Shown here in pieces: positions 1-64,000 of a stretch of DNA of 64,000 bases. The position numbers and the translations under genes are program-made. Numbering within the stretch: position 1 is the first letter of the stretch; each line of letters opens with the position of its first letter. The stretch covers positions 23,738-87,737 of IMG/VR virus record IMGVR_UViG_3300031240_000002; one strand, written 5' to 3'. The notes below the pieces were generated by a model. That model made no database searches and was not told where the DNA came from. It saw only the letters and a program-made list of their open reading frames with translations. Origin of the DNA: a virus.

Positions 1-2856
1 GGTACCGGTGAATACGTTCGACGCGGGGGAGAAAAAAGCCATTCCTGTGTCGGTCGTGTTCCTCCCGCTGTCGACGTTCACGAACGACAGGGTGCCAGGC
101 CAGGTCGAGCTGCCGCCGATCTGTGTGTTGTAGGTCCCTGCCGTGATGCCACCGGCGGTTCCCGTGAACGGACCCGCGTAGAAGGTCTGCACGCTGCCGG
201 CAGAGACGGTCGAGAGCTTGCTGTTATTGGCAACGACCCCGCCGGACATGCCGACGACGTTCATCGACTGGACGGCGGCTGGAGTCTTCGGGAAGGAGAT
301 CCTACCGTTGCTGAACGCATACATAGAGACTTCGTTGTTCGCCACCGGGTCAGAACTGAGGCCAGTCGGATTGGCGGCGATGTACCAGGCGCTCCCGGCG
401 TGTCCCGTGCTGGGTGTGTTATCGACGTAAAACCCGGTGGCGGCCGTGTTCAGGTAGCTGGTCCCGTCGAAGGCGAGCGCGTCATCACGAAGGAGATAAT
501 CCGACAATGCGACGCTCGTCGGACTCGCAAAGGTTCCTCTAGCCTTGATGCTGACGCGCCTCGCTGGCGTGCTCGACGTCGAGTAGGACGCGACGGCCAG
601 CCCGCGGTCAGAGGCGCCAGCCTCGTCGACGAGGTGGACCTGATAGAGCGGGAGGCCGGAGGAGACCCGCGACCCGAAGCGAACGTTGGTCGGGTCATAG
701 CCCAGCGCATTCACCGCCTCCGCCAGGACACCACTACCGTTGAGGAACGGCACCGTGTTGGCGATCCCCGTTACCGACGATCCCGGGATCGCGAGTACGC
801 CGAGAGCTCCCCCGGAGACGTGTAACGTGCCGTCGAACGACAGCCCCAGGTCGGTGCGCGCCGCCCCGCTGTTGTCCACTGCCGTCAGCGGTGCCACAGC
901 GTTCAGCGTTGGCCTCTGAGTCAATGGCACGCCCGCAGCGTCGACCGTTTGATAGAAGACCGTGGTCGTCGCTGTGGCGGAATGCACAGTCCCGTCATCA
1001 TCGATCGCCGTCAGGAACTGTCCGCCAACGGCCGCGAACGTTTTCACCCCGTGCGTGATCGCCCCGGCGTTGTTCTTGAAGGCGATGTTCTTCGAGGCGG
1101 CATCCGCATAGAGGGCACCGAACCCGAGCGCGGGCAACGCGGGAGCGACGCTGTCGGCGAACAGGACGGAGCCCGCCGCCGTCGTCTGATCCGGAATGTT
1201 GGTCAGGATGAAGGTCGCCGCGCCGGGTCCAGTCGCCGTCCCGTCCCCGACCAGCGAGGTGATACCGCCGCTGGTGAACGTCCCGGTCGAGGCGCCCGTA
1301 ACTCGACCTTGCGCATCTAAGGTGATGCTGGTGATTCCGAAACCGCCGATCGTCCCCGCTCCGGGACCGACAGCCGGAAGACCGACGTTGGTGCGGGCGG
1401 GGCTGGCGCTGTCACTGGCTACGACCGTCCCGTCGAAGTTGAGGATCGTGCGCTGGGTCAGCGCCGAGCCGGCCTCTTCGACGGTCTGATAAAAGATCGT
1501 CGGCGCTCCGGTCAGCGAGGAGTATGGGACCGCGCTCCACGCCAGCGCACCGCCGGTGCGCCCGAGGAACTGCCCGTCCGCGCCCGCGACGATGTCCTGA
1601 GCGTTCGCCGTGCTGCCAGTCGGATTACCGACGACAGAGAGCGCCACGCTCTGCCGGAAGAGAGCAGTGGTGATCCCGTTCGCGGCGATCGAGACGTCGG
1701 TCCGGGTCGCCCCGGAATTGTCGACGGGCGTCAGCGGTCCCACGAAGTTGAGGATCGTGCGCTGGGTGAGCGGGGTGCCGGCGGCGTCGATCGTGGCATA
1801 GGCCGATGCCGCGGAGGTTCCGAACGGTTGGTAGGCGCCCCCGTTCTCGGAGAACTCGGCGTGCCCTGTGCTCTCGTTGTAGCGGAATCGCGCAGTGCCG
1901 GAAGCGCTGATCGGCGAGGTGCTCGCCGCGCCGAGGGCCAGCACCGGGTGCGTCGCCGGCGGCGTCCCGATCCCCACCCCTAGGTCTGCCTGTAGCCCAC
2001 CCGTCGACTTGAAGATCCCGAGGATCGTCGCCCCGTTCAGGAGCTGGAGATCGTCCGCCACGTTCATGGCGTCGAGCGTGGCGCCACCAGTTCGGTCGAG
2101 GCGAAGCGCTGGCGCGGCGCCCTTCGCGTGGAGGCTCTGCAGGGGGGCGGCGATCCCGATTCCGACGCGGCCGGTGGCGCGGTCGACCACCACCGGGCCG
2201 CCCGCCGCCGTATTGATCCGGAGCGCGCTTGCGCCGGTGAAGTTGCTCTGGCTGCCGTCGACGATGATCCCGCCGCCGAGCGAGTCGTGGAGGACCATCG
2301 TCTGGTCACTGCTGTCCGCCCCGTGGCTGTAGGCTCCCGCCAGGGTCGTGAAGCCTCCCGCGCCGCCGGTGACGGTCTCCCGCAGGAGTTCAAGCCAGCG
2401 GTTCAGTTCGGTGGCCCAGCCTTGCAGGATCGTCGGGACGCTGGTGTCCTCCAGCGTCTCGAACCCGCCGAGCTTTCGCAGGGTGCGGACGGTGGAGCCG
2501 GGGCCGGGGATGGTCAGGCCGCTCAAGCGGCAGAGGATCGCGGTGATGCGGATCTGGCCCGGGGTCCCAGGGTTGAGCGTCGCCTGGACGTCGTAGGTCC
2601 CGTCGAGCCGGAAGTCCCCCGAGTCGCTGTCGACGTTGAAGGCCGTCGAGTTGGCGGTCGCCAGCAGGATCGGCTCGGGCCCGGCGCCGCCCGCCGCGCT
2701 ACCCTCAGGACGCCCGATCAGCTCCCACTTGACCGAGGTGATCCCGACGTAGTTCGAGAGCGACAGCCCGACGAGATCGCCCGCGACCAGGTCGTCTCGG
2801 TATCCGCTTACCGACCCGCTTCCATTGCGGGTCGACAGAATCGTCGGCTGGGGCAC
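1..2856 (-). CDS. Tail fibre / long virion structural protein, runs off the left edge
   Basis: Absent from the ORF track because no stop lies in the window. Starts at GTG 2856 (MPQPTILSTRNGSGSVSGYRDDLVAGD...) and is still in frame at base 1 (...NTTDTGMAFFSPASNVFTGT). G/T/S/A-rich, repeated TQRTILNF motif, follows the baseplate genes. Confidence 0.75.
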   Translation of the reverse strand, partial: MPQPTILSTRNGSGSVSGYRDDLVAGDLVGLSLSNYVGITSVKWELIGRPEGSAAGGAGPEPILLATANSTAFNVDSDSGDFRLDGTYDVQATLNPGTPGQIRITAILCRLSGLTIPGPGSTVRTLRKLGGFETLEDTSVPTILQGWATELNRWLELLRETVTGGAGGFTTLAGAYSHGADSSDQTMVLHDSLGGGIIVDGSQSNFTGASALRINTAAGGPVVVDRATGRVGIGIAAPLQSLHAKGAAPALRLDRTGGATLDAMNVADDLQLLNGATILGIFKSTGGLQADLGVGIGTPPATHPVLALGAASTSPISASGTARFRYNESTGHAEFSENGGAYQPFGTSAASAYATIDAAGTPLTQRTILNFVGPLTPVDNSGATRTDVSIAANGITTALFRQSVALSVVGNPTGSTANAQDIVAGADGQFLGRTGGALAWSAVPYSSLTGAPTIFYQTVEEAGSALTQRTILNFDGTVVASDSASPARTNVGLPAVGPGAGTIGGFGITSITLDAQGRVTGASTGTFTSGGITSLVGDGTATGPGAATFILTNIPDQTTAAGSVLFADSVAPALPALGFGALYADAASKNIAFKNNAGAITHGVKTFAAVGGQFLTAIDDDGTVHSATATTTVFYQTVDAAGVPLTQRPTLNAVAPLTAVDNSGAARTDLGLSFDGTLHVSGGALGVLAIPGSSVTGIANTVPFLNGSGVLAEAVNALGYDPTNVRFGSRVSSGLPLYQVHLVDEAGASDRGLAVASYSTSSTPARRVSIKARGTFASPTSVALSDYLLRDDALAFDGTSYLNTAATGFYVDNTPSTGHAGSAWYIAANPTGLSSDPVANNEVSMYAFSNGRISFPKTPAAVQSMNVVGMSGGVVANNSKLSTVSAGSVQTFYAGPFTGTAGGITAGTYNTQIGGSSTWPGTLSFVNVDSGRNTTDTGMAFFSPASNVFTGT

Positions 2857-2902
2857 GCGCCCATGATAGAGGGGCGGACCGTGGGTGGACTAGAGGGCGG
2901 GC

Positions 2903-4360
2903 CTACCGGAGGCGCTTCACGCCGTGGTCGAAGCCGAGGAACGCCAGGACAAGAGTTCCCGCCCCCGCAGCCGCAGCCCAGAATGTCGGCAGCAGCGCAT
3001 TGAACGGCAGCACGCCTCGCCCGGGTACCTGGCCTGCGGTGGCAGTCAGGAGAGGAGGGAATCCCGTAGCACTGAACCCAGGAGAAGCCGCGGTCCCATC
3101 GCCCTGGTCTGGATAGGCATCACTCGTTCCGGTGCCGGTGCCAGCGAGAAACGAGCACGCCGCTCGGCTTGAGATCGCCGGCACCACGGGGGGCGAATTC
3201 ACTTCGAGCTTAGCGGTCGCTGCACCACCGTAGACGTGCTGAACATTGTTCAGGTTGGCGAGGAAGCTCACGCCATCGTGGTACGTGTACGAATCGTCCA
3301 TGAAGCAGGCCGCCCGCCGTGTGGTGTTCGCGATGACGCTGCCGAGTCCGATGTAGACGCAGGCGGCAGTTGGGGCGCTGCCGCGCGGCGTGGTGATCGC
3401 CGCGGTCGGTCTCCCCGTCGACAGGGTCGGCGGCGTCGTGCTCTCGACGATGACCACGGGCGCGTGGAGCGTCGTGCCCATCTGCGGCGCGTGGCGGCCG
3501 CCGACCGCGTAGAGGTAGTAGGGCTTGTTCCATGTCGCGCTCGCGGGCGAGCCGAACGGATTGGCCGCGCCGTCCTGGAAGATCTCCAGCGAGACCCCGA
3601 GTGTCTCGATCAGTTCGCCGTCGATGATCACCCGGCAGTCGTCCAGGGCGCCGAACGAGATCGTCGATGCCGTGGTCGTCGGGTCGGCGGTCAGGTCCCA
3701 CTGCGGTTTGAACCCGGAGACGATCCCGCTGAAGTTCGACCAGGGAAACGGCGCGCGCCGGAACATCCGCGGCACCGCGGAGAATCCCGTCGCATCGCTG
3801 GCGCCGGTCGGGACAAAGACCTCGAACAGCGCGAATGCCCCAGATGGAACCGCAGGCGGGACAGGCGAGGAGCCAGGCGTCCCTGCGACGACGGCGAGCG
3901 TCGCCTGTGGGTTTGTCGTCTTGAAGACGTTCTGCGGCGTCGTCGTGCGCGCGACCGGGTCCACCAGGATCGTCCGGCTCTGGCTGTCCGCGTCGACCGC
4001 CGCCGGCGTCGCCACCACCAGGTCGATCCGCGGATTCCCCGACGGAGCGCCGAAGGTCAGCACCGTCTGCGCCCAGCGCGCGATCTCGTAGGCGCTGTCG
4101 TCCGCGGTGAGGCTGCTGTCGCCGGGGTTCCAGCAGAGCGCCTGCGCGGCCGCCAGGGTCATGTTGAAGGTGGCCACGACGCCCACCAGCGAGCACGGTC
4201 CGCTCAGACCCGTGATCGGTATGCCACCCACGTCTGAGCTGGCGTCGGCCAGGAGGTTCTGCAGATCGCGGCTCGCGAGCGACTGCAACCGATTGACGTC
4301 CGACGTGATGAATTCTTCGCGCGCGTTGAATTTCTCTCGGGACGTTCCGATGCCGCTCAT
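2903..4360 (-). CDS. Virion structural protein (baseplate/tail-fibre associated)
   Basis: 485 aa with the NPRIDLVV motif typical of phage baseplate/fibre-attachment proteins; lies between wedge and fibre genes. Confidence 0.65.
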   Translation of the reverse strand: MSGIGTSREKFNAREEFITSDVNRLQSLASRDLQNLLADASSDVGGIPITGLSGPCSLVGVVATFNMTLAAAQALCWNPGDSSLTADDSAYEIARWAQTVLTFGAPSGNPRIDLVVATPAAVDADSQSRTILVDPVARTTTPQNVFKTTNPQATLAVVAGTPGSSPVPPAVPSGAFALFEVFVPTGASDATGFSAVPRMFRRAPFPWSNFSGIVSGFKPQWDLTADPTTTASTISFGALDDCRVIIDGELIETLGVSLEIFQDGAANPFGSPASATWNKPYYLYAVGGRHAPQMGTTLHAPVVIVESTTPPTLSTGRPTAAITTPRGSAPTAACVYIGLGSVIANTTRRAACFMDDSYTYHDGVSFLANLNNVQHVYGGAATAKLEVNSPPVVPAISSRAACSFLAGTGTGTSDAYPDQGDGTAASPGFSATGFPPLLTATAGQVPGRGVLPFNALLPTFWAAAAGAGTLVLAFLGFDHGVKRLR

Positions 4361-4393
4361 GCGGCGATGCTACACGGGGACCAGAGCGAGCGT

Positions 4394-4909
4394 CTATCCG
4401 CCGTCTGCCGGGATGCAGATTTCGAACACCGCGACGTAGGTCTTTCCGATTGGGCATGTACCGCCATCGCCGGCCAGAACGGTGCCCCCTGGACAACTCG
4501 CCAGCGGCACGCTGGCCGGACATGGCTGGGCATTGGGATCGCAATAGCGGACGCCTGGTACCGAGACACAGGCGTCGGTGCCAGCGTCGAGACGACCGTC
4601 CGCGCCCGCTGCCTGGCCTCCGCCGTCCTGGCCGCCCGTAGCGCCCCCTGTGGCTTCCAGCCCGCCTGCCTGCCCGCCGGGGGCACCAGCGAGCCCGCCA
4701 GCGCCACCGAGACTCGCCTGCAGCTGGGCGGCATCAGGAGTGACCGACCCACACCCAGACACCGCGACGCCCACGCCGAGCGCCAGCCCGAACATGATCG
4801 CCACGACGATCCACAGGCTGACCTGAGGATTCGCATGGGCCGCCCGCGACAACGGGACGGGCAGGCGCCGGCAGAGGAAGCAGTCCGGGTCCGAGCAGGT
4901 CATCATCAT
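4394..4909 (-). CDS. Putative lipoprotein (moron), Gly-rich linker plus Cys-rich C-terminal domain
   Basis: Hydrophobic segment ending VAVSGC (lipobox-like), GGAGG/DGG/DAG linker, several Cys; has its own upstream motif at 4916-4926. Confidence 0.6.
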   Translation of the reverse strand: MMMTCSDPDCFLCRRLPVPLSRAAHANPQVSLWIVVAIMFGLALGVGVAVSGCGSVTPDAAQLQASLGGAGGLAGAPGGQAGGLEATGGATGGQDGGGQAAGADGRLDAGTDACVSVPGVRYCDPNAQPCPASVPLASCPGGTVLAGDGGTCPIGKTYVAVFEICIPADGG

Positions 4910-4915
4910 GGTCGA

Positions 4916-4926
4916 GATACTACGCG
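4916..4926 (-). promoter_or_regulatory. CGCGTAGTATC motif copy 1
   Basis: Exact 11-mer; TAGTAT ends 7 nt before ATG 4909. Confidence 0.7.
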
Positions 4927-4928
4927 AC

Positions 4929-6647
4929 TCAGGTCGCCAAGACGGACCGCACCCAAAACCAGGCGACCAGGTTGCCGACCGCGAAACCGTCCGACTGCAC
5001 CCACCCGTGGATCCCGGTGACGCGCTGGGTGGGGATCGTGGCCCGCTGGGTATCCTGGCGGCGATAAACGGGCGTCGTCAGGTGGGTCCCGTCCTCGAGG
5101 TCGTAGACCAGGAAGTGGGAGACGTGGGGGGATAGGGTCAGGGACGAGCAGTCGTGACCGGCGAACGCCTCGGAGACCCACCAGATCTGGCCGGAGGCGG
5201 GCGCGAGGTCGAAGACCTTGGTCGGGGAAGCTCCGCTCGACTGGCCCTCCCCGAGCTCCAACGTGAGGCCGTAGAGGGCGATGTCGAACTGGACCCCGCC
5301 CGCCTTCTTGTTGGAGACGTCCTGGTAGAGCGCGAGCAGCGCGGACGTGACCCCGGGCGGGAGGCTCGGCGCGCCCTCCGGGAACCCGAGCACCGGGTCG
5401 TCACCGAAGCCACCGTCGTCGAAGAAGAACTCGTAGCCCTGCGGGTCCCTGACCAGGTCCTGAAGTTGGACCTCGAAGTAGGCCGTGGCCATCCGGCGGT
5501 CGACCCCGAAGAGGCCGCTCTCCGGATCGTCGAAGAAGCCGAGGAGCTGGTCGTCCCCGAACATCGCCCCGAAGCTCCCAAGGCCATAGCTGGCCTTGAG
5601 CGCGGGGGTGGCGCCGTCGTCGAACGGCTCGAGGACCAGCACGGGCGGCAGGCCGAGCTGCTGGGCCATCTGCTGGGCGCTCTGCGCCACGGCGATGGGG
5701 GAGACCGCGTCCGGCATGTTCCGGATCCGCTGGCGGTAGGATCCCTCCGTCTCCCCCGCCTGGCGGAGCTGGCCGCGCTCGGAGCCCCAGACCGATAGAT
5801 AGTCGGCCGCCGCCCCCTGGATTGGGTCGGACGGGCCAATCGTCGTGAAGACCGTGGCGAAAAGCCCCACATGCGCGAAGGCGAGCGGCGTGGTCCCGAG
5901 GACGTACGGGGCGGTGGTGGTGAGCTGCCAGAGCTGGCCTCCGTGGGTCGTCCCCTGCGCGACCGGGACGAGCATCCCGGCCAGGACAGCCGAGGACACC
6001 AGGAAGTCCTCCGGGCGCGCCCAGGCGCCGCTGGCGGCGACCCAGAGGCCGTTCTGCGCCTGGGCGGTCTGACCGGTCAGGAGCACCCGGTCGTTGGCGC
6101 CCAGCGCCACCCCGTCGATCGTGGGCAGGCCCGTGAGCGCCTGGTTGGTGGTCGCCAGGACGCGCGCTGCGGCGAAGATGAGGGCCGCAGGCGCGAACAG
6201 GACGCCACCCGCCCCGTCGTTCACCACCAGCGATGCCGGGTCGACCATGAATCCGGGGTCGTCCTCGCTGTTGACCAGCTCCGTCTTGCGCAGCGTGGCG
6301 ACCGGGACCGACAGACTGGTGACGCCGGACCCCACCGCCACCGCGACCGTGGCGATCGCCTGGACGCCGCGCGCGTCGATGAAGCCGTACCCGAGCGGTA
6401 GGATCCCGCTGGTACCGCCAGCGGCGCGGGAGACGGTGACGGTCGAGCTCCCCACCTGGCCCCCCGAGGCCGTCGAGATCATCCCCTGGGCGCCGTTGTG
6501 GTCGACCCCCACGCCGAGGCGCGCGAAGACCTGGATCATCGCCCCCAGGACGGTGGCGCTGTCCATGTCGTCGAGGATCGGCTGCAGCCACCCGAACTCG
6601 TCGGTGGTCCGCCGCAGCATCGCGAGGAGGCTGTCGAAGGTCTCCAC
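4929..6647 (-). CDS. Baseplate wedge/tail protein with an inserted head-fibre-like domain
   Basis: Follows baseplate J. Has YLSVWGSERGQLRQAGETEGSYRQRI (wedge-type motif) and TIDGVALGANDRVLLTGQTAQAQNGLW (common virion domain). GTG 6647 chosen for its upstream AAGGGG. Confidence 0.65.
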   Translation of the reverse strand: METFDSLLAMLRRTTDEFGWLQPILDDMDSATVLGAMIQVFARLGVGVDHNGAQGMISTASGGQVGSSTVTVSRAAGGTSGILPLGYGFIDARGVQAIATVAVAVGSGVTSLSVPVATLRKTELVNSEDDPGFMVDPASLVVNDGAGGVLFAPAALIFAAARVLATTNQALTGLPTIDGVALGANDRVLLTGQTAQAQNGLWVAASGAWARPEDFLVSSAVLAGMLVPVAQGTTHGGQLWQLTTTAPYVLGTTPLAFAHVGLFATVFTTIGPSDPIQGAAADYLSVWGSERGQLRQAGETEGSYRQRIRNMPDAVSPIAVAQSAQQMAQQLGLPPVLVLEPFDDGATPALKASYGLGSFGAMFGDDQLLGFFDDPESGLFGVDRRMATAYFEVQLQDLVRDPQGYEFFFDDGGFGDDPVLGFPEGAPSLPPGVTSALLALYQDVSNKKAGGVQFDIALYGLTLELGEGQSSGASPTKVFDLAPASGQIWWVSEAFAGHDCSSLTLSPHVSHFLVYDLEDGTHLTTPVYRRQDTQRATIPTQRVTGIHGWVQSDGFAVGNLVAWFWVRSVLAT

Positions 6648-6651
6648 GGGG

Positions 6652-6864
6652 TCAGCCCCTTGGTCGGTGCGGGCGGGCACCGCGGAATGCGGCCGGACGA
6701 CCGCGCAACCAGAAGACCGGCCGGGCTCCGGTGCGATCGTTCAGCATGATCCCGTAGGCAGTCGGCCTGCCTTCCCGGCTCTCAAGCCAGCCGAGCGCCT
6801 CCAAGATCTCGTCCGGGCATTCCACGGAAGAATCGGAGTAGTCGACCGGGCGAGGATCGCTCAC
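6652..6864 (-). CDS. Small hypothetical protein (MSDPRPVDYSDSSVECPDEILEALGW...)
   Basis: GTG overlaps the TGA of baseplate J and the ORF fills the gap exactly. Confidence 0.45.
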   Translation of the reverse strand: MSDPRPVDYSDSSVECPDEILEALGWLESREGRPTAYGIMLNDRTGARPVFWLRGRPAAFRGARPHRPRG

Positions 6865-7970
6865 GAGATGAAGCTCACGTCCTGCGGGCGCACGCGCAGG
6901 ATCTGGCTGTTCGAGGTCGTCTCGACGTCGCCCACCGGCGCCACGACCGAGTTCGCGGTGACGATCACCCCCGGCACGGCGCGCGCGGCCGCAGCGCAGT
7001 CGCTCACCAGCAGGGGCTGGCCCGGCCGGTAGAACTGCGAGATCGCCACCATCGTCGCGCGCACGGCCGAGGAAGCCGCCACGGTGTCGATCCCCGCCTG
7101 GAACTCCAGGTCGTAGACCACCTGCTCGTACTGGATCTGGCCGCCCGAGACGAAGACCGGGATCCCGGCGGCGCGGTAGGTCAGCAGGTTGTCGATCACC
7201 CCCTGGATCATCGCCCGCGAGCTGTTGCCGTTCTGGTCGCTGATGACGAGCTCGACGGCGCCGGCGGGCAGGGCATTGCCTGGGTTCACGATCTCGAAGG
7301 CCGTGGCCACCGTCGCGCCGACGCCGGCCGAGATGGCGCCGTACTGGATGGCCGCCAAGATCCCCCGGCGGGCGGTGATATAGAAGGTCAGCGCGCGCGC
7401 GCGGAAGTAGTCGTCGCTCTCGACCTCGTTCCCCCCCGCCGCGCCGGTCGGATTGGTGACGGTGATGCTGTCGTCGAACGGCGGGGTGACCCAGCTGTCC
7501 AGCGCGCCCGCCGCGACGTTCTGCGCCGATCCCGTAACCGCCGCGACGCCCTCGCCTGGCTGGGTCAGGTCGGTGGCGCCGAACACCACGTCGGTCTGCA
7601 GGGTGAAGATCGACCCGTCGGAGGTGGTGAGCTGGCTCCCCGCCGAGATCGTCCCGCCGCCGGCGCCGTCGGTCGGACGCGCGAGCTCCAGGTCGACGGT
7701 CGCTAGCGTCGCCGGCAGGCGCGTGATCCCGAAGCGGTCGGCGACCACCTTGTCGAGCGCCGCGCCACGCGCGGTGGAGACGAACAGGCCACGAACGCAC
7801 TTCGCCCAGGCGGCGGTGATCATCTCGCCCATGAGCGAGGCCCCGCCGAACAGCAGGTTGATGTTGGACCCCGGGACGTCGATGATCGCCGGGTTGATCC
7901 GGATCAGCTGCTGCTGCTTCGCGTAGCGGCGGGCCTGCGAAAAGAGGTCCTGCCTGGACGGGAGATCCAC
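6861..7970 (-). CDS. Baseplate J / Mu gp47-like protein
   Basis: STARGAALDKVVADRFGITRLPAT and VTNPTGAAGGNEVESDDYFRAR are Baseplate_J signatures. Confidence 0.9.
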   Translation of the reverse strand: MDLPSRQDLFSQARRYAKQQQLIRINPAIIDVPGSNINLLFGGASLMGEMITAAWAKCVRGLFVSTARGAALDKVVADRFGITRLPATLATVDLELARPTDGAGGGTISAGSQLTTSDGSIFTLQTDVVFGATDLTQPGEGVAAVTGSAQNVAAGALDSWVTPPFDDSITVTNPTGAAGGNEVESDDYFRARALTFYITARRGILAAIQYGAISAGVGATVATAFEIVNPGNALPAGAVELVISDQNGNSSRAMIQGVIDNLLTYRAAGIPVFVSGGQIQYEQVVYDLEFQAGIDTVAASSAVRATMVAISQFYRPGQPLLVSDCAAAARAVPGVIVTANSVVAPVGDVETTSNSQILRVRPQDVSFIS

Positions 7971-7974
7971 GGGT

Positions 7975-8835
7975 TCAGCCCCCCGCCGGCGAGACCTGGC
8001 CGAGCGCGCTCACGCTGCCGCCAGAGTCGACGAAGGTTCCCCGCCGCGTCTTCACGGTGGGGGCGAAGGTGGTGAGGCCGTTGCTGGCCTGGGAGACGAA
8101 GAGCGCGGCCGCCGCCACGTCGGGCTCCTGCTTGATCTGGCTCAGCATGTCGGTCTTCGTGCTGGCGAGCATGGCGGGCGAGCCGAGCGACTTGAGGTCG
8201 ACCGCGGAGCCGTACCCGGGGAGCGTCTTGAAGGCGTTCTTCTTGGTGAACATGCGCCGGTAGACACGGACCTTCGTTCCCCCGTCCGGCGTGTCGAGCG
8301 CGATGTCCCCGCCCGCGAACGCCATCATGCCGGTGGCGACCGGCTGCAGAATGTCGACGAGGTCCTGGGGCCGCTGGTAGGTGAGCTTCGTCTGTTGGAG
8401 CCGCTGGACACCACCGAAGTCGGCGCTGGCCGGCGTTCCAAGCCCACCACCCGCCAGCGACTGTAGCCCCTGCTGCACGGTGACCAGGTAGAGCACCCCG
8501 AAGACCAGCGCCACGTCGGTGTGGACGTCGAAACCCCGCTCGCTGCTGGCCCCGCCGTTCCCGACGCCATACTCGCCGGGGAGGTGCATGAGCGCGTCGA
8601 CCGCAAGCGTCGCCGGGGCCGCGGCGTTGCCACTCGGCACCGAAAACAGATAGTTGCTCGGGTTGAGCGCGTCCCCGGCCCCGCCAGGGCTGACGTGCAG
8701 GGGCTCCTCGTTGAAGACGACGCGTGCGACGTGGGAGGCGACGGCCAGCGCCCGGACGACGGTGATCGGGCCGCCCGCCCCCATGCGCCCGATGCCGAAT
8801 GAGCTCCGGCCGAAGCCGCGCGGTTGGGTCGCCAC
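7975..8835 (-). CDS. Baseplate wedge/sheath initiator (gp25/W-like C-terminus) with N-terminal Ig-like domain
   Basis: Lies between spike and J; C-terminal GDIAL...LPGYG...QIKQEPDV pattern. Confidence 0.6.
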   Translation of the reverse strand: MATQPRGFGRSSFGIGRMGAGGPITVVRALAVASHVARVVFNEEPLHVSPGGAGDALNPSNYLFSVPSGNAAAPATLAVDALMHLPGEYGVGNGGASSERGFDVHTDVALVFGVLYLVTVQQGLQSLAGGGLGTPASADFGGVQRLQQTKLTYQRPQDLVDILQPVATGMMAFAGGDIALDTPDGGTKVRVYRRMFTKKNAFKTLPGYGSAVDLKSLGSPAMLASTKTDMLSQIKQEPDVAAAALFVSQASNGLTTFAPTVKTRRGTFVDSGGSVSALGQVSPAGG

Positions 8836-8876
8836 GGGACCATCCTACGGGCGGGCCGCCCGCTGCGGCAAGAAGG

Positions 8877-9596
8877 TCAGCCGGCTTTGACGGTGTCGGA
8901 CGATCCCGTGATCGCGCCGCCGTCGAACTCAATGGCCGTCCCAGGCCCCGGCGGCCCCCCCGGCGAGAATCCCCCCGTCGCCAGAAGGGCGGTCGCCAGG
9001 TGCTCGACATCGGTCGGGCTCATGTTCAGCTTCGTCGAGTCGCCCTTCCGCGCCACCCCGGCCGTCCCGCCGTTGAGGATGATCGACCCGTCCGGGTTCA
9101 CCAGGACGGTGCTCGTGTGCTCGCCGTCGGTCGAGCGGAGATCGATCGGGACGCCGGCGGCGTAGACCAGGAAGCGGTCGTTCTGGAAGATCGGCTTTCC
9201 GTCGGCGCCGACCGGAACGACGTTGGCGTCGCCGTCCGCGATCACCGCCAGGATCCGCGGGACCATCGAGACGTCCCCATCCGGGATGCCCACCACCACC
9301 TGGTCGCCCACCTTGATAGGGCCGCAGACGAAGACCGTCCCCGCGGCGATCCCATGGGTGCAGGTGCAGGGGTGGCCGCTCGGCTCGAGCACCACGTCGA
9401 CGTCGATCCCAGCGGGGCTGATCACGATCGCGTTCGGGTTCGATAGGTCGACCTCCCCGTCGTCGTCGACCGCCGCGACGGTCGCGTAGCTGACCCAGTG
9501 ACGGAGATCGGCGCCCTGATGGGCCAGCGCCTTGCCGATCCGCCTGGCATCCCAGCTCTTCCGGATCGCCGTTCCCGCCCGTGCGCGCCGCGCCAT
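8877..9596 (-). CDS. Baseplate spike (gpV/gp5 OB-fold)
   Basis: PIKVGDQVVVGIPDGD OB-fold motif; C-terminal GVARKGD...GAITGSSDTVKAG. Confidence 0.8.
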   Translation of the reverse strand: MARRARAGTAIRKSWDARRIGKALAHQGADLRHWVSYATVAAVDDDGEVDLSNPNAIVISPAGIDVDVVLEPSGHPCTCTHGIAAGTVFVCGPIKVGDQVVVGIPDGDVSMVPRILAVIADGDANVVPVGADGKPIFQNDRFLVYAAGVPIDLRSTDGEHTSTVLVNPDGSIILNGGTAGVARKGDSTKLNMSPTDVEHLATALLATGGFSPGGPPGPGTAIEFDGGAITGSSDTVKAG

Positions 9597-11773
9597 CAGA
9601 GTCCCCCCGACTTCGTGTTCAGGATCGCGCTCAGGTTATCGGCGGTCGCGGCGGCCGCGGGGTCGGGGACGGACGTCGTCTTCGCCGCCTTCAGCTGGTC
9701 GTTGAGGTCCCGATCCTGCTTCGACAGATTCTGCGGGAGGTTCCGGGCCTCCTGGAAGGTGGCGAGCTCGATCGAGGCCGACCAGCCGTCATCCGAGTTC
9801 CACCGGTGCTCGACCGCCCGGCAGTAGAACCAGTCGGTCAGCTTCGTGCTCTGGAAGGCGGTCTCCAGCTTGGCGAGCGCCTGGTCGATCTTCGACTTCG
9901 ACGATGCGCTGTTTCCGTCCACTCCCGCCGAAGACTGGCGCGAGGTGGCGCCGGCGAAGCGCGGGCTGTCGGCCGACTCGAGCAGCGCGCGCCGCAGGAA
10001 CGCCGGGTTGTAGCGGCGCGCCATGAGCTCGGAGAGCCCGTTCACCACCTGGTTGTTGCTGGCGGGATCGGCGACGCCGACCATCACCCGGCACGGCGTC
10101 CCGGGCCGCAGGCGCAGCACGTCGGGGTTTGGCTTCCCGCTATCGGGGTCGTAGTAGCTGGCGAGGTCGGTGGTCTCGATGGTCACCACCGACTCGTGCC
10201 GACCGATCGTGTGGTAGAGCGCGACCGCGATCTGCTGGAGCTGCTCTTGCGAGCGGCACTCCTTGATGAGCCGGACCACCTCCTCCTCGATCGGGGCGTG
10301 GCCCTTGCCCACCTGGCCCGATCCCTTCGCCGAGACGGTCGTCCCGCGCGTGGTGGTCGGGAAGACAGCGGTCAACGTCCGCTTGCCGGCCGGAGCGTCG
10401 GGGTTGTGGCCGATGCAGCGGACCCGCGGCGCCTTCACACGCCCGTACTTCCGGGCGGTCTTCATGCTGGTGATGTTCGAGCCCCACACGAAGAACCGGC
10501 ACTGGCTGAAGACCTGGGTGGTCCCGCCGACGGTGATGGTCCGCGAGAAGCCGTCCGGCGGCCCGCCTGGGATCGTGATCCCGTCCTGCGGCGTCTCCAT
10601 CAGGTTCTGGGGCGGCATGAGGAGGATGTTGTTGGCGCCGATCGGCTGGGTGCTGCCGTCGGTGTCGACCGCCACGATCGACGGGTCATAGACCGGGATC
10701 ACCCCGGCCAGCCAGGCGGCGCGCGTGATGATGTCCCAGACGCTGACGTCGGCCACCTGGGGCGCGGGTGAGGAGAAGCCGACGCCGGCGGGCGTGCCGT
10801 TGCCGGGGTCCTGCCCCGGCGCTGTCCCTGGCGGCGGGGCGCCTTGCACCATGCCGCCGGCGGCGGCGCGGCTCTGGGCGCTCTGCAGGCTCTTCTTGAA
10901 CAGCTTGGCGTCCAGGAATGGGATCTGGCTGGGGTCGACGTTGGGGAACATCCGCACGCCGATCGGGTTGCCGTAGGTCCCGTTGAACTCGGGGATCGTC
11001 GAGACCAAGCGCTGCACGTAGGAGGTGATCGGCTCGCCGCCCTTTGCGATCCGGCGGGCCTTGGTGAACGGGTTGATCTTGAGGGCCATGAGGCGCTGCT
11101 CGAGCGAGAGCGCGGTGACGTGGACGGCCAGCCGCCCCTCGTCGGTGTCCATCGACTCCTCGTCGGCGTAGCCCCGGAAGACGGGGGGCGTCTGGAACAG
11201 CTTCGGGATCCAGCGGACGGGGTTGGCGAAGTCGTTCACCCCCACTTCGTCGCAGAAGACCTCGACGAACAGCGAGCGCACGAGGTCGGGCGGCAGCGGG
11301 AGGTTGGCGAGCGGGACCTCAAGCTCCAGCTTGTCGGCCTGGTTGAACCCGTTAAGCGAGAGCGTTAGGTCCGTCGGAACCACGCGCAGCTCGATCGAGT
11401 AGTCGTCCGCGCCAGCCCCGAGCGGCGCCGCCGCCTGCACGCCGGACGTCTTCCCCTGCTGCATCTTGGCGACCTTCTTGGTCGCCTGCTCGACTTGGGC
11501 GTCGAGGTTCACGTCGAGATCGCCGGAGGCACGTCGCACCGCCTGCAGCGCCTGCATCTGCTGGAGGTTCTGGACGGCCCTGGCGTGTGGGTCCTTGGCC
11601 GGTGCGCTCTCGACCTGGGCGAACTGGCCGTCGTCGTTCGTGAAGTCTTCGAGGCGGATCGTCAGCTTGATCGCGTAGGCCGGGCGGTAGACCTTCTCGG
11701 CGCCGCCGCTCGCTGGCACGCCGCTGTCGCCGGGGACGCCCGTGGGGGTCGCCGGGGTGACCGGTGACGCCAC
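9596..11773 (-). CDS. Baseplate hub protein (gp27/D-like)
   Basis: 725 aa directly upstream of the spike; C-terminal FYCRAVEHRWNSDDGWSASIEL is a typical hub ending. Confidence 0.7.
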   Translation of the reverse strand: MASPVTPATPTGVPGDSGVPASGGAEKVYRPAYAIKLTIRLEDFTNDDGQFAQVESAPAKDPHARAVQNLQQMQALQAVRRASGDLDVNLDAQVEQATKKVAKMQQGKTSGVQAAAPLGAGADDYSIELRVVPTDLTLSLNGFNQADKLELEVPLANLPLPPDLVRSLFVEVFCDEVGVNDFANPVRWIPKLFQTPPVFRGYADEESMDTDEGRLAVHVTALSLEQRLMALKINPFTKARRIAKGGEPITSYVQRLVSTIPEFNGTYGNPIGVRMFPNVDPSQIPFLDAKLFKKSLQSAQSRAAAGGMVQGAPPPGTAPGQDPGNGTPAGVGFSSPAPQVADVSVWDIITRAAWLAGVIPVYDPSIVAVDTDGSTQPIGANNILLMPPQNLMETPQDGITIPGGPPDGFSRTITVGGTTQVFSQCRFFVWGSNITSMKTARKYGRVKAPRVRCIGHNPDAPAGKRTLTAVFPTTTRGTTVSAKGSGQVGKGHAPIEEEVVRLIKECRSQEQLQQIAVALYHTIGRHESVVTIETTDLASYYDPDSGKPNPDVLRLRPGTPCRVMVGVADPASNNQVVNGLSELMARRYNPAFLRRALLESADSPRFAGATSRQSSAGVDGNSASSKSKIDQALAKLETAFQSTKLTDWFYCRAVEHRWNSDDGWSASIELATFQEARNLPQNLSKQDRDLNDQLKAAKTTSVPDPAAAATADNLSAILNTKSGGL

Positions 11774-11774
11774 G

Positions 11775-12986
11775 TCAGCACGCCTCGGTCAGATTGCTCG
11801 ACGTGCCCGACTGCGGGCGCGGGATGATGAGCGGTCGGTTGGGCCGGTCGCTCGGTCCGGTCGGCGCCGCGGGCACCGCCGATCCGTCGATATCGTTGGC
11901 CTGCTGGATGAGCCACCACAGCTCGGGCGTCCCGTAATGCTGCGCCGAGAGGTCCCGGAGATCGGTCCCCGGGATCGCCTGGATCTGCGCCATCACGTCG
12001 GGCTGGACGTTCACCGAGATCCCGGTCCCCGCGTCGTAGCAGGTCTCCGACGCTTGGTCGCACTGAGCGAGCACGTCGAAGAAGGAGTCCTTGATCCGGA
12101 TGATGTCGAGCGCGCTGTCGACCACCTCAAGCGCCACCAGGTTGATCGAGAGGATCGTCGAGGTCATGAGGGCGAGCGAGTCCATGGTGCTCTTGCATGC
12201 CCCGATCAGCTGCTGGGCGGCCGCCGCCGGGATGACGACGGCGCTGACGATGGCGCCCGAGGTGGTCTGGATCGTGTCGCTGGCGGTGTCGACCGCCTCG
12301 AACGCCCGGCTCATCGCGTCCAGCGCCGACTGCGGCAGCCCGATCTTGCCGACCTGCGGTCCGTTCTGGACTGCGGTCCACATGGCCGTCGCCTCGTCCG
12401 CGTCGTTGAGGACGTCGGCGAAGCCGGCGCGCGGGTTCATTTGGGCGGTGGCGGAGATCGCGCTGGCCGTCGCCTCCCCGTTCGACCGCCACTCGAACTC
12501 CATCTCCCAGGGGATGTCCTGGGGGCGGATGGGGGACGGCTTGAAGCGGACGAGCATCCCCACGCGGACGATCGGATCCGTCGTGAGCGTCGGGTTGCTC
12601 ACCGTGCCGGCGAGGCCGTGGCCCCAGGAGACCTCCACCGAGAGGCCGCGGGCGACGATGCTCTCGAAGAGGGCCAGCAGCGACATGGAGGCGCCGTCGC
12701 CGAGGAAGCGGTCGTTCCACTCGCCGGTGACCGTGGTGTTCGAGTAGGTCGGCCCGATCGCCTGCTGCGTCCCGACCGGGTTCCCCGGCGGATACTTCAG
12801 GCTCGTCCTCTGCTTGACCTCCCAGGAGACGCCAGCCTGTAGCGGCCCGGCGCGACCGCTCAGCGACACCACGCCCGGCGGCTGGTTCGGCTGCAGCACG
12901 GCGACGGAGAGGTCCCCCTCGATCACCTTGATCTGGAAGGGGAGCGCCTGCGAGGCGAAGAGCGAAGCGACGGCGACGCCCGACAT
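11775..12986 (-). CDS. Tail tube initiator / LysM-domain baseplate protein
   Basis: Directly after tape measure; C-terminal DLRDLSAQHYGTPELWWLIQQANDI is LysM-like. Confidence 0.75.
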   Translation of the reverse strand: MSGVAVASLFASQALPFQIKVIEGDLSVAVLQPNQPPGVVSLSGRAGPLQAGVSWEVKQRTSLKYPPGNPVGTQQAIGPTYSNTTVTGEWNDRFLGDGASMSLLALFESIVARGLSVEVSWGHGLAGTVSNPTLTTDPIVRVGMLVRFKPSPIRPQDIPWEMEFEWRSNGEATASAISATAQMNPRAGFADVLNDADEATAMWTAVQNGPQVGKIGLPQSALDAMSRAFEAVDTASDTIQTTSGAIVSAVVIPAAAAQQLIGACKSTMDSLALMTSTILSINLVALEVVDSALDIIRIKDSFFDVLAQCDQASETCYDAGTGISVNVQPDVMAQIQAIPGTDLRDLSAQHYGTPELWWLIQQANDIDGSAVPAAPTGPSDRPNRPLIIPRPQSGTSSNLTEAC

Positions 12987-14695
12987 TAGTGGCTCTCGTG
13001 CTCGGCTTCACGCGACTGCATCGGGGTCGATGCTAGACCCTCCAGGTCGCTCTTGAAACGGAGGAAGACCCGGTCCGGGTCGGCGTCCTCGAACTTCTGC
13101 TGGATGTGGATCCCGCCGTTGAAGTTCTGGACCGGGGGACCGCTGACCTTGCGCGCGGTGTCGTCGATCGTGCTTGAGGTGGCCGCCGCCGTTGCCGCGA
13201 GGCTCTGCTGGAGGATCTCGGCCGCCATCGCCCCCAGCTGGCCGCTCGAGGAGAGATCGCCCGCTCCCGGGATCCGCCCCGCAAAGGACCGCTTCACGTC
13301 GTCGGACATCGAGTCCATCACGCCGTTGAACTTCTCCAGCGAGATCGCCCCGTTCTCGAACAGCCCCTTCTGCTTGAGGATCTCCGCCGCAGCCTGGGCG
13401 TGCGCCGCCGCCTCCCGCTTCACCCCCTCGATCTGGTAGGGGCTCAGCTCGGCGTCGTGCTTCCGGACGTATGCGGTCGTCTTGGCCGCCTTCCCGATCT
13501 CGTCGAAGAACCCGCCGAGCTCGCCCGCCGCCTTCTTCCGTCCCTGCCACTCCTCGTAGACGCCGTGGAGGGCGATCGCCGCCAAGCCAGCCGCCGTGAC
13601 GATCCCACCGAACGCGGGCGCCACCTTGCCGATCATCCCGAAGATCCCGCCGAGACCCGACAGCGCCCCGCTGCCCATCGCGCCGCCGGCGGTCCCCAGC
13701 GCGCCACCGATCGACGTCGCCATCTGCCCGGCCTTGAGCCCCGCGAAGACCGCGCCGATCGCGATCCAGTGATCCTTGATGAACCCGCTGACCGCCTCGA
13801 CCGCGTGTAGTCCGGTGACCAGCTTCCCCGACACGTCCTCGATGAGCGGCCGCCCGTTGTCCCGCGCCTCCTTGAGGTGCTTGGCCCAGGCCGAGAGATC
13901 GAGCGCGACCTCGTGAAAGAGCGGCGCCGTCGCCCCCCGGAAGACGCTGTCGACCGTCTGCCGCGCGCGCGCCAGCGACCCGTCGATCCCGTTGTTCATC
14001 TCCTCGGCTACCTGCATCGACCCGCGGAGCGCCTTCTCCAGGTGCTGGAGGCGTCCGGCCTGAGAGAGATGCTGCATGTTGCCGACCGCGTTGTGCAGCG
14101 AGATCGCGAACGGGTCGATCCCCTTCACGCGCCCGGTCTGGAGAGCGCGCGCGACGGCGCCCGCCGCCTCTTCGCCGGTGACCTGGAACCGCTTGGCAGT
14201 GGCGGTGGCTTCCTTCGTCAGGTCCATGACCTGCTTCTGGGAGAGGTGCATCGGTCCGGCCGCCGAGATGACCGTGCGGTAGGCCCCCTGGATGTCGTCG
14301 AGCGACGCGCCGTACTTGACGCTCGCCTCTTCGAGCTCCTCGGTGATGTCCTTCGAGAGAACCAGCGATCGCCGGTAGCGATCAATCTCCGTGGCCCCCT
14401 TCTCGAACTTCAGCGCGCCCGCCAGGACGCCGGCGATCCCCTTCTCCGTCCGGCCGAACTCAGCGTTGACCTCCCGGGCGTGCTCGACCCAGCTCCCGAT
14501 CCCCACCCCGAGCCCGAGCGCGCCGAGCGTCGAGAGACCGGTCTCCTGCCGGAACTCCCCCAGCTTGTTCTTCAGCTCGGCGAGATGCTCGGCCCCCTTT
14601 CGGTAGGTCTCGAGCATCCGCTCCATCGCCGCGCCGTACCCGGCATCCTTGGCGGTGAACTCGGTTTCTACTGTCCTGGTTTCGGTCTCTCCCAC
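12986..14695 (-). CDS. Tape measure protein
   Basis: 569 aa, helical, Ala/Gly-rich with hydrophobic stretches; follows the chaperone pair. Confidence 0.8.
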   Translation of the reverse strand: MGETETRTVETEFTAKDAGYGAAMERMLETYRKGAEHLAELKNKLGEFRQETGLSTLGALGLGVGIGSWVEHAREVNAEFGRTEKGIAGVLAGALKFEKGATEIDRYRRSLVLSKDITEELEEASVKYGASLDDIQGAYRTVISAAGPMHLSQKQVMDLTKEATATAKRFQVTGEEAAGAVARALQTGRVKGIDPFAISLHNAVGNMQHLSQAGRLQHLEKALRGSMQVAEEMNNGIDGSLARARQTVDSVFRGATAPLFHEVALDLSAWAKHLKEARDNGRPLIEDVSGKLVTGLHAVEAVSGFIKDHWIAIGAVFAGLKAGQMATSIGGALGTAGGAMGSGALSGLGGIFGMIGKVAPAFGGIVTAAGLAAIALHGVYEEWQGRKKAAGELGGFFDEIGKAAKTTAYVRKHDAELSPYQIEGVKREAAAHAQAAAEILKQKGLFENGAISLEKFNGVMDSMSDDVKRSFAGRIPGAGDLSSSGQLGAMAAEILQQSLAATAAATSSTIDDTARKVSGPPVQNFNGGIHIQQKFEDADPDRVFLRFKSDLEGLASTPMQSREAEHESH

Positions 14696-14699
14696 GGCG

Positions 14700-14900
14700 T
14701 CACTTCTTCCCCGAGTCGTTCTCGCGCTGGACGATCCTGCCGACAGCGGCGATCAGCCGGCGGCGCCCCTCGCCGGTGAGCTGCAGGATCTCCGACATCT
14801 GCTGGTGCCCGTAGCGCCCGAGATAGGCGATGTCGTCAAAGATCGCGTCTATCTCGCGCTCGCGGATTAGGGCATTCGCCGAACCCGCGACTTGAAAAAA
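14700..14900 (-). CDS. Tail assembly chaperone -1 frameshift extension (gpGT-like)
   Basis: The -1 frame after the slippery T-TTT-TTC (14900-14894) reads FFQVAGSANALIREREIDAIFDDIAYLGRYGHQ...GKK. Confidence 0.75.
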   Translation of the reverse strand, partial: FFQVAGSANALIREREIDAIFDDIAYLGRYGHQQMSEILQLTGEGRRRLIAAVGRIVQRENDSGKK

Positions 14901-15235
14901 TCGGCGCGGTTCTCCTTGCTGACGTTGTGCACGTCGCCGTACGCGGCCACCAGGTAGTCGCGGCACCTCGGCCCCCAGTTGTCGGTGGGCGAGAGCGCGG
15001 GGTCCACCGGCTTCCCGTCGATCTGAACGATCGATCGGACGGCGCGGACCCAGAGCCCCTTGAAGCCGAAGTCTCCGCCGGCCTCGATGGAGGCGTCCGC
15101 CTCCTGCAGGGTCGTGAGCGGCTGGATCGTGAAGGAGTGAGGATCCGTCTCGAACTCCCGATCGGCATCGGGGATCGTGTAGTCGTAGAGCGGCCTGGCG
15201 AGCTGCGGGGCGAACTTTTCGGCGACGGTGGTCAT
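14867..15235 (-). CDS. Tail assembly chaperone (gpG-like)
   Basis: 122 aa between tube and tape measure, ending in a slippery heptamer. Confidence 0.8.
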   Translation of the reverse strand: MTTVAEKFAPQLARPLYDYTIPDADREFETDPHSFTIQPLTTLQEADASIEAGGDFGFKGLWVRAVRSIVQIDGKPVDPALSPTDNWGPRCRDYLVAAYGDVHNVSKENRADFFKSRVRRMP

Positions 15236-15271
15236 GGGCGGGTTCCTCCGCCGCCGAAGATACCACCGGGG

Positions 15272-15718
15272 CTACACCCCCGAGAGAATGAAGTCCTCGG
15301 CCTCGCACTGGAACCGGAACCCCCCGTAGCTCTCTCGGTTCTGGAGCGCGAAGGACGGGTCCTGGAACTTCAGGTCGGGGATGGTGATCCGGGGCCGCGT
15401 CCCGTCGGCCATGTTGCAGGTAAAGCGCAGGTTGACCTGGGCGTTCGCCTGCGCGGTCCGGCGCGCCATCCGGTCGCGCAGCGTGCGCACCATGATGAAC
15501 GGCTCCTTCGACGTCACGTCGAAACCGAACTCGACCTTGGTCCCCTTGTAGATGTCGTCCTTCATCTCGGTCGTCTGACCGAGGTAGGACTTCCGCAAGA
15601 TCTCGGCGAGGACCGTCCAGGTGAGGTTCTCGATCATGACGAGGGTGCGCAGGATCGTGCCCCCCTGCGTGATCCGCAGCTGGACCTCCTGCCCCCGGAG
15701 TCTGAGTTCGTCGGCCAT
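15272..15718 (-). CDS. Tail tube protein
   Basis: 148 aa, beta-rich, directly after the sheath. Confidence 0.75.
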   Translation of the reverse strand: MADELRLRGQEVQLRITQGGTILRTLVMIENLTWTVLAEILRKSYLGQTTEMKDDIYKGTKVEFGFDVTSKEPFIMVRTLRDRMARRTAQANAQVNLRFTCNMADGTRPRITIPDLKFQDPSFALQNRESYGGFRFQCEAEDFILSGV

Positions 15719-15734
15719 GGTGCTCGTCGTCTCC

Positions 15735-17429
15735 TTATGCCGCTGCCGCGACGCTGGTCGGAACCGTGACCGTCTCGCCGATCTCCGCGAGGAACATGAT
15801 GTAGTCCATGCTCGCCAGCGTCTGGACGTAGACCTTCACCACGAAGATCCCGAGCGCCATCTGCGCGGCGGTGTTGCCCGAGACGTCGTCGACCAGGTAG
15901 TCGACGATCCGCTGCTGGGACGGGTCGTTCACCGACTTGAGGCTGTCGAGGAAGGTCTCGATCTCCTGGACGAACGCCTCTTGCCGGTCGGTGGTCGACG
16001 GCTGCTTCAGGTACGGCGCGGCGATGTCGCCGAGCGTGTCCTCGATGAAGTCGGCCATCCGGCGCCGCTTGATGGGCGTGCGGGTCGGGTAGAGGACGCT
16101 GTTGGCGGCCGTCACCCCTTGCATGAACTGCCAGCCGGCCTGGCGGTCGAAGTAGAGCGCGCAGACGCCGGCGGCGATGAGGTTGGCGTAGTCCTGCTTC
16201 GCCAGCGGGTTGAGGACGAACGCCTGCTCCGGAGCCGTGATCGCCTGAATGAACTGGTTCGCCGCCCCCGGGTTCACCTCCTGCGGGAAGTTGGACAGCG
16301 TCACCGCCATCATCCCGTCGAGGTTGATGGTGACCGCGATGTTGCCGAAGTCGGGCACCACGATCTGGTGCTGCGGGTAGCAGATGATCACGCGGTCGGC
16401 CGGCTGCGGGTAGGCGTCCGCAGAGGCCAAGCCGATCGCGGCGGTGGTGGCGGCCGCCGCCTGGATAGCCGTGGTCCCCGCCGCGGGGTCGGCCGAGACG
16501 CAGCAGACGCGGGCCGGGCCGTTCCCGGAGGCGTTGTTGGCGTTCGCGCCGAGCGACTGGCGGATCGCCTGGGTCCGACGGGCCGCCCAGATGACGTTGA
16601 TCGAGGTGAGCGGATCCGCGTTGGGCAGCGTCGAGCTGATGGCCGCCGGGTACTGGCTGGCGATGCGCGCGGCCAGCGTCGTCCCGGTGCCGCTCGGCCA
16701 GAGGATCGTGGCGTTGTTGACCGCCGTGATGGTGGTCGCCGGGTCTGCGTTCGGGATGACCGAGTCGAGCACGTTGACGATGGCCGTCGCGGCGGTGGCG
16801 ACCACCGGCTCGACGACGAGGATCGGGAAGCAGTTGACCGCCACCGTGACCGCATTGCTGGTGACGGTGGTCCCCTGCGGGATGGTGGTATTCCCGCTGG
16901 TCGCGAAGATGCGGGTCGACGCGGCGGCGGTGCTGGAACTCCCGAACCGATAGCCGGCGGGAATGGTCAGCACCTTGTTGGTGAGGCCCGCGGCCTGGTC
17001 CGCCGCCGCCACCGTGACGGTGATGGTCAGCTGCCCCTTGGTGGTCCCGCCATCGGTCGTCACGGCCTCGTGATCGACGCGGGCCAGGATGAGGCGCTGG
17101 AAGGTTTTGCCGAGCAGCTGGAGGCCGGCGTTCCCCTCGTAGGCGCTCGCGCCGGCGGCTCCGAAGATGTTGCCCTGGCGGCCGGCAGAGTCCTGCCCGA
17201 GGTAGGGGTAGATCGTCCCGTTCGCGGTGTAGATGGCCCGGTACTGGCCGTCCGACGTGACCTCGCTGGGACCGAACGGGCCGGCGATGAACTCGCCAAC
17301 CAAGCAGGCCGCGCCAGGCTGCGTGCCGAGGACGATGTTCGGTCCGGTCAGATCGACGACGACGATCTGGGGGACCGCCAGGATCTGGTTGAGCGGCGGG
17401 ACCGAGGTCGTCCTGAGGAAGAAGGCCAT
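15735..17429 (-). CDS. Tail sheath protein
   Basis: C-terminal RRMADFIEDTL...IETFLDSL...NTAAQMALGIFVVKVYVQTLASMDYI matches the sheath C-terminal domain. Confidence 0.9.
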   Translation of the reverse strand: MAFFLRTTSVPPLNQILAVPQIVVVDLTGPNIVLGTQPGAACLVGEFIAGPFGPSEVTSDGQYRAIYTANGTIYPYLGQDSAGRQGNIFGAAGASAYEGNAGLQLLGKTFQRLILARVDHEAVTTDGGTTKGQLTITVTVAAADQAAGLTNKVLTIPAGYRFGSSSTAAASTRIFATSGNTTIPQGTTVTSNAVTVAVNCFPILVVEPVVATAATAIVNVLDSVIPNADPATTITAVNNATILWPSGTGTTLAARIASQYPAAISSTLPNADPLTSINVIWAARRTQAIRQSLGANANNASGNGPARVCCVSADPAAGTTAIQAAAATTAAIGLASADAYPQPADRVIICYPQHQIVVPDFGNIAVTINLDGMMAVTLSNFPQEVNPGAANQFIQAITAPEQAFVLNPLAKQDYANLIAAGVCALYFDRQAGWQFMQGVTAANSVLYPTRTPIKRRRMADFIEDTLGDIAAPYLKQPSTTDRQEAFVQEIETFLDSLKSVNDPSQQRIVDYLVDDVSGNTAAQMALGIFVVKVYVQTLASMDYIMFLAEIGETVTVPTSVAAAA

Positions 17430-17482
17430 CTATTCTCCGCGGGGTTGCTAGGGTCTCGTCACCTCCTCCTGGTCGCCGTTGG

Positions 17483-17533
17483 TCCTGAGTTCCCCCGAAT
17501 CGTCGGCGGGCATGACCCGCCCGTCAAGTAGGG
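17483..17533 (-). promoter_or_regulatory. Putative late promoter of sheath: CCCTACTTGACG-N17-GACGAT...GAACTCAGGA
   Basis: Same layout as the element upstream of the major capsid gene. Confidence 0.6.
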
Positions 17534-17539
17534 CCAGCC

Positions 17540-18226
17540 TCAGCGGCCGGGGATCGAGTCGACGATCGTGCTCGTGATCCGCACGCGCATCGGCTGCATC
17601 GGCTGGAGCATGACGAGCGACGCCTCGGCCCGCAGGCGGAACCGCGCCTCGTAGATCTTCTTTGCGGAGGTGTCCGCGTCGTCCATCTTCCGCGAGGCGA
17701 GCAGCGTCAGGCGGCAGGGGAGCCGCCAGTATTCGGGCATCTCCGCCACGATCACCCCGGCGCGGTCCCCCGGCGCGAGCCGAGCCGAGCCCGCCTGGCC
17801 GTGCCCGTCCACGACCAGCAAGCCGCGCGGGTCCTGGAAGGCCGTCTCGATCCCGCCCTTGAGGGCGTTGCGCTGCTCGACCTCGCTGGCGCGCACCACG
17901 ATCTCGAACTCGCGGGACGCCTCCTGGATCTCCATCAGACAGAACCCAGCCTCCCCCTTCGGCTCCCAGGTGTCCTCGAGCGCGTGGGGGGTCATCTGGC
18001 TCGGCCCGTACTTCAGCTCCTCGTCCGGGAGGACGGCGGCCGATGGGTTCACGAAGGCGTCGTTGAGGTCGGCCCAGTCGGTGAAGAACTCCAGGAGGCG
18101 GATGGTGCCGGCGCCGCCGGGGCCGGGGAAGTCGCGGTCGAGGACGCGCTCGACGGCCAGGGAGATCGCCGTCTCGAGATCGGTGCTCGCGCTTCGGGAA
18201 TAGAGTTCGCGCTGGAAGATCCCCAC
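17540..18226 (-). CDS. Tail terminator/completion protein
   Basis: 228 aa just upstream of the sheath; assignment mostly from position. Confidence 0.55.
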   Translation of the reverse strand: MGIFQRELYSRSASTDLETAISLAVERVLDRDFPGPGGAGTIRLLEFFTDWADLNDAFVNPSAAVLPDEELKYGPSQMTPHALEDTWEPKGEAGFCLMEIQEASREFEIVVRASEVEQRNALKGGIETAFQDPRGLLVVDGHGQAGSARLAPGDRAGVIVAEMPEYWRLPCRLTLLASRKMDDADTSAKKIYEARFRLRAEASLVMLQPMQPMRVRITSTIVDSIPGR

Positions 18227-18269
18227 CCGCCGATTCTAAGCGCGGCGCGCGCGGGCGGCGAGACGCTGG

Positions 18270-18909
18270 TCAGACGTCCGCCCAGGCCAGTCCGCGACAC
18301 AGCCGGCTCACATGCGACGAATGAACCCCGAAGGCCGCTCCCAGCGCGACGGTCGTCTCGCCCATGCCCCGCCGCCGCCTGATCTCCACGACGGTCTCGG
18401 CGGTGAGCTTGTTAGACCGTGTGTTGTGGGCCTGCTCGGCTGCGGTTGCCCATTTGCAGTTGTCGGGCTCGTAGTTCCCGTTCGTGTTCTCCCGTTCGAT
18501 GGAATGCCGCGCAGTCGGTTTACGACCCATGTCCTGCAGGAACGCCTCGTAGGATTCGCGCCCACCGCGCGCAGACCTGAATCCCCCTGCCTCCGTAGTC
18601 CGAGTACCCGGTCGCGCGTGGGTTCGTGCAGCGCTGGATCATCAGATGCCAGCACTCGTATTCAGCCGACCGAGGCCCTCGGGATTCGCCGTGTGTCCGC
18701 AGCAATGCCCGCGCCTTTTCGGCCGAGACGCACCCACATGACTGGGAGGTGCCGAGCCTGAGACTGGTCCCTTTTACCTCGATCTCTCGGCCGCAGTCGC
18801 AGCGGCAGATCCACCGTCGGCCCTGGGCATCTGTCCGAGGCGGTCCAACGCGAAGGACGACCAGCCTGCCGTATCGGTTCCCGGTTTCGTCTTTCGTGCC
18901 GCGCCTCAT
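18270..18909 (-). pseudogene. HNH homing endonuclease, frameshifted
   Basis: GNRYGRLVV..WICRCDCG..YGGRGIQVCARW in one frame and ESYEAFLQDMGRKP..SIERENTNGNYEPDNCKWAT in another; extra G in TGGG near 18561. Confidence 0.8.
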
Positions 18910-19499
18910 CTAGCTCGCTCGGCCGCCGCTTTTCGATCCCACTCGGCGCGGCCCTCCGGGGTGAGCATCTGCCAATAGTTGTCGGCGAACAGGACCAGCA
19001 GCCGGCGCAGCTCGCGCTGGCCTTCTCTTCCCAGGGCGACATACCAAGGCGCCTTTCCTCCGACCTTTCCATCGATAGCCCGATGCGCGTCACGGGAGAG
19101 CGGAGCGGTCAAACGATCCGGAGCGCGGCGCCAGCCTCCTGATCCCGTGGCGCCGCGGTCCCCGAGGTGGGCAACCTCAATCGGGCCGCCATAGCTCATG
19201 ATGATCGCCACATTGGCTGGCGGGATGTTCCCGTTCCTGGCCAGGCGGCGGAGCATGCACCAGAGCCCCGAGTAGAAGAGCATTCGGCCGAGCTCTCGGG
19301 GGCGCCGTCGGTGCTTGGTCCCCTTCGGCGAGACGGGCTTGGGGAACTTCGGCTGGAAACTTTCAGGCAACTTCAGCGCGCGCTTTCCATCAACGCGGCG
19401 CGATGTGCCCCAGCGCTTCCGCTCGATCGGCTTCCCCCGGCGCATCGGCTGGCGGGGCTTCTTCGGCGCGCGGACCGGCTTGGGCTGCGGGCGGATCAC
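18906..19499 (-). CDS. Hypothetical basic protein, degenerate DUF968/HNH-like nuclease
   Basis: EVAHLGDRG..G...PDRLTAPLSRDAH resembles the H..G.G.K.PD...PLC..HH pattern with the Cys lost. Confidence 0.45.
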   Translation of the reverse strand: MIRPQPKPVRAPKKPRQPMRRGKPIERKRWGTSRRVDGKRALKLPESFQPKFPKPVSPKGTKHRRRPRELGRMLFYSGLWCMLRRLARNGNIPPANVAIIMSYGGPIEVAHLGDRGATGSGGWRRAPDRLTAPLSRDAHRAIDGKVGGKAPWYVALGREGQRELRRLLVLFADNYWQMLTPEGRAEWDRKAAAERAR

Positions 19500-20024
19500 G
19501 CGAGCACGGCCTTCACGAGGGTTCTCCAGGCGAGCGCCGCTTGCTGGGGGACGACGGCGTTCCCAAGTAGGCGCAGGCGGTGTGACCGTCCGGGAACCCC
19601 ATCATCGCCTCGACGAATCGCGGGTTGAGGACCATCCCATCCGGAGATCGCGGCGGGGCCCGGCGGGAAGCGGTGCGCACGGTGGCGTCGGTCAGCGTCG
19701 TCCCTGGGTGTCGGCCGCTCTCGGTCGAGTAGGCCGCCGCTCCGAACGAGGCTGCGTCCTGCGCCGTCGGGGTCGGCCACAGCACCGCCTCGTTCAGGTT
19801 CGTCACGCCCGGGGGACCGCCCCCCTTCCGCTTCGGTGCGCGAGCCTTCATCGCCGCGACCTGCTCGGGAGTCTTCGGCGACATCGCGTCGTGGGCCTGC
19901 GGTGTTGGCCCCGCGCGTGCGGGTCGATCTCCGCCTGCCACACGACGCGCGCCTCGGGGACCGCCATCTCGACACCCATCCCGAGCCCTTCGATCCCAGA
20001 GAAGAGCGACCCGATGGTCGTCAT
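19496..20024 (-). pseudogene. C5 cytosine DNA methyltransferase remnant (internal deletion, overlapping-frame type)
   Basis: Motif I (MTTIGSLFSGIEG), motif IX (LNPRFVEAMMGFPDGHT) and motif X (RLRLLGNAVVPQQA) lie in three different frames; the catalytic PC and ENV motifs are absent. Confidence 0.8.
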
Positions 20025-20173
20025 TCACCGGCGTGTTCCGCCTGGCACGCGGCCTCGCGGCGCTCGCAGTCCCGGCAGACGTCACCATCGTCGTCGACCA
20101 TGTTCGGGCATCCCTTGAAGCCCGCACATGGGAACTCATCGGCGCGCGTCTCGTCGTCCCATCCGACCGGCAT
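20021..20173 (-). CDS. Small Cys-rich protein (MPVGWDDETRADEFPCAGFKGC...)
   Basis: ATG 8 nt after the motif TAGTAT; stop overlaps the next ATG. Confidence 0.55.
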   Translation of the reverse strand: MPVGWDDETRADEFPCAGFKGCPNMVDDDGDVCRDCERREAACQAEHAGE

Positions 20174-20180
20174 GGGCTGG

Positions 20181-20191
20181 GATACTACGCG
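20181..20191 (-). promoter_or_regulatory. CGCGTAGTATC motif copy 2
   Basis: Exact 11-mer; its TAG is also the stop of 20185..20745. Confidence 0.7.
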
Positions 20192-20745
20192 CCCCGCCCC
20201 GCCAGGAAGTCGTCGATCGCCTCCCGCACCGCCCGGTCGATCTCCACGGCGGCCAGTCTCAGGATGTGGTGGGCGGGGAGACCCCGGGCCTTTATCTTGC
20301 GGGCGATGGCCAGCGCGATGCCCCACTGCTGGCGGGAGACCTCGACCTGCCGGTCGCTACGCCGCCGCGCGCCTCGCTGTATAGGACCGACCTGCCGTTG
20401 AGCCGGGCCGATGAAGTCGCGCCCGATCCCCTTGCGCTTCACCCACTCGAAGATGACGTCGATCGGGGGCATTCGCTGGCCGGGCCGCCGCCCATCCTCG
20501 ATGACCACGGCGTAGGGGGCGAAGTTGTAGGCGGTGGCGCCGAGCGGGATGTCGTCGAAGCGGAAGGACCGCCGGTAGGTGCCGCGGTCGACCGGGGCTC
20601 GCGCGAGGGCCGAGATCTCCTCCTGCACCGCGCGCGGCCCGTGCAGCTTCACCGTCTTCCGGATGACCTCGACCGCCCCCGTCACCAGCTTGGCGTCCTT
20701 CTTCAGCTGGTCGTGGTAGCCCTCGTAGGTGAACTTCTGGCCCAC
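20185..20745 (-). CDS. HK97 gp10-like neck/tail component
   Basis: APVDRGTYRRS...APYAVVIEDGRRPG..PP...I..WV..KGI signature. Confidence 0.75.
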   Translation of the reverse strand: MGQKFTYEGYHDQLKKDAKLVTGAVEVIRKTVKLHGPRAVQEEISALARAPVDRGTYRRSFRFDDIPLGATAYNFAPYAVVIEDGRRPGQRMPPIDVIFEWVKRKGIGRDFIGPAQRQVGPIQRGARRRSDRQVEVSRQQWGIALAIARKIKARGLPAHHILRLAAVEIDRAVREAIDDFLAGRGA

Positions 20746-20754
20746 CGGCTGGCC

Positions 20755-21384
20755 CTACTCGGCGCGGGCGTCGTCGACATCGCCGGTCCGCCCGGCGTCG
20801 TAGCCCTGCTTGGTCAGGACCACCGTCCACTGCAGGCCCCCGCGCGTGAGCATGGGGGTGGCGGTGGGCGGACTGAAACGCCGCGGCGGGGGGACCGGCG
20901 AGCTCGGCCGGTTCTCCTGGACCTCGTACCAGAAGTCGGTCGACGGCCGGTTCCTGCGCGGCGTGCCGGGGTCCACCAGGTCGGGCGTCTTCCCGGTCAG
21001 GTCGTCCTCGGTGTAGCGCGCCGAAATCTGGTCGACGATGATGTCCCCCTCCTCCGTGGCGCCCATGGGGTTGGCGATGCGCCGCACGGCGTTGAGGTCG
21101 CGCACGCGGGGGATCGGGACGATCTCCACCCGCGAGGTGATGACCAGCTTCCCAGCCCCGCGCCCGCGGCGCCCGCCGGCCCCGGTCCAGTAGCCGTGCA
21201 CCAGGAACACCCGGTAGATGGACACCCCGAGCATGGCCTTGATGTTCCGGCAGGCGTCCACGACGTTGACCAGGCGGCCAGCCAGCGTCCCCGGCTCCTG
21301 CTGAGGGAAGGGCGAGCGATAGGCCCCAGCGGCCTCGGGAATGTCGCTGGCGGGGTCTCCTGAGCGCGTCCGGTCGTTGGCCAT
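20755..21384 (-). CDS. Head-closure / head-tail joining protein
   Basis: 209 aa in the head-tail block; beta-rich; assignment from position. Confidence 0.5.
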   Translation of the reverse strand: MANDRTRSGDPASDIPEAAGAYRSPFPQQEPGTLAGRLVNVVDACRNIKAMLGVSIYRVFLVHGYWTGAGGRRGRGAGKLVITSRVEIVPIPRVRDLNAVRRIANPMGATEEGDIIVDQISARYTEDDLTGKTPDLVDPGTPRRNRPSTDFWYEVQENRPSSPVPPPRRFSPPTATPMLTRGGLQWTVVLTKQGYDAGRTGDVDDARAE

Positions 21385-21440
21385 CGTCCTGACAGCCTAC
21401 GCCCGAACGCCCCAAGGGCGCGAGCTACGGCAGCCTGGCG

Positions 21441-22028
21441 CTACGCCGGAACGCCAGGGGACGCATCGTCACGCACGACCAGCCAGACCGCCAGGTCGAC
21501 CGTGGTCGGCGTGAAGCCGGCAGCGGAGGCGAGGGTCACGCCGAGCGCGTCCCCCTTCGCGTACTTGGTCTCGATCAGGTCGACCGGTCCACCCTGCGGG
21601 TTGCCGGAGGCGGCCGACGCCACCACGACGTTGCCGGTCGTGGCGTTCGCCACGTTGGCGAGCACGCCGGCGGGGGCGATGGTCGGCTGGATGGTGGCGG
21701 CCGAGGCGCCGCCCGCCGTCACCAGCGCGTCAAAGTCGTAGACCAGCGCGAGGATGTGCCCCGAGCTGTGCATCCGGATCTGGGTGGGAGCGTCCGTGTC
21801 CACCGCCCCGCCAGCCGCCATGGCCGTGGCCGCCTGGCTGGCCCCGAGGTTGGCCTTCCGGAACGGGCCGATCATCCGCACGCGGGCGTTGGCGGTCTCG
21901 TTCGCTGGAGCGTTGAACGGCTTGTCCCGGTGGGCGCCGCTGTCGAGCTCCTCGATCTGCCGGTTCTTCGTGGTGCGGACGGGGGGAACGCTCATGCTGG
22001 TCTCCTGTTGGAAATGAGCGTCGCCCAC
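21441..22028 (-). CDS. Virion structural protein (decoration-like)
   Basis: Ala-rich, beta-sandwich-like ending (KGDALGVTL...DLAVWLVV); start could be ATG near 21996. Confidence 0.5.
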   Translation of the reverse strand: MGDAHFQQETSMSVPPVRTTKNRQIEELDSGAHRDKPFNAPANETANARVRMIGPFRKANLGASQAATAMAAGGAVDTDAPTQIRMHSSGHILALVYDFDALVTAGGASAATIQPTIAPAGVLANVANATTGNVVVASAASGNPQGGPVDLIETKYAKGDALGVTLASAAGFTPTTVDLAVWLVVRDDASPGVPA

Positions 22029-22050
22029 CTCGGGCGCTCTCGCAAGAGCC

Positions 22051-22482
22051 CTACACGCTGCGGAGCACGCGGCGGAACATCGCCTGCTTCCCCGTGCCGG
22101 TGCCCAAGCTGTTCGAGTAGGAGTTCTGGTAGACCCCCAGGCTGTCGGCCAGCTTCTTCGACCAGAAGTCGTACTCGCCGCGGAGCGCGTCGGTGATGCC
22201 GAGGTTCGGCTTGATCTGGTCGACCTGCTCCGCGTAGAGGAAGTCGGTCGCCCCGAAGATCTTCACGTAGAGCGAGTCGAGCTTCGAGAGGAGGTCCCGC
22301 ACGATCCCCGCCCGCGACTGGGGGACGTGCTGGAGCGCGTTCACCGCCACGAACATGTTCTCGGTCAGCGCCAGCGTGCCGAAGGCCAGGAACGATCCGA
22401 CGTTCACGAGGCTGTAGCCGAGGTGGTGGAGCACCCGCCCCTGCTCCTCCTGGCTGAAGACTGCGTCGTTCTCCTGGCTCAC
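22051..22482 (-). CDS. Head-tail adaptor-like protein
   Basis: FSQEEQGRVLHHLGY N-terminus and LADSLGV..N C-terminus are typical of adaptors; position fits. Confidence 0.6.
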   Translation of the reverse strand: MSQENDAVFSQEEQGRVLHHLGYSLVNVGSFLAFGTLALTENMFVAVNALQHVPQSRAGIVRDLLSKLDSLYVKIFGATDFLYAEQVDQIKPNLGITDALRGEYDFWSKKLADSLGVYQNSYSNSLGTGTGKQAMFRRVLRSV

Positions 22483-22525
22483 GCTCCGATGGTGCGCGAC
22501 CGGCGCTCCCCCCGCAATGGGGCGG

Positions 22526-22666
22526 TCAGCGCTGGGCCATCAGAGCCGCCAGCGTCCCGGCGAAGAACATCGCGAACCCGAGCTGGTCCGCCTTCGGGGG
22601 AGCGAAGGCGTAGACCAGCGCGCCGATCACCGCCACCACCACGTCGACGACCATTCGTTCGGGCAT
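22526..22666 (-). CDS. Small two-TM membrane protein
   Basis: VVVAVIGALVYAFAPPKADQLGFAMFFAGTLAALM. Confidence 0.5.
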   Translation of the reverse strand: MPERMVVDVVVAVIGALVYAFAPPKADQLGFAMFFAGTLAALMAQR

Positions 22667-22727
22667 CCCGGGAACGTGGGGTCGCCCGAGCCCCAACGCA
22701 AGAGGTGGCCCAGTCGCTGTCCCGGTA

Positions 22728-23228
22728 CTACCCTTTTGAGGTGTGCACCAACACCCGGCAGATCCTCCCGCCGGCGCGCCCGGACCCGCAAAGCTGGTCG
22801 CGCCGGTCGGGAGGGGAGCCACCGCCTACTCCGGGACGAGCCGCCGCCGGAACGGGAATGCCGAGTAGGGAGACCTCCCGGCGTCGCAGGCAGCGTTCAT
22901 CTCTCGCTTGATTCGTTCCTGCAATTTCGGCGTCGGTCTCTTCACGCATGCCGGGGATGCCGGGATCGAGCAGCGATCGGGCTCGCCCCTGGCTGGCCGC
23001 GATGCGCTCCGGGTAGACGACGGCGTTCGGGTTCTCGATCGTGAACGGACCGATCGTGCCGAGCGGCGGCCAGACGGTCTCGTCTCCGGCGGTTACGTCC
23101 TGCCAGGGCGCGAGCTCGACCGGCGCCTCGCGGCCCACCGACCTCGGGTCGGTCACCATCGGCAGAGGCTGGATCTCGCAGGTCTCGACGCACCCCTCCT
23201 CGGGGTTGCAGCGCGGATCGTGGAGCAT
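22728..23228 (-). CDS. Hypothetical protein
   Basis: ATG 9 nt after the TAGTAT of motif copy 3. Confidence 0.5.
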   Translation of the reverse strand: MLHDPRCNPEEGCVETCEIQPLPMVTDPRSVGREAPVELAPWQDVTAGDETVWPPLGTIGPFTIENPNAVVYPERIAASQGRARSLLDPGIPGMREETDAEIAGTNQARDERCLRRREVSLLGIPVPAAARPGVGGGSPPDRRDQLCGSGRAGGRICRVLVHTSKG

Positions 23229-23236
23229 CGCCCCCA

Positions 23237-23247
23237 GATACTACGCG
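23237..23247 (-). promoter_or_regulatory. CGCGTAGTATC motif copy 3
   Basis: Exact 11-mer. Confidence 0.7.
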
Positions 23248-23268
23248 CCCCGGCGGCGGGGCGGGAGG

Positions 23269-23577
23269 CTACAGCCCCTTCGCCTCCGGCCCGCGTGGCC
23301 CCCGCTCGCGCTGCTCCCCCTGCTTGGTGGCGCGCACGGTGAGCCCCTCTTTCACCTCGGTCTCAACCTCCACGCCGAGCACCCTGACGGCGGCCGGCGT
23401 GAGCGGGTGGAGCAGGATCTTCTTGATGACCTCCGTCTCCTCCCCCACCGGCAGAAGATCAGCCCCGAGCCGCCGGCAGATGACCTCGTCCCGGGAGTGA
23501 GGGGCGATCGAGACGATCCCATGCTCGCCGCGCACGGTGGCCACCGGCGCGCCCCCGAACGGCGACGGGAGCTTCAC
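23269..23577 (-). CDS. Hypothetical protein (MKLPSPFGGAPVATV...)
   Basis: GTG overlaps the upstream TGA. Confidence 0.5.
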   Translation of the reverse strand: MKLPSPFGGAPVATVRGEHGIVSIAPHSRDEVICRRLGADLLPVGEETEVIKKILLHPLTPAAVRVLGVEVETEVKEGLTVRATKQGEQRERGPRGPEAKGL

Positions 23578-24011
23578 GACTGAGCGCCCTCGGTCAACTC
23601 GGTCTTCTCCGCCTTCTGGCCGGCCTTCTTCGCGATCGGCGGCGGCAGATTCAGCTCCGCCTCGGGCACGTCGATGCCCATGTCGCGCAGCTCCTCGGCG
23701 CGCGCCACCGCCGCCTTCTGCTGGTCCACCCACCACCCCGGCGGGTCGATCGGCTCGAGCTTGCAGCCCCGGTTCTTCAGCGCCCGGATGTCGTACTCGG
23801 CCGCGCTGATCTCGTCCCCGAGGTTCAGGAAGAAGTCCCCCTGGGGTCGGTTGAACGGTCCGATCTTGTTCGGCGCCTGGTGGTTCTTGGGGCCGTCGAC
23901 GACCCGGAAGAACTCGACCGCCGTCTCCTTCCCCCCGGACTTCTTCAGCACCGGCTGCGCGGTGCGGGCGATGTTCCCTTCGGGCATGAGCGAGGCTGGT
24001 CTGGTCTTCAT
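23574..24011 (-). CDS. Hypothetical protein, probably head-associated
   Basis: GGAGG SD, TAGGCT -10, phage-like codon usage. Confidence 0.6.
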   Translation of the reverse strand: MKTRPASLMPEGNIARTAQPVLKKSGGKETAVEFFRVVDGPKNHQAPNKIGPFNRPQGDFFLNLGDEISAAEYDIRALKNRGCKLEPIDPPGWWVDQQKAAVARAEELRDMGIDVPEAELNLPPPIAKKAGQKAEKTELTEGAQS

Positions 24012-24065
24012 CGGGTCGGTCCTCCAGCCCAAGAGCCTACCCCCGACCGCCGCCGGCGCGGGCAC

Positions 24066-24097
24066 AAAAAGAAACGGCCACACGAGGTGGCCGTCTC
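24066..24097 (-). terminator. Rho-independent terminator
   Basis: GAGACGGCCAC-CTCGT-GTGGCCGTTTC-TTTTT. Confidence 0.8.
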
Positions 24098-24345
24098 AAA
24101 CCGTCTGGCGATGCGTGGTTTAAATGGTCAGCGAACCAACGAATCAGTTGTGACCCAAGCATTTGACGCACGAAGCGTCCGCGTGCCCGACGCGATGGAC
24201 CGCGCTCTTTCCTGACGGCTCGGCTGGCTCAGCGCTTGGCGACAGAAGTCGTGGCGCGTGTTGCCCACCGATACAGACGCTGCCGAAGCGGCGTCACTAT
24301 GACCGGACAAGCCGGCCAAGACTTTGATGGTGTAGGCCATCTGGG
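24066..24345 (-). ncRNA. Candidate structured small RNA (or 70-aa ORF 24128..24340)
   Basis: Own TTGACC-N17-CATCCT promoter and terminator; several hairpins including a TTCG loop; poor codon bias. Confidence 0.3.
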
Positions 24346-24386
24346 GACGAGGATGGAGGGCGGCGGCGCGCTGGTCAAGCGTTCGC

Positions 24387-24695
24387 TCAGTGACAGTCGC
24401 AGTAGCGCGCGCCGACGCGGGCGAGGTTGCGGCATCCGGGCACGGCGCAGTCCCCGTCGGCCAGCCACTCGACCTCCAACCCCCGCAGCACGAACCGCCC
24501 GCGCTGCCCCCGGTGTCGCTCCCGCCAGAGGCGCAAGCGCGTCCCCTGGTCTCGCGAGCAGCCGCTGCAGGTCCCCGAGATCTGGTAGCCGCAGCGGGCC
24601 CGGTACAACGTGGCGCGGCAGGCGCGCGGCGGAGCGGCCCCCGACGCGAGGACATCGGCCTTCGTCCGCCCTGGGTGCTGCCCGTACCAGCTCAC
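24387..24695 (-). CDS. Hypothetical Cys-rich protein
   Basis: GTG overlaps the upstream stop; ends CAVPGC...YCDCH. Confidence 0.45.
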   Translation of the reverse strand: MSWYGQHPGRTKADVLASGAAPPRACRATLYRARCGYQISGTCSGCSRDQGTRLRLWRERHRGQRGRFVLRGLEVEWLADGDCAVPGCRNLARVGARYCDCH

Positions 24696-25069
24696 CCCGG
24701 CACCTTCACTATCCGCTCGGGGTGCCACCGCTTGATCATCGCCGCCCGGAGCCCCGCCTCGTTGTTCACGATCGCGTTCTCCAGGCGGTCCTGCTCGTCG
24801 TCCCGCGCCTCGTCTACCGGCTTCCAAACGTAGCCGTCCGGGACCGACCGGTCAGCGACGATGAAATTCGTGTCGCGCCGAACGTGTCCCGGCGCTGGTT
24901 CCAGCACCCAGCCGTCATTGAAGCGCTCGTTCCGCCGCACCAGCCACCCGCGGTGATACTCCCCGGGGCAGCCGTCGCAGGCCGAGTAGATCACGTCGTG
25001 CGCCTGAAGATCGCCGGGGCGCTCCACCCGCTCGCAAAGCTCGCCGTTGATCGTCCGCCGCTCGGGCAT
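24692..25069 (-). CDS. Hypothetical protein
   Basis: 125 aa, good codon usage, tight operon spacing. Confidence 0.6.
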   Translation of the reverse strand: MPERRTINGELCERVERPGDLQAHDVIYSACDGCPGEYHRGWLVRRNERFNDGWVLEPAPGHVRRDTNFIVADRSVPDGYVWKPVDEARDDEQDRLENAIVNNEAGLRAAMIKRWHPERIVKVPG

Positions 25070-25072
25070 GGC

Positions 25073-25328
25073 CTACCCGCCCTCCGCAGGTGGCTCGTGC
25101 GCCTTCCCGAGCGGCGTCGCGTCGACCACCTCCACGAACTCGGCGTGACCGTTCTTGCACAGGCACTGCCCGCCGGGCCCGCTCGGGTCCGCCTCGCGGC
25201 GCTCGATGTCCGCCTTCAGGTCGTTGACCACGTTCGACATACACCAGCTCGATTCGTTCCGATGGAAGACGACGTCGTGCTCGGTCCAAAAGTGGGGCAC
25301 CTGGCGTTACCACCAGCTTCATCGTCAT
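25073..25328 (-). pseudogene. Hypothetical phage protein with an apparent early frameshift
   Basis: ATG 25328 (MTMKLVVT) follows the motif but is out of frame with the body (QVPHFWTEHDVVFHRNESSWC...). Confidence 0.45.
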
Positions 25329-25335
25329 GGTCTCG

Positions 25336-25346
25336 GATACTACGCG
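25336..25346 (-). promoter_or_regulatory. CGCGTAGTATC motif copy 4
   Basis: Exact 11-mer; its TAG is the stop of the HNH gene. Confidence 0.7.
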
Positions 25347-26125
25347 GCCGGCGCGCCAGCGCGGAACGGCTCCGCAGCGCGGGCACGGATGGCGGCGGGG
25401 TCGTAGCCGTACCTCGCGCAGAAGACCTCCAGCGGCCGGTCCCTCTTCCGCGAGTTGCAGCTCCTGCAGGCGGGCACGATGTTGCCGCGAACGTGCGCCG
25501 CGCGCGCCCCGAGCTTCACCACCGGGTCGAGATGATCCATGGTCAGGTCTTTCCTGCGCTCCTTCCCGCAGTAGGCGCAGCACCAACCGAAAGCGTCGAC
25601 CACCTTCTTCCAGTCCGCCCACGGGAACAGCGAGACGGGCACACCGAGTCGAAGCGCGACGTTGATTGGCTGGTGCTTCAGCATCGCCCGTCGCTCGCGT
25701 TCTCGCTCGCGGTGGTATTGCCGGCGCTCCGGTTTCTCGCGGTCACGTCTCTGGGCGGCGCGACCCTTGGGCGACCGCGACCACTTCGCATAGCTCGCCT
25801 TGCGTCGATCGGGATGCCGAGCGTCGTAGCGCTTCGTTCCCTGGGCCGCCGAGAGCTTCGCCCTTTCGGGATTCGCTGCCGTCCATCGGTCGAGACGCTC
25901 TCGCGTCTTCCGCTGCCGCTCCGGATTCGCCCGGTAGTGGCGCGCGTCAGCTGCGGCTTTCTTCTTCGGGTTGGCCTTCTGCCATTCCACCGCCTTGATC
26001 TTCGTGCATCGAATGCAGTAGCCGCACCAGCCGTCATCTTTCTTCGACGGGTAGAAGTTGCCCTCGGCGACGAGGACGTCGCGACACCGCGAGCACTGCT
26101 TATTCCCATCCGGTCGGACGTTCAC
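25340..26125 (-). CDS. HNH endonuclease
   Basis: CAYCG...LTMDHLDP...HVRGNIVPACRSCNSRK; N-terminal Zn ribbon; GTG 7 nt after motif copy 5. Confidence 0.9.
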   Translation of the reverse strand: MNVRPDGNKQCSRCRDVLVAEGNFYPSKKDDGWCGYCIRCTKIKAVEWQKANPKKKAAADARHYRANPERQRKTRERLDRWTAANPERAKLSAAQGTKRYDARHPDRRKASYAKWSRSPKGRAAQRRDREKPERRQYHRERERERRAMLKHQPINVALRLGVPVSLFPWADWKKVVDAFGWCCAYCGKERRKDLTMDHLDPVVKLGARAAHVRGNIVPACRSCNSRKRDRPLEVFCARYGYDPAAIRARAAEPFRAGAPAA

Positions 26126-26131
26126 GCGACC

Positions 26132-26142
26132 GATACTACGCG
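26132..26142 (-). promoter_or_regulatory. CGCGTAGTATC motif copy 5
   Basis: Exact 11-mer just after the capsid terminator. Confidence 0.7.
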
Positions 26143-26148
26143 GGGCAC

Positions 26149-26182
26149 AAAAGAAAACGGGCACCCATCGGCACCCGTTTTC
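26149..26182 (-). terminator. Rho-independent terminator after major capsid gene
   Basis: GAAAACGGGTGCC-GATG-GGTGCCCGTTTTC-TTTT. Confidence 0.85.
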
Positions 26183-26206
26183 CTCGGCTATTTCAGCGCT
26201 TTTCGA

Positions 26207-27583
26207 TCAAGCACTGTGAACTACGCAGACCGCGCGCTTGAACGTGGCGGTCGTCGGCGGCGAGAGCTCGTCGGTCGGCACCGCCCAGTCGCCGCAAAAC
26301 TGCCAGGTCGTGCTGGTGTTCTCCTGCAGCTTGTCGATGGGCGCACGCATGATGAGCCGGATCTCCTCGGTGATGACCTGGACGCCGTTGTTGGTCACGG
26401 CGAAGTCCCCGACCTTGCCCATGATGCCGGCCTGGCTGATGAACTGGCTCTGGTCGAGATACTTCTCCTCGATCCAGCCCTGGCCGGTGCAGATGGGCCG
26501 GCGCAGCTGGATGCTGGCGCCGTTGACCGTCTCGAACCCGTGGGTGTTCCCGTCGATCGGGTCCGGGTCGCAGGTCTGGACGGTGGGCGCCTCGTTGTTC
26601 CGGTAGAACACCGACTGCCCGAACACCCCCAAGCAGAAGCGCTTGTAGTGCACGTAGTCGGGGAGCGACTGGTTCAGACGCTGCCACTCGTTGTCCCCGA
26701 AGACCTGCAGCTCCGACTGGCTGTCGAGGTGCCAGTGGTAGAAGCCGTCCTCGTGGGCGGGGACGTTGTTGTAGCGGAGGATCCCGATCGCCGTGCGGAC
26801 GTCGCGCACCGCGAAGGTGTCCGAACTGTCGATGGCGTCGACCGACGTCCCGCCGCCCGAGTAGACGATCTGGCTCGCCTTCGACGTGATGACCGAGGAG
26901 CGGGCCGGGAGCGCGACGGCGAGCGCCGGCGTGATGGTGAGCGTCCCGCCGTGGATCGGGTCGCCAGCGGTGTCAGGCGCGGCCGCCGTGACCTGGCCGG
27001 TGTAGCCGATGCCGGGCAGCGAGATGTTGATCGGGTTCGTGCTCGACACCGGCTGCTGGCTCCCGCCGAACAGGTTGGTGGTGAACCCGGTCAGGTTGAC
27101 GACGTGGATGGTCGTCGCGGCGCTGTTGGCCAGCGTGTCGGTCACCGTGTTGCCGGCGACGTAGGCGTTGTAGCCCTTGTCGCGAACCACGCGGTTCATC
27201 GACTGGCCGGCCTGGAGGCCCAGCTGGTGGATGTTCCGCATGAAGGCCGAGGCCAGCTGCAGGTAGCTGGTCGGCATGTTGGTGTCGATCGAGTCGTTCC
27301 ACTTCATCGCGGTGGCCGACCACTGCTCGATGCCGTAGGTCTTCCCGACCGGGTCCACGCCAGCGACGGCGGGGCGGGTGCGGGGCTTGATCAGACCGGG
27401 CCGGGTGAACGTCGAGGTGCCGCCCAAGTGGGTCGGCCAGAGCTCGCGCATCGCTTCCATCCGGAACAACAGGTTCGGGAAGAGCGCGTCCCGAAACACG
27501 CGCTGGAGCGTGTTCGACTGGATCGTCGCAGCGATCGACGGGTTGAAGATTACCGGGATGCTGCCGTCGGGAAAGTTGGCCAT
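26207..27583 (-). CDS. Major capsid protein
   Basis: 458 aa after the scaffold, strong SD, own terminator; QLGLQAGQSMNRVVRD and YHWHLD HK97-fold-like patterns. Confidence 0.85.
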   Translation of the reverse strand: MANFPDGSIPVIFNPSIAATIQSNTLQRVFRDALFPNLLFRMEAMRELWPTHLGGTSTFTRPGLIKPRTRPAVAGVDPVGKTYGIEQWSATAMKWNDSIDTNMPTSYLQLASAFMRNIHQLGLQAGQSMNRVVRDKGYNAYVAGNTVTDTLANSAATTIHVVNLTGFTTNLFGGSQQPVSSTNPINISLPGIGYTGQVTAAAPDTAGDPIHGGTLTITPALAVALPARSSVITSKASQIVYSGGGTSVDAIDSSDTFAVRDVRTAIGILRYNNVPAHEDGFYHWHLDSQSELQVFGDNEWQRLNQSLPDYVHYKRFCLGVFGQSVFYRNNEAPTVQTCDPDPIDGNTHGFETVNGASIQLRRPICTGQGWIEEKYLDQSQFISQAGIMGKVGDFAVTNNGVQVITEEIRLIMRAPIDKLQENTSTTWQFCGDWAVPTDELSPPTTATFKRAVCVVHSA

Positions 27584-27645
27584 GGGCGCTGTTTCTCCGT
27601 GTGTTTCTTGGGTTGGTGGTTGCCCCTCTCTTGGTCGTCGCTAGA

Positions 27646-27697
27646 TCCTGAGTTCGATCGAAACTGTCGCCGAGCCCCCGTTGAGCGTCAAGTAGGG
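27646..27697 (-). promoter_or_regulatory. Putative late promoter of capsid: CCCTACTTGACG-N17-GACAGT...GAACTCAGGA
   Basis: Matches the sheath upstream element. Confidence 0.6.
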
Positions 27698-27722
27698 GGC
27701 CCGGCGCGGCGGGCGCGAAGCG

Positions 27723-28541
27723 CTACCCGGTGATGCCCATCGAGCGCTTGTGTTTGCGCCATTCCGGCTCGCTCAGCTTGCCCGCGTCGAAGACAGACGG
27801 CGGCGTTCCCGTCGGCGCGGCGGGCGGCTGCTCGCCCCCCGGCTGGTGGCTCGCGGGCGGCGCCGTCGACAGCGTCAGGTCCACCGGCGGCGGCGGGGCG
27901 GGAGCCGCGACCGTCGGCATGTGCGTCTTGCGGACGTAGGCGAAGACCGCCGCGTCGTCCATCTCTGGCTCGCGATCGAACGCCTTCTTGACCTCCGCGG
28001 GGACCTTCGTCGGGTCAGCCGCGTAGACGCCGAAGAGGTTCTCGTACTCCGAGAGCGCGAAGTTGACGTACTGCTTCGGGATGCCGGCGCCGACGGCGGC
28101 GGTCTCGAGCTGGAGGCGCGTCATCTGCGCCTCGTAGGTGCTCTTCCGGCGGGCCAGCTTCCCCTTCAGCTTCTTGATCCGCGCCTGGGCTTCGGCGAGC
28201 TCGGCGGCGGTCTGCGCGTTGGCGGCGGGCGCAGGCGGCGTCCCGGGTGCGGGCGGAGCGCCCGGCGGCGGCGCGGTGGCGGCGAGCTTGGCGATCGCCT
28301 CCTCGAGCGTGCACCCGAGCTTCCGCTGGATCACGCGGGCGGCCTCCTGGTCGACCCGCTTACGGAAGCCGGGCTGCTGGTCGAACGGTGCCGGCTTCCC
28401 TGGCTTGTTCGGCCGCTGCGGCGCGCGCGGCGCCGGCGGTGCAGCTGCTGCGGCCGGCAGCGGCGGTGCAGCGGGGGGCGGCGGCGCTCCCGGTGGCGTT
28501 CCTGGCGCTGGCGTACCCGTACCCGGATCCTGATCTCCCAT
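27723..28541 (-). CDS. Capsid scaffold protein
   Basis: Pro/Ala-rich with a coiled coil; ends DAGKLSEPEWRKHKRSMG; directly upstream of the major capsid gene. Confidence 0.75.
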   Translation of the reverse strand: MGDQDPGTGTPAPGTPPGAPPPPAAPPLPAAAAAPPAPRAPQRPNKPGKPAPFDQQPGFRKRVDQEAARVIQRKLGCTLEEAIAKLAATAPPPGAPPAPGTPPAPAANAQTAAELAEAQARIKKLKGKLARRKSTYEAQMTRLQLETAAVGAGIPKQYVNFALSEYENLFGVYAADPTKVPAEVKKAFDREPEMDDAAVFAYVRKTHMPTVAAPAPPPPVDLTLSTAPPASHQPGGEQPPAAPTGTPPSVFDAGKLSEPEWRKHKRSMGITG

Positions 28542-28653
28542 GTGCTTCTCCGTACCCGCCGCGTCTCAGCCCGGTGGCGCTGCCCCTGCTGCCCGAAGAA
28601 GAACGACCGCGCGCGCAGGGCGTAGGGGGAGGAGGCGCGCGCGGTCGGAGAAC

Positions 28654-29079
28654 TTACGGCGTGTTGCGGATGCCGGGCGAGCGCTGCATGTAGCCCACCG
28701 TGGTGTCGGCGTCCTTCAGGTACAGGAAGCTGACCGCGGTCACCGCATCGGCGGTGTTGAAGAGGACGTTCTTCCCACCGTCCCAGACGCAGACGTTGGC
28801 GGGCGGGATGATCGCGGCGGGGCCGCTGATCGGGCCGACGAGGATCTCCTTCTCGTGCACGGTCCCGGTCTCGGCGGTCGCCAGCGCGCGCAGCAGCCCC
28901 GAGGAGCTCGGCTGGTTGGCGAGGACCGCGATCTGGGTCGTGCTGTTCGGCGTGACGCCGGTCTCCGTCATGGTCAGCCCCTTGATGAGGGCGTTCAGGA
29001 GCGACCCGAAGGGCGTCTCCCGCAGCAGGTCAGCCAGGCTGTTCGGGGGGGAGAGGTCCAGGTTTGCTCGGATATTCAT
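28654..29079 (-). CDS. Head-associated structural protein
   Basis: AAGGAG SD; TTGACG-N17-TTCAAT promoter at 29112-29140. Confidence 0.6.
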   Translation of the reverse strand: MNIRANLDLSPPNSLADLLRETPFGSLLNALIKGLTMTETGVTPNSTTQIAVLANQPSSSGLLRALATAETGTVHEKEILVGPISGPAAIIPPANVCVWDGGKNVLFNTADAVTAVSFLYLKDADTTVGYMQRSPGIRNTP

Positions 29080-29136
29080 CTCGGTCTCCTTTGGGCGGCG
29101 TGAACGGGCTGATTGAAACAGCGCCGGTCCGGACCG

Positions 29137-29851
29137 TCAAGAAGGCCGGCGCGCGATTGCGTCCATGATCCACGGAGCCGAGCGCTTGAGGAACTCGCTC
29201 GGCGTCTTCCGGTTCTTCCGCCGATTGCATCCCCGGCAGGCGGGCGCGAGGTTGGAGATCTCGTGCCCGCCGCCGCGCGCGATCGGGATGACGTGGTCGA
29301 CCTCTCCCCCTCCGACGCCGCAATACAGACAGCGATCTCCCATCTCGGCCATCGCCGCCCTGATCTGCGGTCCCGTGACCTTCGCCGCGCTGGTCACCGC
29401 CCTGCGGCGCGCCAAGCGGATTCGGTAGGTGACCGCCCGAGACGGACCACCGCGATATTGGCGATCAGACGAATGCGCGTACCTGCACTTCCGCGAGCAG
29501 TATTTGCTCGTCAGTCGAGCAGGGGCCGACCGGCAGAAGGCGCAGGCCTGGTCGGTCGGTGTCGAGATGACGCTGAGGTAGAGCGCCTTTCGGCGTCGGC
29601 CTACCTCGGCTCGGTAAGCCGGGTCGGTGGCGTACTTCTTCCGTCTCCTGATCCGCTCAGCCTCCGCGACCTTTCCTCTGTTGCGGCGCTTGTACGAGCG
29701 CTTGGCCAGACGGCCGACCTCCGGATCGGGACCGCCTTTGTACCTGGGATTTCCAGGGCCGCCAATTCGCGGCATAGCGGCAGCCGCGCGAACAAAACAT
29801 CTTGCCAGCCGGGACCGGGCGTTCTCGACAGCTCGGGCAAACCTCAGTCAC
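29137..29851 (-). pseudogene. HNH endonuclease with a 5' frameshift (3' part 29137..29775 open)
   Basis: CLYCG...EVDHVIPIARGGGHEISNLAPACRGCN; N-terminal CPSC..FCSRGC is in a different frame from GPGNPRYKGG (shift near 29762). Confidence 0.7.
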
Positions 29852-29855
29852 ATGG

Positions 29856-30260
29856 CTAACTTACATCACCAGCGAGCAAATATGCGATATCGCAGGACTG
29901 GCTGCTGGTGTCGATCGCGATGCTCAGGATCTCGTCCCCCGGGTTCCGCACCCGGTGCACGTAGAGGTCGGAGACGGGGAAGGTGGCCGGGCCCTTGGCG
30001 GTGGTCGTGATCGTCACGTTGATGGTGACGCCGGCCAGCAGCCGGATCGCCACCACCCGCGCCTTGGTCATCGTCCCGAACGGCAGCGCGAACGGGGAGC
30101 CCGAGGACGAGACGATCTCGCTCTCGACGCGGTTGACCAGGCAGGCGTAGCAGTCGCAGAAGTTCAGCTGCAGCAGGTCGACCAGCGACGCCGAGAAGTA
30201 CCCGGTGTTTGCCGGCGTCCCCGTGAGGACGCCGGTCAGCTGGATCTGGTTGCTCTGCAC
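29856..30260 (-). CDS. Putative virion structural protein
   Basis: 134 aa, beta-rich, in the head block. Confidence 0.55.
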   Translation of the reverse strand: MQSNQIQLTGVLTGTPANTGYFSASLVDLLQLNFCDCYACLVNRVESEIVSSSGSPFALPFGTMTKARVVAIRLLAGVTINVTITTTAKGPATFPVSDLYVHRVRNPGDEILSIAIDTSSQSCDIAYLLAGDVS

Positions 30261-30270
30261 GGGGGCGCGA

Positions 30271-30456
30271 TCAGCCGGCGCCGCTGCCGCCGTCGGTCAT
30301 GTTGCCGAACGGGGTCGGCGTCTCGCGGAGCGGGTTCTGGTCCTCGCCCCAGCGCTCGGCGATCGGCGCGGACGGGAAGTCCGGCGTGCGCTGGCGCTGC
30401 TCGTCGAGCGCTTCGTTCGGGTCGCTTCCGGGGACAGGCGTGGGAAGGGTCGGCAT
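30271..30456 (-). CDS. Micro-peptide 4 (61 aa)
   Basis: AAGGAG SD; GSDPNEALDEQRQR...NPLRETPTPFGNM. Confidence 0.6.
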   Translation of the reverse strand: MPTLPTPVPGSDPNEALDEQRQRTPDFPSAPIAERWGEDQNPLRETPTPFGNMTDGGSGAG

Positions 30457-30483
30457 GGTCGTCTCCTTGCTCGTGATCGGTGG

Positions 30484-30639
30484 TTACTTCGCGTCGCCGA
30501 CCTTGAAGGGCACGGCCTCGGTGAGCTTCTCTTTGACCTGCGCCTCGGAGAGGTTCGCCAGCTTCGGGTCCTCGCCGCGCGCGCGCTCCATGTCGCGGTC
30601 CTCGTTCGGGTCTTCCCCGCCGTTGCTGCTCTCGCCCAT
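30484..30639 (-). CDS. Micro-peptide 3 (51 aa)
   Basis: AAGGAG SD; GEDPNEDRDMERAR...EAVPFKVG; below the ORF-track cutoff. Confidence 0.6.
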   Translation of the reverse strand: MGESSNGGEDPNEDRDMERARGEDPKLANLSEAQVKEKLTEAVPFKVGDAK

Positions 30640-30642
30640 GGC

Positions 30643-30813
30643 TCAGGTCTCCTTCAGGTTGGTGACGTCGGCCTTCCCGTCGGGCGGGTTGGCCGGGGTC
30701 GCGCCGAAGCTCGGTTGCTGCGGCAGCGCGTTCTGGGGGAGGTCCTCGGTCTGGCTCTCCAGCTTCCCGCGGTCCACCCCGATCTTCAGTGCCTGTTCTC
30801 TCGGGCTAGGCAT
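30643..30813 (-). CDS. Micro-peptide 2 (56 aa)
   Basis: MPSPREQALKIG...PANPPDGKADVTNLKET; tight operon spacing. Confidence 0.55.
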   Translation of the reverse strand: MPSPREQALKIGVDRGKLESQTEDLPQNALPQQPSFGATPANPPDGKADVTNLKET

Positions 30814-30817
30814 GGTC

Positions 30818-31021
30818 TCACCTGCTCCCGTCGTGGCTGTTGCCGCCCGTGATCCGGTACGGCATGTCGTCGCGCACCGGGTTGTCGGCCGGCTCGTCGG
30901 GGAGGTTCCCCGGCGCGGTCCGTTGGTTCTCGAGGACCCGGGACTTCCGCCCGATGGCCGGCTCGTTCTCATCGGCGAGCGGCATCGGGTGCGGGTCTGG
31001 CGTGGTGATGACGACGGCCAT
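30818..31021 (-). CDS. Micro-peptide 1 (67 aa)
   Basis: ...PADNPVRDDMPYRITGG; tight operon spacing. Confidence 0.55.
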   Translation of the reverse strand: MAVVITTPDPHPMPLADENEPAIGRKSRVLENQRTAPGNLPDEPADNPVRDDMPYRITGGNSHDGSR

Positions 31022-31025
31022 GGGG

Positions 31026-31469
31026 CTACTCGTCGTCGTCCTTCTCGTCGTCGTCGTCGTCCCCGTCCTCGTCGTCCTTCTCGTCCTCTTCCTCTTCGTG
31101 ATCCTCTTCGTGATCCTCGACGAGGTCCTCGATGTCCTTGGTCATGTCGTCGAGCTCGTCCTGGAGCTTCTCGAACTTCTTCTTGAAGCTCTTGTCCGAG
31201 TCGTCCGGGAGCGTCTCGCCCTTCAGCTTCTCGATCGCGTCTGCGACCCCCTGGAGGGCAGAGCATGCGCTGCATCCCGCAGCTTTGTCGGCGTCATCGC
31301 CTCCGCCCTGATCCCCGCCGCCTTCGTCACCGCCGCCGCCCTGGCCTTCGCCGTCGCCAGGAGGGCCTCCACCTCCAGGAGCGCCTCCGCCCCCTCCATG
31401 GTCACCACCGCCGGGACCGGCGTGCTTGCGAGAGCTGAGGAGGTTTCGGACCTGTTCCTTGGACGCCAT
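31026..31469 (-). CDS. Gly-rich, highly acidic low-complexity protein
   Basis: D/E-rich tail; TTGACG-N18-CATCCT promoter at 31477-31506. Confidence 0.6.
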   Translation of the reverse strand: MASKEQVRNLLSSRKHAGPGGGDHGGGGGAPGGGGPPGDGEGQGGGGDEGGGDQGGGDDADKAAGCSACSALQGVADAIEKLKGETLPDDSDKSFKKKFEKLQDELDDMTKDIEDLVEDHEEDHEEEEDEKDDEDGDDDDDEKDDDE

Positions 31470-31519
31470 GCCCCGCAGGATGGAGCCGAAGGGGAGTGAG
31501 CGTCAAGAAGGCGGGGGCC

Positions 31520-31645
31520 TCACGGCTTGGCCGACGGGCAGATGCAGCCGTTCACGATCCGCAATTCCTGGGTGGCCCGTATGGCAAAGAAGATGGAGAA
31601 GGCGAGGTACGCGAGTAGCGCGACCCGCCAGAGGATCCGCCTCAT
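31520..31645 (-). CDS. Small membrane peptide (MRRILWRVALLAYLAFSIFF...)
   Basis: ATGA overlap with the upstream gene; single TM. Confidence 0.45.
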   Translation of the reverse strand: MRRILWRVALLAYLAFSIFFAIRATQELRIVNGCICPSAKP

Positions 31646-32268
31646 GCGCTCTGCGTCCCCAGCAGTTCCAAGATCGCCGCCGCGGTGAGGTTCCTGGTCC
31701 GGGTGGCCGAGGGGCTGGTGTCGTTGATGTTCGCTGCGCGGGCAAGAGATCCGCAGCGGAGGACCACCTCGACCAGGGCCTTCTCGACGTTCTCCCGGGT
31801 TGGGCCGGCTGTCGCCACCTGGTTGGCGAGCTGGTGGAGGAGGCGGGCATCTCGGCCGGGGCGGTCCTGGGGGGGGGAGGCGGGCGCATCGGGGTGCACC
31901 CAGTCCCGCACGTTCTCCCGGACTATCCGGCCCCAGCGCTCGCCGATCTGGTCGATCAGCGTGTCGACATCGGAGGCGCTCGGGCGGTGTCCGCTCACGC
32001 GATCCTGGGGACTGTCCGACCACGCCGGACGGACGATGGTGGTCGTCCCGCTGGTCTCGTCGAAGCTCCACGTCATGTTCTCGGGGAGCTGCGCCCACCC
32101 GGCGCTGTAGGACAGGAAGCACGCGAAGGCGCGGCAGGTTGGATCGGCGCGCCAGTCGAAGGGGGGCGGCTCATCGGGGCGGGGCGGGGCGGCCTCGGCG
32201 ATCAGCTTGGGTGCGCGGCGCGGTGGCGCGGGCGCGTCGGGCTGGAGCTTGATCTTGGACTTGCCCAT
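31642..32268 (-). CDS. Hypothetical protein
   Basis: 208 aa, tight operon spacing. Confidence 0.55.
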   Translation of the reverse strand: MGKSKIKLQPDAPAPPRRAPKLIAEAAPPRPDEPPPFDWRADPTCRAFACFLSYSAGWAQLPENMTWSFDETSGTTTIVRPAWSDSPQDRVSGHRPSASDVDTLIDQIGERWGRIVRENVRDWVHPDAPASPPQDRPGRDARLLHQLANQVATAGPTRENVEKALVEVVLRCGSLARAANINDTSPSATRTRNLTAAAILELLGTQSA

Positions 32269-32271
32269 GGG

Positions 32272-32802
32272 TCAGCCCTTGAACCGCCCGAGCGGCAACT
32301 CCGGGATGGTGGCGAGCCACTCAGCGTAGGGGTCCGTCGGGTTCCCCTTCCAGTCGACCGACGGACGCAAGAGCACCGAGCTTCGGTGGCGAACGGGAGG
32401 GGCCACGGCGTGCCCAGATGGCAGCACCAGGAACGCGCGCCGCGTGTAGGGGTTTCCCTCAGGTGCCTGGCCGGTCAGCTTGACGTAGCAGGCGCTGCAG
32501 ACGTACGCGTGGTCCAGGCCGCGGTTGGCGCCCTCTCCCTGCAGCTCCCAGAAGTCGCGGCGCGGCTGCCAAGGATCGATGCAGCGATGGGCGCGGCACC
32601 TGATCATCTCCGCTTGGTAGGCCGTCAGCGCCGCCGCCTCGTCCGCGATCTGCGCGAGCCTGGCGCGCTCACGCTCCTCGTCCCGCTCTCTCTTCCGGTC
32701 GAGGTCGCGGCTCGCCTCGAGGAGGTAGGCGCCAGCCGCCGCCGCGAACAGGAGAGCCAGCAGCCCGAGCGGGAGGTAGTCGACCAGGAAGTCTGCGGTC
32801 AT
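32272..32802 (-). CDS. Membrane-anchored hypothetical protein with a Zn-binding segment
   Basis: MTADFLVDYLPLGLLALLF; ATG 8 nt after motif copy 6. Confidence 0.6.
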   Translation of the reverse strand: MTADFLVDYLPLGLLALLFAAAAGAYLLEASRDLDRKRERDEERERARLAQIADEAAALTAYQAEMIRCRAHRCIDPWQPRRDFWELQGEGANRGLDHAYVCSACYVKLTGQAPEGNPYTRRAFLVLPSGHAVAPPVRHRSSVLLRPSVDWKGNPTDPYAEWLATIPELPLGRFKG

Positions 32803-32809
32803 GGACCCG

Positions 32810-32820
32810 GATACTACGCG
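32810..32820 (-). promoter_or_regulatory. CGCGTAGTATC motif copy 6
   Basis: Exact 11-mer; its TAG is the stop of the upstream HNH. Confidence 0.7.
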
Positions 32821-33524
32821 GCCGGCGCGCGCGGCACGGAGGGATCGACGGCCCCGGCGATTGGACCGACCTTCCCTCGGCCTCCCCTTCGCCAGGAATG
32901 AACCCCCGTCCCGAGCAGGTGCGTCGGCGCCTGCCACCCATGGCTCCTCGACCACGTAGCGTGACCGTTGCAGTAGCCGCGGTACTTGTGGGGCTTCCCG
33001 CACCCGGGGACGGAGCAGACGCCCCGACCATGTTCCGCCCGGACGTGCTCGCCGTTCGATCCGTGAAGTTCCAAATTTTCGTCCCTGTTGTCGCTCCTGA
33101 TGTGATTCAGGTGATGGACGACCTCGTCGGCCGTGAGGTATCGGCCGAGGCGCTTCTCCATGACCAGCCGATGTTAGAGGACGTAGCCGCCGCACTGAGC
33201 GTTCGGGTGATCGGGGGCGTAGATGCGAACGTAACCGAGCTCGTCGAGCCGATCGCGGACGACCCGAAACCCGAGCCCGTGCTTCTTGGCGATGGCCATG
33301 AGAGGCAACCCGTCCGTCACATACTCGACGACCAGCTGATTTACGTCGACCGCGACGCGCTTTCGGTTCCTGATCCTCCGCCTGATGGTCACGCCGGCCG
33401 CCACGATTCGCTTCCACACCAGGTTGGCCGACACGCCGTGTTTGGCGCCGATCTGTTCGAGGGTCTTACCCGCCGAGTAGTCTTCGACGAATGCACTGAC
33501 GTCGATGTCGATTCGCGCTGGCAT
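32814..33524 (-). pseudogene. HNH endonuclease with an internal nonsense codon
   Basis: PDHPNA..GYVL*HRLVMEKRLGRYL..EVVHHLNHIRSDNRDENL; TAA at 33174-33176 where Glu is expected. Confidence 0.85.
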
Positions 33525-33545
33525 GCCTGTATAGTGCGGAGCGAA

Positions 33546-34478
33546 TCACGAGGACGCCAGTCCTCTTGTCGTGGGTTTCACGGGGCCCGCCGGTGCCACC
33601 GTCTCCGGGTTGCCCCACGCCGATTGCCAGGGAATGCAGAGGCTTCTGTCGTTTGGTCTGTTTGGTCCTTGCATCATTCGGACGATCTTGCCGGTCGGGC
33701 GCCCCTTCGAATCCTTCACGACCCACACGAACGGTTGGTCGACCGGCACCGTCTGGCCGTCCAGATCCTTGGAGTCGTCCCCCTCCCGATCGTCCCGCGT
33801 CTCGACCCAGCGCTTGAGTAGCTTCGGCATGGACATCCGAAAGCCCTCCATCGCTCTCTGCGTCGTCACCCCGGCTGCGTGCGAGAGCTCGGTCCTGCAT
33901 ACCCTCTCTGCCCGCCAACGCTGCCCATCGAACGTCCCTCCCGCCTTCACCAGTCGGTCGACCGCCTGGTCCACCGTCTCCCCCTGCACCAGGGACCGGG
34001 AGAGCCCGTCACGGATGGACAGGAGCGCCTGGGGCCCGTAGCGCTTGGCGCTGTCGCGGTAGCGCTGGAGGAGCGTGGGGGCGACGCTGGGGTAGACGCC
34101 GCGGACCACCGCAGCCTGCTCGGCAGCGATGACGGGGGTCATGGCGCCGCGGGCCGTCTCGACCCTGCCGATCATCTGCGCCACCTGGCGCGGCGCCACT
34201 ACCCCGGCGAGCTGCCCCGTCTGGTGGAGGTGCTCGCGGAAGGGGGCTTCGAAGTTGCGGAGGGCCTCGACGACCTGGGCGAGCACCAGCTGCAGGTGGA
34301 CGGCGGCGAAGGTCTGGCCCTTGCCGTCCCGCTTGAGGGAGGCGAGGCGGTCTTCGAGCTCGGTCCGGGAGGAGGCGTAGATGCCGCGCAGGCGCCCGAC
34401 GCCGCGGACCTCGATGATGCCGGCCAGCTGGGCGCGGTGGAGCGCCACGATCTCGCGGATGAGCGGGCTGACGGCCAC
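33546..34478 (-). CDS. Head morphogenesis / minor capsid protein (MuF, SPP1 gp7-like)
   Basis: RAERVCRTEL...KRW...DDR...LDGQTVPVDQPF...PNRPNDR. Confidence 0.85.
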   Translation of the reverse strand: MAVSPLIREIVALHRAQLAGIIEVRGVGRLRGIYASSRTELEDRLASLKRDGKGQTFAAVHLQLVLAQVVEALRNFEAPFREHLHQTGQLAGVVAPRQVAQMIGRVETARGAMTPVIAAEQAAVVRGVYPSVAPTLLQRYRDSAKRYGPQALLSIRDGLSRSLVQGETVDQAVDRLVKAGGTFDGQRWRAERVCRTELSHAAGVTTQRAMEGFRMSMPKLLKRWVETRDDREGDDSKDLDGQTVPVDQPFVWVVKDSKGRPTGKIVRMMQGPNRPNDRSLCIPWQSAWGNPETVAPAGPVKPTTRGLASS

Positions 34479-34487
34479 GGCGGCAGT

Positions 34488-34724
34488 CTACCGCGGTCGC
34501 CGGCGGGCGGCTCTCTCCTCGCGGATCGCGGCGCGCAGGTGACCGGCGAGCGCCTTTAGTCGATCGAGGGCGAAGGTGCAGCCGAGCCCCATCAGGCACC
34601 GTTCGCGGTAGCCGGTCGCCGGGTTCCAGTGCGTTCCGTGTGCCAGTAGGCCGGTGATCGCCCAGACGTAGAGGACCGTGCAGCCGGTCGCGATGATGAA
34701 CCCGATCAGCCCGCGGACGGTCAT
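34488..34724 (-). CDS. Small membrane protein
   Basis: MTVRGLIGFIIATGCTVLYVWAITGLL; ATGA overlap. Confidence 0.45.
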   Translation of the reverse strand: MTVRGLIGFIIATGCTVLYVWAITGLLAHGTHWNPATGYRERCLMGLGCTFALDRLKALAGHLRAAIREERAARRRPR

Positions 34725-35014
34725 GCCGGCAGCGCCTTCGGGTGGTGCGCCTGCTGGTGCTCCTTCATCGCCTTGGCCACGGCACGCGAGCCCCCGCACT
34801 TCCTGCACCGGGTGACGTTGAAGTGCGTCACGATCGGCCCGTGCTCCGCGCAGTCGATCACCTCGCCGTCCGTGTCGGTGTGCTTCTTCACGCAGAGGGG
34901 GCGCGCGCAGCTGAGCTGGAAGATCGGGTTCTTGGGCGTCGCCTTGGTGAAGCAGATCCCGCACCGCGAGAGCGACCGGTCCCCGGTGAAGTCTTCGCTG
35001 AGCTTGTCGAGCAT
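34721..35014 (-). CDS. Small Cys/His-rich Zn-finger protein
   Basis: Several CxxC motifs; GGAGG SD; upstream inverted repeat TGACCC-N7-GGGTCA at 35037-35055. Confidence 0.6.
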   Translation of the reverse strand: MLDKLSEDFTGDRSLSRCGICFTKATPKNPIFQLSCARPLCVKKHTDTDGEVIDCAEHGPIVTHFNVTRCRKCGGSRAVAKAMKEHQQAHHPKALPA

Positions 35015-35188
35015 CGTGGCCTCCGGTTTAACTACGTGACCCCTTACGAGGGTCAGGCGACCGATCTGCCGAATTTCCCTGCCCGGTGACAGGGGGGCTT
35101 CCGATCGCGGGCCGCCGCGAGTGTCAGCTCGCGGACCGCGCCGCTCGAGGGGGTGGCCGGCAGGTCCCGGTCCCGAGCGGGCCGAGTC

Positions 35189-35545
35189 TTATTTTCTTGC
35201 GACGGCCATCAGTTTGAACTTGATGGTGCTGCGCTTCTTCTCCTCGTCGTACCCGGTCTCCGATGTCGCCTCGATCTCGTACTCGCGGGTGTTGATCTGC
35301 AGGCTGGTGATCTCGCGCCCGGTGGCATCGAACAAACGAATGGTGGCCGATTGGAGGTGGTCGGGGTTGGCGCCGACGTAGGTCGAGACCCTCTGGTTGA
35401 TCAGGGACAGGCATCGCCCGCACGGCTCGCCAGTGAAGTCGCCGGATTCGAGCGCCTTGGTCCTCACGTACTCGAAGGCCAGCTCGGCCCTCGTCTTGCC
35501 GCAGACCGATGTCTCTCCCCCGTCGGTGCTCCCGTGGACGCTCAT
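35189..35545 (-). CDS. Hypothetical protein
   Basis: ATG 7 nt after motif copy 7. Confidence 0.6.
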   Translation of the reverse strand: MSVHGSTDGGETSVCGKTRAELAFEYVRTKALESGDFTGEPCGRCLSLINQRVSTYVGANPDHLQSATIRLFDATGREITSLQINTREYEIEATSETGYDEEKKRSTIKFKLMAVARK

Positions 35546-35551
35546 GCGGCA

Positions 35552-35562
35552 GATACTACGCG
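35552..35562 (-). promoter_or_regulatory. CGCGTAGTATC motif copy 7
   Basis: Exact 11-mer; its TAG is the stop of 35556..35990. Confidence 0.7.
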
Positions 35563-35990
35563 CCCGCGGGCGGGACCGAGGAAACGTCGTGGCGGGTGCC
35601 GTCCCAGTCGTCCAGCGCGACCGAGATCCTCTTGGCGCGCGGCTGCTTCTTGTTCAGCCAGATGACCAGCTCCTCGCGGATCACCAGGTCGGTGATGACC
35701 ATGGCGATCGCCAGCCCCTCGAAGAACGGGAGCTTCCGGATCTGCTTTGGCGTGATGTCGGGCGTGAACGGAAAATAGTTGCTCTTGGCCGGGGCGAAGG
35801 GAGCGAGGCCGAGGAGGACGGCCCACCAGCGCAGTCTGCGGTGGAGTCGAACCCGCCAGGACCGGCGCTGCCTGAAGTGCTCGGCGGCGGCGCGCGCGGT
35901 CGCGTCGATCATCGCCTCGGTCTCGACGATGCAATCCCACAGCGTGGAGATCTTCGGATACCCAGGCGGGACGATCAGCTCATCGGCCAT
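35556..35990 (-). CDS. Hypothetical protein
   Basis: TAGCGT-N8-ATG; 144 aa. Confidence 0.55.
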   Translation of the reverse strand: MADELIVPPGYPKISTLWDCIVETEAMIDATARAAAEHFRQRRSWRVRLHRRLRWWAVLLGLAPFAPAKSNYFPFTPDITPKQIRKLPFFEGLAIAMVITDLVIREELVIWLNKKQPRAKRISVALDDWDGTRHDVSSVPPAGA

Positions 35991-36001
35991 GGGCCGGAAC
36001 G

Positions 36002-36466
36002 CTACCTCCGATCGCCGCGCATCGGGGGCGGTTTCTTGCCGGCCTCGATGGCGTTCTCTCGGGCGTGGACGCTGTTGCTCGCCTCCGTGTGGCAGTCCTC
36101 GCAGAGCGTGTGGAGGGCGTCCAGCTTGTTGACGTGGCCCATCTTCACGCCGCGCTTCAGGTCCTTCCGCTTCCGCGCCTCGCTGTCCTCCCGGATCTCT
36201 TTCGGATGGCCGCTGATGTGATCAAGCGTTACCCGCCGCTTGGGCGTGGGGCAGTGCTTGTTCGTGCAGCGGTACCCGTCCCGGCGGAAAACCGCCCTTG
36301 CCAGCCTGGGATCCAATCCGCCCTTCCCCCCGTTCGCCAGCGTGGCGCCGTGCTCGCGGGCCTCGCGCTGGATCTGCCGCACGACCGCGGCGTCCGCCCG
36401 CCGGTTGCGCCCGCCCGCCCGCTTGCGCGCCGCCGACCAGGACGCGACGGCTGCTCGGGTCGCCAC
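36002..36466 (-). CDS. HNH endonuclease
   Basis: VFRRDGYRC...C...VTLDH...LHTLCEDCH. Confidence 0.75.
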   Translation of the reverse strand: MATRAAVASWSAARKRAGGRNRRADAAVVRQIQREAREHGATLANGGKGGLDPRLARAVFRRDGYRCTNKHCPTPKRRVTLDHISGHPKEIREDSEARKRKDLKRGVKMGHVNKLDALHTLCEDCHTEASNSVHARENAIEAGKKPPPMRGDRR

Positions 36467-37060
36467 CTACTCCCCCGAGGCCACGACGGGGGGGGCGTTC
36501 GGGTTGGTGGAGGGACCGGGCGGAACCGGCGCCCCATCTGCCCCGATCCGAAGGTTCGCCTGGCGCCCGCCGAACGGGTCCCGTTGGCCGTCGTACTCGG
36601 GCACCATGGCGCGCGGCGTGGGGTAGAGACGTTCGGCCTCTTCGACGGGGGGCAGCAGGTACAGGAGCGGCCTGCCGCTGCTGTCCGTTCCAGACGGATC
36701 GAGATCCCTCAGTCCAGCGAGGTACTCGTGATACTTGTCCACCGCGTTCCCCTCGCTGTCGACACCCTGGCGGAGGAGCCCGTTGGCCATCGAGCCCGGG
36801 GCGCCGCTGGGGGAGCCAAGGGGCTGGCCGCCGGGCCCGACGAGGCGGGACGGCTGCGGCGCGGCCGCGAGCGGGAGCGCCACCTGGACCAGCAGGAACT
36901 GCCGGTGCGTCTCGTTCCAGGCGTAGGCGTAGCCGTCGGGGGGCGGCGGGAGCGTGGCGGGTGACGGCGCGGCGGCCGCTGGTGCTGGGGCGGGAGCGCT
37001 ACCGGGCCGCGACGACGGCCCCCGCCTGAGCATACTGGCGACTTGTTCCCGGGTAGGCAT
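36467..37060 (-). CDS. Pro-rich hypothetical protein
   Basis: 197 aa in the portal operon. Confidence 0.5.
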   Translation of the reverse strand: MPTREQVASMLRRGPSSRPGSAPAPAPAAAAPSPATLPPPPDGYAYAWNETHRQFLLVQVALPLAAAPQPSRLVGPGGQPLGSPSGAPGSMANGLLRQGVDSEGNAVDKYHEYLAGLRDLDPSGTDSSGRPLLYLLPPVEEAERLYPTPRAMVPEYDGQRDPFGGRQANLRIGADGAPVPPGPSTNPNAPPVVASGE

Positions 37061-37478
37061 GGCTCAGGGTAACCCCCAACTCCTGCGCGAGTCGACCCCA
37101 GTCTGGGACCTCGCTGCGATCATCCACGAAGGCGTCGACCATGGGTTTACCCGGGGATGTCCAGGGCTGCATGAGGTGCCAGACGCCCTCCGCAATCAGG
37201 AAGGACCGAGCCTCCTCCCAGAGTGCCCAGCTCTTCTCGACGTCTGGGCTCGCGCGGCCGCTGCGCCAGAAGTCGTCGGCGTCCCACGGCTCGGCGTCGA
37301 CCAGCACGCAGGCGACCGCGCAGCGGCAGGAGAAGAGCCAGAGCTTCATCCCGGCGGCGGCTGCGGCCACCACGAACTCGCGTGCCTTCGGGCGCCAGCG
37401 CAGCGGGGTGACGTCCTTCTCGACGAGGGAGCCGTCCAGGTCCAGGGCGAGGGAGATGGTGCCGTCGGGCGCGGGCAT
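36999..37478 (-). CDS. HAD-superfamily hydrolase-like protein
   Basis: LALDLDGSL motif I, LFSCR motif II, KP..DAFVDDR motifs III/IV. Confidence 0.7.
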   Translation of the reverse strand: MPAPDGTISLALDLDGSLVEKDVTPLRWRPKAREFVVAAAAAGMKLWLFSCRCAVACVLVDAEPWDADDFWRSGRASPDVEKSWALWEEARSFLIAEGVWHLMQPWTSPGKPMVDAFVDDRSEVPDWGRLAQELGVTLSHAYPGTSRQYAQAGAVVAAR

Positions 37479-37768
37479 CAGCAGGGGATCCAGCGGCCGT
37501 CTTTGACGAAGCCGTGGTGGCCGCAGGCCCGGCAGAGCAACGACGGCGAGACCGTCAGCGGCTCCAGCTTATCGAGCGTCCATCCGCGCGCTCCGTCGTC
37601 GAGCGGGATGAACCCGAGCGCCTCTTTCCCGTCCTTGCACGAGTGCCAATAGTCGAAGCCGGACAGCTTCCCCGCCAGCGATGGGTCGATCCCGGGAGCG
37701 TCCTTCTCGGTCGGGTAGTAGCAGATCGAGATCGTGACGCCGTGGCCGATGTCGACGCGCTCGCTCAC
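37478..37768 (-). CDS. DUF6527-like small protein
   Basis: WTL...PLTVSPSLLCRACGHHGFVKDGRW; GTGA overlap with the portal stop. Confidence 0.6.
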   Translation of the reverse strand: MSERVDIGHGVTISICYYPTEKDAPGIDPSLAGKLSGFDYWHSCKDGKEALGFIPLDDGARGWTLDKLEPLTVSPSLLCRACGHHGFVKDGRWIPC

Positions 37769-39543
37769 GGCTGGCCGCCCTGGCCGGCGCCGGGGCTGTT
37801 CTGGCCGTCCCCGTCCTGCTCCGACTGCGTCCCCTCGACGACGGTGCGCTCCATTTTTACGCCGCCCTCGAACCCGGCCAGCGCTCGCTCCGCCTGCTCC
37901 TGGCTCTCGGCGTTGGCGCCGGCCACCTCTGCCTCCACGTCGGTCACGCCGAAGAGGGGAGCCACGCGGGTGGCGGCCGTCACCTGGGTGATGAGCCGCG
38001 AGGCGTTCGCCGCGGTGCTGTTCTGGATCATGTCCTTGATGTCGTTCTCGGTGGGGGGGAAGTAGGGCCCCCACTTGAGGCTCATGTACCCGCCGGCGCC
38101 GAGCTTCTGGGGTACGAGCTCGTCGGTGGCTTGGCCGTCTGCTGCGGGCGCGCGGCGCATCGGCATGTCCAGCTTGAACTTCCCGATCCGCGTCTGCCCG
38201 TCCTCGCCGTCCGGGAGCTGCACCGGGGCCTCGGCCTTCTTCCCGATGAGCACCACGATCTTCATCACCTCGACGATCGCGTCCCCATACTGGCCGCGGA
38301 GGTCGTCGCAGCGGGAGATCATCGGGGCATAGCGGAGCTCGATCGCCTTGGCGCTCTGGCTGTTGGCGATGTCCTGGTCGTCGGGGAAGACGGCGCCGGT
38401 GATCTCGTCGATCTGGCTCTCCAGCTTGTCGGAGACCTTGAGCGCCATCTCGATGCCAGACCCGGTCATCTCCATGTACCGGGCCGAGCCCTGGAGGCCG
38501 ACCTCCATCGCGAAGTCGGATCCCTTCACCATCGCCCCATTGCCGTCGACTACGTGGGGATCCGTCGAGGTGATGACGGTGGGATCGCAGTTGGCGAGGG
38601 TGGCGTAGTTCGCCTGAGAGATCAGGCGGTCGTTCGTGTCGATCGTCTCGAAGGCCCCCTCGCAGTCGGCGCCGCCGCCGTCCTCGTCCTCCTCATCGGC
38701 GATGTTCTGGATCCAGGTGCCGGGGAAGACGCCGAGCCCGTGGTGCAGGGAGAGCTGGGGATCGATCGTCCATGCGTTCGCCGGGTCCGCCTTGGCGGCG
38801 TCGACCGTGATCTCGGTGTACCGGATGTCGTCGTTCTCCGTGATGATCCGACGGACCAGGTACTCGACCTGGCGGATGCTCCCGTCGGGCTTGCCGTCGT
38901 CGTCAGCGCCGGGCTCCGTGCGGAGCGTCCGATACATGAGCAGCACGCCGCGGAGGCTCCAGTTGCGCTTGTCCTTCCAGATCTTCACCGCGACGTACTT
39001 GGCGTTGTGGACCTCGAAGACCCAGCGGCTCTCGACGACGTGGACGGTCATCATGACCGAGCCCATGCCGCCGCCCTTGTTGCGGGCGATCCGCATCGAT
39101 CGCCAGAAGCGGCCCGCCTCCCTGACCGCGTCCAGGTAGTCCTCGGTGTCCGCGTCCTGCTCGACCTTCACCTTGGGGATTCGCTGGGAGCTGAAGAGCA
39201 TGTCAGTGAAGCGCTGGGTGGTGGTCTTCGCCTTCCGGGTGGGGGCGGTCGGGCGCTTCTCGCGCGCGGTCTTCTTCGGCGACTCGCCGCCGCTCGGCTG
39301 GGTGCCGGCGGGGAAGAGAACCTCGGGCGAGATCGTTTCCAGCGCGTCGGCGCGGTCCCCCCACCAGTCGGTCTTCTGGTGGTCGTACTCGAGTGCGCGG
39401 GCGAAGGCTTCCTTCCGGTCGAGCCTCGCGTAACGCTCGGTGACGTCGAAGACCGCCCGCTGCTGGAGGAGCTGCACCACCTGCTGGTCGGTGGGGACGA
39501 ACGCTGTCGGCGCTGGGGCGCCCTTGATCGTCGTTGCGGCCAC
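37765..39543 (-). CDS. Portal protein (SPP1 gp6-like)
   Basis: 592 aa; SAKAIELRYAPM and W.PYFP motifs; upstream of MuF. Confidence 0.85.
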   Translation of the reverse strand: MAATTIKGAPAPTAFVPTDQQVVQLLQQRAVFDVTERYARLDRKEAFARALEYDHQKTDWWGDRADALETISPEVLFPAGTQPSGGESPKKTAREKRPTAPTRKAKTTTQRFTDMLFSSQRIPKVKVEQDADTEDYLDAVREAGRFWRSMRIARNKGGGMGSVMMTVHVVESRWVFEVHNAKYVAVKIWKDKRNWSLRGVLLMYRTLRTEPGADDDGKPDGSIRQVEYLVRRIITENDDIRYTEITVDAAKADPANAWTIDPQLSLHHGLGVFPGTWIQNIADEEDEDGGGADCEGAFETIDTNDRLISQANYATLANCDPTVITSTDPHVVDGNGAMVKGSDFAMEVGLQGSARYMEMTGSGIEMALKVSDKLESQIDEITGAVFPDDQDIANSQSAKAIELRYAPMISRCDDLRGQYGDAIVEVMKIVVLIGKKAEAPVQLPDGEDGQTRIGKFKLDMPMRRAPAADGQATDELVPQKLGAGGYMSLKWGPYFPPTENDIKDMIQNSTAANASRLITQVTAATRVAPLFGVTDVEAEVAGANAESQEQAERALAGFEGGVKMERTVVEGTQSEQDGDGQNSPGAGQGGQP

Positions 39544-39709
39544 GGGTCAGCCTACTCCGGGCGACCGAGATACATCAACGTGGTCCGCCACCACCAGCGA
39601 AGGAAGCGGCGGAGCGGGCCGCGGCGAGGCGGGGCGGGCGGTGGAGGCTGCAGGGCGACGAGCGACCTGGTCTCGTCCTCGAGCGCGCGCGTGGAGAAGG
39701 GCAGCCAGA

Positions 39710-40192
39710 CTACCTGCGCTGGCGCGCGCGGACGAGGTCCTGCTTGGTGACCTTCCCCTTCGTGGCCTGCCGCTTCAGCTTCTCCTCCCGGATGTACCGG
39801 TCGAACGCCTCCGGCCCCCCCGGCCACCCCGTCGTCAGGTCGCTCGGGGTGTAGGCCAGCTTCAGCTTGTCGTTCCTCCATTCGCCCTCCGTCTTGAGCG
39901 GGCCCGGCAGGAGCGCCAGCCGCTCGACCGGCCACCAGACAAACCCGTGGTAGCTGAGCGCTTGGCGGAAGCTCTCGTCCGTCTTGCCGTCGCTGTGTTC
40001 GGCCAGGAACTCCCGGCGCTGCTGCTCGTCGATCCCGGGCCGCTGGTCCTGAACGCCGTAGTCGAGCTTGGTGACGACTCGGTCCATGGTCGCCTCGTAG
40101 GCGCCGGTCGCGGCCTTCTCGATGAAGCCCACGGTCAGCGTCCCTGGCGCGCGCGCATCCGCTGGCCGTTGCGGAGGCACCCGAGAGCCCAT
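39710..40192 (-). CDS. Hypothetical protein
   Basis: 160 aa, good codon usage. Confidence 0.5.
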   Translation of the reverse strand: MGSRVPPQRPADARAPGTLTVGFIEKAATGAYEATMDRVVTKLDYGVQDQRPGIDEQQRREFLAEHSDGKTDESFRQALSYHGFVWWPVERLALLPGPLKTEGEWRNDKLKLAYTPSDLTTGWPGGPEAFDRYIREEKLKRQATKGKVTKQDLVRARQRR

Positions 40193-40215
40193 CCAAAGTC
40201 GGCGGGGTGCATGGG

Positions 40216-40527
40216 TCAGACCTTCGACCTGTCGCCGCCGCCGTGCCGCTCCTCGTGCTCACGCCGGCGGGCGTCGACTTCCGCCTCGGTCGTGTACCCG
40301 GGCGGGACCAACTTGTGGACGATGAAGCCGCCGCTGAGCGCGGCCAGGACCTCGGGGCTCTTCTCCGCCTCCGAGACGCTGTCGGCCCTTACCTGCACCC
40401 GCTTGAAGTCCTCGGGCTTCGCCGTGACCGTGTTGACGTTCTTCTTCAAGATCACCACGTCGAAGCTCTGGGTCCGTGGATACCAGAGGTCGTCTTCCGC
40501 GCCGGGCGACTCGTCGGGCTTGGGCAT
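40216..40527 (-). CDS. Hypothetical protein
   Basis: 103 aa, good codon usage. Confidence 0.55.
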   Translation of the reverse strand: MPKPDESPGAEDDLWYPRTQSFDVVILKKNVNTVTAKPEDFKRVQVRADSVSEAEKSPEVLAALSGGFIVHKLVPPGYTTEAEVDARRREHEERHGGGDRSKV

Positions 40528-40574
40528 GGCGAACAGCCTGCCACCGCGATGGGGGCGGGGTCCACCGGAAACGG

Positions 40575-40955
40575 TCAGCGGGGGTTGTAGCCGGGCTTGT
40601 TCAGGACAGCGGGGCGATCGAGATTCCCTCGCGGACGGAGGGGACGATCCTCGGAGACGACCCGCTCTTTAATCTTCGTGAGGTTCGTGACGTGCGGCGC
40701 TTCGGCATGCGCCCCTGCTCTCTCAAGCATGGTCGGCTCGCGCGGGAGAGTCCGCCCGTATCCGGTCGCCGCGCCCTTCTCTAGCTTCTGGACCTGGGCG
40801 GTATGGAACGGCGCGTGCGCTGTCGTCTGCCTCACCCCCGGGTGTGGGTCCATCCCCATCGCCGCCTTCGCCGTCGCCTCCTTGGCATAGATCGGACGCC
40901 CCGAGCTCGTGTGCCCGACGACCTTGCCGCCGCGCGATCCTTCTCCTGCACCCAT
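40575..40955 (-). CDS. Hypothetical protein with GSRGGKVVGHTSSGRPIY motif
   Basis: TAGGCT-N7-ATG; I recall this motif from phage head-associated proteins. Confidence 0.55.
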   Translation of the reverse strand: MGAGEGSRGGKVVGHTSSGRPIYAKEATAKAAMGMDPHPGVRQTTAHAPFHTAQVQKLEKGAATGYGRTLPREPTMLERAGAHAEAPHVTNLTKIKERVVSEDRPLRPRGNLDRPAVLNKPGYNPR

Positions 40956-40993
40956 GGACGAAAGCCTACCTCCCGGGGCGGGGGTGGGTCCAG

Positions 40994-42562
40994 TCAGCCT
41001 GCCAGCTTCTTCGCGCGGCCTCCTGAAAAATCCTGCCAGCGCTGAACAATTACGTCGCAATAGGCCGGGGTGATCTCGACCCCGAACGCGCGCCGCTCCC
41101 ACTGCTCGGCCGCCACGAACTCTGGGCCCGTGCCGGCGAAGGGGACGCCGACCGCAGCGCCCGGCGGGGCGCTCGTCTTGATGGCGCGCGCGACCAGCGC
41201 GACCGGCTTGGGCGTGGCGTGATCGAAGCGCTCCTCTCCGACCACGCGAGGGAAGCTCCACACGTCCGTCATCGCGTCGTGGGTGTTGTCGAAGTAGCTG
41301 CGGGTCTCGCGGAGGGCGGCGGTCAGCTCGCGCCGGTGCTTGAACGACTTCGAGAATCGCTTCGAGATCGCGCCGTAGCTCTCGACGAAGGAGGGGATGC
41401 CGGACGGCTTCGTCGCCTTCTGCAATGCCTCGTAGTGTCCTTCGCTGATCGGCATGAACTGGGAGCGCGTGAACCAGTGGCTCGCCATCTTCGTCTTCGT
41501 CAGCCGGTTGATCGCCGGGTTGTCCCAGCCGGCCTTGTCGCGCTCCGCCTCCATCCACGCGCGCAGCGGCTCGTAGCCGGCGGAGTAGTCGTCCTGGTTT
41601 TGGTTGCCGAGGAACTGCTGGCCGCCGAGCATGAAGAGGAGACAGCGCTCCGACGCCGGCGGGTACGAATGGGCCGAGGCGGTCCGTTCTCCGTGGCCGT
41701 GGCCCTTCTCCCAGACGATCTCGTTCCGCATGACGAGCCCACCAGCAGCTTCGAGGTGCCGCCACCACCACCGCCAGAGGTCCGGGGCGTTCCCCCAGAC
41801 GTAGGAGCTGCCGACCTCCGAGAGGTGCTTGCGCCAGGCCGCCCACCACTCGTTCTGAAAGGCGTCGAGCTTCGCCTCGTAGAGGTTGTCGTTCTCGATT
41901 CCCTCGGCCTCCTTCCCCATTCCGTAGGGTGGATCGGCGTGGATCATGACGAGCGTCTGCTGCCAGAGCTGCCCCGGCTTGGTGACCGACCGCTTCGGGA
42001 GATCGGGGACCGCCTCTGCGTCTCCCCGCCCGCGCGGCTCGGTGTTCTTCAGCCGCGCCAGGAAGGTCACCAGGTCCGAGGACGCGAACCCCGTCGCCCG
42101 CAGGTTCTCCTTCCCGATCCGCGACAGCGCCTCGACCAGTTTCTTGTTGTCCCAGCCGCCCTTCTCGACCGCTCGGTTGTCGCCGACGAGGTACTTCAGC
42201 AGGGCCTCGTCGCTGGCGAAGCTGACGCCCAGGATCACCGGAACCATCCAGGCCCCGTCGAGATCCTCGACACCTTCTGGCACCGGCGCGCCCGCCGCCT
42301 TCATCGCCGCCAGCTGGTCGAGCCGGCCGTGGCCGAACGCGAGGAGCCCGGACCGCTCATCGAGGAGCGGCGGCGAGACGAAGCCGTTGTCGGCGATCAT
42401 CTCCTCGATCAGCGCCTGGTCGTGGAGCTTGCTGTTGTCGGGGTGCTTCCGCTTCAGCAGCTCGTCGAGGTCCATGTATTGGATCCTCTGGCGGCGCGGC
42501 CCATCGACCACCGGAAGCGGCGCCAGCGCTGGCCCCGCCGCCTTCTTCTTCCGCGCGCTCAC
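40994..42562 (-). CDS. ParB-like N-terminal domain fused to an N4/N6 (beta-class) DNA methyltransferase
   Basis: NGFVSPPLLD..GHGR..DNR (ParB-N); DPPY; HATPKPV; VPFAGTG. Confidence 0.85.
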   Translation of the reverse strand: MSARKKKAAGPALAPLPVVDGPRRQRIQYMDLDELLKRKHPDNSKLHDQALIEEMIADNGFVSPPLLDERSGLLAFGHGRLDQLAAMKAAGAPVPEGVEDLDGAWMVPVILGVSFASDEALLKYLVGDNRAVEKGGWDNKKLVEALSRIGKENLRATGFASSDLVTFLARLKNTEPRGRGDAEAVPDLPKRSVTKPGQLWQQTLVMIHADPPYGMGKEAEGIENDNLYEAKLDAFQNEWWAAWRKHLSEVGSSYVWGNAPDLWRWWWRHLEAAGGLVMRNEIVWEKGHGHGERTASAHSYPPASERCLLFMLGGQQFLGNQNQDDYSAGYEPLRAWMEAERDKAGWDNPAINRLTKTKMASHWFTRSQFMPISEGHYEALQKATKPSGIPSFVESYGAISKRFSKSFKHRRELTAALRETRSYFDNTHDAMTDVWSFPRVVGEERFDHATPKPVALVARAIKTSAPPGAAVGVPFAGTGPEFVAAEQWERRAFGVEITPAYCDVIVQRWQDFSGGRAKKLAG

Positions 42563-42837
42563 TTCGCCACGATCTGGTAGGCGCGAAGGTCCGGCGCCTC
42601 GTCCGGCATGATGATCAGCGTGCACGGGTGGGGGTGCACCAGGTTCCCCAGCGCCTGCGCCTCCCGCATCCGAAGGTCCGGCGTCTTCGCCTCGTACGCC
42701 GATCTCGTCATGGTGAACACGTAGCCCCTCCGCGCTCCCCCGAGCCGCAGCTTGATCGCCACGTTGGCCAGCTGCTTCAGGGGACCGACGTCGGCCCGTT
42801 CGATCTCGATCACGTCGACGGCGCGCGGCTTGGGCAT
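42559..42837 (-). CDS. Hypothetical protein
   Basis: TAGCAT-N8-ATG; overlaps the next start. Confidence 0.55.
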   Translation of the reverse strand: MPKPRAVDVIEIERADVGPLKQLANVAIKLRLGGARRGYVFTMTRSAYEAKTPDLRMREAQALGNLVHPHPCTLIIMPDEAPDLRAYQIVAK

Positions 42838-42862
42838 GGCCCCGGATGCTACCCGAGGTCGG

Positions 42863-43615
42863 TCACCGCCTGCTGAAGTTCCGACCCTTGAACGGCGTCG
42901 ACCGCTTGGGCGCCCACTTCGAGGCGGCATCGCGGCAGATCCAGGCGGCCATGACGACGTCGGTGCTGGTCCCCTTCGGGTAGTTCACGAACTCGTCGCG
43001 GAACCTGCACCAATCGCAGGCGCACGCCGGCGGGTGCCCCTCGAACTCCCCGCCCGGGATGATCCACCCCTCGTTGAAGAACTCGACCTCCAGCGCCGGC
43101 AGACCCACGTCGGGGTCCGTCTTGTTCGAGCCGGTGGTGAACGACTCGATCTTCATCCAGAAGTCGTACTTGCTCTCCTTCACCCAATCGATCAGCGCCT
43201 GCTGGTACCCGTTGTTCTCGACCTGGATGAAGCGGACGTCGTGGTTCTGCACCACCTCGGCCAGGTTGCGGGCCGTGTCGGGGGACGTCCAATGGCCGCA
43301 GCGGATCTCGACCGGGCAGCGGCGAAGGTTGGCGTCGAGCCCCAGCGCGAAGATCGCGTTGCCCTTCCGCTTCTTCCCCGCGAGGTCCACCCCCACGTAC
43401 ACCGGCATGCGGCGCGCGGCGAGCTCGGCGGCCATCAACCCGGTCTGGACGCACTTCTCGAAGCTGGGGAACTTCCGCTCGCCGGGGGTGACGGCCTCAA
43501 GCCGGTACCCGTGGCTGAAGGTGAAGGGATCGCTCTGGACCTCGCGCAGCTTTTCCAAGCTGTGCTTGACCGGCCAGATGGGGATCGCCGGGAGCGGGAT
43601 GCCGAAGTTCGCCAC
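42863..43615 (-). CDS. terL: Large terminase, C-terminal nuclease half
   Basis: IWP..SLEKL.....PFTFSHGY lid/linker; RNase H-fold acidic residues in VGVDLA, IQVENNGYQ and YPKGTSTDVVMA. Confidence 0.85.
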   Translation of the reverse strand: MANFGIPLPAIPIWPVKHSLEKLREVQSDPFTFSHGYRLEAVTPGERKFPSFEKCVQTGLMAAELAARRMPVYVGVDLAGKKRKGNAIFALGLDANLRRCPVEIRCGHWTSPDTARNLAEVVQNHDVRFIQVENNGYQQALIDWVKESKYDFWMKIESFTTGSNKTDPDVGLPALEVEFFNEGWIIPGGEFEGHPPACACDWCRFRDEFVNYPKGTSTDVVMAAWICRDAASKWAPKRSTPFKGRNFSRR

Positions 43616-43618
43616 CGA

Positions 43619-45079
43619 TTAGACCAGCGGCTCCTGGTCTTCGACGGTCGGGTCTTCCGTGCGAAGGGGCAGGACCAGACTCACCGTCGGAACGAGCGCT
43701 GGCGTGGAGAGCGGCGGGACCGGGAGCGTGAGCCCGAAGCCCGGCGCCGCCTGCAGCACGCGGAGGTCGACGAGGCCCCAGTTCACGTTCCGCGCCCAGC
43801 TCGCGACATAGACGTCCTTGCGGATCCCCACGTCGCCAGCGAAGGCGTGGTCGAAGCAGTCGAGCGCCACCAGGACCTGGCAGCCAGCCGGGACGCCGTT
43901 CGCGTGGCCGTCGACCAGGACGTTGCGCACGCGCCCCGCCCGAGCGTCCCAGACCGCCAGCGCCCAGCCAGTCGACGCGCGCGCGACGGCGCGGAAGTCC
44001 GCCCACCAGCCGTCGAAGCCGCCGGGCCCGACTGCGGCGGTGAAGGCGGGCCCAGGGCCAGCGACGCCGGCGCCGCGCGCGAGCCCGCCGAAGAACAGCT
44101 CGTGCAGGACCACCGCGTCGTAAACGGTTGGCGCCCGCCGCAGGAGCGCCTCGGCTGGGTCGGGGCCAGCCTTCACCCCGAGGTACTCGCCGACCGTGTA
44201 GTCGAGCGTCGTGTACGGCACGCGGCGCCCGACCATGGTGTTGACCGGCGGCCCATAGGCCCGTCCCCAGCTCGAGAGGAGCGTCTCCACCGTCTCGAGC
44301 TTCGCCAGCGCGCCGGGCCATTCGGCGTACTCCTCGCGCCAGCGGGAGCCGGGATCGAGCCAGGTCGCGAAGGTCTCGGCCCAGTCCTCGTCCGCGTGCT
44401 TCTGGGCGTAGTGGGCGTTGGCCGCCGAGACCATCCCGTGGAGGTGGCGCACGTAGTCGGTGCTGGTGGGGTCGGGGGTGTACTCGTCGAGGTAGGGGGC
44501 GAAGAAGTCGCCGAAGGTCCGCTTCCAGTAGCCGTCCCGCCAGATCTCGAAGGCGTAGCCGAGCGCGTGACCGACCTCGTGCCGCAGGATCGAGACCACC
44601 TCCTCCCGCGTGTAGCGCTGGTCCTGCTCGTTCACGAGCTCCCAGATCCGATCGCTCGCCAAGTACCAGGGGAGGTTGATCGAGGTCGCCTGGTCGGTCG
44701 TCCAGAAGTCGGGCTCGCCGATGTACCAGAGCGGCCGCCACACGATCCCGCGCGCGGTCAGCTCCCCCTCGACCTGGGCGACCGCCTCCCCGAGCTGGCC
44801 GTCGTTCACGGTGAGCGCCAGATCGCGCACGGGGGAGGCCAGGAGGGCGGCGAGCTCGCCCGATGGGATGGACGGCGGGAAGCGCGTCGGCTGCGCGCGG
44901 GCCGCGTCGAGGGCGGCGAGCTCGGCCACGTAGCCCTGGTAGAGGGTCAGGTGGTCCTGCAACGTTTTGTCGCTCACCCCAACGAGTCCTTGCGCCAGGT
45001 TAGGAAAGCTGAGAGCACCGACAGCGATCGGCTCGATCCTCTTTTTCTTCCCGGTCGTCCATGAACCCGTCCGCGTCAT
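43619..45079 (-). CDS. Fe/Mn superoxide dismutase-like protein with an inserted zinc metallopeptidase (Peptidase_Mx-like)
   Basis: SOD: SDKTLQDHLTLYQGYV, LHELFF, GWA, ALDCFDHAF, NVNW. Peptidase: LRHEVGHA, YAQKHADEDWAETF. Confidence 0.8.
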   Translation of the reverse strand: MTRTGSWTTGKKKRIEPIAVGALSFPNLAQGLVGVSDKTLQDHLTLYQGYVAELAALDAARAQPTRFPPSIPSGELAALLASPVRDLALTVNDGQLGEAVAQVEGELTARGIVWRPLWYIGEPDFWTTDQATSINLPWYLASDRIWELVNEQDQRYTREEVVSILRHEVGHALGYAFEIWRDGYWKRTFGDFFAPYLDEYTPDPTSTDYVRHLHGMVSAANAHYAQKHADEDWAETFATWLDPGSRWREEYAEWPGALAKLETVETLLSSWGRAYGPPVNTMVGRRVPYTTLDYTVGEYLGVKAGPDPAEALLRRAPTVYDAVVLHELFFGGLARGAGVAGPGPAFTAAVGPGGFDGWWADFRAVARASTGWALAVWDARAGRVRNVLVDGHANGVPAGCQVLVALDCFDHAFAGDVGIRKDVYVASWARNVNWGLVDLRVLQAAPGFGLTLPVPPLSTPALVPTVSLVLPLRTEDPTVEDQEPLV

Positions 45080-45777
45080 TCGGTCCTCGCGAAGTCTCCG
45101 TGTAGTTCCTTGGCAGCGACGGCATATGCGCTGGCGGCAACGCCCTTGCTCTCGAACCTCCCGAGTGTGTGGTACTTGCCCGAGGCCACGATCTGGGCGA
45201 CCCATTTGCGGCGCGCGGTGTCCCAGTGAACGCCCTTGACCCCGCTCGTGTTGTCGCTGCGCTTGCGGCAGTTCTGCGCGTTCTGCTCGTCTGAGGCCGG
45301 CCTCAGGTTCAGCCGGCGGCAATTGAGTCCGTCACCGTCGTGATGGTCGAACTCGATCCCGTCGATCGCATATCCCGCGCGTTCCGCGATCACGCGATGA
45401 AGAAGGAAACACGTCTTCTTGCTCGCTCCGCGTGGGCCGCGTTCGATGCTCCGGATCGCGTACCAGGTCTTCTTCCCTCGATGCGCCGCCCAGTTGAACA
45501 GCTGCAGATCGGCGTCGACCAGATCGACCGTCGCGAATAACCCGCGCGTCAATGCGATGCGCACGACATCGCCATCAACGACGGCCTGGCGCTTGACTCC
45601 AGTTTTCAGGCAGCCGCACGACTTCGTATGTCCATTGGTGAGATCGCAGCCACGCCGCACGGTCTCGCGACCGCAGTCGCAGCGACAACGCCATCGACCG
45701 GCGACGCCAGTCCTGGTGAGCACCAGCAACCGGCCAACGCGCTGTCCGGTTCTGTCGATGAATTCCCGTGCGGCCAT
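45076..45777 (-). CDS. HNH-AP2 homing endonuclease
   Basis: WRCRCDCG; LHRVI..DHHDGDGLNCRRLNLR; NTSGVKGVHW..KWVAQI..LGRF..AY AP2 domain. Confidence 0.9.
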   Translation of the reverse strand: MAAREFIDRTGQRVGRLLVLTRTGVAGRWRCRCDCGRETVRRGCDLTNGHTKSCGCLKTGVKRQAVVDGDVVRIALTRGLFATVDLVDADLQLFNWAAHRGKKTWYAIRSIERGPRGASKKTCFLLHRVIAERAGYAIDGIEFDHHDGDGLNCRRLNLRPASDEQNAQNCRKRSDNTSGVKGVHWDTARRKWVAQIVASGKYHTLGRFESKGVAASAYAVAAKELHGDFARTE

Positions 45778-45896
45778 TGCAGGCCCCAGCATAACGCAGG
45801 CGCGGCGCGCGCCCGTTTGTTTCATGACCATCACCCGGCGGCGGCGGATCTCCCGCCGCACCATCCCGGGCGCGCGCCGCCTCCCGCCGCTACAAC

Positions 45897-46124
45897 CTAC
45901 CGTCGCTTGAACAGACGGTCGACGTCCAGCCGCTTCGCCAGTCGCCGGCAGGCGATGCAGTCGACGGCCTTCGTCTCTATCGTCACCGGGTCAGCCGGGG
46001 ACCAGGGGACGCCGCAGGCGGGCTGCATCTGCCGGCCGTCGGAGAGGTGGAGGATGCGGGGGCGGGCGTTGGGGGCGACCGGGGGCGGCGCGGGGCGGAA
46101 GAGGTGGCGCAGCCAGCGGATCAC
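45897..46124 (-). CDS. Small hypothetical protein
   Basis: GTGA overlap; H..ACG...VDCIAC. Confidence 0.45.
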   Translation of the reverse strand: MIRWLRHLFRPAPPPVAPNARPRILHLSDGRQMQPACGVPWSPADPVTIETKAVDCIACRRLAKRLDVDRLFKRR

Positions 46125-46300
46125 CGGTACACACCGTTGCCGTGGCACCGACACGAACATGCCGCGCCAGGCGCTCCGCCGACCTTCAGGTTGCTGCATC
46201 CGACTGGATCCAGCGCGTCACACCAGCATCGCTCCCGCGCGCGCCGCTCGTTCCACTGCTTGCGGATGAGGGCGGCGATCACGGCTGCCGCGACCTCCAT
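46121..46300 (-). CDS. Small Cys-rich protein
   Basis: TGATG overlap; ends CSCRCH. Confidence 0.45.
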   Translation of the reverse strand: MEVAAAVIAALIRKQWNERRARERCWCDALDPVGCSNLKVGGAPGAACSCRCHGNGVYR

Positions 46301-46839
46301 CAGAGGCCGTCCCCGATCGTGGTCCACCCCTCCCGGGGGCGGCGGGCGAAGAGTTCCACGAAGGGGCCGCGCGAGAGGCGCTCGCAGATCTCGCGGTAGA
46401 AAAATTCAGGCTTGGCCGAGTGGATCGGCCGGCCACGTTCATCCATCGGAAGCGACGCGGAGAACCGGCTGCGCACCGACTTGCTCGCCGGCTTCGGCTT
46501 CCCGCGCACGAACAGGATCGCGGTCTCGTGAGCAGCTCGAACGTGCCGTCCCATGCCGAAATGAGGGAGCCCGTTCTTCGTGGTCTTCTCCCAGACCACC
46601 TCGCTCTTGGGGGTGAAGCCCCAGGCGCGCCCGACCCGGTAGCCCTCCTCCACCATCGCCGCCACCCGCCAGAGGAGGAGGTAGCAATCGTCGGCGAGCG
46701 GCGGGAGCTGGACCGCGCAGATCTCCTCGATGGTCATCGTCTTGTAGTTCTTGCCGGCGCCGCGGGACTTGCCGGGGAGCGCGTCGCCGAAGCGCCACGG
46801 CGGGTCGCTCGTGATCAATCGGAACGGCTCAGTCGCCAC
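46300..46839 (-). CDS. MT-A70 family N6-adenine methyltransferase
   Basis: SDPPW, YKTM, LLLW, WGF, WEK, HSAKP, VELFAR..GW. Confidence 0.92.
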   Translation of the reverse strand: MATEPFRLITSDPPWRFGDALPGKSRGAGKNYKTMTIEEICAVQLPPLADDCYLLLWRVAAMVEEGYRVGRAWGFTPKSEVVWEKTTKNGLPHFGMGRHVRAAHETAILFVRGKPKPASKSVRSRFSASLPMDERGRPIHSAKPEFFYREICERLSRGPFVELFARRPREGWTTIGDGL

Positions 46840-47209
46840 TGTCGCACCTGCTCTCGCACTCGTAGACGAAGAACGGGTACTTGTGCGGCTCGTAGGGCTT
46901 CCCGCTGTATTGGTTGATCGCGGGGTCCGCCGTCGGCTTCCCGGTGTTCCGGTCGACCGCGACGCACGCCGATTCCTTCTCTCCCGCTGGCGCCTCTTTC
47001 CCGTCGGCCTGGGACCGGATGTAGAACTCCTGCCCGAACCCCAGGACGCCGGCCTCGTTGAGCGCCTCCAGCTTCTTGACGGAGAGGCGGTGGAGCGAGG
47101 TCACCCGCCAGGTCGTCGAGGAGTAGCAGTTGCCGAGGGAGCCGCCCCCGGTCGTCTCGATGGTGAGGTCGGGCATCGGCTTCGGGTAGGTGAAGCTGAG
47201 GTTGCTCAT
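46829..47209 (-). CDS. Hypothetical protein
   Basis: ATGA overlap, GAGG SD. Confidence 0.6.
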   Translation of the reverse strand: MSNLSFTYPKPMPDLTIETTGGGSLGNCYSSTTWRVTSLHRLSVKKLEALNEAGVLGFGQEFYIRSQADGKEAPAGEKESACVAVDRNTGKPTADPAINQYSGKPYEPHKYPFFVYECESRCDSGD

Positions 47210-47430
47210 GTTCGCGGATCCTCTTCGGGCATCGGGTCGCCTGGGCAGCGCACGTTGGCGTTGATGTCGGGTCGGTAATCGCCGCGAGGCGGACAGGCGT
47301 TGAGCCATCCGGAGGCGGCGATCTCGACGATCTGAACGAACCGCTCTGAGGCCGCCGCGATCCTGCCGAGCGCGATCGCTCCCTGCTCGATCAACGCTTG
47401 CTGGTATGGCGTCAGCTGAAGTTCGCTCAT
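47206..47430 (-). CDS. Hypothetical protein
   Basis: ATGA overlap. Confidence 0.5.
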   Translation of the reverse strand: MSELQLTPYQQALIEQGAIALGRIAAASERFVQIVEIAASGWLNACPPRGDYRPDINANVRCPGDPMPEEDPRT

Positions 47431-47669
47431 TTCGCTCGCTCCATCGCCGCGCGGCCTTCGAGTGCGTCCTCGACCGGATCGCCGAACGCCTCGGCCCACT
47501 CTTCGGGCGTCGTCCCCGAGATCAGGAACTCCCGGTCATCCTGGGACAGCATCGGCGCGACGTCTTGGATGTAGCCGCCGTCCCTCCAGAGGGCCAGCTG
47601 GTCGTCCGAGATGGCGATCTCCCGGGTGTGCTCGACGCCGGTCATCTTCGAGACCTTGGTGATCTTCAC
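47427..47669 (-). CDS. Conserved phage hypothetical protein
   Basis: G.YIQDV.P.LS.DDREFLISG.TPEEW motif, which I recall as widespread in phages. Confidence 0.7.
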   Translation of the reverse strand: MKITKVSKMTGVEHTREIAISDDQLALWRDGGYIQDVAPMLSQDDREFLISGTTPEEWAEAFGDPVEDALEGRAAMERAK

Positions 47670-48349
47670 CGTCCACCTCCGACCGTCACGCCGTCCGTCT
47701 TGGGCGCCACGTCGACCGCCCCCGCCTGCGCCGCCTCCTGGTGGAGCACGTCCAGGCTGGTGGTGGCGGGGGCGTCGTCGTCAGTCCCGGCCACGCCACC
47801 AAGATCCGGCGGCGCGTCGTGCTTGAGCGGGGCGACCGCAATGCTCGCGTACGACGGGGCGAGCGTCCCCACCGTCTCGGGCGGAGCGGCGGGCGGGCGG
47901 GCCGTGGCGCAGCCCGAGGTCATCGAGAGCACCGCGACCACCAGCGCGCAGAGCAGCGACGCGGTCCGCAGCGGCGGGAGCTGCGCGTCCGGGAGGAACG
48001 GCTCGACCTTCGTCGGCTCCGTCTCGTAGGCCGGGGCGTGGCGCGGAACCGCCCCGCGCGCCGCCGCCACCGCGATCTCCGCCTCCGCGCAGCGCGAGCA
48101 GTATGCCGTCTGGTAGTCCTCCTCCCAGCGCGCCGGGGCCTCGCAGCAGAAGCACTCCGTCACGCTGCTGACCACCAGGTTGAGCCAAGCGGCCCGGGGG
48201 TGGCGAATGCCGAAACCGTGGGTGCCGACGATCTCGGCGGCATAGAGGTCCGCCAGGAGGTCGATCATCCACTCGGGCGGTGTCTCGACGAGGGCGCCGA
48301 GGGGGTAGGAGGAAGGGAAGGAAGCCGGGGTCGTTTTGAGGTTGTTCAT
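47666..48349 (-). CDS. Hypothetical protein with a TM / lipobox-like segment
   Basis: CxxC pair, then LLCALVVAVLSMTSGC. Confidence 0.5.
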   Translation of the reverse strand: MNNLKTTPASFPSSYPLGALVETPPEWMIDLLADLYAAEIVGTHGFGIRHPRAAWLNLVVSSVTECFCCEAPARWEEDYQTAYCSRCAEAEIAVAAARGAVPRHAPAYETEPTKVEPFLPDAQLPPLRTASLLCALVVAVLSMTSGCATARPPAAPPETVGTLAPSYASIAVAPLKHDAPPDLGGVAGTDDDAPATTSLDVLHQEAAQAGAVDVAPKTDGVTVGGGR

Positions 48350-48362
48350 GCTTGGGGGGTTG

Positions 48363-48379
48363 TGCATTCTTGGGGCCAG
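48363..48379 (-). promoter_or_regulatory. Putative sigma54 -24/-12 promoter (leftward)
   Basis: CTGG-CCCCAAGAAT-GCA (GG-N10-GC). Confidence 0.55.
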
Positions 48380-48403
48380 GTTCAAGTCCGCGCCGTCTGC
48401 CGA

Positions 48404-48414
48404 GATACTACGCG
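48404..48414 (-). promoter_or_regulatory. CGCGTAGTATC motif copy 8
   Basis: Exact 11-mer; the only copy not directly followed by a start codon. Confidence 0.65.
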
Positions 48415-48519
48415 GGCGGGCTGGGCGCCTGTGAATGCCGGGCACGATTTCCGGCCCACTGTGGCGCTGGCGGCCCGGTCCGGCTGCGTTAAGTCCGGCA
48501 CCCTATCGGCCCTTTGCCG

Positions 48520-48536
48520 CTGGCCCCGGTCGTGCA
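48520..48536 (+). promoter_or_regulatory. Putative sigma54 -24/-12 promoter (rightward)
   Basis: CTGG-CCCCGGTCGT-GCA (GG-N10-GC). Confidence 0.55.
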
Positions 48537-48576
48537 TTTCCTTCGGGTGACCTTCACCACTCCCCAAAGGAACTCC

Positions 48577-49209
48577 ATGCCCACCAAGAACCACCTGCTC
48601 CAAGACACCGTCGCCCGCCCGCTGAGCGCCGGCCACTGGGCCCTCATGAACAAGCAGGAGACCGGCACCTCCAGCTCGGCGATCACCTACAAATCCCTGG
48701 AGGCCATCTGCGCCGCCTGGGACGTGGTGATCGGCGAGAAGGGGGAGGACGAGTACGGGACGTTCGTGCGGGTCCTCCGCGCGACGCCCGCCAACTCGCC
48801 CCGCGTCAGCGCCTACCTGGGTCTGGAGCGGCTCGCCGAGGAGTCTGAGGGCCGAGCGTCCGCCGACCTTCGCGCGCGCATTGATGCCGCGTGGGAGGCG
48901 CTCACCCCAGACGAGGTCAGGTGGATCCGGGCCCGCCAATCCAACGGGGTCGGACCGTTCGAGGATTCCGCCCGCCGCCGCAAGGTGCTCAAGCTGCTGG
49001 CCTTCGTCCCGATGGCGGGGAGCAACGCGGAGAACGAGGTCTGCGCGGATTGGCTCACCCGGATGTCCGTCCCAGAGCGGGCCATCTTCGCCAAGGTGGC
49101 GGGGGCCAATGCGCCGAGTGACGAGACCTGGCGGCAGCTCGTCGAGGCGGTCAAGGCGAGGAAGACGATCGGGGAAGTGGACGAGATCGCAAGGAGGGTG
49201 ATTCGATGA
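48577..49209 (+). CDS. Hypothetical protein
   Basis: AAGGA SD; first gene of a plus-strand operon. Confidence 0.65.
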   Translation: MPTKNHLLQDTVARPLSAGHWALMNKQETGTSSSAITYKSLEAICAAWDVVIGEKGEDEYGTFVRVLRATPANSPRVSAYLGLERLAEESEGRASADLRARIDAAWEALTPDEVRWIRARQSNGVGPFEDSARRRKVLKLLAFVPMAGSNAENEVCADWLTRMSVPERAIFAKVAGANAPSDETWRQLVEAVKARKTIGEVDEIARRVIR

Positions 49210-49778
49210 CCGGACTCGTGTTGGTGTCGGGGCTCACGCGCTCGGGGTCGTCGCTGACCATGCAGATGCTCGCTGCGGGCGGCTGGCCGGTGTTCGACCC
49301 GAAGATCTCGCTCTATCCCGCGTTCGAGCATCCGATCAACCAGGGGCGCGGGCGTCTTCCGAAGGGAGCGACCGGGATCATGAAGTGGCTCGACCCGCAG
49401 GTATTCCACCCGCCGAACGCCATCCGCGGCTCCATCTTCCTCGCCCGAGACCCGAAGCAACAGGCGAAGTCCTTCGTGAAGTTCGGGCAGGCCGTCGGGC
49501 TCCCGATCGACGGCGCGAAGTGGCGCGTGATCGCGAAGTCGTTCGAGAAGGACGCTCCGCGCGCCTGCGCCGTGCTGGCGGCATGCGGACCGGTCCTGCG
49601 GCTCATGTTCGAGGACCTGATCGGCGACACCGGCGCTGCGCTCGACAGGATCGCCGAGTTCGTCGGTGAACCGCTCGACATCGACGCGGCGTTGAGGGAG
49701 AAGCGCCAACGCGAGACCGGCTCCGACGTGCTGCCGTACATGCTCGAAGAACGGCTAATCATGGAGTCACGCCCATGA
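49206..49778 (+). CDS. Sulfotransferase-family P-loop protein
   Basis: VSGLTRSGSSLTMQML PAPS-binding loop; FLARDP; FEDLI. Confidence 0.75.
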   Translation: MTGLVLVSGLTRSGSSLTMQMLAAGGWPVFDPKISLYPAFEHPINQGRGRLPKGATGIMKWLDPQVFHPPNAIRGSIFLARDPKQQAKSFVKFGQAVGLPIDGAKWRVIAKSFEKDAPRACAVLAACGPVLRLMFEDLIGDTGAALDRIAEFVGEPLDIDAALREKRQRETGSDVLPYMLEERLIMESRP

Positions 49779-50047
49779 TCTCCCCCTGGGTCCTAGAGCT
49801 CGGCCACGCCCACCACCGCGCGTTCGTCTCTCCCATGATCGGAACCCGCGCCCCCTACCGACTGCAGATGATCCACCCCAACGGGGAGATGAGCGTCTTC
49901 GTTGGGCTGGCGACGATGGAGCGGGTGGTCGAGTCGCTCTGCACGCGCGTCGCTTCCTGCGGCGAACACGTCCCGACAGACGTGCGCGCCGAATGGGTGG
50001 CGCTGGCCCACAAGTACGACGAGCCCGACGTCCGCTACGTGCAGTAG
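49775..50047 (+). CDS. Hypothetical protein
   Basis: ATGA overlap. Confidence 0.5.
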   Translation: MISPWVLELGHAHHRAFVSPMIGTRAPYRLQMIHPNGEMSVFVGLATMERVVESLCTRVASCGEHVPTDVRAEWVALAHKYDEPDVRYVQ

Positions 50048-50051
50048 GCGG

Positions 50052-50699
50052 TCAGGTCTTCTTCCGCCGGAACCGATCGGCCTCGACGCACGTAGCGAAG
50101 TGCGAGAGGAACATCAGCGGGAAGCTCCCCCGCTCGGCGTAGAGGGCGACGCCATCGTGGTCGATCACGATGTTGCCGTCGGGGTGCTCCACCGTGTCGA
50201 GCGGGATGTTCTTCCCGTCCGCGCTCCTGAACCACTCGATCGGCGCCTCGCACCCCTTGCACTTGCCGGCGGCTCCCGCTGGGCGGGTCTTCGCGATCCA
50301 CTTGTCGACCTCGACGGTCTGCCGCACGCCGACGCACCTGCTGCTCCGATCGGGAGGATTCCGGGCGAAGGTCACGGCGCCGTCGGTCACCCCTAGAACC
50401 CAGAGGCGAAACCCCGTCTCGATGTGGATCCGAACGTCGCCGCGCTCCGGCTGGCGCTGCCGAGCGTCCACCAGCCGGGCGTGGGGCGGGCAGTAGTCGG
50501 TGGCGTCGTCCTTCTGGACGCGGCAGCCGGTGCAGAGCTTCGCGCTGCAGGTGGTCCGCTTCCCCTTGCGGGTGACCGGGTAGTCGCAGAGCGCCTCGAC
50601 CAGCTTCCCGCAGTTGGGCGTCATGCACTTCGAGCGGCGCTGGCGGCCGGTGCAGACCATCCCGGTGACCGTGGAGGTCTTCAGCGGGTAGCAGGCCAT
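50052..50699 (-). CDS. Cys-rich multi Zn-finger hypothetical protein
   Basis: LCDYP..TCSAKLC..C..DYCPPH; CKGCEAPIEW..GK.IPLD..SHFATC. Confidence 0.65.
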   Translation of the reverse strand: MACYPLKTSTVTGMVCTGRQRRSKCMTPNCGKLVEALCDYPVTRKGKRTTCSAKLCTGCRVQKDDATDYCPPHARLVDARQRQPERGDVRIHIETGFRLWVLGVTDGAVTFARNPPDRSSRCVGVRQTVEVDKWIAKTRPAGAAGKCKGCEAPIEWFRSADGKNIPLDTVEHPDGNIVIDHDGVALYAERGSFPLMFLSHFATCVEADRFRRKKT

Positions 50700-50902
50700 C
50701 AGACCGGCGCCTCCTCGTCCTCGAGTGTCGCGACCACCGTGAACTCGTCCTCGATCAGCTTCCGCGTCATCGTGAGGTGGCGGCCCCAGATCACCGCCAC
50801 CACGGTCGGTCCACCGCTGTCGAGCACCAGGATCGTGTGGCCGCCCAGCTGGCCCATCCGCCTGGTGGCGAGGACCCGGAGGACCGGGCGACCGTCAGCC
50901 AC
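50699..50902 (-). CDS. Hypothetical protein
   Basis: Part of an overlapping operon chain. Confidence 0.5.
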   Translation of the reverse strand: MADGRPVLRVLATRRMGQLGGHTILVLDSGGPTVVAVIWGRHLTMTRKLIEDEFTVVATLEDEEAPV

Positions 50903-51182
50903 GGTCGGCCTCGAACTTCCGGATCGCCTTCAGCGCCGCCTGCGCGTAGCGGAAGATGTCGTGGATCCGGGTGTACTCGCCGTCGGTCCTCGGCTTCTCG
51001 ATCCCCTGGTAGGCGCACGCCTCGGCCACCACCGCGTCTCGGATCGCGACCAGCAGGAGCGGGTCCTCCTCGCTGTCGGTCTCCGGGTTCCCGGGACAGC
51101 CGCGCGTGTGGCACCTGGCCGGTGCTGGGTCTCCCGGGCCGATCCACTTCCCGGAGGCGCAGAACTCGCAGCGCTCAGCCAC
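50895..51182 (-). CDS. Hypothetical protein
   Basis: Part of an overlapping operon chain. Confidence 0.5.
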   Translation of the reverse strand: MAERCEFCASGKWIGPGDPAPARCHTRGCPGNPETDSEEDPLLLVAIRDAVVAEACAYQGIEKPRTDGEYTRIHDIFRYAQAALKAIRKFEADRG

Positions 51183-51474
51183 GGCGAGCCTCGTCGAGGC
51201 GGGCGATCATGGCGGCCACTTCTTTCTGTCTATCCACTGCGTCAAGGCAGTCGTAAGGGTCGCTGGCGACGATTTCCCGCAGCAGTGCCTCCATCTCGGG
51301 CGCGGCGAGCACGATCTCCCGCGCGTAGTCGTCCATGAACTCGATATTCTGCCAGGGGTCGTCGACCCCGATCACCAGGACGCCGGCACCATCGACCACG
51401 CCGTTCCCCCCATGGACGTTGTCGCAGACGCTCCACGGGGGAGGATGGTCGCCCGGCGGGTGCTTGTCAGCCAC
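51175..51474 (-). CDS. Hypothetical protein (HPPPW...LAAPEM phage family)
   Basis: Matches the HTPGPW...AAPEL-like pattern. Confidence 0.55.
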   Translation of the reverse strand: MADKHPPGDHPPPWSVCDNVHGGNGVVDGAGVLVIGVDDPWQNIEFMDDYAREIVLAAPEMEALLREIVASDPYDCLDAVDRQKEVAAMIARLDEARRG

Positions 51475-51748
51475 CGATCCCTCCCTCCACGCGCCGCCGC
51501 GCGTCCTGCCCGAAGCGGAACTCGATCGCCGCGAGGATCAGCTCCTCCGTCCCTGCGGCCATGGCGAAGGTCACCCCCACCCGGGGGATGTCGACCACCA
51601 CCTGGCCGGTCTCTGGAACGACGCCCCAGGTCGAGCGGACGAGGGGGAAGCCCGCGCGCAGCGCCAGCCAGCAGGCGTAGGCCCGGTCTCGGCGGGACAT
51701 CCGGTCGACGCCGGCGCGCTTCTCTGGATCGGGAGGGCTCGTGTCCAT
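51467..51748 (-). CDS. Hypothetical protein
   Basis: TAATG overlap. Confidence 0.5.
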   Translation of the reverse strand: MDTSPPDPEKRAGVDRMSRRDRAYACWLALRAGFPLVRSTWGVVPETGQVVVDIPRVGVTFAMAAGTEELILAAIEFRFGQDARRRVEGGIGG

Positions 51749-52089
51749 TACGGGTTGAGCCTCAGCCAGTCGGCGAACTGGCCGAAGAGGTCGAAGACCG
51801 GCAGGCCGCGCGCCTTCGCGTGCTCGCGTTCCGCCTTCGCCCCGACCGAATACTCCCAGCCCGAGACCATGAGCACGGCGTCGCAGCGTTCGAGGAGCGC
51901 CAGCGTCCCGAGCAGCCAGAACTCGTCGGTCAGCGTCCCGTCGAAGAACCGCGTCATCGTGTGGGGGATGAGCGGCATCGCCCCCGACTGGGCGACCTGG
52001 AAGCCCCGCAGCTCCGCCTCGCGGATGTTCTGTTCGACCGCCCAGGAATTCGGACCCCGGAACTTCCCCGCGATATAAACGATCTTCAT
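51748..52089 (-). CDS. DUF4406/DUF1937-like nucleoside deoxyribosyltransferase-fold protein
   Basis: VYIAG.F..PH..CDAVL...GWEYS.GA..E...A...GLPVF. Confidence 0.8.
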   Translation of the reverse strand: MKIVYIAGKFRGPNSWAVEQNIREAELRGFQVAQSGAMPLIPHTMTRFFDGTLTDEFWLLGTLALLERCDAVLMVSGWEYSVGAKAEREHAKARGLPVFDLFGQFADWLRLNP

Positions 52090-52096
52090 CCCCGCC

Positions 52097-52107
52097 GATA
52101 CTACGCG
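52097..52107 (-). promoter_or_regulatory. CGCGTAGTATC motif copy 9
   Basis: Exact 11-mer; TAGTAT ends 8 nt before ATG 52089. Confidence 0.7.
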
Positions 52108-52117
52108 GGGAGGGCGA

Positions 52118-52795
52118 CTACCCGGCGGGGGGCGGTTCTTTGCGCGCCCGGACCGCGGCGGCCTCGGCCTCGATGCGCTCGGCTTCCTTGGCGGCAGCCT
52201 CGTCCTTGGCCTTCTGCTCGGCTTCGGCCTTCGCCTTGTCGGCAGCCTCGCGCTCCGCCTCCTCGCGTACCAGGCGGTCCTGGCGTGCGTTGAGGGCGTC
52301 GATGAGCATGAGGGGGAAGAGCTGCATCGCCTGGTCGACGTCGGCCACCAGCGCCTCCGTCAGCTTGGCCAGCGGCCCGCGGGCGAGGACCACGGGCGAC
52401 GCCGGGCCCTCCGTGGCGAGCACCAGGGGGCCATGTTCCGCGAAGCCGGCCACCCGGGTCACCGACCCGTCTGTCGCGTCACCGGCGAAGGCGTAGGCCA
52501 CAACGGCGCGAACGCCGACGTGGGTCGTGACCGTCAGGACCTCTGAGAGCACCGGGGCGTCGATCGGCTGGACGGCGCGGCCCATCGGAAGGAACCCGGG
52601 GACGTGGCCGTGGGTCACCAACTCGACCCCCTGCTTCCCGGAGATGCTCTTGAGGGGCCCCTGCCAGTGCGGGTAGACGTCGTTCACGAACGCCTCGGCG
52701 AACGGCTTGCGCGCGAGCTCCGCGGCGCGAGCGGCAGCGCCGGCGACGGCCTCGGGGGTGCCTGCGGTTCTCTTCGCGAACTCGTCGAACGACAT
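52118..52795 (-). CDS. Hypothetical protein with a C-terminal coiled coil
   Basis: GAGGAG SD. Confidence 0.6.
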   Translation of the reverse strand: MSFDEFAKRTAGTPEAVAGAAARAAELARKPFAEAFVNDVYPHWQGPLKSISGKQGVELVTHGHVPGFLPMGRAVQPIDAPVLSEVLTVTTHVGVRAVVAYAFAGDATDGSVTRVAGFAEHGPLVLATEGPASPVVLARGPLAKLTEALVADVDQAMQLFPLMLIDALNARQDRLVREEAEREAADKAKAEAEQKAKDEAAAKEAERIEAEAAAVRARKEPPPAG

Positions 52796-52807
52796 GGGCG
52801 ATCTCCT

Positions 52808-53047
52808 CTACGGGTGTCCGACGTCGAGCATCTGCTGGCGTGCTTCGGGCGTCAACGGTTCCACGTCGGACGCCGGCACCAGCGTCACCCGATCGGTCCC
52901 GTCGACCTCGACCTCGGCCAACGTGGGCGCCCCGCCGGTCCGGCTCAGACGGCCGACGAGGTGAGCCCTCACCCTGACGCGGGCGGTCCCGAGAGAGACC
53001 AGGGCGCTCACCGGGGAGCGACGGATCTGGATCAGCGGGAGGCTCAC
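52808..53047 (-). CDS. Hypothetical protein
   Basis: GTGA overlap. Confidence 0.5.
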   Translation of the reverse strand: MSLPLIQIRRSPVSALVSLGTARVRVRAHLVGRLSRTGGAPTLAEVEVDGTDRVTLVPASDVEPLTPEARQQMLDVGHP

Positions 53048-53181
53048 CGCTTGCCGCCGAGGTCCCGCTTGATGTTCTCGCGGGCCTTCCGGTTGCGCCG
53101 CCAGTCGTCGACCACCACCAGGACCACGACCACGAAGGCGGAGCCAGCGAGGAAGGCGTAGAGGTAGCCCATGGGGCTCAC
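53044..53181 (-). CDS. Small single-TM protein
   Basis: MSPMGYLYAFLAGSAFVVVVLVVVDDWRR; overlaps neighbours on both sides. Confidence 0.5.
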   Translation of the reverse strand: MSPMGYLYAFLAGSAFVVVVLVVVDDWRRNRKARENIKRDLGGKR

Positions 53182-53528
53182 CGGCCGTGCGGGTGGGGAG
53201 CGCCGGTCTGCGGCGCCGTGCCGAGGAGCGCCGGGTCGCAGCTATCCATTGCCGCGCAGCTGGGCGCGGCGGCGACGCAGTCGGAGAACCGCTGGTCGTT
53301 CACGCTCAGGCAGATGCCCAGGAAGCCCCCCTGACTGGCGCATCCGAGCTGCGCGCGGTGGTTGGTCGCCGCAGTGCAATTGACCGGTCCCGGTGGCGGA
53401 GCGGCATCACTGGCGTCGGGCGGATTCACCACCGGCGGCATGGGGGGCTTCGGGCACCCGGTGAGGTGGGCCCCGAGGGCGACCGTCAGGACGATCGCCG
53501 CCAGGGCATGCTGCCAGCGCCGGTCCAT
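53178..53528 (-). CDS. Cys-rich lipoprotein
   Basis: Signal peptide ending LTGC; Pro-rich linker; 6 further Cys. Confidence 0.7.
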   Translation of the reverse strand: MDRRWQHALAAIVLTVALGAHLTGCPKPPMPPVVNPPDASDAAPPPGPVNCTAATNHRAQLGCASQGGFLGICLSVNDQRFSDCVAAAPSCAAMDSCDPALLGTAPQTGAPHPHGR

Positions 53529-54817
53529 CAGGTCGCCGTCGGCGGGTCGGTGGGCGGTTGCTGTTCCGGTTGCTCCGCCGGGCGCCGCGGGCGCAGGAGC
53601 ACGTCGCAGATCTCGCTCACTCCCTGGACGAACTCGCCCAGCCACTTGGCCGAGAACGTCACCACGGAGCCCTTGCCGCTCAACAGGAGGCGCAGCTGGA
53701 CGTGCGCATCGGTCGGGTCTTCGTCCGGTGCCGACAGGATGGTCACGCCGAGCTCGTCGCCCGCGTCGTTGACCGCCGTGACCGACCCGACACCGGCCTT
53801 CTCGTTGACGTTCTTTGTCACCGTGAGCGCGTGGTCCTCGTCAGTGCCCGTCCCCTCGCGGAGGCGGTGCTCCTTCTCGCGCCGCGCCTGCTGGGCGGCA
53901 GCCGCGGTGGCGGGGTTCGAGCTCGACGCCGGGTTGGTGACCTGGTTCAGGTCCGCCTCGAGCGTCGCGAGGTCGAACTTGCTGGGGGCCTCCCCCGAGG
54001 AACACCAGTCGTCCGAGAGACAGGCGTAGCTCTCATCGCAGTAGGCGTTCCAGAACGCCCACGACATCTTGTAGACCTCGCCCCAGCTGATGAAGTAGAC
54101 CCAGTTCTGGTCGTAGCCGAGCACCCAGACGGCGTGCCCGCCCCAGCTTCCGGGCTCAAGGCTTCCCTCGTCGCCGCCGGCTGGGATCGTCCAGGTGGTC
54201 CCCTGGTTCTCGGCGAATGCCGGGAGGGCGAGGCCGATGTAGCACCCGCCGAAGAGAAAGACCGACTGCTGGACGTGGGTGCGGTCCTTCGGCTCGAGCG
54301 CGACGAACGCGCGGATCTTCCGCCCGGCCATGCCGGTTTTGCGCCAGTAGTTCAGGACGTCGAGCTCGACGCCCCCTTGGTCGGTGCTCGGGTCGGCCGG
54401 GTTGTAGCCCGTCGATCCCGAGTAGAAGGCGACGACATCGGCGTCGGTGACCGTGAACTCGGACCCGTTGTTCGCGGTCCAGTCCTGCTCGGCGTGGCCG
54501 ACGGCGGCGCCGGTACAGTCGCCGAGCTCGTCGTTCTTCATCATCCCCCAGCGCGGGGTGGCAGCCTTGGTCCAGTCGACCGAGACCGGCGGCGGCGGCA
54601 GCGAGGTCGGCAGGTAGCGCCGCAGCATGAGCGTGCGCGGGTCATGCCGGACCGGCTTCTTCCCCATGCAGCGGCGCCGCGCCGGCGGCGGGAAAGTCGG
54701 CGTCCCGTCGTTGCCCGGCGGCGGATCGGACGGCACCGGCGGATCGGTGATCTGCGGCATGTCACCCCCGATCGGCTCGATCGGTCCGGACCCTTCCGTC
54801 TGTTCCTCGGTGCTCAT
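53528..54817 (-). CDS. Papain-like (C1-related) cysteine peptidase
   Basis: SVDW..NDELGDC; GGHAV..LGYD....ISWG. Confidence 0.8.
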   Translation of the reverse strand: MSTEEQTEGSGPIEPIGGDMPQITDPPVPSDPPPGNDGTPTFPPPARRRCMGKKPVRHDPRTLMLRRYLPTSLPPPPVSVDWTKAATPRWGMMKNDELGDCTGAAVGHAEQDWTANNGSEFTVTDADVVAFYSGSTGYNPADPSTDQGGVELDVLNYWRKTGMAGRKIRAFVALEPKDRTHVQQSVFLFGGCYIGLALPAFAENQGTTWTIPAGGDEGSLEPGSWGGHAVWVLGYDQNWVYFISWGEVYKMSWAFWNAYCDESYACLSDDWCSSGEAPSKFDLATLEADLNQVTNPASSSNPATAAAAQQARREKEHRLREGTGTDEDHALTVTKNVNEKAGVGSVTAVNDAGDELGVTILSAPDEDPTDAHVQLRLLLSGKGSVVTFSAKWLGEFVQGVSEICDVLLRPRRPAEQPEQQPPTDPPTAT

Positions 54818-55020
54818 CGATTCGTCTCCTTGCTGATCAACTCGACACCGCACGAGACGGCATCCAACGCCCACTCTTTCTTGCCGTCCAGTAGGTCGGC
54901 GGCAGCAGTCGCCACGATCGCGTTCGTCACGCGAATGGTCGCTCGACCAGCGCTGACGACGTGCGGCGCCGCCATCAGGGCAAGCGCCGCGAGAGCGAAC
55001 GAAGCGTAGAGGCGGGTCAC
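54814..55020 (-). CDS. Small membrane/secreted protein
   Basis: N-terminal hydrophobic helix; GTGA overlap. Confidence 0.45.
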   Translation of the reverse strand: MTRLYASFALAALALMAAPHVVSAGRATIRVTNAIVATAAADLLDGKKEWALDAVSCGVELISKETNR

Positions 55021-55670
55021 CTCGAGGCGACCCACCGAAGCTGGCCGTCGACCTTGCGCTGGCAGAGACAGCCGCTCGGAGGCGCGAGGCTGTTCGCGCT
55101 CCCGCAGACGACATCGCAGGACGCCAAGGTCGGATTCGCCGGGGAGGCCGAGTGCTTCTCCCCCGGCGCGACACCCGCTGCAGGCGGGGCCGACGCGCTT
55201 CCCTCACGAGGATCAACGGCAAGAGCGGCTCGTTCGTCCGCAGCATCCCCGCTCGCGCGGGCAACGCCTCCCCCCTCGGCTTTGGAAATCTTTTCGAGCG
55301 TCGGGCAGCGCAGCGAGACCGGCCCGCGCGCCTCGGCCGCCTTCATCTCCTTCGCGTGCCCGACCTTGAACTTCGTCGCCGCGGCGCCGATGGTCCCGCC
55401 CTGGGTCTCGAAGTAGTTCACGAGGCAGGGGATCCCGCCCCCGACGTCGTTGGCCAGCATCGCCAGGAGGTCGGTCTCCCCCGCAAGGTTGCCGTCCACG
55501 ATCTCGACGAGGTCGCCGAAGACCTCCGTCGCCGCAGCCCAGGTGACGTCCGAGGCACCGCACGATTTCAGCGCGGGCCAGATGTCCCCGGGGAACTTGC
55601 CGGCGCAGCCTGGCGCAGCGAGCGAGACGGTCAGTAGGGCGAACAGGGCGGGCATCAATAGGCGTTTCAT
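55017..55670 (-). CDS. Lipoprotein
   Basis: [22 protein letters not shown]. Confidence 0.7.
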
Positions 55671-55879
55671 CGAGATCCTCCATCGGGCTTCTTGGCCATC
55701 TGAGACGGGTTGTCCCCGTTGTCGTTCGGGAACGGCGCGCACGAGGGGTTCTGATTCGACGCGCACTCGCAGCTGTTCGGGTCCTGACAGGGCTTCTGGA
55801 TGAACGAGCAGCCCCCGAGCGCCATCGCGAGCAGCACCCCCAGCGTTGCCAGGTAGGCCAGCGGGTGGTTGCGCTCCAT
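55667..55879 (-). CDS. Small Cys-rich lipoprotein
   Basis: LLAMALGGC lipobox; TATCCT-N7-ATG. Confidence 0.7.
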
Positions 55880-55926
55880 GACGGCGAGGATAGGCGCGGC
55901 CGCAGGCGGTACGCAAGGGGAGAGCG

Positions 55927-57834
55927 TCAGCCGATGGCCGAGGCCAGCGGGGATTCGTCGTCGTGGTCGATGAACTCGACGTCCTCCGCGATCTTCTTCG
56001 CCGCCCGGTTCCGACCGGCCCCGGTCTCGATCTGCCTCACGCGCTCCCGCGTTAGATTAACCAGCGCACCGACCTCTTCGAGCGTATGCCCGCCGCGATC
56101 TGCGACATCGTTCGAGCAGGTCTCCTTCATCTCCCAGACCTCGAGATGGGGAAAGTTCAGCTTGATCGCCCCGGTTTCCTCGTTCACGTCGAGGAAGAGG
56201 TGCGCCTTGCACCGAACCCAGGGGCAGGGACGCCCGGGGTCAGCCTGGCATTCCCCTCGGGTTAGCGGCATCTCAAGATCTTCGGGCACCTCGAGCAGCT
56301 CTCCCGCCCGCCGCTCCTTGACCGTCAGGCGGTACGGCGACTTCATCGTGCGCGATCGGTGCCGGTCCTTGATGTCGGATACCTTCACCAAGCGCTCCGG
56401 CTCGGGCTCCGGTGGCGGGGGAGGTGGCGGGGGCGGCTCCGGCTGGCCCGGGACCATTTCGGCGATCGCGTCCAGGTCCGCTGGGTCCCAGGTGGGCCGC
56501 TCGATCTCCGGCGCGATCGGCGCCTCCACAATCGGCAGCGGCGCGCGCGGCGGCGGCGCGGCCGACAGCCCGAGACGCACGCACGCGGCGGCGATGTCCT
56601 GCAAGCGCGCGGCGGCGATGTCGCTCTCGTCGAGCGGGCAGGTGGTGACCCGGTGGCCAGGTTGACCGCAACGCCGGCAGCGCCCGCGTCCGCGCCCAAC
56701 CCCGGTGCTCCTGGACGGGCGGGGTTGGGCAACGGCGGGCGGTGCTTCTTCAGCGATCTCGGGCTCTTCGCGGTGCTCCTGGGTAACGGTGGGCGGCTTT
56801 GGGGAAAAGTCCGCCGCTCTCTTCCCGTCGAAGCGGTGTCGCCGGCCGTCGTGATCGGTGGCGCCGCAGACCCTGCATGGACGCCGCGCGGGCGGGAGCG
56901 ACTGTTCCTCTTTTTCGACCCCGATCGCGGCCGGCGGGCGCAGCGATGGCAGCACCGGCGCTGGCGTTGGGCGCCTCTCCTCCGCCGCACGCAGCTCCGT
57001 GGTCGCCCACTCCATCAGCTGGTAGACGTCGAAGCGCTTGATCTGCAGGTCCCCGGCGATCGCCCCTGGGTCGTAGCCCTGCGCGACCAGCAGCGCGACG
57101 GAGCGGGCGCGCGGAGCGAGCGCGGGAAAGTACACGGCCAGGCGTCGGAATTCGGCGATGCGCGCCTCGTGCGCCGGGTTGGGCTCGGCTGGCGGAATGG
57201 TTTCGGAATATTTTTCCGCTGTTTTGACCACCTCACCGTCGGCGGCGGCGTCCGGAATAATCGCGACAGAGGGGCAGGTCCGCCGATCGTGCCCGAGCTC
57301 GCCGCAGACCTTGCAGCGCCTGGGGCCGCGCTTCCGCGCAGTATCAGAGCCGTGAACCTCTGGGCGAAGGTCCGGCTCTGTCGCGGGTGCAAGACTGCGC
57401 CCCTCGACGTCTTCGGCGACGCCCCCTGCTGCCTCCACCTCCCGCCCTGCTGGGTCGCCTTCTGCTGGGGCTGCGGGCGGATCTGGTGGCGCGGGAGGTG
57501 CGCTCGGGACCTCTGTGACGACATGGGGCTCGTCCGGGAGCGGCGCCTCGTCCAGCACCGGCCCCAGATCGCTCTCACCCGGCGGGCCTGATTTATTACC
57601 AGCAGCTGGTCGTAATTGCGCGGAGCGGCGCGGGCGGGCGGGAGACCGGGGCGGCTTCACATATACCTTTGCCCGCCTTTTCGCCCGATTCTTATATGTG
57701 CGCCGACCGCGAGGAGCCCTCGCCGGTGGCTTCGGTTTCTTCGCCTTCGGCTTGGCGCGCTGGCGCCGCTCGCCGAATACCGCGTTCAGCGCGGCCCGGA
57801 TCTGCTCGGCGATCGAAGGAGGCTTCTTCGCCAT
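55927..57834 (-). CDS. Multi-domain transcription regulator: Zn knuckles, HTH and Cys-rich sigma70 region-4 domain
   Basis: [42 protein letters not shown]; [18 protein letters not shown]; [37 protein letters not shown]. Confidence 0.8.
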
Positions 57835-57941
57835 GGCTGGATCATCCTACGTGAACGGGCGGCGGTCGTGACAGACAGATCGCGTCCCGGCCGGGCGGCC
57901 TCTCCCCTCGCGCGCCCAGCCGGGACCCTGGTTGGGGTGGT

Positions 57942-58499
57942 CTAACCGGGCGCGCCGGCTCCGTCGTGTTCGTCGTCGACCTCGGGCTCGGGAACTGCCA
58001 CCGGCGGTTCCTTCTTTTCCTTCGCGTGCGGGACGCTCTTCAGCGTCGGCGGTTTTTTGCGCGCCTCGGAGATCGCCTCGCCCGGCGTCGGCGGGCGCTT
58101 GTCGCCCTTCGGAAGCGTCGGTAGCTCCGGGCTCCGGTCGGCGTCCGTCATGGTCCGCGCCTCGACCACCGCGCGTGTGTCGATCCGCATGATTCGGATC
58201 TCTCGGCGGGCATAGTCGCGCTCCTCGACGCACGGGACCTCGCGCTCCTCGGTCTGGCTCTTCACGTCCTCGTGAAGCTGCCGGCTCTCCGCCTGCAGCT
58301 CGCGGACCCGCGTCTTGTATGGCTCCATCTTCTCCTGCTCGACCAGGATCTCCTCGTCGATGTCGAAGCAGCGGTCCCGCTTCTCCTGGGTCCGCTTGGC
58401 GTTGATCGGGACCGGCAGCATGCGCTTGAAGCGCTCGCCGACCTCGATGTTGCCGCCCTGCTTGGTTTTCCCATTCTTGGGTGGTGTTCCTTTGGCCAT
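57942..58499 (-). CDS. Hypothetical coiled-coil protein
   Basis: AGGAG SD; R.DT..VVE.R.MT motif. Confidence 0.65.
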   Translation of the reverse strand: MAKGTPPKNGKTKQGGNIEVGERFKRMLPVPINAKRTQEKRDRCFDIDEEILVEQEKMEPYKTRVRELQAESRQLHEDVKSQTEEREVPCVEERDYARREIRIMRIDTRAVVEARTMTDADRSPELPTLPKGDKRPPTPGEAISEARKKPPTLKSVPHAKEKKEPPVAVPEPEVDDEHDGAGAPG

Positions 58500-58502
58500 T
58501 TC

Positions 58503-58865
58503 TCAGCTCCTCTCCTTGGTGGTCTTCTCTTCGAGCTTCTCGCGGATCTTCTCACCGAACTTCCGGACGATGAGCTTTCCGATCTCCTCCCCGGCGTTGA
58601 TCAGCTGACGCTGGTGCGCGGACGGTGGTAGGTCCTTGGTGATGTGCACGAAGGCGCCGTAGTGGAGATAGACACCGGCGATGTCGCCCGGGATCACTCC
58701 CGCCTCTTCGGTCCGTTTCTCCACCGCCTGGGCGGTGGTCACGGTCTCGATCAGCGACTGGCCCACCAGCTGCCCCAGCGCCTTGTCGTTCACGCTCTCG
58801 AAGAAGGGGCAGACCTTGCGGACCTCGGTGATCAGCTCCTGGACGTCGTAGGGGTCAACCTTCAT
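58503..58865 (-). CDS. Hypothetical protein
   Basis: ATG 8 nt after motif copy 10. Confidence 0.65.
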   Translation of the reverse strand: MKVDPYDVQELITEVRKVCPFFESVNDKALGQLVGQSLIETVTTAQAVEKRTEEAGVIPGDIAGVYLHYGAFVHITKDLPPSAHQRQLINAGEEIGKLIVRKFGEKIREKLEEKTTKERS

Positions 58866-58872
58866 GGGCGCA

Positions 58873-58883
58873 GATACTACGCG
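58873..58883 (-). promoter_or_regulatory. CGCGTAGTATC motif copy 10
   Basis: Exact 11-mer, 13 nt downstream of the terminase ATPase stop. Confidence 0.7.
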
Positions 58884-58896
58884 GGTCCGGGGCGCG

Positions 58897-59739
58897 TCAG
58901 GCGGCCATTCTCGCGCCGATGCTGTCGATAAAGTCGGCGAAGAGCTCGGCGTAGTCGGAGCCGGCGCCGAAGACCTCCTGCTCGTAGGCCCCGAGGTCCG
59001 GCACTCGCACCCGCTGGACCAGGGTCACCCAGTTTGGGTCGTTCTTGAGGTCGGCCGAGAAGTCGTCCTGGGCCCACGGGGTGGCGAAGGCCATCGCGCG
59101 CGCGGCGTCGCCGTCGAGGCGGGAGAGCCAGGTGCCGCGCCCAAACTTCGTGATCTTGTGGCGGTTCGCCTCCTGCTCGCTGTTCTTCTGGGTGCAGACG
59201 TCGTCGAAGAGCACCACGTCCGCGCGACCGCCGATGCCCTCGGTGAGCACCCCCCGAGCGTGGAGGGTCGGATCGACGGCGTTGCCCTCTCGAGCGACGA
59301 ACGCCTCCGTCGTGTCCCACTTCTGGCCGGGCCGGACGTGGGGGAACACCGATCGGTATTCGTACGACTCGATCATGCTCTTGACCGCCGCCAGGCGGAG
59401 CTTCGCGTTGCCGTCGCCGGCGCAGACGATCTTGATCCGGTTCTGGACGTTCTGGCCGATGAGGAAGGCCGCGATCGGGATGGCGAGCGAGCTCGTCTTT
59501 CCAGAGTTGAAGGGCGCCATGATCATCGCGTGCTTCCCCCGGCTCCAGGCGTAATTGACGTGCCAGATCCAGCAGCGGTGGAGGAAGTGGAGCTGGATCC
59601 GGTTGCCGTCCTCGTCCCGCCCGCAGAGCTCGATGAAGTCGGCCAAACTCTCCCGCGCCCGAAGGACCGATAGCCGATAGGCGGCGCGGGCCTGGTTGAC
59701 GAGGATCTGGTGGCGTTGGGCGACGGCGGCGGAGCGCAT
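58897..59739 (-). CDS. terL: Large terminase, N-terminal ATPase half
   Basis: Walker A IMAPFNSGKT; YRSVFP; GGRADVVLFDD Walker B; LSRL; coupling motif ATPW..DD; stops at 280 aa with no nuclease domain. Confidence 0.9.
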   Translation of the reverse strand: MRSAAVAQRHQILVNQARAAYRLSVLRARESLADFIELCGRDEDGNRIQLHFLHRCWIWHVNYAWSRGKHAMIMAPFNSGKTSSLAIPIAAFLIGQNVQNRIKIVCAGDGNAKLRLAAVKSMIESYEYRSVFPHVRPGQKWDTTEAFVAREGNAVDPTLHARGVLTEGIGGRADVVLFDDVCTQKNSEQEANRHKITKFGRGTWLSRLDGDAARAMAFATPWAQDDFSADLKNDPNWVTLVQRVRVPDLGAYEQEVFGAGSDYAELFADFIDSIGARMAA

Positions 59740-59765
59740 CCCGGCCGCCCATGATACCGGACCCG

Positions 59766-59776
59766 CGCGTAGTATC
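59766..59776 (+). promoter_or_regulatory. CGCGTAGTATC motif copy 11 (plus strand)
   Basis: Exact 11-mer; TAGTAT ends 8 nt before ATG 59784. Confidence 0.7.
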
Positions 59777-59783
59777 GCCGTCG

Positions 59784-60188
59784 ATGAGAATGGTCAGGTG
59801 TTCGAAGCAGTCCCCGGGGGTCGCCCAGCTGTCGGTCTTCCTCCGGGCGCAACCTGGCGGCGCGGAGCGGCAGGTGATGATCCGCGTCGAGAGCGGCCCC
59901 GGGCGACTGGGGATCAGCTGCTGGGCGCGCTCGAAGGGCGAGCCGGCCTACCACGCTTGGCCGGGGCCCCACTTCGAGGAGGACTTCTTCAGCTCGATCG
60001 AGAGGGCGATCCTGGTGTCCGGAACCACAGAGGTCGCCGCCTGCTGTTCCGGCGAGATGATGGACGGGGACCTCAGCCTGCGGATCCTCCAGACCCTGAC
60101 GCTCGTCCTCAGCCTGGGTGGCGAACGGGTACTCGGAGCCGGCGAAGGCTGCCGCCTGACCGCGTCGGGTGTACCCTCGGCCGCATGA
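59784..60188 (+). CDS. Hypothetical protein
   Basis: Start defined by the motif; ATGA overlap with the endolysin. Confidence 0.55.
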   Translation: MRMVRCSKQSPGVAQLSVFLRAQPGGAERQVMIRVESGPGRLGISCWARSKGEPAYHAWPGPHFEEDFFSSIERAILVSGTTEVAACCSGEMMDGDLSLRILQTLTLVLSLGGERVLGAGEGCRLTASGVPSAA

Positions 60189-60829
60189 TCGATCCGACGT
60201 GGGCCAAAGGAATCGACGTCAGCCACCACGATCCGGTGAAGAGCTTCGGGGATATCCCTCCCGACATCGTCATGTTCGCGGCGAAGGCCAGCCAGGGGAG
60301 CGACTTCACCGATCCAACGCTTGCCGCCCATCGCACCGGCGCCCGCGCTCGCGGCTTCGACCTGGTGGCCTACTACCACGTGTGCGAGCCGGGCGACGGG
60401 GCCGCGGACGCCGAGCGCTGCGCGAACATCGTCGGCCCGCTGGCGCCGAACGAGTGCATCGTGGCCGACAGCGAGAGGAGCGCCCTGGTCGACATCGGGT
60501 ACCTGGAGGCGTTCTACGCGCGCCTCAAGCAGCTCGGTCTGGCCAAACCGTTCGACCACTACTACGGATCGGCCGGCGTCATGTCCCTCATGGGGAACCC
60601 GCCCTGGTCCCGGGCGGCGCGGCTCGGGCTGTGGGCTCCGCGGTACAAGAGCGCGGGCGTTCCGCCGAAGCTCCCGCCGCAGTGGTCCGACTGGAAGATC
60701 TGGCAATGGACTGATGGCGGCCAGATGGGCGATCCCTATTCGTGCCCGGGCGTCGGTCCCTGCGACGCCAGTCGCTTCCATGGGCCCCGCTCTGCGCTGC
60801 AGGCCTGGGTATCTGGGACCGCGACCTGA
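60185..60829 (+). CDS. GH25 muramidase (putative endolysin)
   Basis: GIDVSHH, KASQG..FTD, YYH, DSE (DxE), LWAPRY, W..WKIWQWT, CDAS.F.G. Confidence 0.9.
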   Translation: MIDPTWAKGIDVSHHDPVKSFGDIPPDIVMFAAKASQGSDFTDPTLAAHRTGARARGFDLVAYYHVCEPGDGAADAERCANIVGPLAPNECIVADSERSALVDIGYLEAFYARLKQLGLAKPFDHYYGSAGVMSLMGNPPWSRAARLGLWAPRYKSAGVPPKLPPQWSDWKIWQWTDGGQMGDPYSCPGVGPCDASRFHGPRSALQAWVSGTAT

Positions 60830-61008
60830 TGCCCGGCAAGTCGGGCGAGATCGACCTGACCCTGCACGTCGACCCAACCGGGAAGGCGAGCGTCGAAGCG
60901 GAGATCGAGCAGGAGATCGGCCGTGGCGTCTCGATCGACGCCGACGTTCAAGTCGACCAGGACGGTAGGCCGACGGTCACGGTCGGCGTGAAGATTCCAC
61001 TTCCCTAG
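60829..61008 (+). CDS. Small hypothetical protein (59 aa)
   Basis: TGATG overlap; alternating beta-strand pattern. Confidence 0.5.
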   Translation: MPGKSGEIDLTLHVDPTGKASVEAEIEQEIGRGVSIDADVQVDQDGRPTVTVGVKIPLP

Positions 61009-61427
61009 CAGCCGCCGAGCGCGGGCCGGATCATCACGGTCGCGTAGTCGTCGTTGGGGAAGTCGATCGACTGGCCGCCCTTCGTCGCCGTGGCGACCGC
61101 GCGGTAGGTCCCGGGCCTGTCGGCGTCGTGGGCGGCCCATGCGTAGGTGAAGGTCCCGGCGCGCGCGTTGAGGATGGCGATCGTCCCGGCGGTCCCGACG
61201 AGCACGCCACCGCAGCGACCGCCGCCCATCATCCGGAAGGTGACCGTCCAGCCGGTGAGGTCGAAGGGGCAGCGCCGACCGGACCCATCGGCCTGGAGAA
61301 ACTGTCCGGTCAGGATCGGAAGCTGGTTCCCTTGGCCGAGGAAGAAGGTCGACGACCGGGGGCTCGGATCGGGTACCGGCCCCCCCTGGATGGGGTCAAC
61401 AAACAGCAGCTCCGTCCGGGATGGCAT
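61005..61427 (-). CDS. BppU-like Ig-fold virion protein
   Basis: PFDLTGWTVTFRM..GTFTYAW...D.DRPGTY...FPNDDY. Confidence 0.7.
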   Translation of the reverse strand: MPSRTELLFVDPIQGGPVPDPSPRSSTFFLGQGNQLPILTGQFLQADGSGRRCPFDLTGWTVTFRMMGGGRCGGVLVGTAGTIAILNARAGTFTYAWAAHDADRPGTYRAVATATKGGQSIDFPNDDYATVMIRPALGGC

Positions 61428-61432
61428 GCGGC

Positions 61433-63448
61433 CTATTCGGTGTACGCGGCCCAATCGCCGATCAGAAACGTCGCCGGCCCCGCGCCTTGGGTACCGGCGG
61501 CGATCTGCGCGAACCCAGCCGCGTTGGCCGCATTGCTCTGCGCGATGGTCGCGACCAGAGTCTCGTCGATGTAGAACTTCACGTTCGTCCCGTCAGCGCG
61601 TTCCTGAACGTCGTGCTCGTTCGAGTCGACAGCAACGGACGTGACGACGACCGTGGCTCCGCATTGCGCAGCCCAGTTCGTGGTGCTCGAAGCTCCGACC
61701 ATACCGAGATAGCAGTCAGCCGTGGAGCCGTCGGTCATGTTGGTGACGCGGATGATCGATCCCGCGGGCGACGGCGCTGGGACCGTGATCTTGGCGTGCG
61801 CGCCGATCGACCATTTCTGCGTGCGAACGTTGGTGACAAGGGTCGTTGATGCCGGGAAGCGCCCCGTCCCGTACGTTCCCGACGCTCCAGTGACCTGGTA
61901 CCAGCCTCCGTTGGAGGACACTGCCGTCACCGATCCTGAGACGACGGTGATATCGGACAAGTTCACGCACGGCGTGTAGAAGGCCCGGTTGGTCAGAGTC
62001 GGCGTCCCGTAGCCAGCGACCTTCGCAGTGCGGCTGACGAAGGGCCGTTGCCACTTCGGATCGGAGACGTAGGTCGCCGTGCAGGCGCCGAAGTTGCTTG
62101 AGTCATCCATGCTGATCGTCGATGTGCCGTCGACGGTAAGGCCAACAGGCGTCGTGGTACTGCCGAGGTTGTAAGTCCCCACCTTGACGTTGCTGAGGCC
62201 GACGTCGGAGGCGTTCAAGATCGTCACGCCCGTGGTCGCGGCGCCTGAGATAAAATCACCGGAGAGCAGAACATTCGTCGCTCTGTTGACGAGCAAGCCG
62301 ATCGATCTTGAAGCGACGAACCGACTCCCGATCACCTGGATGTCGTCGACATTGGTGATGCCATCACCGATAACCAGCAGCCCGCCGCCGCCAGGATGGT
62401 TGGTCGCGAACCAGTCGTTCGTGAAGGTGATGTTACCAACATTGGCCCCGATCTCGGCCTTTATGATGACGTTGCTGAGGTTGCCGGAGTCGAAGTAGCA
62501 GGACGAGATCTGACCAGCCTGTACGCGGCCAAACTTCCCAGGGTTCCCGTCGACGAGGAGCCCGGTATCGCAGAACAACGTATCGAACTTGTAGAGGCTG
62601 AAGCCGCCCGAACCTTCGATCGTCAGGCCGGACGCTGCGGTGTCGAGCGTTGACACTCCCGAGATCCAGACGTTCCGGAAGTCCTGGTTACCGCCCCAGG
62701 TGTAGACGTGGAAGATCGTCGCGCCCGTCGCCGGGTTGTAGACGAACACGTTTTCGATGACGATGATCCACGCACCACCAGGATAGCCGCCGTCCGCGTC
62801 CGTTTGATCGACGGCACCACCTGAGTTATTGAAGTTGACTCGCTCGATAAGGCCGTCTGTCGCGGTGATGGTCGAGGCGATAGTCGGAGCGCTTGCGCGG
62901 GTTCCGGTGCCGTTCCCCCCGATCACCCGAACTTGCCAACTACTGGCGGAGCGCTGAGTTGGCGATGTTATCGTCAGGCCGTGGATCCCCCAGCCCTGGC
63001 AGTTCGTGATCGCGTAGCCGACCGCGCCAGAGTTTCCGAGAGTGTCGTCGACGTCGAGCAGAGTCGCATCCACGCCGACCCCGTCGAGCTCCACGCCGAA
63101 GGCATTCGTTATTGCGAGCACGCCCGGCTCCACGCGCCAGGTCCCAGCTGGCAGAAATGCTTCGCCACCAGCAGCCGCTGCTGCCGTCAGGGTCGCCTGG
63201 ACGGCGGTCGTGTCGTTCGCCGTCCCGTTGCCGACGCCTCCGAAGTCGAGGACGTTGAAGATGGGGCGCGCGACACCCGTGACGCCGCTGCCGCCACTAC
63301 CACCACCGGAATCCTGCGGGAAGTGAATGTCCGTTCCGACGCGATGGCAGGTTGGGACAGCCTTCGGACGTGAGACGCCATACGCAATGGCCGTCGTACA
63401 GGCGATCGTCAGAACGAAGTTGAGAGCCCCCTTGGTACGTGGGCTCAT
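61433..63448 (-). CDS. Right-handed beta-helix depolymerase / tailspike (pectate lyase 3-like)
   Basis: FNVLDFGGVGNGTANDTTAVQA...FLPAGTW; beta-helix repeats; C-terminal lectin-like domain; TGATG overlap gives start 63448. Confidence 0.85.
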   Translation of the reverse strand: MSPRTKGALNFVLTIACTTAIAYGVSRPKAVPTCHRVGTDIHFPQDSGGGSGGSGVTGVARPIFNVLDFGGVGNGTANDTTAVQATLTAAAAAGGEAFLPAGTWRVEPGVLAITNAFGVELDGVGVDATLLDVDDTLGNSGAVGYAITNCQGWGIHGLTITSPTQRSASSWQVRVIGGNGTGTRASAPTIASTITATDGLIERVNFNNSGGAVDQTDADGGYPGGAWIIVIENVFVYNPATGATIFHVYTWGGNQDFRNVWISGVSTLDTAASGLTIEGSGGFSLYKFDTLFCDTGLLVDGNPGKFGRVQAGQISSCYFDSGNLSNVIIKAEIGANVGNITFTNDWFATNHPGGGGLLVIGDGITNVDDIQVIGSRFVASRSIGLLVNRATNVLLSGDFISGAATTGVTILNASDVGLSNVKVGTYNLGSTTTPVGLTVDGTSTISMDDSSNFGACTATYVSDPKWQRPFVSRTAKVAGYGTPTLTNRAFYTPCVNLSDITVVSGSVTAVSSNGGWYQVTGASGTYGTGRFPASTTLVTNVRTQKWSIGAHAKITVPAPSPAGSIIRVTNMTDGSTADCYLGMVGASSTTNWAAQCGATVVVTSVAVDSNEHDVQERADGTNVKFYIDETLVATIAQSNAANAAGFAQIAAGTQGAGPATFLIGDWAAYTE

Positions 63449-63849
63449 CAGGAAGACGCCTGCTGGGAGAGCCGGAGGTTCGCAGGCACCTGCCACGCCG
63501 TGGGCGGGACCACGAAGTTCGCCACCACCTGGACGTCCCCAGCGTGGGGGATGTCGTAGAAGAAGTTCGCCGGGCCATTCGCGTGCGGTGCCGAGGTGCC
63601 CGCCCCGTTGTTGTCCATCGTCACCCACACCTTGGTGACCACGTCCCAGAACTGGAACTTGACGATCGCGTCCTGGTTCGCCTGGAATGTCCCGCTGACA
63701 CGTCGCATGAGGCGCTCGTCTGGCTGGACGGGGCCCGCGATCGACGGCCGGCCATTGGTGTGATCGACGAACGGCCGCGTTGAATAGAGGACGTTGTCAC
63801 CTGCCACCGGCATTGCGGTGGGCATCTGGACGTAAATATCGCGATCCAT
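63448..63849 (-). CDS. Hypothetical, probably virion protein
   Basis: TTGACG-N17-GATCCT-N6-ATG promoter at 63856-63884. Confidence 0.6.
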   Translation of the reverse strand: MDRDIYVQMPTAMPVAGDNVLYSTRPFVDHTNGRPSIAGPVQPDERLMRRVSGTFQANQDAIVKFQFWDVVTKVWVTMDNNGAGTSAPHANGPANFFYDIPHAGDVQVVANFVVPPTAWQVPANLRLSQQASS

Positions 63850-63900
63850 CGTCCGAGGATCGGGGCCGCGAGCCCGTCCGTCAAGCGAGCGGGGGTCCCG

Positions 63901-63999
63901 CTACAGAGCGGCGGTACCCAGCCCGTCGCGCCGGCGCCGGCTCTCGGTCACATTCCCCTTCACCTCGGCCTCGACCATGATCGGGGCGACCGACATGAT
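63901..63999 (-). CDS. 3' end of a gene entering from the right edge
   Basis: ...IMSVAPIMVEAEVKGNVTESRRRRDGLGTAAL*. Confidence 0.4.
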   Translation of the reverse strand: MMSVAPIMVEAEVKGNVTESRRRRDGLGTAAL

Positions 64000-64000
64000 C

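Follow-up and report, generated by a model that had tools for sequence, protein, structure and literature searches.

The large terminase (TerL) of this uncultured 88-kb soil phage is encoded by two separate, conserved genes, one for the ATPase half and one for the nuclease half, and the enzyme therefore most likely consists of two protein chains, where a single one is usual. Most probably, terL underwent fission and its two separately translated products reassemble non-covalently into a working packaging enzyme. A motor made of two polypeptides had been proposed in a sequence-only reading of this DNA, and the proposal is now well supported by the relatives, by purifying selection on both genes, by the lack of a second terL, intein or intron, and by the predicted binding of the halves.

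Two complementary terL genes

The sequence-only reading had called the split as two ORFs with named motifs, and both ORFs are indeed present, on the minus strand and 15,281 nt apart:

58897..59739, minus strand: TerL ATPase half, a stand-alone gene of 280 aa with its own ATG and TGA
42863..43615, minus strand: TerL nuclease half, a stand-alone gene of 250 aa with a GTG start and its own stop
43490..43615, minus strand: residues 1-42 of the nuclease half, an N-terminal arm in which P-x-W and RGF/HGY motifs are conserved

The ATPase half carries Walker A (APFNSGKT), Walker B (VLFDD) and coupling (ATPW) motifs and, with an arginine finger, the complete ASCE ATPase expected of a TerL; G80/K81 (Walker A), Arg R162, D179/D180 (Walker B) and W222 are invariant across 24 ATPase-half homologues. 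The nuclease half, with its IWP, VGVD, VENN and TDVVMA motifs, is an RNase H-like nuclease whose acidic catalytic triad (D77, E133, D219) is invariant across 16 nuclease-half homologues. A feature of a TerL that is missing, here and in the relatives with the split, is the presence of both domains in one polypeptide; each domain has a separate conserved ORF across the lineage, with no rejoining element.

On the PHROG TerL profile phrog_38 (760 columns), the ATPase half occupies columns 252-471 (E 2e-24) and the nuclease half columns 483-700 (E 2e-14), and both matches were reproduced by a search on the DNA. Because these column ranges adjoin, the halves are complementary and do not overlap, in agreement with their earlier description as complementary and non-redundant. 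Against the NCBIfam T7-type TerL family NF033889, the ATPase half scored E 5e-14 and 51.9 bits, which is below the curated cut-off of 150, and the nuclease half gave no match. The ATPase-half profile also matched 4BIJ (E 8e-10); the nuclease-half profile had no match among PDB sequences, and a fold search was needed.

In the AF2 model of the ATPase half (pLDDT 92.9), residues 14-280 superimpose on residues 2-251 of PhiV-1 TerL (8dgc_E; Z 21.3, rmsd 3.3, 232 aligned). The AF2 model of the nuclease half resembles TerL nuclease domains generally (Z 14.4-16.9 in the fold search), including that of G20c TerL (residues 44-232; Z 16.9, rmsd 2.6, 164 aligned) and residues 360-561 of T4 gp17 (residues 45-237; Z 15.5). 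Mapping the break against full-length TerL, which had been suggested as a check, places the cut in these models about 40 residues ahead of the RNase H fold, at approximately PhiV-1 residue 251/252. The arm of the nuclease half, N-terminal to the nuclease fold, corresponds to PhiV-1 TerL residues ~252-292.

Integrity of the split and the DNA between the halves

The surroundings of the two genes, in the 64,000-nt stretch of DNA that was analysed (the window), include the following features:

37765..39543, minus strand: portal gene (phrog_64 portal, E 6e-7)
43619..58865, both strands: block separating the two genes, with 23 ORFs (three plus-strand), most without a known function
43619..45322, minus strand: 567-aa ORF, ending 3 nt ahead of the nuclease start
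46300..46839, in the block: MT-A70 methyltransferase
51748..52089, in the block: nucleoside 2-deoxyribosyltransferase-like protein
55927..57834, in the block: sigma70 region 4 and zinc-knuckle protein
58873..58883, minus strand: promoter-like motif CGCGTAGTATC; the next gene (58503..58865) has its ATG 7 nt downstream

The portal gene is followed on the same strand by head morphogenesis, major capsid, sheath and baseplate genes, and the nuclease half occupies the usual terL position, upstream of the head genes. The 567-aa ORF matches Pfam Sod_Fe_C (E 1e-9) and, weakly, a zinc peptidase; in relatives L036-L039, L041, L011 and L005, homologues of this ORF (38-58% identity) are located upstream of the nuclease half. 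Of the earlier statement that about 25 accessory genes separate the halves, some on the opposite strand, the strand arrangement held and the number came down to the 23 ORFs given by GC3-based gene calls. No tRNA genes were found in the window.

The motif CGCGTAGTATC lies 13 nt past the ATPase stop, as had been noted, and it was taken at the time for the start of an insert opening with a motif-driven cassette. Eleven exact copies of CGCGTAGTATC are present in the window, with an ATG or GTG 6-8 nt downstream of 10 of them. It is a genome-wide promoter-like element positioned just ahead of start codons, not an insert boundary, and the cassette is unsupported.

The record is a linear contig assembled from a metagenome, and it lacks terminal repeats; this would suit an assembly artefact, or remnants of a broken terL in a phage packaged by another enzyme or a helper phage. 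The data already contradict this reading, which is extremely unlikely. All four gene ends are spanned with zero mismatches by contigs of four metagenome runs, and two independent contigs of a ~80% identical relative also span them and are colinear at both loci; the split is not a mis-assembly. The dN/dS values against this relative (0.056 for the ATPase half, 0.18 for the nuclease half) show purifying selection on both halves, the catalytic residues are invariant, and the split is kept across dozens of 50%-identity clusters. Additionally, no other terminase was found with six TerL profiles in the genome, which is 100% complete by CheckV. The faults that the sequence-only reading had itself considered (a mis-assembled junction, a second full-length terL and relaxed selection) were thus each looked for, and none was found.

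The two halves might also be rejoined into one chain by a split intein, a trans-splicing RNA or excision of the intervening DNA, and some relatives do have an intein-like interruption inside the ATPase half. However, neither half contains a Hint/intein Pfam domain or the length to accommodate one, and in fused relatives both termini align to ordinary TerL sequence, with a median of ~10 residues from where the ATPase-half profile ends to where the nuclease-half profile begins. On these grounds the break lacks the N- and C-terminal splicing blocks of an intein, and a terL interrupted by an intein or split intein was ruled out. Rfam searches gave no match in 42000..60500 at E up to 0.1, nor in the whole window at gathering thresholds; with no ribozyme match and with plus-strand genes in the gap, a group I or II intron was likewise rejected at the DNA level. 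The earlier remark that no intein or intron signature was visible agrees with these empty Pfam and Rfam searches. An excisable element (prophage or skin-type switch) was dismissed as well: no recombinase was found among the scanned ORFs of the block, and repeats shared by both boundaries did not exceed chance (longest shared word 10 nt, none att-like). Joints reported in the four runs were judged spurious because their sides were short (<=27 nt at 90% likeness) and none lay at a gene boundary, leaving no credible joined contig. The permuted gene order in one relative and the overlapping stop and start codons in others, described below, also speak against rejoining, which we consider very unlikely.

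Relatives and predicted association of the halves

The homologue search gave 554 strong hits (E 1e-30 or better). Stand-alone homologues of the ATPase half number 25 (263-284 aa, down to 44% identity), and the nearest fused forms reach 30-35% identity only. Among the best 150 cluster representatives (50% identity), 66 are plain stand-alone halves and 58 are fused; a further 26 have an insert or extension with no nuclease domain seen, in most cases an interruption near Walker A, the P-loop of the ATPase half, as an intein would make. The INPHARED collection held no isolated phage of the clade, its matches being ordinary fused TerLs at <=29% identity, and the SIO1-like terminase is full length. 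A weak hint about the host comes from a Myxococcales MAG whose bin includes an 88-kb contig with 62% identity in the ATPase half.

In eight longer IMG/VR records the halves are separate ORFs on one strand, spaced by 10.5-16.9 kb in seven of them; in the eighth (G006) they are adjacent and permuted, in the order nuclease, HTH gene, ATPase. The HTH ORF has no homologue in the present phage, and the nuclease half of G006 has a single frameshift near residue 36 that may reflect decay or an error in sequencing. In three contigs the halves are adjacent and the stop codon of one overlaps the start codon of the other (GTGA), as is usual in translational coupling. Altogether, the IMG/VR relatives range from fused genes through adjacent GTGA forms and gaps of 1.5 to 17 kb to the one permuted order; the ATPase gene may directly precede the nuclease gene, follow it, or lie 1.5-17 kb upstream of it, and it occurs on one side or the other of the 567-aa gene. 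This variable position points to fission followed by relocation, and the single insert cutting one gene that had been envisaged is too simple. The same split, which the sequence-only reading had proposed looking for in related contigs, was found in many relatives; it is old and widespread, and shared by a large group of uncultured phages. The two halves also co-diverge (r 0.88, Mantel 0/2000).

The pair was predicted to bind, with an ipSAE of 0.88 compared with 0.16 for the best of three controls; 58 of 80 solved complexes and 2 of 110 mismatched pairs pass the mark used. Since full-length TerL structures are already solved, the model may have passed by reproducing them, and its score shows likeness to these structures, not binding of these two chains. 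Contact agreement between prediction runs was at least 88%, with a partner pLDDT of at least 78. The whole predicted interface is formed by nuclease-half residues 3-42, which contact ATPase residues 51-56, 74-80, 184 and 220-278. Modelled alone, the arm has a low pLDDT; it is predicted to be a tether that docks onto the ATPase half.

Both halves could also be functional without a stable complex, with the ATPase half alone forming the motor ring on the portal, like phi29 gp16, and the nuclease half joining separately and only for cutting, brought in for instance by the portal or a small terminase. The search for a small terminase did not identify one. The genes lie 15 kb apart with promoter-like motifs in between, which makes separate transcription units probable; gene order and spacing vary freely among relatives, and an active nuclease domain is not needed for the phi29 motor to work. 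Against these points, a conserved arm without a fold of its own forms the entire predicted interface, the adjacent GTGA-overlap forms suggest equimolar synthesis, and the halves co-diverge tightly. On balance, we regard independent action of the two halves as unlikely.

We infer instead that the halves associate physically and that the pair is active in packaging. According to this two-chain explanation, the terL of the lineage would have been split by gene fission ~40 residues ahead of the RNase H nuclease fold, and both products would be translated separately and then reassembled without a covalent link. The ATPase half carries the complete ASCE motor core, and the nuclease half the catalytic D-E-D triad together with the 40-residue N-terminal arm. 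In the model, the arm is predicted to add a strand (nuclease-half residues 6-13) beside ATPase residues 251-257 and to extend as far as the Walker A loop, and it may thereby take over the role of the lost covalent link. After fission, the two genes would have become independent units, the nuclease gene remaining in the head-gene cluster, upstream of the portal gene, and the ATPase gene coming to lie 15 kb upstream, at the head of a leftward gene block.

Implications and comparison with known systems

In models of force generation (T4, P74-26, HK97), the ATPase and nuclease domains belong to a single chain with a linker, and a natural, conserved two-chain terminase would offer a ready test of what the covalent link contributes. 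Phage detection, completeness estimates and phylogeny also use TerL as their standard marker. Among the best 150 clusters (50% identity), no fewer than about 90 are of the half-length or separated kind, and a sizeable uncultured clade with half-length or distantly parted TerL genes will be mis-annotated or dropped. Additionally, the graded series of fused, adjacent, separated and permuted forms is a rare direct record of fission, then relocation, in an essential virus gene.

Bacterial Avs-type sensors recognise T7-type TerL by gripping the ATPase and nuclease domains together (PDB 8DGC). Fission into two freely movable genes may have been exploited both for the timing or ratio of motor and cutter and for escape from such sensors; we consider this reading, in which the cut is an anti-defence adaptation and not a neutral accident, unlikely.

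In the papers searched, the only mention of a two-gene terminase was a passing remark on Parabacteroides phage phiPDS1, an isolated, viable phage with the two TerL domains in two CDS, which its authors put down tentatively to an alternative code or a problem of assembly (PMC10773633). That report describes no distant separation, conservation analysis or mechanism. Two apparent precedents were set aside: the 'split' of Bacillus phage 0305phi8-36 (PMC2147016) concerns other genes and lineage splits, and the 'separate polypeptides' of a jumbo-phage review (PMC7824862) are those of RNA polymerase.

Terminase coding sequences in pieces are known from group I introns, inteins or split inteins in the Jug phages (PMC12880540), Staphylococcus phage Twort (PMC13729910) and the 'fractured genes' (PMC2677866). 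There, a short selfish element forms the insert and the pieces end up rejoined in a single chain, whereas the break described here has no ribozyme or intein, the gap holds 23 ordinary genes on both strands, and the order is permuted in one relative.

Herpesvirus pUL15 resembles the present case in that terminase coding DNA is parted by several kb containing other genes, and its nuclease fold is homologous to the nuclease half (4iox, Z 15.5). UL15 is spliced to one mRNA and gives one protein; here, in contrast, each half is a complete reading frame from start to stop codon.

By both structure and sequence, the ATPase half comes closest to T7-type TerL (T7 gp19; PhiV-1 TerL, PDB 8DGC chain E; NF033889), which shares its ATPase motifs and also has the RNase H nuclease fold seen here. 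In T7-type TerL, however, a single chain of ~586 aa takes the place of two genes 15 kb apart, and T7-like phages are podoviruses, whereas this phage has an 88-kb myovirus-like genome.

Phage phi29 packages protein-primed, unit-length DNA and needs no cutting. Its packaging ATPase gp16, which has a vestigial nuclease domain (PMC7672431), is likewise a motor without a covalently attached active nuclease; in the lineage described here, by contrast, the nuclease is still intact, has an invariant catalytic triad and is encoded by a gene of its own.

Two terminase genes and the ground between them

The window covers the right-hand 64 kb of an IMG/VR virus contig of 87,737 bp (100% completeness by CheckV; without terminal repeats; G+C about 69%), in which the minus strand carries almost all genes. 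The features relevant to the large terminase (TerL) are the following.

40994-42625, minus strand: DNA methyltransferase fused to a ParB-like N-terminal domain, directly downstream of the nuclease half
42863-43615, minus strand: TerL nuclease half, GTG start, 250 aa, with VGVD, VENN and TDVVMA
43619-45322, minus strand: 567-aa ORF, Fe/Mn superoxide dismutase C-terminal domain (E 1e-9), weak zinc-peptidase match
46300-46839 and 51748-52089, minus strand: MT-A70 family DNA methyltransferase and nucleoside 2-deoxyribosyltransferase-like gene, both in the gap
55927-57834, minus strand: 635-aa ORF in the gap, CCHC zinc knuckle and sigma-70 region 4 match
58897-59739, minus strand: TerL ATPase half, 280 aa, with Walker A APFNSGKT, Walker B VLFDD and coupling motif ATPW

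Both halves were scarcely detected by Pfam. The PHROG TerL profile phrog_38 (760 columns) matched the ATPase half at columns 252-471 (E 2e-24) and the nuclease half at columns 483-700 (E 2e-14), with the same results on DNA, which bears out the sequence-only reading of a terminase encoded by two genes about 15 kb apart. The gap measures 15,281 nt and holds 23 called ORFs rather than the roughly 25 genes first estimated, three of them indeed on the plus strand; the 635-aa ORF may encode a phage transcription factor. The nuclease half sits where terL is usually found; the leftward gene block is headed by the ATPase half. Downstream (3') of the nuclease half, the ParB-methyltransferase fusion is followed by portal, head-morphogenesis, major capsid, sheath, tape-measure and baseplate genes, which makes the phage myovirus-like. 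Two related IMG/VR loci (L037, L039) instead have the ParB-like part between their terminase halves, and three (L039, L041, L016) share the MT-A70 methyltransferase of the gap.

The split is not an artefact, is not accompanied by a second copy and shows no decay, the three objections that the sequence-only reading had named. Regarding mis-assembly, positions 42000-60500 were tiled colinearly and with zero mismatches by Logan contigs from four rhizosphere metagenome runs, which bridged all four gene ends (e.g., X10, 42000-50390; X12, 55674-60371; X14, 57732-60500); the only joints reported in these runs had sides of at most 27 nt, and none fell at a gene boundary. A relative with approximately 80-87% nucleotide identity is represented by two independent IMG/VR contigs, which were also colinear with 61352-48572 and 45871-38557. 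Each half is present once in the genome; phrog_38 matched these two places only, and no other terminase was found in the genome with PF03354, PF03237, PF04466, PF05876 or PF20441. Relaxed selection was not borne out, with dN/dS values against the relative of 0.056 (ATPase half) and 0.18 (nuclease half). Relative to the window, contigs from three of the four runs have one extra nucleotide at 60043 and lack one at 60113, a compensated frame change between strains that spans about 23 codons.

Position of the cut and predicted pairing

Fold alignment allowed the break to be mapped. Residues 14-280 of the ATPase-half model (pLDDT 92.9) corresponded to PhiV-1 TerL 2-251 (8dgc_E; Z 21.3, rmsd 3.3, 232 aligned). 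Confidence in the nuclease-half model began at about residue 45, and this half aligned to G20c TerL 255-441 (residues 44-232, Z 16.9), T4 gp17 360-561 (45-237, Z 15.5) and PhiV-1 293-539 (39-244, Z 14.4). The cut therefore lies at about PhiV-1 residue 251/252, some 40 residues ahead of the nuclease fold, and the modelled nuclease half retains a 40-residue arm predicted to lack an independent fold.

In the predicted complex of the two halves, arm residues 3-42 made up the whole interface, pairing with ATPase strand 251-257 and contacting the Walker A loop (74-80). The complex scored an ipSAE of 0.88 against 0.16 for the best of three controls (the ipSAE mark was passed by 58 of 80 solved complexes and two of 110 mismatched pairs), with contact agreement between runs of at least 88% and partner pLDDT of at least 78. 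This favorable score may nevertheless reflect memory, because full-length TerL structures have been solved, and the prediction shows the likeness of the pair to an intact TerL rather than proof of binding.

Conservation and movement of the halves

A protein search returned 25 stand-alone ATPase homologues (263-284 aa, identity down to 44%); the closest full-length proteins reached 30-35% identity only. The closest longer proteins, of 668 aa, are no fusions but ATPase halves with a LAGLIDADG intein; in homologues P0032 and P0033 the insert near Walker A is an intein with a LAGLIDADG endonuclease (PF14528 and PF14890). Interruptions near Walker A occur in several relatives (loci L015, L027 and L048; P0032, P0033), and further representatives carry ATPase-half inserts at profile positions of about 106, 172 and 220.

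Profile A1, built from 24 ATPase halves, was searched against 1.84 billion cluster representatives and gave 8,814 matches at E <=1e-3 (554 at E <=1e-30). Amongst the best 150 of the 8,814 were 66 plain stand-alone halves, 58 fused forms and 26 that had an insert or extension and showed no nuclease domain, most of these broken near Walker A in an intein-like manner. Related contigs were checked for the split as well: among the 24 IMG/VR loci that the ATPase profile recovered, 19 show a stop soon after the ATPase region and five are fused. In fused forms, a median of about 10 residues separates the end of the ATPase-half profile from the start of the nuclease-half profile, so the cut was clean, with neither loss nor duplication. 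Neither family shows any variation in its catalytic residues. The split is old and common.

The arrangement of the halves varies as follows.

Stop/start overlap GTGA: L017, L005, L020
14 nt apart: L019
1.5-1.8 kb apart: L021, L014
5.3 kb apart: L012
10.5-16.9 kb apart: seven longer records, and the window itself (15.3 kb)
Permuted (567-aa gene, nuclease half, 256-aa HTH ORF, ATPase half, then portal): L011, the locus of longer record G006, 6019-10723

A lone frameshift lies near residue 36 of the G006 nuclease half; sequencing error or decay could account for it.

In the window, the 567-aa ORF stops 3 nt ahead of the nuclease-half start, and its homologues keep close to the nuclease half in seven relatives. 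This conserved gene is found upstream of the ATPase gene in L005 but downstream of it in the window, therefore the ATPase gene was relocated against a stable backbone. A single insertion into terL, as the sequence-only reading had it, was rejected on these opposite positions. Nor is there support for CGCGTAGTATC, an 11-mer near the ATPase stop, as the beginning of a motif-driven insert cassette. Exact copies of it number 11 in the window, between 4916 and 59776, 10 of them on the minus strand; ATG or GTG follows 6-8 nt downstream in 10 of the 11, and the copy past the ATPase stop heads the next gene. The motif resembles a -10-type promoter for leaderless messages, used genome-wide.

The ATPase tree grouped 17 split rows in a clade with 90/96 support; in the same tree, one fused form was sister to a split form. 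The halves co-diverge (r 0.88 across 14 genomes; Mantel 0/2000). Split-type contigs span 38%-71% G+C, and MAGs holding relatives were labelled Myxococcales, Planctomycetota, Krumholzibacteriia and Gemmatimonadales.

A probable two-chain terminase and known cases

Elements that could rejoin the halves were looked for. Consistent with the initial impression of no intein or intron signature, Pfam found no intein or Hint domain in either half, and Rfam gave no matches in the window, nor in 42000-60500 at E up to 0.1. No repeat common to both boundaries exceeded chance, and no recombinase was found among the scanned ORFs. Given the conserved split, the low dN/dS values, the co-divergence and the lack of a rejoining element, a packaging enzyme assembled from two polypeptides, as originally proposed, is the best-supported explanation, and we consider it quite probable.

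Broken terL genes have been described previously: group I introns interrupt terL in Jug phages (PMC12880540), phage Twort terL consists of three coding sequences (PMC13729910), terL pieces occur with split inteins (PMC2677866), and two CDS cover the two TerL domains of phage phiPDS1, where the authors suspected an artefact (PMC10773633). Among the papers searched, none was found on conserved, distantly separated ATPase and nuclease terminase genes. The present case adds to a known enzyme an unusually large separation of its two genes and clear evidence of their independent movement.
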